Below are positions 1 to 64,000 of a stretch of DNA of 64,000 nt, piece by piece. The notes beneath the pieces are model-generated. The model did not search any database. It worked only from the letters and a program-made list of their open reading frames with translations, and had not been told where the DNA came from. The position numbers and the translations under genes are program-made. Where the stretch lies: assembly GCA_002245135.1 (NCBI GenBank), contig NGBS01000292.1:62001-126000 (forward strand). Reading direction: 5' to 3'. The first letter of the stretch is position 1, and each line of letters opens with the position of its first letter. This DNA is from Proteromonas lacertae. Lineage: Eukaryota.

Positions 1-1157
1 TTAGTAGAAAAAGGAGATGGAAATTGTCTATTTCGTTCAATAAGCCATCAAATCTATGGAACTCCAGAAAATCATTTGATTGTTAGAAGAAAGTATTTAT
101 TATTTTATTTTTAATCTTTTTAGATGTTTAGAATATATGGTACAACGTAGAGCGTGGTATTCTTTGTTTATAGCACAAGATTTTGATGAATATATAACTG
201 AAAAAGCAAAAGATGGTACTTGGGGTGATGATCCAGAAATTCAAGCCTGTTGCGAGCTTTACAATCGACCAGCCGAAATTTGGGCATATAACCAAGAAGT
301 AGGTGCGAAACAATTAAAGACCTTTCATAGTCCAACTACTACTACAAGTACATCATCTCAATATCCAATCAGATTGAGTTATTATGGTGGTGGACATTAT
401 AATTCAATATCTAGTAGAGGTTATGAAAGATATTTTATTACTTCTCCACCTGGTCAATATGAAGATAATGTATTATCAATAACTGCAACATCACCAGAGA
501 TAGTTAATTTATCAACAACAACAACAACAACAACATCATTATTATTACCTGATATAGATCATCAATCAGTAGATTCATTATTACAACAGAATCTAGAATT
601 TTCAAAGAAAATATTGGAAGATTCTCTCTCTTATGATGTATATTATTATTATTATATTTGATTATATATAGAATGAAGTGCCTCCACCAATATCATCTGT
701 TGATAGAATGGCTGATTCTTTAGATGATACTCCTTCCATTTTCAATCATGAAAACTCTCCTCATTCTATTTTTATGAATAATAGTAATAATAATAATGAA
801 ATTGAACAAGAACCTCCTCCTCCTCCATATCCTTCGCAGCAACATGAAGAGAAAGAAGAAATGGAATATGATCAAGATGAAATAATGACGAAAGTAATAA
901 ATGAATCTTTAGCTGAAACGAATAATAACGATATAGAGAATCAACTTTTATCCAAAGCGATGGAAGAATCCATGACAGATATTGTATATGTTATTATCAA
1001 TATTATTATGAAATAGAATCGAATAAATAATAATAGTGTTGAAATGTGGATTTGTAACAGTTGTACTTATCGTAATAGTGGTTTAAGTGAATATTGTGAA
1101 ATGTGTGGAGAACCTTCTGATGAAACAAAAGCAATTCAATTATCTTTGATGAAATAA
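1..1157 (+). CDS. OTU-family deubiquitinase with UIM-like segments and a C-terminal RanBP2/NZF zinc finger (5' end outside window)
   Basis: GDGNCLFRSISHQIYG (catalytic Cys), WGDDPEIQA, LSYYGGGHYNS (His). Last exon reads WICNSCTYRN...CEMC. GT-AG introns at about 93-123, 638-671 and 984-1016. Confidence 0.9.
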
Positions 1158-1209
1158 AAATGATAATTAACAGTTATTTAAATATTTATTGTTTATTTTA
1201 TCACTAAAC

Positions 1210-2286
1210 CTGAGTTCGGCGGGGACAGGGACAAAAAGGACATGTCCGGGACATGTCCGGGACAAGAGTATGATAAAGGACAGTAATTTGTCCCTTTTGT
1301 AAACATTTGATATTACCTTTTTGTAATATAAATAAATTATGTGTTTTTTTTGTTTATTAAAACATTTATAAGTAAGAATAAAGATAATTAATAATAACAT
1401 TGATAATCTGGACTACCTTCTTCACTTTGCTCATCATCTTCTTTACTTATTACTTCCACATTAGTAATTTCTCTATTTTCATCTTCATCACCTCCTACAT
1501 TTTGTTCTTATTCTCTCTTATTTCTCTCAACTAATTCATACTTTAATCTCATAATGTTATTAATAGTATCTAAGTTTAATCTATTTCTCCTGTATGAATG
1601 TATTACTCTTTCGATGGAGAAAATTCTCTCAATAAAAGAGCTTGAACATTAAACATGGTATTGTTGATATAATGTCATAGATTTTCTTTAAATTTCTAAA
1701 GTATATCTCATATGTTGTAAAGCATATATCGATTGAAATACTTTCGCGAAAAATGGAAGAAGGTAAATAATATATGATATTAAAAATGCAAGAACTCGAG
1801 TTAATCAAGCATTTTTTCTTTTTTTCTACTTTTTATTTGTATTTAATCCAGGCATATTTTATAGTACAAATTAGTGCAATGATAAGCATGTATCATGTGA
1901 AGTTCTGTTATGTGATGAGTGTTTGTAAATGGGGATATTCTTCATTAAACTATACAGAGTTATCTAAGTGGTATAAGTGGGTTAAATATTATTCATAGAT
2001 ATAGCAAATATGGCTTAAATGGATTTTCAAAAGATATTATTTAGGATATACAAAAATGACTTGAGTATAGTATGTAATACTTAATATTAAGCTTATTTAA
2101 TGCTATTGCAGAATATTTTTATTAAAAAAACAGAAACTTAAACTCAAAAATATAGGACAAAAAAGGACGTGTTAAACTACACGTCCCGGGACAAAGAGGA
2201 CATGTGTAATCAACGAGAAGTTTTCGTGTATGAAAAGGACAAGGGACGGGACAAAACACAAAAGGACGTCCCGTTGCCGAACTCAG
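1210..2286 (-). mobile_element. Non-autonomous hAT-superfamily DNA transposon
   Basis: Perfect 11-bp TIR CTGAGTTCGGC (1210-1220) / GCCGAACTCAG (2276-2286). 8-bp direct repeat CACTAAAC at 1202-1209 and 2287-2294. GGACA/GGGAC subterminal repeats at both ends. Confidence 0.93.
1508..1660 (-). pseudogene. hAT transposase C-terminal dimerization-domain remnant
   Basis: Translates CSSSFIERIFSIERVIHSYRRNRLNLDTINNIMRLK, matching the hAT SSxxERxFS...RNRL motif. Flanked by stops and frameshifts. Confidence 0.85.
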
Positions 2287-2341
2287 CACTAAACTAAGGA
2301 AAACACAGAACAATATATGTAAGAGGATAATGTTCTTATCA

Positions 2342-3506
2342 TTATTGAATATTATCTAATTTGATTTTCTCAATAAATGAAAATGTATCTAAAAAAATAT
2401 TTTAATTCTGATTTATCTATGTCTTCTTTTAATGTTATTGATAAATCTTCTAAACAATCGAACACTTCTTGGTTTTCTTTAAATAATCTAACAGCTTCAT
2501 CATCAATAATACTGCTAATATTCTTTCATTTGGTTTATTATTATACGACTTTATCAAATCATCTCGAATATTTTGGTAGAAATATATTGGGAAATAAAAA
2601 TATTTTATCATCATTACTATATAATATTTCTTTTCTTTCTTCACATATCATCATATTATTTTCATTATCTCTCACAATTTCTCTCATTTTTATTACCACT
2701 TTTCTCAAATCTTTTAAACTCAATCTATCTTCACTCTTCACTTTTAACACTCTATCTATCATCTCTTTCATTTTATTATCACATTTCACATCTAAACTGT
2801 ATTTACATCTCATAATATTATCCATTGTATTATTTATACTATTATCTTCATTAAATGGTAATTTCTTACAAATTATTTCATATAATATACATCCAATTGA
2901 CCAAATCACAGTTTTACTATTACATTCTAAACCATTCAACACTTCTGGGCTTTTGAAATTTACATCATATATTCTAAATTCTTCTTCTTTTCTTAGTGTA
3001 TTAAGGTTTAAATCACATATCTTTATATTGTTATTCACATCATACACAACATTACTAATCTTCAAATTACCTATCACTACATCAGAATCATTCAATATCA
3101 TCATTATATCACATATTCTACATACAGCTCTTACAATATCAGCATTTGACATACTTTCACTCTTAAACACCTCTTTTAAATCTCGAGTATAATACATTCT
3201 CTCATATATCATCACATTATCTCCGATTATTGATAGTCTGGAGGGAATAGTATAAAATGAACTAAAATCTAACAACAAAGAGTTGTTCTCTGAGAATTTT
3301 AATATTATTTTCTCTTTGACATTACCAATGTCTATGATCTTCATCATTTTTATATCATTTTGTTTTTCTATCACAAAATCTACTTCATTAACACTTTTTT
3401 CAACCCTCTGTTTTATCTATAAATATAAATCAACAAATATACATCAGTTTCAGATGGCAATATTGAGCATATTACATCATCTACAAAAGATTTTAAGGCA
3501 AAACAT
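2342..3506 (-). pseudogene. Pseudokinase-LRR family pseudogene with the LRR region deleted
   Basis: Paralog of 14872-16272 and 34338-37682 (GNLKISNV, ICDL, SPE, WSIGCILYE). Frameshift just after the ATG and near 2590. Post-kinase sequence joins directly to the family's extreme C-terminus. Confidence 0.8.
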
Positions 3507-3636
3507 TTTCAAACCTGTTTGATAATTTTTCAAAATATTTACTCGTTTCAATTTTGTTTTATAAAGTTAATAATGATTCTTATTACAATATCTGATTAAA
3601 ATTCAAAATTATTACATAAATTCAGTAAACTAATAA

Positions 3637-4506
3637 TTAAAAAATTAAACAATTCGAACCTTTCTTATTTCGATATTTTATCATCGCATTTATTGTTTCT
3701 TTTATTTCATAATTACTAGTCTTATAAAGAACTTGTTGAAGATATATTGGAATTTGATAAGATTCTAAATCACTCTCAACATTCACATCAGTACAGAGTA
3801 TTGAAAGTCCTTTTACACAATATAATTGAATCATCACATTTGAATTATCCAAATTGTTAATCAAAGGATATACACCTTTTTCACTTATGAATAATTTATG
3901 AAATTTGATTGAAACGGTTAAAAGATTATTCATTAAAAGTAATAAACACATTTTTACTTCATCTTCTTTTGTTCGATTAAATATGGAAATCAGTTTATTG
4001 AATCCATTGAATTGAATTGCCAAATCACTCGAAAACACATTATCTATTATATATAAAATAAAATAAAAAAAGATAAGAAAACACATACTATAGGTTATAT
4101 TCATTAGACTTGATAGTAGAATAATCACTAGATTTTTGTTATTATAATTTGACATTAAAACATCTAATATTGTGGGTATAAAATTGAGATTACATAGTTT
4201 ATTCTGATATACTTCACCACTTCCTGCTATATTTCGCTATTATAGCTACAACATAATATAATATAATATCAGATCTCATTGTATTCATTAATTTATATAA
4301 TAGTGGAAGCAAACCAAAACTGATTAACTCTTCTTGAATATTTATATCTTCTATTATTATTACAATATAAATAAACAATACCTGAAGTAATATTTGTCAG
4401 AACAATTAGTATATAATAAATAAAATCATTATTACCATTCGATAAAAGAGTGAATAATAAATGAGTGGCATTGTTCTCTGAGAAGTATTTATGTGATTCT
4501 AAATTA

Positions 4507-4563
<57 letters not shown>

Positions 4564-6790
4564 CCATATGTAATATTTGCTAAACATGAAATAACATATT
4601 TCTGTAATTGAATATTATCAATATACATATTCTTAATAAGAATAGTAACACCTTCAACTTCACAGAGATGTTTACGACTTGGTTCATCTATATAATATAT
4701 AAATAAAATACACAAATACAGTGTAGTACATTAATCAGTGTTTCACATGACTTTATCTTTCTATCAATATTTGGGTTATTTAAACTGATTAATAGCGTTT
4801 CAATTCCTCCATTATCAAAGATTAAAGTGCAAATATTCTCGTCTAATAATAATAATTATAATAACAATAATAATATATACTATAAGATAATATAGACATA
4901 ATATTTAAGGAATATTTACATATTGATTCATTATAAGAAACTGATAAACCAATTAATAATGAGATATATTTCTTATCATTGAATAATTCTATAGTTTCTT
5001 TTACTATTACATAATAATAATAATAATAATATATATATATATATATATACAGGATAACATATTGATTAAGGCAGATAGTATATTAGTTTGAATATCTTCA
5101 CTATCACATGATAAAAACTGTAATAAGATTTGAATTCCTCCACTAATGTAGAATAGAAACTTATTATTCTCATTTTCTAATCAAAAAGACAAAAACTATA
5201 TATATATACGATAACATAGGTTTTTGAAGATAATTGGTATATTTGTAATTACAGCAATGTTGTTGATAGTAGTCAAAAGTGATAATAACAATTCAAATAT
5301 ATTGTTATTGATCATAATATCATTATTTTCTTTATAATATGACAGTTTACATATCATTTGTATAGCAAAATATTGGATTTTATTGTTATCATTGTTTAAG
5401 TATAACAATATTTGTGTAACATGTTGAGAATTGATTCTAACTAATATGTTTTCGTCTATTTAATAAAATATAAAGACATTAATATAATACTGTTTGATAA
5501 GATATTCAGTAGATTCATTAGGAACAATGTTAATTCATTATTTGACTTATTGTCTGTTAATATTTCAGATATTTTGATTAATAATCCATCTATTATTATA
5601 TCCGTTTCGTCTTTATTTCCTTCCCTAAATGATTTTTCTATTATTTCATTCAATTTCTCACCTAATCGCATACTTTCGATATACTCAGTAAAATCTTTAA
5701 ACAATATAATTAAACAATATATACTTTCTTTACCATACACACTCACTATCATTTCAAAGGATCTAATACATTCGTTTATATCTTTATACATCTGAAGGAA
5801 TGATATTAATAATATATTGTCTTGAGTTAGACCTTCTAAATTAATTACTAAAAGGAATAACAATAAAGTATACATTGATATTGTCTAGTGTGTTTATTAT
5901 AACTTTTATTTTCAATTATATCTTTAATATATAACGACAGTTGAGAAATTTCTGGAGTTTCTTCTTCTTCTTCTTTTTGATTGGATATTTCAAATCCTTC
6001 ATCTATACATAATTTATAATATATATATATATATATATATAATTATTATACAGTTATTTGGTATATTTGACCATTGTATTTCCTGTAACAACTTCTTACA
6101 ATTCACTACAATCGCTTCTCTATCATTTGTTGTATCAAAACTTATTATATAATTGATATATGATTTTAAACCTTCATAAATATAAGTTTCAGTAGGGATT
6201 ATCAGATTTTCATATGTAAGGATGTGATGAAGTAAATTATAATCTACTATACCACTGTTTACTATATATATAACATTATTATTATATTTTTATTATTATA
6301 CATTTTGAGAAGACTACTTCAGCATGGTTGTGAATATTTTCGAGGATTGAATCATGAAATGGAGAGAGATATGATTGTTCTATTTGTGGATATAGTTTGA
6401 TACACATTACTATATCATTTATATTATATTTTATAAATCTAATTCATAAAATAATATTCAAATCTGTTATACTCATAACATTTTTGTTGCAGTGACAATA
6501 TTTGATATGTATTTGAGTAACTAAGCATAGAAACAATGTCATCAGATGATAAATTAAGCTTAAAGATATACAATAGAGAATACTATGCCAATGTGAAGAA
6601 AATCCAATATTCTGACAAATATAGATGGATCTACATCATTTATTTCAATAAAACTATCATTATTTTCTTTGATTAAATTATAAAACCAAGGTGAAGATGA
6701 TATTAATGTGCATTTGGAAACTTTAATGTCTACACTATTTATTCGCAATGTAATGTCGCCAAATTCTCTATAAGTTGGGAGAATATCCAT
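3637..6790 (-). CDS. BTB/POZ plus armadillo-repeat protein (many short introns)
   Basis: N-terminal GDITLRI...SSSPWF...IEINDVDPSIFVRILDFLH BTB. Downstream exons give ARM repeats (GVTILI..CLANIT, GVYPLI). One apparent +1 base near 4233. Confidence 0.8.
4509..4560. repeat. (TA)n microsatellite inside an intron
   Basis: Uninterrupted TA run of about 52 nt within the intron at about 4508-4564. Confidence 0.95.
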
Positions 6791-6851
6791 CTACTTCAGC
6801 AGAAAAACACCAAAGTAAGAACAAACCAAAGCTTGAATGATTAATGATATT

Positions 6852-7543
6852 TTAGTCATTCTATAGTGATAATAAAAAAACCCAACAACAACAGTATAAT
6901 CAAATTTAGTAAATACTCTATATGCATTTACCAATATTTGATCACAATTATTAACATTGTACTGTGGTACTTGTTTTATAAACGGAATTTCTAATTTATT
7001 ATTCTCATAAGCAAAATATCCTTCAAAACATTGTTTCTATAATAGTTATTATTATATTATAATAATACTCGAAGGAAGTATGGCATCCAGTGTTCGTCGT
7101 CTGGCCACATTTTTTCATAAGGAAGTTTATTTACATCAAACCATTTTGATTTCATTTCATTACTTTCAATTAATTCTCCACTAAAATGATCAGCTCTAAA
7201 TACATGAATCTCTTCATATTTCTTTGGATTAACACCTTTTTGATATTCTAACAACAGTATTCCATACGGTGTTATATTTTTTGTAATAAGTCCAGTTTCT
7301 TCTTTCATTTCTCTCTTCATAATAAATAATTAAAATATACAATTGCTGCAGTTTCAAATGTTTCTCCCTTTTCAACTTTACCTCCTATTCCATTGTATTT
7401 GCCTTTGCCAAAACCATCCTTTTTATATCCTAGTAGTACTTTTGATCCAGTTTTATTAAATAGATATAGCAATGTTGATTTCTATAAATTGTAAATCACA
7501 ACAAATATACTCTACGAGAAAAATAAATCTTAGCAAACTCCAT
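6852..7543 (-). CDS. NUDT1: Nudix hydrolase, MTH1/NUDT1-like (3' end ambiguous)
   Basis: Spliced [38 protein letters not shown]udix box, and [10 protein letters not shown]. Confidence 0.85.
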
Positions 7544-7753
7544 TAATGAGAAAAATGTCAATTTTAATATTTATTTTGAACAAACAAGTTTGTTTATTAA
7601 TCATTCATTTTTTCTTCATTAACATTTCAATAATAATTTCAGACTTATCCCAAAACAAAAATATTAATTCTAAGAACACGAAATTAAAAGAAATTCAGGC
7701 TAAGTACATTATGTCTAATATGAAACTGTATAAATAATGTATAGTTTGTTAAT

Positions 7754-8478
7754 TTATTTGATAAATACATCCAAATCAGCGTTATGTTCGACTAATTCAT
7801 CTAATTTACATGTGATATATGTGATTTGTTTTTGTAATTGGGATGAAGTTGGTCTTTCCATAAGTTTGATTGATTTCTTTATCATGTTGCGTTCGTTTGT
7901 TAATTTAAGTAAAGCATACCTTTCACCAAAAGAATCTCCAAAAGATAGTATATTAATCGGATAATTATTTTGGTTTTGTCCTTGTGTGCAAGAAATATAC
8001 CTGATTTCGTTTGAGAATGCACTCCACTTCCAAAACAATGGATTTTGAGGGAAGAGTGGTTCGTAAAGGGATCGAGCAGATATTATTCGAATGCCTTGGA
8101 GGTAGGGTACAACTCTGGGTAAAAATACTTTGGCACTATACTCAACCCAGCCATTCTCTGAATTTGTGATGATCACGACTGTGCCGAGTGATTTTGCCTT
8201 TGTTAATAACTCAATTACAGCGGTTTCTAAAAGGGTTAGTTGGTCTTGTAGTTCCTGTGAAATAACAGCATTTTCTTCTGACATTCCTTGTAAAACAAGA
8301 TAGGTTGAACAACAGAGAGTATCATCCCAGTCAAATATAAGAACTAAATATCAAAAATTCACTCTATACCTGATTGAGAGAAGGTTGATTTTTGATACTG
8401 TTGAACAGGGTCTGTTATTACAGTAACTGGTGAATGAGGTAATTCTAAAGGGATTTCACTACTTACAACAGCTGTCAT
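7754..8478 (-). CDS. HAD-superfamily-like protein (DWDDT motif)
   Basis: Spliced LIFDWDDTL, IITNSENGWV, ISARS, SFGDSFGER. Confidence 0.75.
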
Positions 8479-9051
8479 TGTGTAATAATATCTATAAAAA
8501 CACTAAGAAAGTCTAGAAAAAACTGACCCTATTTTTTGAAAAATCTAAAATACGAATAGACATATAGGCTTTCTTCTTTAGTTTTCGATTATTAAGTCTT
8601 AGTGCAATTTTTTTAAAGTCTGTTACACGAATAAACAATCTTTAGAGCATAGCAATTTGGATATGTTTGTTTGATTCATAATTGTTTTGAGATAAATAAG
8701 TAATGCACGATGATAAGTAATGAAGTATGTGCTTTGAATTGTTAGATACACTTTATTTTTATGCTTTTGAACTTTGAATAAGCTTTTTTAAAAAAAAGCA
8801 TGCTCATAATACTGCATTTAGAAGATTATAAGCGAAATCATAATAAAGTAAATACTTTTTCTATTAATGTATAACCATTTTACTGAGCAGTTTTTTTCCC
8901 CCATACTTTATTTATACACTTAAAAGAAGATACTTAACGAATTACATAAATAGAAATTCTTACAAAGACTTTTATAGAGAAATAACATCATACATTCAAC
9001 AATATTTAAAAAACAAATAATATTAATAGCAATAATTAAACATTCTTTTAA

Positions 9052-11680
9052 TTAGAATGTAAATAACTTACTAAACTTATTTCCGCTTTCCTCCACTTTC
9101 AATCCACTTTGTTTTATCATTTCTAATCTTTCTCTATTCCCCAATCCTCTTATTATCAATATTTTATTCAATTCATCTCCACTTCCATCACTCAACATAA
9201 TTAAGAAGTTTTCACACACTCTATCAATAGGAACACCTAATAATTTTATATATATTTCACTTCTTGTTAATAATTTATTCACTAATCTTGTATAAATAGA
9301 GGGAATAGTAAGATCATCATCTTTCTCTTCTTCTCGAAGATTCATCAGCGGTAACTTCGATAGAATATTCTTTATTTCAGTAAAATCAATTAATAACTGT
9401 TCACTTCCCTTCTCGCTTATTTTTTTGAATTTAAAGATACTGTTATTATATCGAGGAATAAATTCATTTAAAAATTTATCACAAAATGAACGGAAATAAG
9501 TATTACTCAAATTCAATCGAATTGATGGAATTCTATCGTTTAAAACACTTCTCATATCTTCAACATAATCACTCACTTCTTCTTTACTGTCATTTGAACT
9601 ATTCCAATTCTTACTGACCATTTTATCAAAACTGTTTTCTAAATCATAAACTACACTCTTTACTAATATCGTTATACAACTTGAACATAATTCATAATAT
9701 TTCTCGTTTATTGAATCTTCTAGTTTTATTTCATCTTGATACTTTTCATTGATGGATCGAACTATTAGTTTATCAATAGATGGTGAAATATCAGCTACAG
9801 CTTCACCTGTGTTTAAGATATTACATATAAATGTATAATCCTCTTTGTTTTTCATTACATAATAATCACCACCATTTACAATGAAGAATTAAAGAAATAC
9901 AAATACTTCAAAAAAATAAAAATAAAAAATATATAATAAAAAAATGATATAATTGGAAGAGGTTTTTGGTTGAGGCAATCTCTTATTCAAAGTTTCACAA
10001 TAATTCATCAAACATAATACAATTCTTTGATAAATTTCATAAAATATTTTTCCAGTATTCAACGTACTACATTCTTGTATAACAGCTCTTACTGTCTTTA
10101 ATATATTTTGAAAACTACTTAATACATATAATCCACCATTATTCATCAATCCTTTATCATCTAAACTACTATCAACTATATTATTCAATATATTCTCTTT
10201 TAACATTATATAATCATTCATATAATCTTCAAATACATTTGTTATCATTCCTTCAGGTGATTGCAATTTGTCTATATCTTCTTCTTCTTCTTCTTCTTCA
10301 TTTTCTTTATCATTTTCTTTATTCTTTTGTTTATTCTTTGCTTTTAACTTTCTTCTAATTCTATCACTTGCATTACCAACATCATCATCATCATCATCAA
10401 ATTCATTATCATTTTCATCATCAAATAAACTCATCGCCTTTCTTTCAAACACTATACTTTGCTTTAAAGCTGTAATCATCTCTCCTATATCTATATGTTG
10501 TTCAACTTTCATTATTTCACCATTATCTTTAAACTCTTCTCTTGGTTTTAACATCATTTCGTAATGCTTACGAGTTATTAATAAAAACTGAATACAAAGT
10601 CTAGCCTTCATTTTCCAGTGAGTTGGAAATATTGCCTCATATATATTTCCATATTTCTTTAATACTTTTTTGAAGAATGTAAATCGACGAATAACATTTT
10701 TAAAGTTTGATTCTTGTTTGCTAACTGCTGGATAAAACATTTGTCCATAGGCTTGAAGTTGATTGTTAGAGAATTTATTGATTAATTCCATTTTTATGGA
10801 TTTATCTAGATGATCTAATACTAAACAAGCATATTTCAATTTCATTTTTAAATTTTCTATTTCTTCATATTCTGGATCATCTACATCAATAAAATCTTTG
10901 TTAATTGATTCTATTTCACTAAAATCAGCTAATATGATTATTCCAAATTTATTTTTTATATCTCTTACTCGATCTTCAATATCTTTAATCTTTTTTACAC
11001 TTTCATATTCTTTAAATACTTTTGATATTTCATTTACTGCACTTATTACAGTTGATGCTTTTTCATAATCTCTATTAATACAATATGATTCTAACTCATC
11101 TAATGATTTCACTAACATTTGCAAACGTTCTAAAGCAGCTGTACTAGAACTTAAGTGTTTCTTTGCTATATCTAATTTCTTTATATCCCTATTAATATAA
11201 TAAACATAAAAAATATGATATACTTGCAAATATCTTCCACCATTACTTCACTTTGATTCGCTTTATCGTGAATTTCATTAATTTTATCACATAGAGTCTC
11301 TATAGCTCCTTTTGCTCTTTCTAATTCTTCTTCTGCTTCTTTTCCAGCTGTTGATTGTTGTTTCACCTATGAGTTTTTAAATGAAAAATATCAAAATCTA
11401 TACAGCTTCATTAATATCTCTATCTAGCTTTATTATTGCTTCATCCAGGTTTTCTCTATATGATTTCAGTTTATTTAATGAGTTTTCATCAGGAAACTAT
11501 ATTTTACGTGTAAATAAAATACTTTATTATTGATATATTCGATTGGATCAAAATCTGGAGCATCTAGTGGATCATTGCTTGAAATCACCTATTCATTCTA
11601 TATTTCTATTAGTATACAGATGATATAGCATTTTCAACCTCAGGAGAGAATACTATTAACTTAGGTTCTTCTTTATTCAT
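9052..11680 (-). CDS. VPS53: GARP/EARP subunit Vps53
   Basis: DPLDAPDFDPIEYIN..FPDE, KANQSEVMVEDIC..IKKLDIAKKHL, IFPTHW, ILNTGE, QLLID. Confidence 0.93.
9876..9950 (-). other. U12-type intron, AT-AA termini (VPS53)
   Basis: 5' ATATCATTTT, branch-like TTTCTTTAAT, 3' TGTAA. Removal joins SSN-Y-GGDYYVMKNK in frame. Confidence 0.7.
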
Positions 11681-11723
11681 GAAAAAGATCTTTCAAGAAT
11701 CGAGCCTAAAGCTTGAATTGTGA

Positions 11724-12554
11724 ATGAAGAAAAAAGATAAAACCAGACTGATGTATTACTCTGTAGCTGTTGTTTTAATTTGTATTGCAATACCTGTTGT
11801 ATATTCTTGGAGTATGAAAAATAAAGGTATTATGAAACTTGATTTTACGATAAAAAGAACTATACCACATGATAAAGATTCTTTTCTGTATATTTTTTGT
11901 AATTAAAGCATTAGACAAGGCTTCGAGTATTATAATGGTTTCATTTATGAAACTACAGGCTTATATGGTAAGTCTATTGTTAAAAAAGTTAATCCAGATA
12001 CAGGTGATGTAATTAAATTTGTTAAATTGGAAGATAAGTATTTTGGTGAAGGTTGTACCATTTTCAATAACAAACTCTATGTAGTGACTTGGAAAGAAAG
12101 AACAGGATTTATATTTAATCCAGATACATTAGAAAAAGAAAGTCAATTTTCTTTTAAAAGCACTAGAAATGAAGGATGGGGATTAACTCACGATGATAAG
12201 TATTTAATAATGTCAGATGGTTCTAATAATCTTCATTACTATGATAAAAACTTTAAATATATAAAGAAAGTTCAGGTACGTTATCAACAACAACCAATTA
12301 ATAGTTTAAATGAGTTAGAAAATATAAATGGTTTAATTTGGGCTAATATATGGTATAAGAATTTTATTGTCATAATTAATCCATCGAATGGTGAAGTTGT
12401 ACATACCGTTGATTGTAAAGAGATAGTAAAGAATAAGGGATACAGTGGAGATGTTTTAAATGGGATTTTGTATTACAATAATGAAGTTTATTTAAGCGGT
12501 AAACTATGGAATAAAATATTTGTTGTTGATTTTCCTCAATTACCCAAAAAATAA
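11724..12554 (+). CDS. Glutaminyl-peptide cyclotransferase (plant/bacterial beta-propeller type) with N-terminal signal anchor
   Basis: HD..F.QG, ETTGLYG, FGEG, EGWGLT, SDGS, LNELE, ANIW, VLNGI, GKLW. One short intron near 11888-11914. Confidence 0.9.
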
Positions 12555-12624
12555 GTGTTATAATTTATTTATTTATTTTGTTTGTATTTATTTTTCACAT
12601 TTTAATCAACTTTTAATCAATACT

Positions 12625-12960
12625 TTAATATAAATGTACTAAACCATAAAGCAATGTCCAAAATAGGACAAAACTCAAAAAAGTATCACTTAATCCACCA
12701 ATGATAAAACCGCTGAAAGTCATCGGTATGTAATTATTTAATTTGGAGTGAAATTTGAATTGAATAATTATAACTGATAATAGTACATTTGCAACAATAT
12801 AATATAGAAATCCTATATAACCTGTTATACCCAAAATACCAATAATGCATCCTAGAATGATTATCATGTACGCTCTAATATTTGACACCTCTTTCATGTT
12901 ATTCATAACTGCAAGTGGATTTAATGTGATTTGATTGGATATAATTGAAGAAGATTTCAT
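12625..12960 (-). CDS. EMC6: ER membrane complex subunit 6
   Basis: NN..V..IR, GCIIGILGITGYIGFLYY, FVLFWTLLYGLVHLY. Confidence 0.9.
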   Translation of the reverse strand: MKSSSIISNQITLNPLAVMNNMKEVSNIRAYMIIILGCIIGILGITGYIGFLYYIVANVLLSVIIIQFKFHSKLNNYIPMTFSGFIIGGLSDTFLSFVLFWTLLYGLVHLY

Positions 12961-13066
12961 TATTGATTGAAAAATTACAAAAAAATAAAATTGATGTTTG
13001 AAAGAATCAAGCCTACTTATTTTCATCTCATAAAGCAAGACAGATAACAACAATAATTATAATAAT

Positions 13067-16000
13067 TCATTTTATATTGAATAATTCTTTTGATAATTCT
13101 TTCTTTTCTTCTTCTGAAATTCCATCCAACCTGATTATTCCTGTGGTTGAAAATACATTTAAAAATGTTAGTAATTCTGTTTTATCTATATTTTCTTTTA
13201 CAGTAATTGATAATTCTTCTAAGCATTCAAACACTTCTTTATTTTCTTTCATTAATCTAAATTCTCTTTTATTTAATTTATTACCTGATATATCAATCTT
13301 TTCTAATGATTTATAATCCTTCAATCCTTCAATTAATATTTTCAATCCTTTTTCATTCATTTCTACATCTATGTACATAATATTATAATATTATTCATTA
13401 AATACTTGAAAGGTTTAATGAATAATTGCAAATAAATATATCTAAATATTTACATATTATCTCCACTCCTTCATCTCCAATTGGATTATCATGTATTGAT
13501 ATAAACTTTACATTTTTTGGTAAAGAATCTGTTAATTCTTTCAACCCTTTTGAAGTTATTCTATTATTGGATATATCAATTTGATAATAATCAATCTGTT
13601 TTATTAATGAAATATGAGAATCATTCAGATTCATATCTATTAACATTAAAAATATAGATTTTATACTTGAAAAATCATAATATCTATCACCAATTCTTCT
13701 TTTCTTTTTTATACAATAATCCAAATAATATTCCAATTCTTCATTTGTCCATGATGAACATTTCATTTGTATAAATGGATATTCTTCTTTTTCTAATGAT
13801 TTTGAACAGATTAATTTTAATCCATTCATTCTTACATTATTTCCGTTCAGGTTTATAATATTACATTTTTTAATTGAATCAATTTTATCTGTTAATATTA
13901 TCATACTATCATCATCTATTGAAGTATTACTCAAATTTATTATTCCATAGTTTAACACATCTAAATTGCTCAATAATAGCCTAAATCCAATATTACCAAT
14001 TGGATTATCTATTTAACAAACATTAATAATCAATAATAAATATACCATGAATAAATAACTTGTCAATATTGTTATTTTCTTTCATGTAATTCATTACATA
14101 TTCTATTCCATCTGAATCAACGTTATTATAACTGATATCAAGCAAATTGATTCTATTATTAATATTCTTTAAAGCATCAACTAAATACTTCAATCCAACT
14201 GAAGATATTCTCATTTCTATAGTATTCTATATAATATTATTATACTTGAACAATTAATAATGTTGTCTTTATCTTTTAATAAATGTAAATGTGGTAATAA
14301 CATTTCTAGTCCTTTATCTTCTATTTCATTTTCACATAATTCAAGATATTGAAGGTTTAAAAAAGAAGATAAACTGTTAATTAGTAATTCTATACTTTTA
14401 TATGTCAGTTTATTATCTAAATATCAGTAAAAGATCAAAATATACTTCTTAAATCTAACCACTTTATTTCACCTAATTCATTTGATCTTATAGAAATGAA
14501 TGATTTGAAAATATTATCATCAATTTCTATACCACCTAAATCTAGTTCACCTCTCCAATATTTAATGTATTTAAGTATTTTTGGAATGTCTTCATCTACA
14601 ATTAATGCTTTACTTCTATTAAAATCAAATGATATTTGTGAAATAGGAAATTTGGAGAATAAAATTTTTAATCCTTTTGAATGAATATAGTTATTCCATG
14701 AAACATCTATTCTATTCAGGTTAGGATATTTATATATTTCCTGTGATAATAATATCATTGATTCATCATTTACCTTCATACCAATAAGATCTAATTCATT
14801 ATATTTGCTTATTAATAAATGTAAATATGGAAGTAATAGTTTAAATCCTTTTGAACCTATTGGATTAGCTATTACAAAATTAAATAAATAATTGAATGAT
14901 ATATACACCTAAGATCAACATATTTCAATTTCATGAAAGGTATTAATTCAATAAACAATTCAACAAAATAAGATGTAAGATTGAGATCTGATAAATCTAA
15001 TTCTTGTAGATTAGATAATTGAGAAAAGTAAGAAACAAATAACAGTTGATATTGAATAGGAATTTCTACACGATCTATAAAAATAAAAATTACAATTATA
15101 CAAAAAGTAATTTTTGTTGGATTAATTAGTTTGAATATTCTGAAGAAAAAATTAACTCCATCTTCACAAAAACATATACATTTTGAATCAACTGTAATTA
15201 TGTCTCTATCTTCATCTGTAACTACATTAAACAACATTTCATCTAAACAACATTGTTTTCCCTTTTCACATATGTGATGAATATGATATTTCAGTTTATA
15301 ATCAAATAAATCTGAATAATAATAGGGACAGCATGCTGTATAATCTCTTTTGTATAATTTCATTATCAATAATACTGACAAAATTCTCTCATTGGTTTTT
15401 TTATTATATGATTCTATTAGACTATCTCGAATAACTTTCCATTTATCACTTTTTAAATAATATTCTGCTTGAATATCAATGAATGGTGATATTTCTATTA
15501 AACAACCACTATTGAATAAGATTTCTTTTCTTTCATTACATATCATTAGATTATCATCTTTATCTCTCAATATTTCACTCATTTTTATCATTTCTTTTCT
15601 CAATTCTTTCAAACTCATTCTATCTTCATTCTTCACTTTCAATATTCTTTCTATCATTTCCTTCATCATTTCATCACATTCTTCATCAATACTGTATTTA
15701 CATCTCATAATATTATCTAGAGTTTTATTGATATTATCATCTTCATTAAATGGTAATTTCTTACTTGCCATTTCATATAAAATACAACCAATTGACCAAA
15801 TCACACTTCCATCATTACATTCATATCCATTGAACTCTTCAGGGCTTATAAAGCACATATCATATATTCCCACATCTTCATATTTTCTTAATCGATTCAA
15901 AAATAAATCACATATCTTTATATTGTTATTATTTTCATATATTACGTTACTACCCTTCAAATTATCTACTACTAAGTCATATTCACTCAATATCATCACA

Positions 16001-17705
16001 ATATCACATATAACACACATTATGCCACAAATATCATCACTTAAAAGGGATTTACACTTAACTACCTCTTCTAAATCTTCACAATAATAGCCTCTTTCTA
16101 TTACCATATATTCACCAATATTATTGATCTGAACAACATTAGAAGAATAAATGAATGAGAAACAACAATCAAACAACAATGAGTTAATTTCCAAGAATTT
16201 TAATATTTTCTTTTCTTTAATTCTACTAATATTAAATATTTTTACTTTCTTACTACCATTTTCATGTTTCACTACTAAATCTACTTCATGAACACTCTTT
16301 TCTATTTTCTCTTTTATCTAGTCAAAAATAAAAATATAATATTAATACGAAAGTATCTAAGGGTAATGTAGAGAATAAAATATCAGTTACGAACGAATTG
16401 ATTGACAATTTATCATATCTATTTTTATTTATGATTTTGAACAATTCACATAAGAATAATACCTTATCTTTCATCTTTTCATTTCTTTTAACTAACATTA
16501 AAAATATTTTTGTCAAATAAGGCAAATATTTATCTTTGTTTTGTTTTAATTTTTTAGAATCTTTATATGAAAATGGTGGATTATCTTGGTTGATTGAAGG
16601 AAATAATATCTATTGTACTATAACATATATATCATATACTGGTAAATATTCATCTTTCCAATAACCATCAAACTCATTTTCATTCATTTCACTTATTTCT
16701 TGTAATGTTTTACCTCCAATATAACCATTATTCAAATAAAAATCAACTGCAATGGAATCATATTCTCTACCACTTGATAAACTAATAGATGATGGTATTG
16801 ATGAACTATTATTACTATCAATAACAACATTAGATGAACAAATATTAGTTTTATATGACAACTCATTGATTATTTTTTCTACTTCATTCAGTTTTATTCT
16901 TTTATTAGGATCTTTTTCTAGCATTCGTTTTATTAATTCTTCAATCAAAATTATACTTTCACCATTTTTTCTTTGAAAGTCATAATTTGTTTCATTAATA
17001 ATCTTCTTTTCCACTTCTTTTGTATTTGACCCATCAAATGCAATTCTTAATGTATATATTTCATATATAATACATCCCAATGAAAATATATCACTTGCTG
17101 TTGAATATGGAGGAGGTTCATTTTGCCACAACTCTGGAGCTACATAATTAGGAGTTCCATTCAAATTAATATCAATTATTCCACTTTCTAATGCTAATCC
17201 AAAATCACTAATTATTAATTCATTTTCATCTCCAACTAAGATATTTCCAGGTTTTAAATCTCTGTGAAGAATTTCTTTGTTGTGAATATATTTCAATCCG
17301 TTTACTAAATCTTTTGTACAACTAATTATCTCCTAAATATCATAATACTAACATACATACATTACGTGAGAAATCTTTTTCTTTCTTTCTTTTTTCTCCT
17401 ATCATTCCCAATAAATCACCCTTTTTACAATATTTTGTGTAAATATAAACAGTTCTATTATCTGGATCTATATATGAGTCAACTAATTCTACTACATTTC
17501 TGTGTTTTAGTTCTTTAACTGAATCTATTTCATTAATTGCTTCATCTACTTTAGTTTCATTTTTGTTGTCATATTTCACTTCTTTTCTAGCAAGTTTTTT
17601 ACCTTCATGAATTACAGTATATACTTCACCATAGCTACCTTCACCAACGAAGGTATGTTTATTATCTTCTTTTGGAAGTGTGTGATTGTTACAATTAACT
17701 AACAT
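13067..17705 (-). CDS. Tandem NEK-like kinase + pseudokinase + LRR protein
   Basis: GEGSYG, HRDLKPGN, DFG, APE in the first kinase. Spliced in frame through 16609-16349 into a degenerate kinase (DNLKGSN, ICDL) and RNI-like LRR exons (NPIGDEG, LDISYNNV). Confidence 0.8.
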
Positions 17706-17825
17706 TAAAGCTTGATATTCAGGTTTGAGTATAAATTATGAGAAATGATTGGTTAATCAATTTATGAATTTACATACACATACACATAGTTACAAACACA
17801 TATAAATAAATTATTTACTTCATTT

Positions 17826-19795
17826 TCATCTTTTTAAATAGATTATACACCAACCAGGAATTAATTCACCATTTCTTTCATATCTTTCAACTACAAAACC
17901 AAATAAGCCATAACTATAATAATATAGTACATACACAAACATATTATTTATATTAATATACTTGTATATATTATTATCGTTTGGAATAATATATAAAACA
18001 TATTCTTCACATTCAAATACGCTTACACTGTCTTCTTTAGATAATTCATTCAAATACTTACATAATTCTCCTTCTCGAACATATTTGTAGTAATATAATT
18101 TCATCAATAACAATTTACTAATACTCATTTTATTCAATTCAACTAAAAAATCTTTTCGTTTAATATGCTTTTGAATTATTATTTCTTTACCACTGCTTTC
18201 TCGTAATATATCTATACAAATACCTATTCCATATAATGAAACAAAATAGAGCGGAAACATATACAACATTCTATCAGTTAATAATAATTGAACTACATCT
18301 ATTCATATTAAATTTATAAAAATATATATACCTCTGCCTATTAAAGGCACTGCTTCTTTTTCTATATTTATTGGTAGACTGTTATTATAATTATTCTTTT
18401 GAATGTCTACTACTTTATTATTCATATCAATTACAATATTTACTGGTAATATTGAATATTTATTATTATTATTATTATTATTTATATATGAATTAGATGA
18501 TTCTGATGGAGATAATAGTATTCGATATTCCTTTACATTTTCATTTCTTTCATTATTGTTATTTGACAAAGAATTATGTTGTGAAAAAGGAGAATGAGAT
18601 AGATCAGAAGAAGACGTTTGCATTGAAGTATTATTGTCAGATTTTTTAACTTTTGACTGTATATAATTATCACTGTTATTGTTTTCTTTGTTACTCATTT
18701 CAATATTATTTGGGTTATTAGCATTTATATCATCAACTTCATTATCACTTTCTCTTACTTCTTCATCATTATCATTACTTTCATTATCAATAATTCTTTT
18801 TGTTGCAATATTCGGGTTTGATAGTCTATGGGGAATCTCGATGCTGTTTATAATTTTAAATACTTTTGCTCCATTATGATCTGATTTTACTGCTTCTATT
18901 GTTGTATTGAATTCGATTGGAGGACCTAATGATCTTTTAGCAGTGTAAATTTTTCGTTTTTTATTTTGTTTAATACTATCATCTATTCTATTATCTTTTT
19001 GATTCTCATTTACATCATCACTATCTATTCTTTTTCTTTTTCTTTTTCTAATAACAAAACACAACTAGTAATTATAATATTATACTTTTGAATAACTTTA
19101 TAATCACTATCTTCTTCTTCTTCTTCTTCTTCAACTTTTTTTGATGTGTTTTCTTTTTTCATTTTTTCTTCTTTTATTATATTCTTTTTAACTCGTTTTT
19201 CATCCTCACTTTCATCTTCATTATCATCTATATCATTATCCTCTTCAGTATCACTTGTTTCAAGAAAATTAGTCTTTTCATCATCTTCATCAATTTCATT
19301 ACTTTTAGAATTATTCTCATTCTGTTTTTTATTCCCAGCTAAAGTTATATCTAAATATTTTCTATGCTTTTCACAAAAATGTAAATCTGGATTTTCATGA
19401 AAAACTGATCTTGCTTTTACAGCACATAGATAATGAAAATTTTTATTACATCTATTTTGTAGAATAGCAGAAAATATACCCTTTTCTTGCACACCCAACA
19501 GTAGCTCCAACTTTCTTACATAAGGAACATTTCATTTTTCTACCTCTCAAATAAGCTTTAAGTAAGCAACTTTTTTTCATTTCATTATCTGTTACATTCC
19601 ACAACTCTCCTGCCCATCTCTTACACAAAAAATGGAATGATACATATATAATTTCTTTTCTATGGATATTTAAATGAAATCATATTAACTATTATACTCA
19701 ATTTTGAAATATTCAGGGTATAATGATCCTAAATCATCACATTTATCAGGGTTATTGCATAATCCACAAACTTTTTTGGCAATAAATGAGTCCAT
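17826..19795 (-). CDS. Extended PHD-finger (ePHD) protein with acidic linker, NLS-like KRKRKR and possible C-terminal SPOC-like domain
   Basis: CGLC...HFLC...CSLC..GATVGC..CNKNFHYLCA...FCEKH. The SPOC call rests only on YL..L...V..LYIIP...LFGFVV and is weak. Confidence 0.75.
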
Positions 19796-19974
19796 TTATT
19801 TTACCAACAATATTATAAAGTGTAACCCTTTTATTTCAAACTTAATTTCTCGAGCCTTCAAGCTGTTAATTGTTTATATGCAAAATAAGAAGTTTTATAT
19901 ATCTTTTGATATTATATATTGTAAAACCATTACATAATACTACCCACGCAAAATATAAAAAAATAATCAATAAA

Positions 19975-21509
19975 TTAAGTCCAAGGATAAAAAGAAGTAA
20001 ATAAAATACAACCAACTACTGAATAAACAAAGAAATATATGATAATAACTAATTTCTTCATAGAATGAGGTAAAAAAGCTATATACCAATATATCAAAGG
20101 AGTTGAAGAGGTAATAAGCCTTGTCATTATCTGCACATGTGCTATTGTTAATCCAAGAAGCAATAATCCAATCAAATGTATTTTAAACGGAATTACATAT
20201 TCTGAAATTGAAGGAATACGAAATGTCCATCTTATAATATGTACATCTATTGAATTCAAAGTCATTAAACTGATTATTATAATGGGTAATGCTAATAAAA
20301 CACCAGGAATCTATATAAACAAAATATATATAGTAAATATAGTAAATATATACATGTGAAATTGTGTAATACTTCATAAAACCGCAGTCCCAATACTTAT
20401 CTTGGATATATTCATAACTATTTACATATAAATTATAATTAACTATACATTGTAGGTATATATATATTATTACAATAAGGTTTATCATTATTACTGATAT
20501 ATATATTACAATAATAATATTGATAATAGATTTGATATAATAAAAATGGAGATATTATTAATATACAAGTTAATATCATCTATATATATATATCAGTAAT
20601 AATTATACTTTAATGAAATGAATAATAAAATTTCTTTTATTAAACGGATGATTGATAGGATTTAAATGAAGTATGAAACTCATACAATTGTATATTCCAT
20701 TAAACATTCTTGGAACAGGAGAAGTGATGAAATAAAAACAAACTACAAATACACACAACATTGAAGCGTTTGATCTTGTAAAACAATTCAATGAAAATAA
20801 GATTATAGAAATATAAAAGCTTGAGTTTAAATTATCGGCTTGATATTTGAAGAAGAAATATAAACCACCAAAAAGTAAGGTTGAGTATAAATTCTCAGTG
20901 TAAATTGACAAATTAAATATGGTAGATGGATTAATGCAATATAATACTAGAACTTCTGTAAGAATAAATGATTTTGGTTGAAATATGAGTTGTGTAAGTG
21001 ATAATAACATAAACGCTGAAGAAAAAAACAAGACATTTCTATTTTACTGTATATACAATATATACGTTACTAAAAACCCAGATATATGAAGCACTGCATC
21101 ATATGATAAAAACCAAAATGTGAACAACCATATGCATTTACTATTTATCATAATAACAACAATCATACGCTACACCCCTTATTATTAGCGGAAATAATGG
21201 TAAAAAAGCATGTTGCTGTTCGTATAAATATCCTGATTTCGCTATTGCTAAAAAATGACTAAGAAAAAATGAAGAAATTTAACATACACACCATCCCAAT
21301 TTGATAAATGATTCAATAACCTTAATATTACGTATGATAACGAGCCAAAATTTTCTTTCTACAAAAGTAACATTCCTTTATACATTATATAAAAGATTTG
21401 AAGTATCGTAAGGTTCACTTTCATATGTACATAGCAATGTTAAAAAGTAATAAAATATTCGAGAGAAGAGTAGAATTTTAACTCTGTATGATGTGAAAAT
21501 TCCTTCCAT
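19975..21509 (-). CDS. PIGV: GPI mannosyltransferase 2
   Basis: NWDG.HFLAIA..GY.YEQQHAFLPLFP, INPSTIF..IYTE, TRSN, YIQDKYWDCGF, HVQIMTRL, FYPWT. Confidence 0.93.
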
Positions 21510-21600
21510 TTTCTCAAGCTTTTCTCAAACAACAAATTATTTGAGCTTGAAATCTAAGGGGTAACAAAATTTTGACTCAAATTTTGATTTATATTTTTAA

Positions 21601-23868
21601 ATGCTAGAAACTGTGGTGACAGAGATTATTACTAGGTTTTTTGGAGATCTTATCCGTGACTTCCATAAAGAAGATCTTCATATCGGTGTTTCTAGTATGG
21701 AAGCAGAAGTAAAGAATCTAGTATCTTTCTGTTTATTATAATATAAAAAAGGAATTAAGAGAAGGGGCATTAAAAGAATTTAATGTACCAGTTGTTATAA
21801 AGAAAGGTGGTATAGGTAGATTTCATCTTCAGGTATGTATTGCTCTATTGATCTTTAGATGCAAAATGTTCGTGATGTCTATTCTATAGAAATTGAAAAT
21901 GTTTTCTTTCTGTTTAGTCCACAAGGTGAGCCAATCGTCACATTAGAAGAGAAAGTGGAATCAATATACAAACAAAGAAGAAATAAGCTCAAAGTATATT
22001 TATGATGATATTTAATTGCGGTAGCATTTTTTTGAATCAACAATAGAGAAAATAGTAGAACCAAAATTTGATCCACTTCCAAAGAACATGACATTTAAAA
22101 ATATTCATTTAAGAATAGAAGATACAACGTATAATATACTCTAAATCTTCCATTAATTACATATATTACTTAATATAGTGCTGAGCATCCATTTGCTATT
22201 GGATTAGTGGTTGAAAAATGCCAACTAGAAACGGCTCCACACAATACAGGTGTTAAAGGTACAAGGCAAAAAAATATTCATTTAAAAGGTTTCAGAATCT
22301 ATTACCATCCAGACATGAAGCAGCCAATGAATTGCAATGAAGGAATGAATGTATTTATATCTGATATGATGATTCCACTAACATCTTCACAATCTGACCA
22401 TCCATTATACCCACCAAAGTCACTAATATTACCATTAAATATATCAATAAAAATGATCTTTGATTTAAGAGACAAAAGAGACATATTTTTAAGCGAATTA
22501 ATAGATTTAGCCTCAATGTTGTCAAAACTGGACATTCACAGTGAAGAAGGTTTAAAAGTGGTTAATTCATGGATGGAGATGCATACTACTACAGATTTAT
22601 CAAAACTTACACCAGATGAAGCATTTATCCTATTATGCAAATCATTAGGTAAATGCCATAGGTTAGACTTAGTATCTGAGTTTAATAAACAAGCGATGAG
22701 TCTACAGAAGAAATTAAATAATCCAATGCTATCTATCACAGTAAATGTAGAAAATGTTTCAATGGAAGTATCACCAGAGTTAATTCGTGATTTATTTTCA
22801 TTTTATACACAATATATATTACATTATAATGTTGAAGTATACCATCAGTTTAAACCGGATTGTAGACCAGATAATAAAGAACATATATCATTTTTTTTTC
22901 TTATTTTTTTATCAAGTTTTCTTCATTTTTTTCACTGTAAATTGTGGTGGAGATATGCTTTGAAATCAATAGTATACAATCTAATCTCCAGAGAAAAGAT
23001 CAAATCATCATTTACATCATTTGATCGAATATTACAGAAGAATCGATATATTCATTTATACCAACGTAAACTCAATGCTCCTTGGTTAAGAATATTGAAA
23101 GGTGATATGGTAGCAATCTCACATTTAGATAAACTGGAGAGAGAAATCGATCCACAGAGACTATTGCATTATAGAGAATTAGCAGTGAAGGAAATTGAAG
23201 AAAAGAAAAAAATGAAATTTCCACCTCCTCCATTACCAGTGTATTTATTAATATTTTTATATTTTATTATTTTTAGTAAGAAAAAAGAACCACATGAATT
23301 AATAGATGGTATAAGAAAAGCACTGTATGGTTTATTATTAACTAGAAATAAGTCAAAATTAATGACTTATTTCGATAAATACAAACCAAATGATTTGCCA
23401 TTAAAGATTAGAGTTTATATTCCTAAAGTATCATTATCTATGAATAAATCCGTTGGTGATAAATTATGTGATATTTCCGCCAATAATATTCAAGTAAATG
23501 TATTAGCACGTCAATTACAGATGGATATTTCTATTAATGTTCATGATGTTAAACTGTTAGATTTTACACCTAATGCAGTATTTCCAACAGCATTAGATAA
23601 GAAGAATGAAGAAGGATTGGATGATGACTTTCTTACAGTGAATGTTTTCTTTCCACTAAAAGGTGATGATGAATTGAAAGTGAATGTAAAGTATATTAAT
23701 ATTATTATTTATATAATAGTATTGTTCCAATCTTATTATCCATCAATTTAGATTTATTTGTACATATAATAAAGACATATTCACCGAAACAAGATTTTGA
23801 ATGGACTGGGGTAGTTGATATGTTACAAAAAGGATCAAAGAAAGTGCAATTATTCGTAGAAGATTTCG

Positions 23869-23914
<46 letters not shown>

Positions 23915-26900
23915 AATGATAATCAATAGTTGGCTGATTCAATAACTAAAGATATGACGAAAGAATTCAATGTTCAATTTGATAAAATATTAATCCTACT
24001 ACCATTTAGATACAAAAGAGAGAATGTAATGTTGGGTTTACCCATTCAAAAAATCATATTAAAATCAGTTCCAAGAAGGTCAAGAAGAAGTACTTCAAAC
24101 ATATTTGAGTCTGATATAATGGATAGTAGAATATTATATGATGATATTTCCATATCAATACAAAGTATAACAGGTTTTTTAGCTAATATAAATGATAATT
24201 ATGATGATATTAATTATATTAATAATGAAGGATTAAAAGTAATTGAAGACTTTGCACTGAATGGATGTTTTTCTTACTGTATTAGAAGAAGTAATCCATC
24301 TTTACCGGCTAGTATTTTAACAATTAATATCAAGCCAATAATGATTATAATGAACTCAAAAAATTTCAAAAATGTTGATTATTTCATTCATGGTTGTTAT
24401 TTAGTAGTTCAACAATTCACCGATTTTTTCGCCTTTGGTTCAACTCCATCTGTAGAAACTGATGTAGAAACACCAGCTATCTGTCTATTATGTCAAAAGA
24501 TGTTTGCTTCAATAGATGCTGTGAAAAGTCACTTGTGGAGAAGGCATAATGTTGATATTAAAGATACTGATACAATGAATTATTATAGTTCAACTAATAA
24601 ACTAAAAGTCCCTTTTGTTATATCGAAGAATTTTGATAGGATTTATGATGATTATAAAGAGTACTTACAGTGTTCAAAAGTGATTATAAATGGTACAGAA
24701 GACTTAGCTTATATTCAACAAGATGTGAAGATGAAGATAGATGTAAATGTACAAGAAGTTGGTTTTACACTGCAATCACATGTAAATAACACTGATGTCA
24801 TTGAATTTCATATTGGACCAATACAAATTACTGGAAATCAACGTACTTTTGATTCAACATTTGAAATTGCTGTAAAGAATATGATATTGATAGATAAATA
24901 TAGAATGAAACTATTGAATTCAAAAACACCTATATATATGATTGATCCACAATATAAAGCATCTACTTACTGGCTATTGTCATTATGTTTAACCACTGTA
25001 CAATTTGGTTCTGATTTATATGAAAGTACAAAGGCTGATATATCAGGAGTATTAAGAATGGAAACTATTCAGTTAAATATACATCGTGATACTATCACTA
25101 TATTGTTACAAACTATCACTCCATTATTTTCAATGAAGGATTTATATAGAAGTAATTTGAATGATTTTGATGGGAATAAATCTAATGATAATGATAATAT
25201 CTCATTATTTCCATTCATTCCATTCTTAGGTAATAAAATTGGAATATATGATAATCCTTATAGACAAAAATTGAATATTAACTTAGTTTGGAATGGTTTA
25301 GAAGTATTTTTAAAAGATGAAAATCATCACACTGTAGTTGATTTAACATTAAGTGAATTTGTATTTGCTATATTACAACTTCCACTTGGATTACAGATAA
25401 ATGGATTTATTCAATCTGCTGTGATAAATTCTAAATCTTTAAATGGAAGAACACCACTTTTAACCTCTAAAATCACTAAAGAGTCTTTATTAACATTTGA
25501 TATTAGTTTTAATCAATTGATATATCATCCTGATTTTCACAATCAAGTATGTAATCTCAAAATGAATTGTGCTGGTTTTAATATAATCGTATCTCCTCAA
25601 CCATTCATTGATATATTTGATTTCTTTATGTATCCTCCATTAATTGATGTTTTATTCGTTAAAAGTTCATCTTCAATCAGTTTAGATGAAGTTACAAGTC
25701 CACGATCTGTTACAAACTCAGTTACTATTCTTATACCAGATTATGATTTATCATTAATTTTACCAGGAATAGATATACAATTGAGGAATATAGTATTATT
25801 AATTCCATGCGATATTGATTCTCCAGAGAAGTTTACAATAGATATTCCATTAATCACAATGTCAAGATTATCATCTGATAATAAAATCAAGTTAAATATT
25901 GATAATTTCAATGTTGTTAGTACTTATATAATACCAAATGAAGCGAATAGACTAATGATTTCTACATCATCAGAGAATGACAATTTGGTGACTATTACAC
26001 AAGAATTATTACATAATGTATCTGTAGAATCATATATAACATTAGAGAAATACTTATATATTACAATCTCTATTTCACCATTGTCATTATACTTAAATCC
26101 AAACCAAATTGAATTATTTTACAATATAACTACATCTATGTTGCAATATATCCCACTCTTTGATAAAGATAATAATGGTAAAGATGAGATTGTTACTCAT
26201 GTTGAAGTACCTAGTGAATTACTTCCAGATATTGAAGATGACGATAATAACTATAACCAGCCGAATAAAGTGAATAACTTATTCTTATTTTCATTACCAT
26301 TGATATTATCTGTTAATATTGAACATATATCATTAGATTTAGTTGATTCATTGGTTAATTTGGTTGAAACTATGGAAAAGGATGAGGAATTTTTAAAGAA
26401 AGTTAAATTGTCTTTATGTATAAAGAATATTGATGTTAATATTAGTATTAATCCTCATTTATTAGTAACAACAACTGTACAATCATTTATGTTAAAGAAT
26501 TCAATATTTGATACAAAATTAGATGATAATAATCGATATATTATCAACACAATTACTGAGTCAAATCTTTTACCATTTTTCTCATTCACTTATTCAATGG
26601 ATTTGAAAGATAATACACCCATTGTTAATCTCTCTATTAGTGTACAAGATATTATAATCAATCCTACAGCTATTACTGTTGATTTAGTATCTTGTATATG
26701 TAATATTATAATCTCTGATGTGTTAAAGTTTTTGGATATTGATTTACCTTTGAGAAGAAATGGAAGTGATTTATCTTCACCAATGAGACCTCAATCAATG
26801 TCATTTAATAATACAAATAGTGGAAATAACAGTGGAAATAATAGTACAATCCAGTCTACAAATACTCCATCAAATAGAATAATCCATAGAAAGTTAAGAT

Positions 26901-29900
26901 CGATTGATAGTCTTGGTTCAATATCTACAAATAGTTCATTTATAATTAATACTCAATATATAACATCAAGTTATGTAATTACTACTCAACCAATATCAAA
27001 TAATCTTATTTTAGATACTACAGCTTATAATATTAATGTTAAAGTCCATCATTTAACTCTAAGTATTGTTGATAATCCTATTTTACCAAACTCACCTACA
27101 TTAATATTCCAATTGAATTTAAATGGAAATATTAATTTGAATAATTCTAATATGGATATAGACTTGTTATTATCAAAGATATTAATATATTCATCTGATT
27201 CATTATTATCTATTAAACCTAATAAAGATAATACATTACTTTCTCCATGTGAAGTTAAAGCAAATATATCAACTAAACTACCTATGAATATTAATATAGA
27301 AGCAAAGAAAGATATAAATATTAGAATATCTAGTAATTATATTCAAATTATTAAAGATGCAATTAATAACCTTCAAATACCAATAATGATTATTAGAATC
27401 AAAGATCTTATATCAAAATTACCAAAATCACTATTACAACTACTAAATAACGCCAATAATAGTGATAATAACAATAATGGAAATCAATCAGCTAACAGTA
27501 ATAATAGCACTATCAATAGTTCACCTACAATGAAAGTAACTGAGATATTTACTGGTGAAACAATCAAGTTTGATATAAAAATACCATTAATCAGTTGTAA
27601 TATCGATTCTACCAATAATGGAACAGTAATGCCATGTTTAAACTGTCAATATCTATCAGATTGGAGTGAAAAAGGTTGATTCTGGTTTTACTACTGTTTC
27701 TTTAGGAGTTTCTGCTTCTTCTTATAATAAGAATGTTTCTGCATGGGAACCTGTATTTGATAAAGAGTTTTTCGTTACAAATATATACTTAGAACATAAA
27801 AAGACATATGATACATTGAATATAAAGATAAATAATGAAAAGAATATGGAACTTACTGTTACTACAGCATTAGTGAAGATATTATTAGAATTGATTAAAG
27901 ATTATACAGCTGAAAGACAGTCAATGAACGTGAATATTCCTGTTTTAGAATTACAGAATTATTGTGCAGAAACAGTGAAGTTTGTGAGTGAAATAGACTC
28001 TTCATTATCATCCAATTTATCACTAAACACTAGTAAATCTGATGTTCAGTTATTATATTGTCATTATGTATTATATAGAGATTTTCATAACAACGTTATA
28101 CATTTGGTTTGGCTTGAGATATATAATAATAGAGATTTACATTTATATTTAACAATCGATAAACAGAATCTATTAAGTAATAAACAAATAGGTGAAATTA
28201 ATATAAATGAAAAAGATAATTCAATTGAAATAATACCATTATCATCATCATCATCATCATCATTATCACTAGAAAATAACAACAATAATAACAAATTAAT
28301 ATTCTATTCAATAACAATCGATGATTTTAGTAAGCTATCCACTATCTTAAGACAATTAGATTCTAATTCATTGAATTCATCAGTTATTTCAACTGATTCT
28401 GCTAATTCCAATACTTCATCCTCTACTCCCAAGAAATCACCAATGCAAAGACCTTCTATATTATCATCAATATTAGCAGCTTCAGAAGATAATAATAATA
28501 ATAATAATCCTGCCAAAGTAGCAACTACAATAAAGGAATTAAAACAATACCAATCTATTCTGTTAGGTAGATTATTCAATCCCGTAGAATCTAGAAATAT
28601 TCAGTTATACATAGGTAAATCATCATTTTCAGTTAATCCAAGTAGAATTGGTTTAACCGTTCATAATGTAATTATTAATAGTCAAGAACAACAAATCATA
28701 TCTGAGGTAAAGTCAACAACCAAAGGTAAAGCAATTGTATTAAGATCTACATTTGATATTCAAAATCTATTAACAATAAACTTGACAATTTCAGCATTTA
28801 CAAAGCAAAGACAAATATTATTAACTCAAGAACTAAAACCAAACGATATTATGTATATACCATTAAGTTGTATAAATGAAGATGGAAGTTATGTTGTGAT
28901 AAAATCAAATGAATTAGGAGAAGTCCATAGATCAATACAATATTATATGTATTTAATTCCTAAAGATAAAGCCAATTCAGATTATTCTTGTGAATTTTCT
29001 GAAGTTTTTGTGAAAGGAAGTGATAAGTTTTATACAAGAGGTACGTTGAGTCATAATATTGTAACGGATATATTCAATCCAAAGCAAACAATTGTTATTA
29101 ATTCACTAAAATTAAGTCCATATATGATAATAGAAAATGCAATTCCTGAAGATATAAATGTTATTCTTAAAAACAAAGATTCATCATCTACTACAGATTC
29201 TATGGATTATTTCATACCAAAGAGTAAAAATCAAGTTGTTTATTCAGTTGCTGATTTATCAAAGAATAAATATTATATATCCATTCAATGTAATAGGTTT
29301 AGTGATAGTTATAGTGATACTTCCCCTCATTCAAAAATTATTCCTGGAAATATAAAAGGAAAAATGTCAGTAACAAGCAAAGATGGAAAATCGATTTATT
29401 TCTCATTTTCCAGTTATACATTACCTTCTGGTACTATTATTTTAACAGTTTATTTTGATTTATGGTTAATTAATCATAGTGGAATGACATTATGGTGTAG
29501 TAGTCAACAAACTGATAGTGAATTATATTCAATCAGTATGGTTTCTAAACCAACAAAGATATCATTACCTTCTAATGAGATTGAACCACAATATTTGATT
29601 GATAATTTTGAATATTTTGGTTTTCCAAATTCTTCTTCTACTTCATTATCTTCAAAATTGTATTTCTCCATTAATAAACCATTTGCTAAGTTATGGAGTA
29701 ATTGTTATAACACTAATTCCATATCAGTTCCTACAGAATTATCAATACAAACAACCTCTGGTAATAGAAGAGATTTAGTAATAACAAGTAAATTTGCACC
29801 ATCTAAATACTACAATACAAAAATCATTGAAATATCTTCAAAATATTATATTTGGAATTACAGTGATATTCCTATAGTTATAAGACAAGTTGATACTTTA

Positions 29901-32900
29901 GAATCAGTTGTATTGGATATTAATGAAAGCTGTCCATTTTATTGGTCAAATCCAAAAGGAAAATTGTTTTTACAATGTCATCCAAATGATGTTAATAATG
30001 AATGGTATTGGAGTGGCTCATTTGGGATTGATACAATGTTATATTCTGTAAGATTAGATAGTAAAAACACTGATATTTCTCCAATCTATATTGAATTAAC
30101 AAGTAAAATAATTGATGGTAAGAATATATTGATATTGAAGAATTCTACTAAAGATGATAGTACATATATGATAATTAATGATTGTATAAGTTATGAAGCA
30201 ATAGTTTATCAAAATAATACAACTGCTTATCATAAACTGAAGATTCCTCCAATGGAAAGAGAAGGTTTTGTATTTTATTCAACTATTTTACCACATGAAA
30301 TTATGGTTATCTTAAAACCAATTGATACATTAAATCTATCAAAATCATCATCATTATCATCAACAATAACAACAACTACTACTACATTATCATCATCAAC
30401 AAGTGGTAGTATTAATACTTCAAATGATATGTTATATAATAAAGAAATAATACAATGTATATTATCATTTGATAAAAGAAATGATAAGAAAATCATTAAA
30501 AAGAACAATAAACAGTTTATAATAATGGTTGATGTAATTGAGCTACATAAAGCCATTCATATCACTTGTTCAGAATTATCAGTTTTACAACCATACAATA
30601 TACAAATGTCTAAAGTAATTTATGATAAAATGATTATTAAACGATTGAATGAATTGACTGATTATTATCGAACTTATTCTCGAAATATTAAAGTAAAGTG
30701 TGAATCTTTTAATAAAGAAAGACCATCTACACCTATCAATGAGAATAAATGTAAATTTACTGTAATAAAAGTGAATAATTTACTTGGAATTAATTCTTCT
30801 ATACTCTCTGGACCATATATTCTAGTTATATCTAATGGTAATAAAACTGTCAATTATTCAATTGGTTTAGAAAAAACCTTCTATTTTGTAGAAAAAGAGT
30901 TGAATATTGATGATACAGGCAGTTTAATTATTTCATTATTTTGTCATACTGTTTCATCAGAGAATGAATATTATAAAAAAGAGTTCAATATATCCAGAAT
31001 AGAGTGTAATAAAATAATAGAATGTGATACACTAATGGATCAAGTAAAGAAAACAATTTCTACAATTTCAACCAGTGATAATAGTAATGGAAATGTCATA
31101 CCAGATGTTACATTGAGTTTTTCATTTTTAAGAACAACTACAGTGAAACAAGGTCATGAACAATTAGAATTATATTATCAAAGACAGAATGTATCGTATC
31201 TACAGGAATTACAACATAAAATTCGTAGTGAAATTGATAGTTTAAAGCAATTACATATAGCTACAAAATCTGGTAATATAAATATGGTTCAAAGATTATC
31301 AACTAGAAGAAGTACAAGACTTTCTAATGGAAGTAATAGTGGAAGAAATAATGAAAGTGGAAATAGTAGTGGAAATACTTCCTTACAGATGTATCAACAG
31401 AATCAGCAATTGATGTTAAATCTCTCAATTAATAATGCATTATTTAGAAATAGTGAAGGTATAATATATGCATGTTTATTAGATGAATATGGTAATAGTT
31501 ACTTTACTAATTCGACTCCCATTAATAGTAATACAAATAATAATTATGGAAATATACTGAGAGGAGTTCATAGATTAAAAATCAATACTAATTGTGAAGG
31601 AATATTGATTAATAAAACTGATAAAACTGTCTATATATATGGAATAATATCAGAGTCTATTAAACAAGATTATCCATTATTAGTTCCAGGTACAACGATT
31701 ATAACAATAAATTCAAAGCCAACCAGTGAAATGACAGTAAATGAGATTTATGATTTATTTCACACTAATGGATTGGAGTTGTTTATTAATAATGATAATA
31801 TTTCATTATTCACATGTGAATGGAATGAGGTATTTACACTACCAGTTGATAGTTTTGACAATAATTTCACTTTAGTTTTATTCAAAGAATGTAATGGTGA
31901 TGGAACTCCAAGAGAAAGTACAATTAAAGATTCTAGTCATATTGAAAGTACAAAATCACCCATAGTTACTCCAAGATCACCATTACCTTCAGTTCCATCA
32001 TCATCATCTACAACAACACAACCAACAATGACATCCATACCAACTTCACCTACAACAACAATTAATACAACTACAAATCCAACATCTACAACAACTGGAA
32101 CAACATCTGTAGTGAATGAACCATATGTAATAACAGTAGAAGGATTGAATAAACCATTGAATATCAGTAATATAAACAAAAGGAATGTGAATGATATATT
32201 TGTTGGTGCTTGTGAAATTCATTTCGATATGAATCATGTAGTTGGTAAAGAAATAATCAATAATAACAATGAATATATAAATATTGAAGGAATCTACGAT
32301 ATGAAAGATCTGTCATTTAAAGATGAAGAAATAACGATAGATTTACAGTTAAACCATATTGGATTGACTTTAATCGATACAAAACCTCGTGAATTGTTAT
32401 ATTTATCAATATTCCATATATTCTCCTCATTTACTCTAACAACAGATAATAATTTAGTATTTGGTTTAAAGATAGAAAAGTATTTCATTCAAGATATGAC
32501 TTGTCCATTATCATCCTTAGCAACTCCAAATACAAACAACAACAACAACAACAGTAGCAATAATAATGGTAATAGTTTAATAGTAATACATGAATATCCT
32601 AAAACAAATGTTATTGATTTGAGTATGAGTGGAAGAGATGTTTTATCTATTGATTATATAAGATTGAGTATTCAAAAATTGATAATTGTTTTACCAACTC
32701 AAGTGTTGATTAATATGATATTATTTGGATTAGATTTAGTTGATTTTAAAAGTGATAATATTAGTGTTAATAGTAACAATAGTAATAACCTAATGAATTT
32801 ATTATTACCTTACAGTGGTAATATTCAAATATCCTCTCCTCAATCTAAAGGTATAATTGGAATAAAATCTATCACAATATCTCCAATAAAAATGAGTTTA

Positions 32901-34218
32901 ACAATAACCTCTGGTTCTCAGAATATTGAAGATGTATTAATGAAATTACAAAATAATGCAAAGATTGCTGGAAGTTTAAGAATGATGTTAGGAGTGTTGA
33001 GTATAGTAGATGATGCAAAAATCAATTTGAATGAATTGAATGGATATAATATCTTTGATACACCTGTATATATATATATATATATTATTATTACTATTAT
33101 TATTATTAATATAGAATAACATTGGATTTAAAATGTTACAGCATTACAAAAGTGAGTTATTTTTACAAATCACCAAGGTATTTGGTCAATTATCATTAAA
33201 TATCAGTGGAACAGTTGGATTAGCTGTAGCAGTAGGAAAAGCATTATTAAAGAAACGAATAGAATATAATTGTCATTTATGTCGATATTTCGATCATAGT
33301 GGAATAGTTCGATGTTATAGTGAAAGAGATGCAATAGGTGGAAATATAGGGAAAAGAATGAATATAAATGATGATAGTTATATGTGGTCTACTCGAGTTA
33401 ATAATGGAAATGAAATTTTGATCTTATTTACGAATGAAATAATAATAATCGATAATTATACGAAGAGTTTAAAAAGTCGAATTTCTTTAATTAATTTGAA
33501 TATAATAATCGAAGGAAATGATATAATAAAACTGAAAAAAGAAAAAGTAAAATTCATCAATGAAAGTTTCCAAAAATTCTTCATTTCTCTAATCAATGAA
33601 TTTTCTCAAAAGCCAATAGTTTCATTTGAAAACAAATGGTTAATGAGAAATTGGATAATCGAAAATAGTCCATTTGAATCATTTAATTCTAATTTAATAA
33701 CATCTGAGTTAGAACCACCACCACCATTATCATCAACAACAACAACATCAACATCATCTACATTGAATTCATCAAATCAAAATACTCAATTAATGAATAA
33801 TGATAATAATAATAATAAATCAATGTTATTAAATCTAGTATATGATGGAAATGAAATTCGAAAAGAAAAGAATCGAATGTTAGTAAAAGGAAATGAATAT
33901 ATGGTATATCGATTTAAAGTGACAGGTAAATATGAAAATAAGATGTGTAGCTGGATGGTGTATAAGAGATGGATGTCTTTAGTGAAATTTTCCAGTTCAA
34001 TATCAAAATATAATAAAAGTGTTGAATTATCTAACAAAATGTCAATGTCGAATTTTAAAAAGAATATTGGTTTTATGAAAAGAACTGATGATAAGATAGT
34101 GAATGAGAGAGTGAAACAGATATTATATATGACGAAGGTAATAAATGAGACTAGTAGTTTGAAATACTTGAGTGAAGTTTTAAATTTCTTCAAAGAGAAT
34201 TTAGATGATTCGAAATAA
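21601..34218 (+). CDS. VPS13: VPS13-family lipid-transfer protein
   Basis: Chorein N-terminus (MLETVV..FFGDLI, L.L.EGAL, NIHLRIED), WWRYA, YN..VSAWEP, VAB repeats (FYW, WSGSF), IGLTLID..PRELLY. One +1 base at about 27670. Confidence 0.9.
22885..22935 (+). other. U12-type AT-AC intron, 51 nt, in frame and stop-free (VPS13)
   Basis: ATATCATTTT...TTTCTTCAT...CAC. Removes a Phe-rich 17-aa insert between RPDNKEH and CKLWWRYA. Confidence 0.8.
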
Positions 34219-34337
34219 AATAAAATGTGATTATTGATATATTAATATATTTTAGTATTTAATGATGTTTTATTTAAAATATAATTGAAATGATAAAACA
34301 ATAAAATATTTTGAAACATTATCAAACAGGTTTGCAA

Positions 34338-37300
34338 ATGTTTTGCCTAAAATCTTTCATAGACGAAGTATTTTTATGTTCATTACCCTCTGATGTGGAA
34401 GTATTTTTGTAATTTTATACTTATAGATAAAAGAAAGAGTAGAAAAGAATGTTAGAGAAGTTGATTTAGTGATTGAAGATAATGGCAATGTTAAAAAATT
34501 GAAAATATTAGATATAGATAAAATAAAAGGAAAAAAGGTGTTGGAATTCTTAGAGAACAACTGTTTGTTGCTAGATTGTTCATTTAACATCTGTCCATCA
34601 GCAATCTCAATAATCGGGGATAATATGATTGCATTAGAAAGAATATATTATTCTAGAGATTTAGAAGAGATAATTCACACCAAATCTTTCTCAAGTGGTG
34701 ATATTTGTAATGTAATATGCTCAATATGTGATATTTTAATGATGTTTAGCGAATATGACATATTGATAGGTAATCTAAAGAGTAGTAATGTGATATATGA
34801 AGAAAATCGTGAAATAAAGATATGTGATTTATGTTTGAATGAATTGAGAAAAGAGAGTGATATGTGTGTGTATGATATCTGCTTCAAAAGCCCAGAAGAA
34901 TTGAATGGTTTGGAATGTAAAGAGAAAAGTGTGATTTGGTCAATTGGTTGTATTTTGTACGAAATAATTTATAAGAAATTACCATTCAATGAAGATAATA
35001 ACATGTTAAAAGCTATGAATAATATCATGAGATGTAAATACAATTTAGATGAAAAATGTGATGAGATGATGAAAGAGATGATAGAAAGAATGTTGAAAGT
35101 GAATAATGAAGATAGATTGAGTTTGAAAGAGTTGAAAAAGGAAATGATAAAAATGAGTGAGATTAAAATTGATAGAAATGGTTTTTTGATGATTGATAAA
35201 AGTAGAGTCAAATTACTAGTTTCATATGATATAGAAATCAGGAAATTCTCATTATTATGTCCATTTAAATATTATTTGTATTCTCCAATAAAATATGGTA
35301 TAATATTAATATCACTTCTTATATCATTTAGAATTAATTTATTACCTATTATATAAATACTCCCAAACAGCAAGTGAAGAAATACTATCAACAATCATAT
35401 CAACTAAATTATATAATGAATGTGATATTGTAATTGAATGTGAGACAGAAGATAGAAAAGACAAACATAAAGAGGATAAAAAAGTAATAATGATCGACAA
35501 AGATATATTCCAAATCCACCATTCATGTAAATTACTTAAAGAATGTTATTTAGATGAAATGATATTTAATATTAAAACTGATGAGTATGATAAAAAAAAT
35601 GTGGTAATAAGTCCAGAATGTTTTTGCCAATGTGAAGAAGGAATTGATTATTTGTTCAGAATATTGAAGTTAATAAACCCAATTAAACTTCAATTTAGTA
35701 TAATTCTAATAGCTTTAATATTTAGGAAAAGTTGAAGAGTTAAAGTATAATAAATTCCATCTTTCTTTTTCTTTTGTTGAATCTTTTGTCAAATCAATTC
35801 CATTCATGAGATTAAAATATGTAGATCTTAATTGTATTTATGATTATATATATGTATATTAATATAGATAATCCAATTGGTTCAAAAGCCTTCAAACTAC
35901 TACTTCCATATTTACATATACTAATAGGCAACTATAATGGATTGAATTTGGATTTTATGAGATTAGATGATGAATCAATAGTATTATTATCAAAAGAATT
36001 ATATAAATATCCAAATCTTGAAATAATAATTATTACACGTAACAAAAATATCCATTCAAATGGATTGAAGGCTTTATTCACCAAATTTCCTATATCAAAA
36101 GTCGGTATTTAATTTTAATGGAAATAAAGAATTATTGATTGATGAAGACATTCCAGAGATAATTAAATATATACATCTTAAGAATGAATTAATTTTAAGC
36201 GGTTTAGATGTTGATGATGAATTTTGCAAATCATTCATATCTTTAAGATCAAACGAATTAGGAGATATAAAAATGTTAGATTTGAGTAGTATATATTGAT
36301 ATTTTTCTATAATTTAGATAATAAACTAACATATAAAAGTGTAGAAATGTTGATTAACAACTTATCTTCATTTTCAAACCTTGATTCTCTTCAATTAAAT
36401 GGAAATGCAATAGGAGATGAAGGAATGAAATTATTATCTCCATATTTACATTTAAGAGAAGAAAATAAACATTGGCTGTTTATAAAATCTATAAATTTAT
36501 CAAGTATAATAATATTATATAAAATATTATAGAAATGGCTTTGTCTTCAGTTGGAGTGAAATATTTGGTAGATGGTTTCAAGAAAAATAATAAAAAGGGT
36601 TATAAACTTGATATAAGCTATAATAATATTGACTCAAACGGAATAGAGTGTATAATGAATTGTGTAAAAGAAAATGATAATATTAAAACTTTAATCATTC
36701 ATAGTATATTTAGATATTTAATATTTGTTAAATAGATAATCCGATAGGAAATATTGGATTTAAATTATTGTTGAACAATTTAGGTGTGCTAATAAATTAT
36801 GGTAAAATGAATTTGAGTAATACATCAATAGATGATGAAAGTGTAATATTATTGTCAAATAAAATAAGTTCAATAAAAGAATGTAAATTAATAAATCTAA
36901 GAGGAAACAATATAAGAATGAATGGGTTAAAATCAATATGTTCAAAATCATGTCAAAATGATAAATATCCATTCATAGAAGTGAATTGTATGTCATGTAC
37001 AAATGAAGAAATAGAATATTATTTGAATTATTGTATTAAAAAGATGAGAGAAAAATATAAAAGAAAATATGATTTTTCAAGTATTAACTCGAACTATATT
37101 ATGAATTAGATATGAATTTGAACAATTCTCACATTCCATTGATAAAACAGATTAATTATGAATATCTTGATCTATCTAATAATAGAATTACATCTAAAGG
37201 ATTAAAAGAATTGACAAATAGATTTAAAAAAGAATCAGAATATATTTCAATTAATATATTAATATATAATAATCCAATTGGAAATGAAGGTATAGAGATT

Positions 37301-37682
37301 ATATGTAAATACTTTGATAAATTTGATGTTTGTAATTCATTTAATCTATCAAGTATCTATATTAGTTTATAAAATGAATAGATATTGGAATGAGTGAAAA
37401 AGGATTGAAAATATTATTGAAAGAATAAAAGATTTAAACTATTTAAATAAAATAAATCTATCAGGAAATGCATTAGATGAAAGAAGAATTGAGATTAATG
37501 AAAGAAAATAAATCAAAGTTAGAAAATATTGAAGAATTATCAATAACAGTGAAAGAGAATATGATAAATCAGAATTAAAATCATTTCTAGAAACATTTTC
37601 ATTTTTTAATGAAATAAAAATAGATGGAATTTCAAAAGAAGAAAAGAAAGACTTATTAAAAGCTTTTGAAAATATTGAGTGA
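34338..37682 (+). pseudogene. Pseudokinase-LRR paralog with several frameshifts (pseudogene or assembly errors)
   Basis: Collinear with 13067-16380, mostly the same intron positions. Frame breaks at about 36109, 37420, 37485 and 37562. Confidence 0.75.
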
Positions 37683-37895
37683 TTAATATCATATATTATA
37701 CTATTTCAATTTTATAAACGTGTTTTTTTGTTGAAAAATATAGTAATTATCCACGTTTTTTTGGTTTCTATAGAAGTATAATTCTATTAATGTTTCTTTA
37801 TGTTAATATGAGTTATTTTATATTTTAAAGATTCAAACATGTTTGATTTTAAAAATATATTCGTTTCATTTCATCAAAATTACATTTTTGTTATT

Positions 37896-38564
37896 ATGGA
37901 TATTACCTTTGGAATATTTTTGTATACTATTTTCTAATTACATTTGTTAGCATAATATCTACTATTGTAAGCATTTATTTATCAATGCATGCTTTAAATA
38001 TCACCTCTCCTTCTGAAAAAGAAGAAAAGCTGAATAGACTATTGAAATTGTGGTATATATTTATTTATTATTGAATTAATAGGGTAATTTTGAATTTTGA
38101 CATAATTATAATGAACAACTTTGGTTGGTTGTTGTTCTTCGTTCCATTCTTGTCATTCATAAAAATCGCAATATATTCAGCTCTAATCTTTATTCCAGAC
38201 CAACCAGTATATATAAATTTCTATTTATGTTGTTAATTAATAGGCTGTTGACTATATATATGAAAACTTTGTAGTTCGTATAGTTAACCTTTTAGAATAC
38301 TATACATTTGATAAGGCAAAGAGTTTAATTGTCAAGTATTTTTATTAATAATGATAAATTTATTGTAGATTTATCATTGGAGCTTATGTTATGTTTGTAA
38401 ATTTATTTGCATCTACCTTAAAGTTCACAGAACAGACAAAAGCAATTGAAAGATTGAATAAGTTGAAAACCATTGTTTCTAACTCGTATTATTATTATGT
38501 TATTTATATATTATATAGAAAATATGGAACTGATGAAATGAGAGCTGAAAAGAAGAAGGAATAA
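37896..38564 (+). CDS. TB2/DP1/HVA22 (REEP/Yop1)-like ER membrane protein
   Basis: Five short introns give SMHAL...LLKLWV...LFFVPFLSFIK...DYIYENFV. Ends KKKE (dilysine ER-retrieval-like). Absent from the ORF track. Confidence 0.7.
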
Positions 38565-38763
38565 AATATTGAACATTTGATTATTTCTTTAATTTTTTGT
38601 ATAGGGGGGGAAACTAAATCATAATCAATAATAATAATAATAAATTAATTTATAGCATTTTGAAATTATTCAATTCCTCTTTATTATTTCTGTTTTGTTA
38701 ATTTAATCAATAATAAAAGAAAGATATTTTTATATACATGCATATATATATATATATACTCTA

Positions 38764-39664
38764 CTAAGGCAAATCTAATGGAGTTAAATCACTGTTTCTT
38801 TTACCAAATACTAACGATCCTGATTCGCTTCTTAATGGAGATTTTGATGCTGAATTTTGATTGGGAGCATGATTTTGATTATTTGGAGTGTTTTCTAAGC
38901 TATCTGGCAGCTTAAACATTGGCATTTGAGATTGAGGCTGTAATGCTGGACTTGGTTTACTAAAATCCGGTAATGTAAATTTTATCATTGGTGAACTCTT
39001 AGTAGCAGTATTATTATTGTTATTATTATCACAATTATTAGATTGTAGAAAATCTGGTAATGAAAAACTTAATAATGGACTTTGTGATGTTGTTGTATTG
39101 TTTGGCATTGTTAATGCTTTAAATAAAGGTGTTGGTTCATCAGTTGGGGCTCGTAACTTTCCGTTCCCCAAATCAAATCTTACTCTTCTTCCAGGTGTAG
39201 TTATTTCTTGTTGTTGTTGTTGTGCGGATGGTGGTGATTGTTGTTGAAAAATAGATGAAGAAAATGTGTTTCTGGGAGATGAAAAATCACAGATTCTTGG
39301 AGAAGGACAGAATTTTTTGTTAGGAGTCAATGGAATGTTATTATTACACTTTATAAGAGGACTTACTGTATTGTTATTGTTATTATTTTGATTCAATTTC
39401 ATTTTTGTGTTAGGAGTAACTGGAGAAACATCAAAGTAGTTTGATTCATTGTATGATACAGTCCCAGTAAACATAGGAGATAAAGGAGTTTCAAATGGAG
39501 AAGGAGGGGGTGGATTTGAGGAATTTGCCTTTGTACTTGGCGAATTTAGTATACTGAATATTGTATTTGTTCTACGGGTCTAATTATTATTTTATTTACT
39601 AGAAATATACTGCAGACGTAGAAGATGTGATGTTCACCGCTTCATGATTCATAGTGGTTGTCAT
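38764..39664 (-). CDS. Disordered S/T-P-rich protein with RVxF-like motif
   Basis: Long ORF plus short first exon. Many SP/TP sites, TPGRRVRF, and a repeated F.LPD motif. Confidence 0.65.
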
Positions 39665-39837
39665 GTACTTTATATTACTACAATAAAAATCAAAATATAA
39701 ATACTTCTACTGGAAGATTATAATTGAATGAAAAAAGAGAAAAATCAAATTTGAGTGATGAAGCTAGTACACCTTAATACACCATTTTTCGTATTAAGCT
39801 GTATTTTTCAATTCAAACGATTTTTATAAGATCAACG

Positions 39838-40652
39838 ATGAGTTTTACTCGTAATATATTGAAATCTGTATTTTATAAATTATTATTATTTTTTAAAACC
39901 TTTATTACCTTTATTTAATAACTCATTTCTAATTTTTATAGGGAAGAAGTCTTGTAAGATGTATGAGTGAATCAGTTGAAAATAATGCAGCTTTTGCTGC
40001 TAGTAGTACTGCATTGAAAGATAACTGTATTGTTTTTTTTGTGATATAATCTTCTCTAGTTGCAAGACATAGACCAGTAATGAATTTATTTATGAAAAGA
40101 CCAATCACTGTAAATGATGTGTTTATAGCTCCAACAGCAACAGTCATTGGTAATGTCACAATCGCTGACTATTCATCCGTTTGGTACAACACAGTAATAA
40201 ATGGTGATTTAGATAAAGTGTTTATTGGCGGTTGTAGTAATATCCAAGAGAATTGTGTAATATCCACAGAATCTCCAAGAGCTGGAGCTCTTAAGACAGA
40301 TGTAAAAGTAGGAAACTATGTAACAGTCGGAAATAGTTGTGTTTTACACAGTTGTGAGATTGGAGATAATACAAAAATAGGAAGAAACTGTACAATCTGC
40401 GAAGGTGCAAAAGTAGGTTCCAATTGCATTATTGGTGATGGAAGTTTGGTACCACCAGAAATGACTATTCCAGACGGTCAAATGTGGGAAGGAAACCCAA
40501 TTCATCATGTAGGAGAAGTAGATGCTGATATGCAACTCAAATTGACAAGAGAAGCTCAACTACATAATTATATGGGTTTAAGACATAGAGCTGAATTTTT
40601 ACCTAATGGACAAAGCTATCAAGAATATTCTAAATTGAATAATTTAGCTTAA
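39838..40652 (+). CDS. Gamma-carbonic anhydrase-like mitochondrial complex I subunit
   Basis: ARHRPVM, FIAPTATVIGNV, SSVWYNTVINGD, hexapeptide repeats, GQMWEGNP. Presequence-like N-terminus MSFTRNILKSGRSLVR. Confidence 0.85.
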
Positions 40653-40733
40653 AACCTAACTTACCTTATATTTTATTACTATTATTTTATGTTGTTATAA
40701 TAAGTTAATAACACACACTGATAATATATATTA

Positions 40734-41315
40734 CTAAAGAGTTAATTCTACATCCTCAGCTTTTACAGGATCTTTCTTTTCAATCTTGAACTTTAAATCT
40801 TTATCCGCCCGTTGACACTTTCTCATATCATACGCATCTTCATTTCCACTATAATAATTCAAAATGTGTTGATGAATAATGTAACCCATCCTTTTATACA
40901 TATTAACAGCAGGAACATTCGTAGTTTTTACATACAAATCAATATAATACATATTGTATCTACAATATAAAAATAATGAAAATATTAAAATACAAATTAT
41001 CAGAAATTGATTCCATATTTCTCATAAATTTCATAGCATAACCATTACATCTAAAATCAGGAGCAACACTCAATACAGATACGTGTCCGTGTTGTGACTC
41101 ATGTTTGCCTTCTACCTTACCAATTCCTATACCAACTAATTCACCATCAGCTACTTCTTCAACTGTGCACATATCTGGGAATTTAGCAAGATAATCGAGA
41201 TAAAAATTCATTGTAAACTGAATTAAATAAAACATGTAGCATATACAGATTCAGTAAATTCATCTAAATTGATAAAATCGATGTTAAATAAATCATTACA
41301 GGTTAATCTTCGCAT
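40734..41315 (-). CDS. NAA20: NatB catalytic subunit
   Basis: DLFNIDFINLDEFTES, FYLDYLAKFP, GKVEG..HGHVSVLSVAP, DLYV..N..AVNMY..MGY, YYSG.EDAYDMRK. Confidence 0.92.
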
Positions 41316-41401
41316 TTTTAAAAAAATGAAAAATTCAAGATCTGAGTATTAAAATCGCAAAAAATGAAACATTAAATAAATAAATATTTAAACATATTAA
41401 T

Positions 41402-42013
41402 CTAATAATACTCTGAATCTGTCTCAGAAATCTTTTCATTACTTACATCTTTCAAAGCATTCATATTAATAACTTGTAATTCTGGTGGTAATTCAGTGTG
41501 CAACAACTCTTTTTGTTCTAAAAACACTTTCCACACTTCGCATTCTGCAAATATTTGAACCATTGTAAAAAATCGGAATTCTTGGCCAAACGCAGAAGGA
41601 ACGACTTTAGTTAAATCAAACTTCAAATAATTCCACCCGAAATTACAATTTATTGGAATTAAACATTCTTTTTCATTTATCCTTGCTGCACTAAAATCAT
41701 TACCAAATGTTATTCTTCGTCTTCTTCCTTTTTTAGTTTCAATTTCAACATCCAATCTAAAGTATTTTGCCATATTCTTTAAATAAACAATTAACACTCC
41801 CATCGCAGCTTTTCCAGGAATGATCATAGTTGCACCTTTAACAACATGATACACCTCTGCATTAACTTCTTTATCTTGAACTATTTCTATTTGTGGATCA
41901 TAAGCTATAAAATGTTAAAAAAAAATATTAATACGGGTTCTCATAGAATACCTGAGTATTCTATCGACATTTCCATCAACTGGTGGTAATAAAGGAAACA
42001 CCTGAACATCCAT
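41402..42013 (-). CDS. CFAP20: Divergent CFAP20/BUG22 homolog
   Basis: LKNMAKYFRLDVEI...RRRITFGN...GWNYLKFDL...AFG...VQIFAEC...ELPPEL follows the CFAP20 pattern. Confidence 0.75.
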
Positions 42014-42113
42014 ATTCAAAAAAATAAAAAAAGAAACGATTAGAATTATATTCGTTACAATAAAAAGTTTGAGAGAAACTTGATTTCATTTTTCTAATTT
42101 TTACTTATTCATT

Positions 42114-44294
42114 ATGTTCTTCGGTTCTAACAACAAAAAGAATATTAGTATGGGAGGGAAAAAGAAAATGATTGTATTTTTTATAGAATATTTTCAATAG
42201 ACTCGTGATGATTTACTGCAAAAAGCTAAGCATAACAAAATAGAAGTAGAATTAAACAAGAAAAAGACAGCAAACTCTATTAAAATACAATCGGTATGGA
42301 GATCAAAGTTAGCTAGAAAGCAGCTGTATAAAGATGGTATAAAACTATTATGAGTTACATTATTAGCTGTTCAGTCAATACCTTTGATTTATAATTATGA
42401 TATAACAAAAGAACTATCCAAAGTTACACAGATATTAGTATTTACAAGAGATAAGTCTGGGACAAGTTTCGAAGAGTTTATTTATACATTAAATGAGATT
42501 ATGACAAAAATAGATTTGAATGAATACTTTAAAGATAATTCTAGAGATATACTGATGTTGAAGTGTTTGAATTTTGCACAATTATTACAATTAGGTTTGT
42601 ATTATATAATTCAAAATATTTCAGACCGTGTTTTATGTGAATCAAATCTATTAAATTATTTTAATTACCTATTTGAACAACAAAATTCTATAGATTTTCT
42701 TTTTTTCATAGGAAAATTTACATTTATGGAAATTATCAATCATTTCAATGTAATTAGAGAATTATCAATATTGTATATCAATAAAAACGATCTGTGGAAG
42801 AATTACATAAAATTACTTGAAATTACTGTTCAAAATGAGATGGGTTTCAGCAATATATACAATACTATTCAAAGTGGATTAATATTAAAAAAATCAAATA
42901 GCATATCACCAATATTTATGGTGATTTATCCAATCATCACAAAATCAACCAAATACTGTGTAAAATTTTGTAATTATTTCACATATCTAATAAATACATG
43001 TAATATCAATTATCCAAATGATTTAATTTATAGTTTGGTTAGTCATATAAATGATAAAATATCATTTTTTTTTCAAAAACATACTTATATATAGTTTTTC
43101 TTTTACTTTCTTTCAAATTAGCAATGGTTATAAAGAATCACTAGAATTAATTAATATACTCATATTAAAAGAAAATAAAGAAGATTTTAATGTTTCTAAA
43201 ATCTATTCAAAATATGTATATATATATAAATATAATATAATATAATATAATTATAGTGTAAAGAGTTGGAAGAAGAAGATGATGATGAATTTGTGTTTTC
43301 TATACCATCATTATGGTTATGTTGTAAATATTCACTCACTATTTTACCTATGAAATATAAACAAATTTGTAATGAACAAATTGTTATATTATATGATAAC
43401 TTAATAAAGAGTTATAATAATAATGATAATGAGAATAGAAATTTCAATATTATTGGATTAAGTGAATTTATTGTGAATTTATTGAAAACTACAAATATTA
43501 CATATATATCCTTTTCTTCTTTTATTAAAAGAGCATTTTAATCATTTCTTTAATTCTATTTTACACTCTTCATCCTTATTACAAAAGTGAGTCATTTGAA
43601 ACGATCAAATTTATAAAGATGATTAATGATTATGATAATCATTCAATTCTTCGCAATTTATTTGAATTACATACAAAATATGATTTATCCAATATACCTA
43701 GAATATTGCAAATCTGTTTCTTAATATTCAATACATTTTATTTACTAAACAATGAACAAAACTACAACAAATATGAGTTTATAAAAGATGAAATAATTAT
43801 TGAATTTAAAACCGTTATTATGCAATATATAAGGAATAATAAAGTTAATATAAGTGATGAGAATGATTTGATTTATATTGTAAGTATTTTACACTATTAC
43901 ACTGTATTATGCAACTTACATATAATTGAAAATGACAGTGTTTTATCTTTACCACTCAACATTGAGAATTTTATGAAGAAAATAAAAAATTTCGATTATA
44001 CAGCTCATGATAAGTATAAAGAAGGGAATATTGAAGATTTAATCTTAAGTATCTTCCCTCAAGTATATATATATATATATATATAATATGATTATTAATT
44101 CTAATAGTTAATACCATTCAGTAGTCGTATAAATATATTCCAAAATTACTTGCACAATTCAATACAATCAGATTTCACTTATAGTTTTCATGATAATGTA
44201 ATAAAAGTTAAAAGAAATCAAATACTTTTAGATACAATAAGGGCTTGTTATAATAAAGAAAGTAGAATATTGAAATTTCCATCTTATGTCAGAG

Positions 44295-44325
<31 letters not shown>

Positions 44326-45567
44326 ATTGATTAGATTGCATTTGTTGATGAATATGGAGCACAAGAAGAAGGAATTGATGGAGGAGGTTTGTTTAAAGAA
44401 TATATGGAGTTATTAAATAAAGAAATATTTGAAGGGAAATATAACTTATTTATTGTATTTTTATATTTTATTATTATTATTATTATATAGTCTAATGAAG
44501 ATAATCTCCTTTATCCAAACCCTTACATTAAACCGAAAAATAAATTAGAAGATTTTGATTGTTCTATTTATTATGAATTAATTGGTAATATTATTGGAAC
44601 AGCAATCAATAGAGGAATTGTATTGAAATATCAATTTGCAGAATTCTTTTTAAACAGAGTATATATTATATATATATGTATATATAGTTAATGGGAAAAG
44701 ATATTTCATTCAGAGAGTTAGAATCATATGATAGGGAAATATATAACAGTTTATTACAATTAGCTAAATCAACAGAGTATTTTTATTATTATATATATAT
44801 AATAATTATTTTTATTTAAATAGTGAAGAGTTGGAATCATATTGCCTTACATTCTCAATAAGTAGAAAAGTGATTAAATTAAATAAAGATAAAGATGAAT
44901 CTTCTGATGATGAATTTATCACTCACGATTTGATTAAAAATGGTAGAAATATATCCGTTACAAAAGAGAATTTGATGAGTTATTTGCAGTTGTGTTTGCA
45001 ATATTATTTAAGAGATGAGATTATTGATAATAGCACTTATATTATTAGAGGATTTCATAATCAAGTTAGCCCTACAGCATTGTATTTGTTTAATCCAGTA
45101 TAATTATTATAGTTTTTAATTTATATTTATTCTAATGTATTTTATATAGGTTGAATTTGGTAATATTATCTCTGGAATTCATGTAGATATTGATATTGAA
45201 GATTTAAAGAATAATACACATTATACTTATTATATTCCTGAAGATAGATGGGTTAAATGGTTTTGGGAAGTATATATATTAGTTATTTATCTTTTTTTAC
45301 TAGATATTAAATGAAATGACTGAAAATGAAAGAAGTGATTTATTACAATTTGTGACAAGTTGTCCAAGAGCTCCATTACTCGGTTTTAAAAGTTTAAATC
45401 CAAAGTTTACTATTCAAAGAGTTAATTTGACGAAAGGGGAAATGAGACTGCCAACAAGTTCGACTTGTGTGAATTTGTTGAAATTACCAGCTTATGATTC
45501 TAAAGAAAAGATGAAAGAGAAGATTTATCAAGCTATCCCTTCTCATACTGGATTTCAGATGTCTTAA
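42114..45567 (+). CDS. HECT E3 ligase, UBE3B/UBE3C-like
   Basis: N-terminal MFFG..ISMGG and IQSVWR IQ motif. EEGIDGGGLFKE, LLQFVTSCPRAPLLGF, LPTSSTCVNLLKLP (catalytic Cys). Confidence 0.9.
43059..43116 (+). other. U12-type intron, AT-AA termini (HECT gene)
   Basis: ATATCATTTT...TTTCTTTTAC...TTCAA. This end restores NDK-ISNGYKES. Confidence 0.65.
43506..43564 (+). other. Canonical U12 AT-AC intron (HECT gene)
   Basis: ATATCCTTTT 5' site, TTTCTTTAAT branch, TAC end. The downstream exon is in frame with ORF 43619. Confidence 0.9.
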
Positions 45568-45751
45568 CCTTATTTTATTTGATATTATTGCAAATATGTG
45601 TTTGTTGTTTATTTTTCATGAAAATAATGATAATATTTCGATATTTAGTTGAAAGACATTCATTGTTCCAAATTCTATCAATAAATATGACCGTTTTATA
45701 ATTTTTGAATTTATTGTATTGAATGATATACTGGAATTAATTAGTGAAAAT

Positions 45752-46658
45752 ATGGAACAGTGTTTAAAAAGTTTGTATATAAACAGATTGAAAGTATTTC
45801 TTTAATTATATAATGTCATTTAGAATATATCTCTTCTGACAACTACAAATAATATAATCGTATATGAAATAACTTGTAGCGAGGATGATAAAAAAGAAAT
45901 AGTAAAAGTAATACTTAAAAAATGTTTTGATACTTCACATTTGAGTGATTTTAAGAACAGAATAGCAACAATAGATTTAGTTTGTTTAGAAAATGATAAT
46001 ATAATAAAAACTAACTTGTTATATGAAAATAATGACTATTCAATCTTATCTAGATATAAAGGCTGTAATGCATTTGAGACATTCGATGAGAGAGAATTCA
46101 AAGAGTATTTTGAAGAAAATGACAGTTATTCTTTGTTTAAAACAATCATTAAAGTCTTAAAAATATTTCACGAGAATGGATTATATCATGGTGGATTAAA
46201 ATTGAGTAATGTTATGATAAAAGAATGTAGTGATGAAAATGATAAAAAAGAATATGAAATTTGTGATTATTTTAATCATTTATTGAATGAAGGAGAATTA
46301 AATATATCACAAAGAAACGTGAATTACCTAAGTCCAGAAGAATTGTTAAGTAAAGAAGTGAATGAAAAGAAAGATTTGTGGAATATTGGAGTGTTATTAT
46401 ACAAAATAGTAAGTGGAAAATATCCATTTGAAGATAAGACAATAATAGCAACATGTATAAGGATAATAAATGTGGTTTATGTTGATATGGATATTGAGTA
46501 TGCAAAGTTATTAAATCCTTTAATTCATAAATTATTGATAAAAGAAAGTGAAAATCGAATATCAATAGAAGAATTTGAAATAGAAATTGATGTTATTAAT
46601 TCTCATATTTTCATTAAAACAGAAATAATTCCATATATTGAAGGTGATGAAGAGAAAG

Positions 46659-46691
<33 letters not shown>

Positions 46692-47192
46692 AATTTGTTG
46701 AGAGAGATTATACTAAATTCATTTCTATAAGTAAAGATGGTAAAACAATCACCAAAACATCTGGAATTGGTTATTCACATTGTTATTTGAATGTGGAATT
46801 GAATAAAGATATTCATCATTTCATATTCAAAATACTACATGGATATAAAAATATTATATTCTTTGGTTGTAGTTTAAATGATTCGTATGACGGAGAAGAG
46901 TTATGTTATGATGAATCATCATGTTGTATTGGATTAAAAAACGATTATTCAAAATTGTTTGGATGTAATGGAAATAAAATGAAAGGAGGTAAAATTGATG
47001 ATATTTTTGGCAAGAAAAGAGTTAAATATGAATTAATATTTAATATGAATGAAAAAACTATTTCAATTAAACAAGGAAATAAGAAAGAAGAAGTGTTATT
47101 ATTCACTAATATAAAAACACCAAGTATATCCATTTGTTAGTTTTATTATTGAAGATGATAGTGTTAGATTGGAAAAATATTGGAAAGAGTAA
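45752..47192 (+). CDS. Pseudokinase + acidic linker + SPRY-like domain protein
   Basis: YHGGLKLSN and ICDY (catalytic Asp and DFG lost), SPE, DLWNIG. C-terminal SPRY-like strands, with VYPFVSF continuing after a +1 base at about 47122. Confidence 0.7.
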
Positions 47193-47206
47193 GATATATT
47201 TATTAA

Positions 47207-48803
47207 TTATTTATTTGATTTTGTTATTAATTTACATGCTTCATAAAGGTTTTTTACTTCAACTACATCATAATTGCTTATGTCATTACTTGCACTACTT
47301 TTAACATAATAGCCTTTGCATTTGATAGATAATCCAGCTTCCATATCACTAATTCTATCTCCAATCATATATAACTCAATTTTATCAACATCAAAATCTA
47401 ACAATTTCAATATTCTACTCATTAAAGTTGAATTGGGCTTACAAAGTGAAATTCCAGCATAATCAGAATGACAAGGATATCTACATAATTAAATAATAAA
47501 AATAATTATACTTTGAATGAGGTGGATATATTATTTTATCAGGAATAGACATTATATTACTTGTTTCATCTTTCAATTCTCTACACATCACATCCATTGT
47601 ATATTCTACAGCATTTTCACTAACAAATCCATATCCAATCAAACTTTGGTTTGATATTACTATTACATAATAATTATGTAAATGCAATAATTCTATTCCT
47701 TTTCCACCACCTTCTATTATCTCCATTTCCTAATAAATAATAAAAATACAATATAAATATTGTTGAATATATATATATATATATACTCTATGACCAGTAT
47801 AATAAGCAGGTAATGTTGATATTACTCCATCTCTATCAATAAACACAACACCTTTGTATCTATCTACATTCATCAATCTATAATTCAATATTTCACTTTC
47901 TCTTTCTATTAGACTTTTGCTTTCTATGTTTATATTCATTTCTTCATCAATTTCGATTATATTATAAAAATGAGGAGAAATAGTAACTGATGGTAGTGAA
48001 GTATAATATATATTATTCTCAACTAACATTCTTTCAGTTTTATTGTTATTATAATGATTAGATGATAAAATTATATGTTTTTCTCCTTATTATCTTCTAA
48101 TTTTCTTTTTATCATCTCTCTTTCATATAATAAATATTCATCTTTATCTAATCCTGTCTTAATTCCATAATGCTGAATTTCAATTGATATTTTAACATCT
48201 TCTGATTGTAAACTATCAAGAAATATATTCATTTCTTTATCAAATCTTCTGCTTCCAGTTTTCCTTGTATATTCATCCATTATATCATCATATGATTCAT
48301 CATATTCCATTCTAAACCAATTACACCAATTATCGTTATAAATATTTGTTTGAATTTGGTTTGGATTTATATTACTTTCAGATGTATTTCCAAATATACT
48401 TTTAAATACTGATGGAATATCCTTGTCACCTATTATTACTTTATATGGAGTTTTTTCTACGACAATAAATGAAATTAATTATACTCTTATCTAAAAACGA
48501 TTTTATATCGATATAATCTTCTTTTACTTTATTTAATTCTTTATTCCATTCATCCTCATCGCAAAAGTATGTATTCTCTTTAGAATCACTCACTAAAAAC
48601 AATGGACTTTCAACAAGTGATCCAGTAAATACCATCAAGTCTATTTTGTCATTGACTGTAGATAATATCTTTTCCAATATTTCTAAACTCTATTCATTAC
48701 ACTAACACACAGATTATACCTGTCTACTATTCAACAACACGCTATTTGGAATTCCATCAATGTGATTTCTATAATTCAATCCACCAACATGCATAATTCG
48801 CAT
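47207..48803 (-). CDS. Degenerate metallophosphoesterase-like domain fused to a GmhB/HisB-type HAD phosphatase
   Basis: FIDRDGVI, VISNQS.IGYG, CKPN, MIGDRISDMEAG. N-terminal MRIMHVGGL, DLMVFTGSLV, VFGNT. Confidence 0.75.
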
Positions 48804-48967
48804 TACCTATTGAGTAAAAATGAAAAAATGAATAATGAAACGGATATATCAAGCCAAAATATAATGTTTGAGAAAGAATATCTCAATAAATTAACATAAT
48901 ATTATTCTTTCATGGTTAAAGCAAAAACATTTATGATAATACAAATTACACATAATAACAAATTATT

Positions 48968-49803
48968 CTACTTTCTACTCTTCCATATAATAATCACAAT
49001 TATACCCTATAATAATATTTAAACTATAAATATACAAGTATTACTAGCAAAACAATCACAATATACTTCCACTTTTCTTTCAACATTTCACATTTTAATC
49101 TTTTAGCATTTCTATTAAACTGTTACACTCTCTACAATTAAAATCAACTAAATCATATATATTAACAAAAAATGATATTTCTGTAGAAGATAATAAGTTA
49201 TCTGTTTTGTTAACCAATGATTCAGCTTCTTCATGGTTTTGTATCATAATTTCAATATTACTAGACATTGTGCCTTTAATATCATCTATTTTCTCTTGAG
49301 CCTGTATAATTGAATTAGCTTCTGGACTATTATATCTTTTCATTTCTTTCTTAATTGTTTTTTGAAAATCTCTCATTGCGTATGGTGCTGCTGTACGTAT
49401 AGAATCTTCGTATTCTTTTAAAAATGACTTTCCTATACATTCTAAATAAGCTTATGTTGAATTAAGAAACATTAAATCACTAAACATAAAAAAAGATATA
49501 TAGACAGTTCTTAAAGACATTCCTCTATCACTTAGAGCTATAAAATGGACTGATTCTTTAGTAAAGGAGTGAAAATCCAGTTCTCTAGTAATATAAGTAT
49601 ACTGAAGAATACTCATTATAATGATAAGTCTGCTTTGCAGAGTCATCACTGTAAGAATTGTTCTGGACTATTTTTTCTACTATTTCATCAAAATCATCTT
49701 TCTCTTTTGCTGAAGCATAGTTACAAAGCACAATATTTCTAAAATCTATAGCCACGCATATATACCTTCGAATTATAGAAGTATAAAGTAATTTTTGACT
49801 CAT
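48968..49803 (-). CDS. VAMP7: Longin R-SNARE VAMP7-like
   Basis: Longin N-terminus, TAAPYAM, IKGTMSSNIE...LVNKTDNL, C-terminal transmembrane helix. Confidence 0.85.
49123..49178 (-). other. U12-type intron, AT-AA termini (VAMP7 SNARE motif)
   Basis: ATATCATTTT...TTTTAAT...GTGTAA. Gives KTDNLLSSTE-QFNRNAKRL with correct SNARE register. Confidence 0.65.
49452..49499 (-). other. U12-type intron, AT-AA termini (VAMP7 longin domain)
   Basis: ATATCTTTTT...TTTCTTAAT...CATAA. Gives LRTVY-AYLECI. Confidence 0.75.
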
Positions 49804-49899
49804 TAATAAACCAAAAATTAATAAGAAAAAAATAAAGAATCAAATCAAAATCAAACTTTTTATCGTTTTATATTTTGATTTGTTGAATTAGAACAGGTA

Positions 49900-52068
49900 A
49901 TGAATAAATCCACAAATCGGAAAACTAAAACAAATAGTCCAATAGGTAGAAAAACACCAAAATTAGCTAAACCAGTTAAATCTAAAACTCAAAAGTCAAA
50001 CTCTCCTATAAAACGACCTGAATCCATGTTTTCTAGAGTTGATATATCAAAGAAAAGACAGGACATAGGAAAAGTGCTCTATACAAACATGTCTTTTCCC
50101 AAAATATACAATTCAGACAATTCTGAGAGAGTAGAAAGAGAAAATCTAGAAGGATTATGGATGGGTGGTATGTTAGATTATGACAAATACAAAAAAGTAT
50201 TAGAACAGAAAAGAATCCCTCCTCACTTAATAATGGTTAAGCCACACAAAAAAACTCGCAAAGAAAAGTTAAGAGAATTGATAGAACCAATTCATCCAGA
50301 TTCAGAAAGAAAAATACTTAGTGCAGTTGAGAATCAAAGACTTGAAGAATTAGAACAGAAATATTTTATACCTCAAGATAATGTATAATAAAAATAATAA
50401 ATATTTATATATATCTATATAATAGTCAATAAATTATACATATATTCATGAACTGAATAATTATCGAAAAGAAAAAGAATTACTGGATTATAAGAAAAGA
50501 AATGAAGAGCCAGTAATATCCAGTAAAATGGATAAATTATTGAAATTAACGAAGAAAGAAGAAGAAAATGCAATAAAAATCCAAAGATATTATAGAAAAG
50601 TAATGAGAAGGAGATATTATGAATTTATAAAAGATAAAATTCCATTAGTAATAAAAATACAGAAAGTATTCAGAGGATATATCACTAGAAAAATAGTTAG
50701 AAAGTATATTGTTACAAGAGTGTTTTATGTTATATTAATTCAAGTATATATATATAAATATTATAAATAGTCATTAATTAGAAGATATTTAGCAATAAAA
50801 CGTTTTAATATAATGAGACAAGATGAAATCAAGAAAATAATAAAGATTCAAAGTGTTTATCGTGGATATAAATGCCGAATGTTGGGTTTGTTTTTATACT
50901 ATAATAAATGTGCAACTAAGATTCAAAAGATATTCCGTGGATATATAATAAGATCACTAAAAAATGAAATAATGAAAGATATAAAAGCTACAAAAATAGA
51001 GAAAATATATAGAGGATTTATACAAAGAAAAAAATATAAAATATTAAGAGAGAAAGTGGAAAAGAATTGTTTAATAGTTGAAAGGATATTCCGTGGACAT
51101 GTGTTTAGAGAAAATCATAATAAATTGCTGTTTGAAAATGAAATGAGAGAAAAAGAGTTGTATATAAATCATTTAAGATCAAAAATCAGTGTTATAGATA
51201 TATTAATCGATAAAACTCATATATTGAAGAGTAATTTACATTATAAAACAGAGCATAATGAATATAATTTGAAATTAATGAGTATTAGAAGTGATGTATA
51301 TATATATATAATATAATATAATTTATGATATTGTTATAATAGATAAGAGTTCATGAAAAGAGTTATTTGCAGAATGAAAGAGAGTTAAATAAAATGGGAA
51401 GTAGTTACTTAGAAAGTGGTGATATAGAAAAATTGAATGATGATATAAGAAATGAAAGAAAAATAATATCAAAGCTAAAATATAATTTTCTATTTGAAGT
51501 TTCAATAGAGAAGAAAGAGTTAGAAGAGAAATATAAAGATTATAAGAATAGAATGAAAAAACATATGAATGAGAAGGAATGTTTAATGAGAATTCTGAAT
51601 GAAGAAATAAAAGGAAAAGAGAAAAGACTGAAGAAATATAAAGAAAATGAAGAAGAAATGGAATTGAAATATAAAATTGGTGAAGAAAAAAGAAAATGGG
51701 TTATTCGAAAATATAGACGAAATGGAAAAATAGATTATAATCATAGATTTGGATTGAAGAAAGAAGAAAAAATTGAAAGTGAAAGAAGTGATAATAATAA
51801 TAATTGTAAAGAAAAAGTGATAAATTATGAAGAAGAGAATGTGAATATGAAATTGTTCAGTAAATTTAACAAGTTAATTGAGCCAATGTTGATAGATTTA
51901 GATAAAGAGAAATACAACATGAATGGTTATGAGGAAGTGTATGATTTAAGTAATGTAAATAAAGATGGAATAGTTGAATTAACTAAAGTTCCTAAACGAA
52001 AAGAATATATATCAAAAATGCCTTGGGATTTACTGGAGAGTTTGGAAAATGAACAAAATGATATTTAA
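49900..52068 (+). CDS. Multi-IQ-motif coiled-coil protein
   Basis: Repeated IQxxxRGY motifs (IQKVFRGY, IQSVYRGY, IQKIFRGY) followed by a K/E-rich coiled coil. Confidence 0.8.
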
Positions 52069-52123
52069 TTAATAAACAATGAATAATTTAATTAAAATAT
52101 TTATATTTATTTGATTTTGTTTT

Positions 52124-54249
52124 CTAATTTTGATGAGAAAATGATAATATTTCCATTGAAGTATTTTGATAATAAATATATACATATGGATATAATGGAG
52201 AAGGTAAATCTTTAACAATTAAAACAGGAGATGAATTATTATAACTTATCCAAAATTCTCTTTTATTCATATTAACAATCACTTCATAAATAGAACCATC
52301 TCCACAATCATTAAAATTTGGATTTTTATTAACAATTCTTCCAATATAACATTTTGATGTAATATCTTGTACTTTTACCATCATCTGCCCAATAATTACA
52401 TGTTGTTGATTGACTATAAATAGAATTCATCACCAGAATATGTATTATTAGTTGATAATCCTATACATGTATGATCATTTTTACTTCCATTTTGATGAAA
52501 TTTATATTTGATATGGTAAATTCCCCTTTCCATTTTCAAATTTAAATAACAATTATTACGATTATTTTCTTGACTTTTAATCAATTTGCCATTGTTTGAT
52601 ATTACAATTTTACCATATTTGTTTAATTCTGTGAATTTTACTTCTGTAAATTCTAATGACATTTTAAATTTCTTTTCATTTAGATTATTCTTACAACTTA
52701 CTTCATATTCTCTCTTTTCGATTACTTTATCTGCTTTTCCATGAATTATCCCACTTTCTTTATCTATCATCAATCCATCAGGCAATGAAGGAATGATTGA
52801 AAATTCACATTTTGATCCATCAAATGAAGGAATTATTGAAATTTCTTCATTTAACCCAAATAAATATTCTGATTGAGGATATGAAAATGATGTGATTTCT
52901 TTCATTACTAATTCTTCTAGTAATACTTTATCAACTATTATTTTATTCATTTCTTCTTCTTCTTTTTCACTTAATTTCATTTGTTGAATATAGCTGATTA
53001 ATAATTCTTTGGATTTAGAATTTAAATAATAATTTTCATTCAACATCCTAAAAAGAACATCTATACCACAAAGACAAACAATTGTTGATAAATAATTATC
53101 ATTAACAAATAAACATAAACATCTTAATGTTCGATTTCTTTTTCTTTCTCCATATTCCATACATAATCTTCCCAATAATCTACTCTTTATATCAACAGGA
53201 ATTATTTCTGATATTTTTATTTCTATTATTATGTTAAGTATTATTTCCACTATTATTATATCTTCGTTATTTAATAGTTTTATTATTTCATCTTTTACTT
53301 CTTCTTTGTTTAATATCATCTTTTCTCTTTCATCCATTATCATTTTATCTTCTTCAACATAATAATACTCATGTATTATTCCAACTAATTCAGCATTTTG
53401 AATATCTTTGTTTTTTATACAAATATGATTATTTTGTTTTTCTTTTATTTCTATATCCAATTCTTTTAGAATATTCAAATTATCTTCTTCTATTTCTTCT
53501 TTCTTTACTTCAAATATATTTATCTCATTTTTCAGAATTGCCTTAAACTCCATTGATTCTTCTTCATTATCTGCTTTATCTTTTAATACACTTCTATACC
53601 ATTTTAATAAGCGATTCAATAACCATGTCTCATCTATTATCATCAGTTCTTTGCTGTTGAAAATGAATTTTATAGAGTTTATATTCTGTTTCATTAATAA
53701 CTCATCTATTTAAATATAAATAATTATTATATTATACCTTCATTCAAATACTTAAATCCATTCTTATTCAAGTATTTTTCACTCATCTCCTGCAATTCTT
53801 TTAGTATATCATCATTTACATTCATTTTGTATAATATATCAAATATTTCTATCATTATTACATCAGTTAAATGAGTTTTTAAGTATTTGTAACACAAACT
53901 TATTATTCGATTGTCATTGTAATATATACTAAATCTCAATATATCACAAATGTTACTCTCATTCAATTCCATACAACCACCACTGTAGAATTTCTCTATC
54001 TCTAAAAATGAACTTATTTCACATTTTTCATAGAGTTCTAATACTCCATTCAGTTTGTCATCCATCAGTAACTGCTTAATTATAGAATTTCCATTCATTA
54101 AGATACTTTTCACACAAGTCACTTCTTCACTTCCAATTTTTACTTTCACATCGCCATAACCATTATTCACCAGTATTCTACACAGCCTATAAAATCAAAT
54201 ATTAACTTTTATACCCATTTTGGCCAATTTCATTATCAATTACTTTCAT
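52124..54249 (-). CDS. BTB(-BACK) + He_PIG-like Ig domain + SPRY-like protein
   Basis: GDVKVKIG BTB, PSLPDGLMIDKESGIIHG Ig motif, PLYPYV SPRY-like end. Apparent frameshifts at about 52350-52420. Confidence 0.7.
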
Positions 54250-54577
54250 TTCAGCAAAAAAAAAGATTTTGGAGCAATTTTTGAAATTAATTCGTTTCAT
54301 TCTCATTCAAATCAGTTACATTGAATAAATAAAGAATGAGAGGTAGTAGATATAAATAAGAATAAGAAATAAAGAATATGAATATATATGAAATGAATGA
54401 TGTTAACAAAAATATTCATAATCTTTGCTTTAATTGAATTAAGCCTGTAGTTTGTTTATAATGAAAATACAATTATGAAGACTATTTTAGACATATGCAC
54501 GATGATATGATGTGTATAATGAGCATTTAAGATAAATTTTTATATATTCATCAAAAATAAACATATTAAAGAAATAA

Positions 54578-55831
54578 TTATAGTATTAAAGGAAATAAAC
54601 AAGAGCAACCATTCCCACCACTCCAAAATCCTCCATTAGGAACTACTCTGTGACAAATTGGACAACCAACATTAAGACTCAACCATTCATTAATACAGTC
54701 ATTACAAAAATAATGTGAACATGACAATTTAATTGGTTCAACAATTTCACTGTGACATAATCCACATTGCTATTATAAATATAAAATAGAATACTGTAGG
54801 TACATTTTCAATGTTTTGATCAATTAGCAACACTCTTTCACCATACGTCTATATGCATATAAAATATTAAAATAATAATAATAATAATGATATATATATA
54901 CAATTGTAGAATTACATAATTCACTTGATTTGATTATTAAACTTTCCAAAAATTGAGTGAATATGTAAATCTTGAGGATGATATATAAAGATGATAAAAA
55001 TACACTACCACTCTATTATTAATAATTAATTTTATAATTTATACACTATAAAAAGCAAACCAATTTACTGATGGTATTAAAAACCTTATACATATTACTA
55101 TATGTTCAATTGTTGAGAAATACTGACACTATAAATATAAATATAATTCTATTAATACATACTCTTTTATAATAAAACCTTTTGGAGTTTTCTTTATTAT
55201 AATTAATTATTGACAATGGATATTTTATAAATATAATTGTTGAATATACTATAAATGTGTCTATTATAAAACATCTATAAATTGTTGAAAAAAAATCACG
55301 TTTTATGCCTTTTATATTCATCATATACATTGATTTCAATATATATGAATAAGGCTCTCGAATGAAGAAAAAATGTAATACAAATAGATTGATTATGTAA
55401 AGAATGGGTAAAACGTGAAATCCATTTACAAGCTTTGTTTCTCTCTGCAGCACTTGGTTTTTGATAATCGTATCTGTTTTGCTTAACATTAATTTGAAGT
55501 ATAAAAACGCTAAAATACCTAAAAAATGTTCGTTTAGAAATATATAACCTAATATTAGCAATAGAGCTGTGTTAACATATGATGATCTATCAATCATATT
55601 GGCATTCCTCCAACCATTCGTCATTTGATTATATACAGAGTATATTGATTCTTCTTCCTCCTCTTCAGTATTTTGCTGATTATCTTGAGAAAGTTGTTGA
55701 TTTTGTAGAGATTGTTGTTCATTAATTTGTTGTGAATTTAAATTATCATATCCACAATAATTGCAAACAGTTACAGATTCATTGTTTAGCATACTGCAAC
55801 GAGGACATAGCCATGAATTATTCTGTGGCAT
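54578..55831 (-). CDS. RNFT1/2-like RING + transmembrane E3 with N-terminal RanBP2 zinc finger
   Basis: WLCPRCSMLN...CNYC, several hydrophobic helices, CGLC..PIKLSCSHYFCNDCINEWL..CPIC. Confidence 0.8.
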
Positions 55832-56008
55832 TTTAAATTAACAAAAAAGATTATCAAGCTTTTTGAATGCTTGAGTTTTAAAATGTTAATATTTCATTAT
55901 GTAACTATTATATATATTAGAAAATTTATTATGCGAATTGATTAATCACGCATAAAGCAATTAACACAACTATATAATCGAAAAAACTTAAGTTTACGAA
56001 TTATTAGA

Positions 56009-57107
56009 TTATTTCCAATTCTTAGAAAGATACAAGATAGATCCAGGTTTTAATCCATGCAAATACATCAGTTTATTCTGTATAAAATCATTGGACATAT
56101 CTTCAGTAAATTCATCTCTTTTCTTCCCCATTATATTCTTAAAATTATCAACATTAGCATGTTTTAATAATAAACCTAAATATACATCATCAAAACTAAT
56201 TACTTGATCCATTTCATAAGATGCTATTGATACTTTATTAACAGTATTTTCTGACAGTAGAATCATTGGTCCTTGAGGAAATTTGGGGTATGTTTCATTT
56301 GGATATGCAGACTCAGGAATATAACTTACACTCTTTGGATTTCTATTAGGTTTACCATAATAAATGGAACCAATAACTGGATGAATGACTTTTTCATTTT
56401 CAAAATTGTGTAAGTAAAATGGTAAACTAAAATATGTGTCACTCTGATGATCCACATAGTATTTATAATTTTTACATTTTTGATTTATCCATCTAATTGA
56501 TGATATTAGTAAATAAGGTAAAAGATAATAATGACAAATAAAATCAAACTGAATAATATCTCCATATTTCTTATTCTCTTCTTCCACAAGATTATTTATT
56601 GTATCATTCTTACTGAGTGAAATAAAGAAATAATATTGTATAAAGTATGAATATTTGTTATATATTTCTCTGAAAACATATCTATCTAAAAATGCATCTG
56701 GTTTGCATGTTATTCCAATTATAAGTGACATGTTTTCTTTACAAATATTTGTTGCTTCAAATACTGGGTTAATTTCAATTGGAAAGGGCAACATATAATC
56801 ATGTTTTTCAAATTTTTTGGTTGGTTTTTTGGCTCCTTCATACTTTATTCCGCATTTCAAACTCTTATTTGTGCAATGATCATAATGATTGAATAAATCT
56901 GTAATGTTTGATTTTATTTCATTTTCTAGCGACAAAAATGATTCTGATAATATCAAATGATTACTACTTTCTCCATCTTCTTCTTCAGTTGTAGATGCAT
57001 CTCTAAAATACTTCTTATTATGATTAAAAGGCAGTACATAAGTATAAATAACTATGATCAATGGTATACATATAGCCAAAATGATGAATACCAGTGAAAA
57101 TATTCAT
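56009..57107 (-). CDS. GT31 beta-1,3-glycosyltransferase-like, intronless
   Basis: EENKKYGDIIQ.DF, YP.FPQGP, FDDVYLG. The signal anchor needs a 1-nt correction right after the ATG at 57107. Confidence 0.8.
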
Positions 57108-57491
57108 CTTTCGTTGAAATATGAAATTTGGCTTGAATAAATTTGTTCTTATATTCACTGATTTGGATATACTTGAGATTATTCGACATAAGATTTGTAT
57201 ATTAAATACGATACTTAATAAATAAATGCGATGGTTCTTGCTTTTATAGTTATTCATTTCTTTATATTGTAAAAATCTTCACAACTTTATTAGAAATGAT
57301 ATATTACACTACAAAATACGTAATTGACATATTAAAAATATAATATAAAGGTATTAAAATAAATCAAGATTTTAAGAAATCTTTAAAATACACATGAATT
57401 GCAAAAGTAACTAAATATTATACCACCACAAACAATTAAAACATAAAACATATTACACTATAAATGGCTAAACTTAATTCACTTATTAACT

Positions 57492-58547
57492 TCAATTCAT
57501 TGATAAATAATAAATCGCAGCTGGTTGCAAACCATGAATCCACAACATTCTGTTTTTAATATAACTTTTCTTCATACTTCTTCTATATTCATCTCTTTTA
57601 TACTTCTCAATACATTTGATCTTATTCACATCAATTCTTGAATAATTTATCAACAATCCAATATAAACATCATCAAAACAAATCACTTTATCCATCACAT
57701 AAGATGCTTTCTCTAATTTATTAATTGTATCTTCAGAAAACAGTATACAAGGTCCTTGAACAAATGGTGGGTAATAATCATCTTTATAATATTTCTTAGG
57801 CATATAAGAAACATAATTAACACTTCTACAAACTAATGGTTTTAAATACAGATTACCAATAACAGGATGAGTAATATCATTATCAAACATTTTGAGATAG
57901 AATGGAATGTTGAAAAATATATCACTTTGATGATCAACTAAATACTTGTAGTTTTTACAACGTTTCTTAATCCATCTTATTGCTCCAATTACTTGTAATG
58001 TTATTAGATAATATCCTCCTGTGAAATCATATTGAATAATATCATCATATTTGTTGTTTTCTTCTTTGATTAAATCATTAACTTTCTGTTTAACACTTTT
58101 GGTGGTAAAAAAGTAGTATTTAATGAATGAGTATTGATTATATATCTTTCTATACACATGTCTTCTCATAAATGATCCTGGCGAACAAGTTATGGCAATT
58201 ATCAACTTCTCATTCTCTCTACATTTTGATTTGGGTTGAATTATAATATTCAACTTTACTGGAAATGGCAGAAGGTAATTATGAGGAGTGAATTTGGTTG
58301 TAATCTTTTTTCTTCCTTCATACATCAACCCACACCTCAATGAATCTGTTTTACAACTATTGTACTTATCAACTTTGAAATTTAAATTAGTGTTTAAACG
58401 ATTTTCTAACTTTTCATAACTATCTAATTCACTTATCTTTATAACATACTTATTAGGAAAATCTACTAGTGATCTACTGTTTCTAATAGATTTTTTCTTT
58501 ATGTGATATATACACAACACAAACAACAATAATAAAACGAAATACAT
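57492..58547 (-). CDS. GT31 beta-1,3-glycosyltransferase-like tandem paralog, intronless
   Basis: EENNKYDDIIQYDF, YPPFVQGP, FDDVYIG, N-terminal signal anchor. Confidence 0.82.
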   Translation of the reverse strand: MYFVLLLLFVLCIYHIKKKSIRNSRSLVDFPNKYVIKISELDSYEKLENRLNTNLNFKVDKYNSCKTDSLRCGLMYEGRKKITTKFTPHNYLLPFPVKLNIIIQPKSKCRENEKLIIAITCSPGSFMRRHVYRKIYNQYSFIKYYFFTTKSVKQKVNDLIKEENNKYDDIIQYDFTGGYYLITLQVIGAIRWIKKRCKNYKYLVDHQSDIFFNIPFYLKMFDNDITHPVIGNLYLKPLVCRSVNYVSYMPKKYYKDDYYPPFVQGPCILFSEDTINKLEKASYVMDKVICFDDVYIGLLINYSRIDVNKIKCIEKYKRDEYRRSMKKSYIKNRMLWIHGLQPAAIYYLSMN

Positions 58548-58676
58548 TTCCAAAAATTAATTCGTTTCAACTTTCTTATTTTAACTCAAAAACAAACAAA
58601 TAAACAATATAAATAATCTAAATATATTAAATAATAATTTATATAATATAGAATAATAGAAGTAAATATGATATAT

Positions 58677-58754
58677 ATTCATCAGAGGGCTTGGAAAAAC
58701 ATAATGCTATAATCACAGTATTTTATATCATAATAATATGATTCATCACTGAAT
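58677..58754 (-). ncRNA. Box C/D snoRNA
   Basis: Box C GTGATGA (58749-58743), box D CTGA (58685-58682), terminal stem ATATATATTCA/TGAATATATAT. Guide TTTTTCCAAGCCC is complementary to GGGCUUGGAAAAA. Confidence 0.85.
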
Positions 58755-58777
58755 ATATATCATATAATAAGAATAAA

Positions 58778-58857
58778 ATTATATCGTCTTCAGATTGAGT
58801 AGGAGTAAAAAGTATTCATCAAATGAATCAGAACCAAACACTCATCATCGATATAAT
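58778..58857 (-). ncRNA. Box C/D snoRNA
   Basis: C ATGATGA (58848-58842), D' CTGA (58831-58828), C' TTGATGA, D CTGA (58793-58790). 9-bp terminal stem ATTATATCG/CGATATAAT. Guide CTCCTACTCAA. Confidence 0.9.
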
Positions 58858-58937
58858 AAGAGAAATATATATATACCTTAATTATCAAATCTTCCCTCCC
58901 TTTTTCTTTTATATCATAATCTACAATATAATATTAA

Positions 58938-59080
58938 ATATATGACAGTATTGAGGAGTATAAAAGTAAGTAAAATATCTGATATATCCTATTCTCTTAA
59001 CTTCATCACATTTGCTTTATAGACCACCGCGAAACATTAAAAATATTAGAAAAAGCATATCATGTTTTAGAAATGGTCAA
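58938..59080 (-). ncRNA. Box H/ACA-like snoRNA
   Basis: Hairpin GACCA/TGGTC plus AAACAT/ATGTTT with internal pocket, H-box AAAGCA, weaker second hairpin, ATA box. Confidence 0.6.
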
Positions 59081-59156
59081 AATAGTAGATAATTATGATT
59101 TATAAATACCTTTCTTTATACACTTTCTTCTTCATTTAATATTCTATTATTATTAA

Positions 59157-59293
59157 ATATATGATAGTCTCGAGAGAATATAACAATAAAATCAATTACA
59201 CTCTGATCTAACATATCATAGAGTGATATTTAGACCTTTTGGAAAACATATAGATTAGAATAATAATGAATATGTTTTTGGTATAAAGGTCAA
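59157..59293 (-). ncRNA. Box H/ACA-like snoRNA
   Basis: GACCTTT/AAAGGTC and AAAACATAT/ATATGTTTT stems, H-box ATATCA, second hairpin, ATA box. Confidence 0.7.
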
Positions 59294-59398
59294 ATAAATA
59301 TAAGAAAAAGTAAAATCATTATTATAAATATATACCTCTACTGTCAATTCTTTCATTCTCTGATTGTTTATCTTTTATATATATACATTATCTATATA

Positions 59399-59536
59399 AA
59401 ATGTAGTATTACTAACTAGCTCAACGAAAATTCAAAAGGTTCAGTCGTTAGGTAACGATTAATACAATTATAATATATGATAACAATAGAACGATATAAA
59501 TATATATATTATTATATATCGAGCGCTGTTGTCAAT
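59399..59536 (-). ncRNA. Box H/ACA snoRNA
   Basis: GACAACA/TGTTATC plus CGATATA/TATATCG, H-box ATATTA, GTATTA/TAATAC plus TAACGA/TCGTTG, ACA box. Confidence 0.78.
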
Positions 59537-59655
59537 GAATAAGAAAGAAAAAAAATGATAATTAATATATACATACTTGTCTTTTTATCTTCATTCACTA
59601 CAATATTATTTCATTCAAAAGAATTGGATGTGATGACTATAAATATAAGATAAAT

Positions 59656-59793
59656 GGATGTAATTGATTTATTTGGTTTAAATATTTATCAAGATTAAAT
59701 ATTAAACTGGTCAAACCAAGTATAATAGATATAAGCATTCCAGATAAACAAGTATGACGTTAAAAATGCCATATATGTCAGTATGAATGCTAA
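59656..59793 (-). ncRNA. Box H/ACA-like snoRNA
   Basis: AGCATTC/GAATGCT hairpin, second hairpin with AATATTTA/TAAATATT, ACA box. H-box not clean. Confidence 0.62.
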
Positions 59794-59872
59794 TAAAAGT
59801 AGAAATATACATACACTTCAATATATCATTCTTTAAGATGAGCTTGACTTATTTCAATACCTATAAAAATTA

Positions 59873-60045
59873 GTATATCCGATTAAAGGAGACATTATTA
59901 ACATTGAGTGTTAATAATGTACTATGATAATCTTAAAATATAGAAAAGTAAAGACAGCCAATAGTGGTAAGTAGAAAAACTCTAAATATCACAAGGTCCT
60001 ATCATTACACAAGATGTGTTAAGGATTACTGTAGTTACAATTCAT
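59873..60045 (-). ncRNA. Long H/ACA snoRNA predicted to guide pseudouridylation in LSU helix 69
   Basis: 3' hairpin GATTA/TAATC with perfect 12-bp upper stem. Pocket TCATAGT + CTCCT pairs with GGGAG-UA-ACUAUGA. ATA box about 14 nt from the target. Confidence 0.8.
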
Positions 60046-60288
60046 ATTTCAAGTAATAATAGAATAATAAAAATACATTAACTATTTGTTGCTCCTAAAA
60101 ATGTAATGCAATCTAGAAAATGCATGATGAAAAATGTAAGTAAATGATTGGATGTTCTAAAAGCTTGAAGGTTTGCTTAATTTAATTTTGATAAGCCTCA
60201 TAGCAAAATAAATTATATAGTAAATTATTGCATTCCATATTCACATAAATAATTCTATTTTGCATCGTTTTTCTTTTCTTTTTATTTC

Positions 60289-62987
60289 ATGTTTGGCAAG
60301 CATAAGAATGAATTGACGAAGGAAGATAGAGGTAGACCATTGAAAGATGTATGAAAAATATAATATTGATGAATAGATATCAAAATGGCTTCAAAATCTC
60401 ATATATCTAGGTGAAAATGATGACTGTGAAATACTCAAAGATCCAATAAATCAGATAATGCAAGTTTATAGTATAATGAGTATTAATAAAGCAAATAGAC
60501 CAATGTAATGCAATGATTAAGGAGGATACTAGCACTGGACCTGATAATTTATCTAATCAATTCAAGGAGATGATTGTGAGATGGTATATTTGCATTAATA
60601 TTACATATATCGAAATAGTGGTGAAGAAATGCCAATAAGAACCCCATTATATGGTTCATTTGTTGCTTATAATATCATTTTCATAAATTTCGATATGAAT
60701 ATTCTTTAACGAAATATAATTAACAAAAATAAAAACGAATACATCGATGATATACTTCAAATAACTATGACTCATTTAAATGAAAACCTGATAAGTGGTG
60801 ATACTCGTAAAACTCGATTAATTCTAAGATTTATTACTGAATTAATGAACAATCACGTCATTACCTTCAATAGTTATTCAGAACTCATTGATTCATTAGT
60901 AAACCATGCTATTAGTAATAACAGTGTAGTAGGATATATGGAATGGCTATTTTATATAGTACTTTGTGCAATACCATTTGTATATATTTTTTATTTATTT
61001 TTATATAAAAATAGTGTCGAACTGAATATATTAAAGACAATATACCAATAATTCAATCAATATTATCAAAGATAGAAACTAATAATCGTGGAAATGTAAC
61101 TTATCCAATCTCCAAATCACCATTTATCAATGAACAACTAGAAAAACCAACTCATCAATTGTTACAGAATATTCAGTCAATAAGTTTTGAAGAATATCAT
61201 CATAGTTGTTTTATTATGAGAATATATAAATTATTTGAAAGTATATATTTATTTATATATTTATAGGTTATGAGTTTATGGATGATTCATCAGAGATGGA
61301 AATTGATTCAGAATCCTTACTACACAATTTACAAATTGATTTACCAACAATTGTATATTTATATAAATATATTATATAGGATTCTACTCATATTTATACA
61401 CTTCATTCAATCTTCAATCAACATGATATCAATGCGAATACCAAACAAGTTCGAGTTGAAGATTTAATAATCATTAGACAATATGTGATGGATATAATTG
61501 ATGGATTTTCTAAAGATCCTAATACAATAACCAAGCTTATCTCAAACCTTCATACCTCATCTAGTAGTTTAATCTATAAAGATGAATCTCCCATTGATGT
61601 TAATTATTATTCTAATATACATTATATTACAATGGATATATTGATAAGTTTCATTATCAATATTCCTGTAATGGAATATCCAATTGTTATGTTTAATAGA
61701 GTTACTCAGATGTTGGTGATAAAAGCAGATAGTACTAAATTTGCTAAATGTGTATGATATATATATATATATATTTCTCATTTTTAAACCTGTTTTTTTT
61801 TGCTGTTACTTTTACTTTGTTTATTCTCTCTCATTCTTCATTACTTTATTATCTTTATTTCAATAGATGGCTCAATATGTATTTGCCTTAACTGAAAAGT
61901 TTTTCAAACTGCGTTTATTATGTCGAGACAGAATTACCGAATGGTTTGCATCTTATTTATACTCGGTAAGTTATGAATGGCCTTGGAAAAAGTGGCAAGA
62001 AATACCAAACTACTCAAGCACAGATTCAAGATATTTATTTTTAAATGATCTATTTTCTATATTAAATCAATACTCAAGAGATTTGAAAAATAATGAAAAA
62101 ATAGCTAGAGAGTTTAGAGAAGAATTTATATTGGATTTATCTATTAATTTCAACTTTTTGAATAGTTATGATGATGAATTAAATGGAATAATTGAGAAAA
62201 TAGATAAAACTGTTCAGCAAATTGCTTCTAAAAAGACAGCTGAAGAAATCCATGCATTTATAGAATCTGAAGTTATTGCTGTAAAAGTTGAACAGTCAAA
62301 AAAGAAGAATAAAAAAAGTAAAAAAAGCAACAAAATGGAAGATGATGATGATGATAATGAAAACAAGAATTTAGAGGAAGAAGACGATGATGATGATGAT
62401 GATGACGAAGATGAAAAAGATGATGAAGAAGAAGGTGAAATAAAACAACCAAAAACATTAACAAAAAGAGAAGAGATATTAATATTTTTACCATCCTTCT
62501 TAAAACAATCATCCATAAGTTATCAACATTTAAAGATTTATACTGAAAGATATAAAGATTATATTAGATCACTCACTCTATCAGATAATGGTGAAGTTTC
62601 AGTAGAAAATAGTCAATTGATAATTAATATTATATGTAATTGTCTTTTGAGACATTATCATCAACAATATGTTATATATGAGAATTTTATGAGGAATGAT
62701 ATTATTAAAAGTCATTTGATTGTTGAACATTTGATTAAAAACCAAGAAGATACTGCAAAACCATTGATATATCAGTATAATAATATCTTTATTTATTTAT
62801 CTATATAGTTATAATTATTATTGGATTATAATTAATATATTGAAATATTTATACTTCAATAAGAAAGAAGATGATCTTAATAGTTGTTTAGATATATATA
62901 TCAAGTTAATTCCTGTTCATTTTATATATGATGATAATGAATTTAAGAGATTGTGGTGTGATAGAATTGAAGAATTAATATATGAAG

Positions 62988-63025
<38 letters not shown>

Positions 63026-63138
63026 TACTATAGATGCAATCTTTAAATATTGATATTCTTGATAGAGTTAAGTCATTGTTCACTAAACCACCAATGAACA
63101 CTTTCAGTGATGGAAATATACATTGTTTTACACCTTAA
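60289..63138 (+). CDS. NCBP1: Nuclear cap-binding protein subunit 1 (CBP80)
   Basis: LIYLGE, TPLYGSFVAYIN, RLILRFITEL, CRDRITEWFASYL..SYEWPWKKW, S.SYQH...ERY. Confidence 0.8.
60672..60719 (+). other. U12-type intron, AT-AA termini (NCBP1)
   Basis: ATATCATTTT...TTCTTTAAC...ATAA. Yields FVAY-I-NKNKNEY in frame with ORF 60767. Confidence 0.78.
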
Positions 63139-63206
63139 AAAAAAATAAAAAAAATAAAGAAAACATATATTATTATTATTATTGCTTGTTTGTTTGTTTT
63201 GGATGG

Positions 63207-63600
63207 TTATATTTCATATGATATGGTGTATTTATTCTCTGAAAGTGCTAATTTTAAGAAATAGAGGCACATTGAACTTATAAATAAAGATCTAATAGGA
63301 TGCTCATTACAATAAGCAAATAAATCTTTTGGAATCTATAAAATTATTATCACACAATAGATTACACTAAATATTCTACTAAGTATGTCATCTCCATAAA
63401 AGAAAAGCCCAAAATCAAATATTCTATCTCTTAGCGTCAAACCATTACACATGCTACATTTTATAGATAGAAACAATAATATACTATGTTCTATAACAGA
63501 TATAAGTTACTCTAACAGCATCCTTACAAAAATCATATAATTCTTTCACCATATAGGTAATATAACTGTTTCTATTGCTTTTACCATCATTTTCATCCAT
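63207..63600 (-). CDS. Small hypothetical protein (2 short introns)
   Basis: MDENDGK... splices through two GT-AG introns to IPKDLFAYCNEHPIRSL...YEI*. Confidence 0.5.
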
Positions 63601-63872
63601 TCTATCTTAAATAATAGGGAATAATAGTTTTTTGAGCTTTATTTAGTGCTTAAAATAACAGCTAAAATTATATTACTTTTTGAGCAACTTTTAAAATAAA
63701 TACAATGAATAAAAAATTATAAATAAATTATTACATAAAATGATATTTTAAATCTTCATATACTTTATTCTTCATTGCAAGTTGTTCATATTCTTGGTGA
63801 CTATAGAAAATTAGATTACCCAAATAACCAGTCTATAATAGAAACTAATATTTGTTTCAAAGAATTCTTTTT

Positions 63873-63991
63873 GCACATATCTTACATAAGCTTTACAAAT
63901 ACATCGAGGTTGAGAATTTTATAAACTACTAAATACATATGCAAAGATCTTATAGGATGCTTATATATGTATAAGAGTAAGTTTTTGGTAT
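63873..63991 (-). CDS. Last exon of a probable tandem paralog of 63207-63600 (partial)
   Basis: After a TAG acceptor reads IPK.LLLYIYKHPIRSL, needing a 1-nt correction. Confidence 0.4.
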
Positions 63992-64000
63992 CTATAACAA

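Follow-up and report, generated by a model that had tools for sequence, protein, structure and literature searches.

Seven candidate minor introns, spread over five genes, were found in the window (the whole 64-kb stretch of DNA analysed here), and these are probably U12-type introns, excised by a minor spliceosome in which the 3' end is set by distance and AA is accepted as readily as AC. Few signals of minor splicing are as conserved as the last intron base and the donor +6 position. In these introns predicted AA ends outnumber AC ends and +6 is mostly A, which would offer a natural test of 3' end choice (ruler versus sequence); the same genome would also test whether snRNAs follow their introns. 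The U12-type character, high density and relaxed last base proposed in the initial annotation are supported by sequence, reading frame, homology and branch-site spacing. Host genes and candidate introns (each named below by its donor position) are as follows:

9052..11680, minus strand: host gene VPS53, with Vps53_N upstream and Sec6/VPS53_C downstream of the intron
9876..9950, minus strand: likely AT-AA intron of VPS53, 75 nt, phase 1, branch A near 9889
21601..34218, plus strand: VPS13-like host gene (profile matches and gene model)
22885..22935, plus strand: AT-AC intron of VPS13, 51 nt, phase 0, branch A near 22925
42114..45567, plus strand: HECT E3 ligase host gene with two AT introns (domain match and gene model)
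43059..43116, plus strand: probable AT-AA intron of the HECT gene, 58 nt, phase 0, branch A near 43105
43506..43564, plus strand: AT-AC intron of the HECT gene, 59 nt, phase 0, donor ATATCCTTT, branch A near 43553
48970..49803, minus strand: VAMP7-like longin R-SNARE host gene with two AT introns (ends approximate, set by eye)
49123..49178, minus strand: predicted AT-AA intron in the R-SNARE motif, 56 nt, phase 0, weak branch site with A near 49138
49452..49499, minus strand: likely AT-AA intron in the longin domain of the VAMP7-like gene, 48 nt, phase 0, branch A near 49462
60289..63138, plus strand: host gene NCBP1/CBP80 (MIF4G domain; PDB matches at E 0.03)
60672..60719, plus strand: predicted AT-AA intron of NCBP1/CBP80, 48 nt, phase 1, branch A near 60709

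The coordinates, strands and donors first proposed for all seven introns were borne out when re-checked against the sequence, as were the length range of 48-75 nt (measured lengths of 75, 51, 58, 59, 56, 48 and 48 nt) and the composition at +6, which is A in five donors, C in one and T in one. All seven donors read ATATC[ACT]TTTT (fourth T included) and conform to an RTATCCTTT-like U12-type 5' splice site; +6 is deviant in six, the exact canonical donor ATATCCTTT occurs in one (43506), and the C at +5 is invariant (7/7). The predicted ends are YAA in five introns and YAC in two. The introns are also longer than the major introns, as had been suggested: the 94 modelled GT-AG introns have a median of 33 nt (Mann-Whitney p=5e-5), and nine of them reach 48 nt. 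Every modelled major intron ends in AG and has a GTAT donor, a figure (94/94) that is partly circular because the self-trained gene model was seeded on GTAT introns; the major-class features (GTAT donor, (T)AG end, ~33 nt) were found in none of the seven AT introns.

The donor motif alone is not enriched above chance (26 sites vs a shuffle mean of 20.4). Paired with TTCTTT?AAY within 15-75 nt, it occurs at five sites, four of them listed introns, above the mean of 0.36 and maximum of 3 in 200 shuffles. Ten sites in the window match ATATC[ACT]TTTT: the seven introns, two antisense to exons, and one (63746, minus strand) that has no branch site and was taken as a gene end. A perfect ATATCCTTT at 3871 (minus strand) falls within an open reading frame and is apparently not used, and a candidate donor at 14635 (minus strand) likewise lies inside an open frame. 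No GT-starting counterpart (GTATC[ACT]TTT) occurs in the window, and none of its 68 GTATC sites was chosen as a donor by the gene model; a candidate GT-starting minor intron at 21721, beginning GTATCTTTC, was dropped for want of a branch motif.

The branch pattern described initially fits four introns well, 22885 and 43059 loosely, and 49178 poorly. A TTCCTTAAC-like branch site, with C-to-T changes, is clear in the six introns other than 49178; TTCTT lies at -28..-9 in six of seven introns vs 1/94 modelled major introns, and at most two mismatches to the textbook branch site were found in 5/7 vs 1/93. From branch A to 3' end the distances are -11, -11, -11, -12, -12 and -14 (-16 or -22 for 49178), where the U12-type optimum is 11-13 nt (PMC3584512); this short spacing, with no long pyrimidine tract, is U12-type.

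These features bear on whether the seven could instead be processed as non-canonical introns by the major spliceosome, or by a single hybrid one, GTAT being one base from ATAT. The +2 to +4 bases are common to 94/94 major donors, U2-dependent AT-AC introns are known (PMC1557818), and none of U11, U12, U4atac and U6atac was seen in the 64-kb window, which says nothing on the rest of the genome. We nevertheless regard this explanation as very unlikely, given the +5 C, the T run, a branch motif in 6/7 introns vs 1/94, the greater length and the YA[AC] ends; the presence of all four minor snRNAs in Blastocystis ST1 also counts against it if the lineage link holds.

Distance from the branch site also appears to specify where these probable U12-type introns end. 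With branch sites picked blind to the 3' end, the first YA[AC] predicts all seven ends (thresholds 7-10), a rule fitted once the ends were known, with 70 rule-threshold pairs tried; taking the first AN with a minimum distance of 9-10 nt matches 6/7, and rules restricted to AC or AG predict 2/7. Choice of the 3' end in minor introns is distance-dependent, with AT-AG disfavoured (PMC3584512). A convincing branch site is lacking in the intron at 49178, where three AGs 6-10 nt past the candidate site are skipped; there and in 49499, AA appears to be used over an adjoining AG or AC.

The initial statement that frame and homology give the intron ends holds for 60672 and 49178, where homology fixes the acceptor and the predicted AT-AA ends are set to the codon, and was overstated for the others: for 49499 and 22885 homology is consistent with and supports the start of the exon, for 9950 it is uninformative, and for 43059 and 43506 it is absent. 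Frame and branch spacing make the AA ends of 49499, 9950 and 43059 likely. Removal of 60672..60719 yields an ungapped alignment to P0133 over 102 residues, and the AA end scores 162, while none of the 28 other in-frame ends exceeds 154; GT-AG options all break the frame, and an AT-AC end would insert 3 or delete 12 residues. In the VAMP7-like gene, residues 45-90 of the 91-residue upstream exon align with synaptobrevin profile positions 2-47 and residues 1-30 of the downstream exon with positions 49-78; these registers therefore indicate that exactly 56 nt are removed at 49123..49178. Use of the AG 3 nt beyond this AA would delete one residue. The exon downstream of 49499 aligns to Sec22b from residue 1 and to VAMP7 from residue 2, and the AA end agrees with the spacing rule; the longin register upstream was not given by any comparison run. 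A competing 30-nt GTGA...AAG intron would add six residues and use a GTGA donor, vs GTAT in 94/94 modelled donors. No relatives of the VAMP exon were found by word-based search or in viral and phage collections, and metagenome scans for relatives of the NCBP1 and gamma-carbonic-anhydrase alignments returned 89 and 101 pattern matches, of which not one could be confirmed.

For 9950, the junction sits in a variable loop, so that homology leaves the acceptor undecided; within 130 nt of the donor there is neither an AC nor an AG in frame, and the AA end of 9876..9950 was picked by both the gene model and the spacing rule. GT-AG rivals would leave 44-50 nt of T-rich intron sequence in the transcript and cost 35 nt of exon, and stop read-through at 9889 was rejected, as 25 T-rich codons would be inserted. 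The 3' end of 43059..43116, probably AT-AA, is the weakest of the seven: frame allows AA at 58 nt or AT at 34 nt, the gene model took the 34-nt AT-AT form, a 28-nt GTTT...TAG intron at 43094-43121 competes, and the blind branch site with spacing leads to 58 nt. Removal of 43506..43564 unites two HECT halves split by the GT-AG-only model; its AC end matches the spacing rule, and a 26-nt AT-AG alternative is likewise in frame. Retention of 22885..22935 is formally possible because the stretch is in frame and stop-free; read-through would need 166 residues for 142 VPS13_N profile positions, the profile match resumes at the acceptor, and gene model and spacing rule agree on the AC end. A structure search with VPS13 gave no match.

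Most AA ends might be assembly indels or wrong acceptor calls in ordinary AT-AC/AT-AG minor or GT-AG introns. The modelled coding sequence, about 46 kb, contains at least three intron-free frameshifts; two AA ends adjoin G or C, such that a dropped base would make 49499 AT-AG and 49178 AT-AC; and GT-AG alternatives exist for 43059, 49499 and 9950. We consider such errors quite unlikely to account for the pattern, as the frameshifts (single-base, at 27677, about 48075 and about 4235) are all in A runs and about 1,500 GG and CC exon runs show none, homopolymer slip cannot mend 60672, 9950 or 43059 to AC or AG, and the AA ends were chosen by spacing with frame unused.

The initial description of AT-AA introns as normally rare agrees with PMC10639083: they make up 1.1% of conserved animal and 3.0% of plant minor introns (Table S1), or 4.5% and 10.4%, respectively, of those starting with AT. 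At these AT-starting rates, the probability of five AT-AA introns in seven is 4e-6 (animal) or 2e-4 (plant), and of three in seven 0.003 or 0.03. The AT-AA share of 5/7 has a 95% interval of 29-96% and comes from seven introns of one window flagged beforehand for the AA-ending trait; the minor-like share is 5-7% of introns in the window (95% interval 2-14%). In the animal and plant AT-AA U12 introns listed in PMC10639083 and PMC1557818 (Table 2), termini, donor core and branch spacing are shared with the present set, whereas AT-AA is a minority there and the majority of seven here.

According to PMC5608401 and PMC10639083, Blastocystis ST1 likewise has compact major introns of about 30 nt and short, mostly AT-starting minor introns. 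Its 346 minor introns are among 35,412 introns in total, in contrast to 5-7% here in one window, and it is reported as AT-AC-typical (77% of 253), whereas here 7/7 start with AT, 5/7 end in AA and +6 is mostly A. Typical minor introns are biased away from phase 0 (about 22%), a tendency that is not defining and was not found here; five of the seven are in phase 0, as are 49% in Blastocystis ST1, which suggests gains within the lineage. If the density holds, this would be a further case bearing on the gain of minor introns. An origin as AT...AA-ended copies of a mobile element (introner) would be compatible with the high local density, the phase 0 excess and host genes mostly off the human/mouse minor-intron list (VPS53, VAMP7, VPS13, UBE3B and UBE3C are absent; NCBP1 is present, with a GT donor there, in a gene-level match, positions aside); this origin is extremely improbable, as visual comparison of the seven interiors revealed neither common sequence nor inverted ends nor target duplications.

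We propose that U11/U12 would bind the ATATC[A/C/T]TTTT donor and the TTCTTTAAY-like branch site, where C-to-T changes could still pair with canonical U12 via G-U wobbles, and that the intron would be cut at the first YA[A/C] to lie some 10 nt or farther beyond branch A, with a terminal A-A pair replacing A-C and AG passed over. Strong AT mutation pressure may have swapped out C where tolerated (+6, branch site, last base), while the retained +5 C, with +1 A, would set AT donors apart from GTAT[A/T] major donors. Drift from C to A or T at tolerant positions in a 25% GC genome would explain the pattern without new machinery, and a changed U11 or U6atac is possible but not needed. By its features the host is Blastocystis-like, and its GC content falls between those published for reptile-host Blastocystis (21.5-23.1%) and for Proteromonas (27.0%); TGTTTGTT is not enriched in the window (8 vs 5.6 expected), nor is it reported to be in these genomes. 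Exact look-ups of six ORFs of the window gave no hit (0/6) in the collection searched, and the closest proteins matched at 98% and 76%.

Alternatively, in line with the lineage-specific minor spliceosome suggested in the initial annotation, the snRNAs may have co-evolved, with a U opposite +6 in U11/U6atac and a 3' end pocket that now prefers A. A occupies +6 in 5/7 donors, where drift under pairing with G would favour T (wobble), as in the +6T class of Physarum, and AA appears to be preferred to adjoining AG or AC in 49499 and 49178; the Physarum U12 has co-varied with its branch site (bioRxiv 10.1101/2020.10.12.336362). We consider this reading possible though doubtful: the +6 position holds A, C or T and no single snRNA base can pair with all three (Watson-Crick), so that relaxation under AT pressure is no less likely than compensation, and U11 has only some four bases available for pairing (bioRxiv 2023.12.22.573053), so that one +6 mismatch may be borne by the T run and branch site.

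Physarum polycephalum minor introns, as described in bioRxiv 10.1101/2020.10.12.336362, are also dense, with relaxed +6 (C/T), non-canonical ends and, as here, a fixed branch-to-end distance (9-12 nt). They are mostly GT-AG, with AT-AA making up 27% of 1,014 non-canonical introns out of 20,899, and have a TTTGA branch site with a co-varied U12, in contrast to the near-canonical branch site and +6 A here. We did not find a last-base shift to AA described in the literature examined. A stronger genome-wide claim, that about 1 in 15-20 introns is minor, all starting with AT, AT-AA being the main class and U11/U6atac changed opposite +6, is unlikely; if true, this lineage would join Physarum as the second one rich in minor introns and would be the first with AT-AA as the default minor intron, and such introns would be hidden from pipelines accepting only GT-AG, GC-AG and AT-AC.

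Within the window, VPS53, HECT and NCBP1 come out split or truncated exactly at the AT introns when the model allows GT-AG alone, and four of the five host genes are split, truncated or missed; gene sets and 'gene loss' calls for genomes of this kind may therefore be wrong. When ATATC introns were allowed, 5/5 donors in modelled genes were found, along with a single false call, and the VAMP gene did not reach the threshold of this model; 12 decoy 5-mers gave 0-5 calls each (16 in total), nine of which were shifted versions of the same introns. A model-picked AT-AC intron at 35321-35360 was rejected because the GT-AG form 35298-35331 fits the paralog length and scores higher, by a modest margin (439 vs 434), and the pick has no branch motif. 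The Blastocystis pipelines of PMC5608401 and PMC10639083 may miss AA ends.

The window has a GC content of 25% and is tightly packed with eukaryotic genes, including VPS53, VPS13, a HECT ligase, a longin R-SNARE and NCBP1, as well as gamma carbonic anhydrase, CFAP20, EMC6, PIG-V and kinases. Intron calls were based on this 64-kb window and on protein homologs. A self-trained gene model, seeded with GTAT introns, yielded 94 GT-AG introns across 24 modelled genes; given this seeding and the genes that the model missed (VAMP, PIG-V, a NUDIX gene, 58560-60200), the actual number of major introns is estimated by eye to be nearer 110-135. The modelled major introns are strikingly uniform, partly as a result of the seeding: all 94 start with GTAT and 89 end in TAG, with a median length of 33 nt and a GC content of 14%, and many have (AT)n interiors. 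In its GC content, intron size and retention of stop codons, the window is similar to published genomes of reptile-host Blastocystis and of Proteromonas; a Blastocystis-like stramenopile is somewhat more likely than not as the source. The closest protein relatives are 98% and 76% identical.

The seven AT introns proposed in the initial annotation were recovered at their positions, with donors at 9950 (VPS53), 22885 (VPS13), 43059 and 43506 (HECT ligase), 49178 and 49499 (VAMP7-like R-SNARE), and 60672 (NCBP1). The proposed ATATC donor was borne out (ATATC[A/C/T]TTTT in all seven, with A at +6 in five), as was their greater length relative to the major introns (p=5e-5). The donor motif alone is no commoner in the window than in shuffled sequence; combined with the branch motif, as in the pattern first proposed, it occurs at five sites vs 0.36 in shuffles. 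TTCTT lies between -28 and -9 in six of the seven AT introns vs 1/94 major introns. The C at +5 is retained throughout, and each departure from the textbook signals is a change from C to A or T (at +6, two branch positions and the last base), in a genome that is very rich in AT. On this sequence evidence the AT introns are a real feature, which would work like U12-type introns and, by the signals tested, belongs with them.

With a model restricted to GT-AG introns, the predictions for VPS53, the HECT ligase and NCBP1 are broken at the AT-intron sites. When ATATC introns with any A-N end were permitted, these genes were repaired and all five donors lying in modelled genes were selected, with a different acceptor (34 nt) at 43059. 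Of the 16 calls produced with twelve decoy donors, nine were shifted copies of the AT introns; a GTATC donor produced no call. The ATATC-permitting model made one additional ATATC call, against which paralog comparison argues.

The 3' ends at 22885 and 43506 are YAC. For the other five, AA ends were assigned rough odds, and are described here in order of decreasing probability. The intron at 60672 almost certainly ends in AA: its 48-nt AT-AA form gives a gapless alignment to a CBP80 homolog and outscores 28 alternative in-frame ends, and no GT-AG form keeps the frame. An AA end is very probable at 49178, where profile positions 47, 48 and 49 are consecutive over the junction only with 56 nt removed, and where using the AG three bases further would lose a SNARE residue. 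The same end is highly plausible at 49499, where the downstream exon matches Sec22b starting at the exon's first residue; the register upstream of the junction did not emerge with any tool, and a rival GTGA-AAG intron of 30 nt, which adds six residues, is also compatible with homology. At 9950, where the junction falls in a variable loop, neither AC nor AG occurs in frame within 130 nt, and an AA end is likely. At 43059, where no homology was found, AA is moderately favoured over a 34-nt AT-AT form or a 28-nt GTTT-TAG form.

For each intron, the branch site was taken to be the sequence 12-70 nt past the donor that best fitted the textbook consensus, without reference to the 3' end. In 6/7 introns, the end that restores the frame is the first A-N lying 9-10 nt or more past the branch A; the first YA[A/C] is that end in 7/7 at thresholds of 7-10 nt, and rules limited to AC or AG match only 2/7. 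As YA[A/C] was formulated once the ends were known, and 70 rule-threshold pairs were compared, this result is support rather than a blind test. It weighs most for 9950, 43059 and 49499.

Alternatively, the AA ends at 49499 and 49178 could stem from assembly indels, with a dropped G after 49452 (giving AT-AG) and a dropped C after 49123 (giving AT-AC). Three frameshifts without an intron do occur in the window, all of them single-base, in A runs, and probably assembly errors:

27677, + strand, VPS13
about 48075, - strand, unassigned gene
about 4235, - strand, armadillo-like repeat gene

However, around 1,500 GG/CC runs of modelled exons lack any such slip, and dropped bases cannot account for three of the AA ends.

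We infer that the same minor machine would process all seven AT introns, with the 3' end cut at the first YA[A/C] beyond a minimum distance. The C to T changes in the branch site would still pair with canonical U12 via G-U wobbles. In canonical minor splicing, a G of U11 and U6atac lies opposite +6, and the terminal bases of the intron form a non-Watson-Crick pair. A compensatory snRNA change opposite +6 has one point in its favour, in that A at this position would be a mismatch and T would cost less; against it, +6 varies, with A, C and T all present, and the number of U11 bases free to pair is reported as no more than about four (bioRxiv 2023.12.22.573053). For the minor machine itself, it is reported that U11/U12 recognise donor and branch site jointly, that 48K reads the first three intron bases, that the optimum from branch site to 3' end is 11-13 nt, and that splicing is possible at non-canonical ends, with AT-AG disfavoured (PMC3584512).

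Because the window had been flagged for these introns, the following rarity and density figures skew high: AT-AA at 5/7 has P = 4e-6 or 2e-4 against the animal or plant AT-AA share of AT-starting minor introns, 4.5% and 10.4% respectively (3/7 would still give P = 0.003 or 0.03), and AT introns make up 7 of 101-140 introns, or 5-7% (interval 2-14%) in one window, above the 0.98% reported for minor introns in Blastocystis ST1 (P = 7e-5 to 5e-4). Minor introns reportedly constitute <0.5% of introns in most species, and 20,899 of 175,198 introns in Physarum (bioRxiv 10.1101/2020.10.12.336362). Phase 0 accounts for 5/7 in the window vs 49% reported in Blastocystis ST1; its usual share among minor introns is given as ~22%. 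The literature searched, for the most part titles and abstract openings, described no species with mostly AT-AA minor introns, and the main text of the low-GC Blastocystis genome paper and preprint contains neither 'minor' nor 'U12'.

NCBP1 (+ strand) has further features. The intron at 61752-61866 is a 115-nt, C/T-rich GT-AG intron with TTCTTCAT ~30 nt before its end, unlike other major introns; it is possibly a converted minor intron. Fragments of NCBP1 relatives (P0131, P0132, P0135-P0137) all start at the first Met past the 60672 intron, as expected if the relatives are also interrupted just upstream. In the 60421-60448 region, the frame shifts between about 60470 and 60500, and the cause is either an intron of 28 nt (GTTT...AAG) or an indel.

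Other genes in the window include:

2559-3444 (-), 13067-17705 (-), 34338-37428 (+) and 45752-47140 (+), kinase gene family
11814-12554, + strand, glutamine cyclotransferase, Glu_cyclase_2 family (E 9e-68)
39963-40652, + strand, gamma carbonic anhydrase
56009-57103 and 57492-58547, - strand, tandem pair of galactosyltransferase-like genes carrying few introns, if any

Two of the kinase genes are long, with repeated short exons and phase-1 introns shared between them. Relatives of the gamma carbonic anhydrase (96-98% and 75% identical) are on many public contigs, which indicates that public runs often contain the organism and a sister lineage. At about 1190-1290 and 2150-2300, within otherwise AT-rich intergenic DNA, GTCCC/GGGAC units occur in GC-rich stretches that are possibly the ends of a small mobile element.
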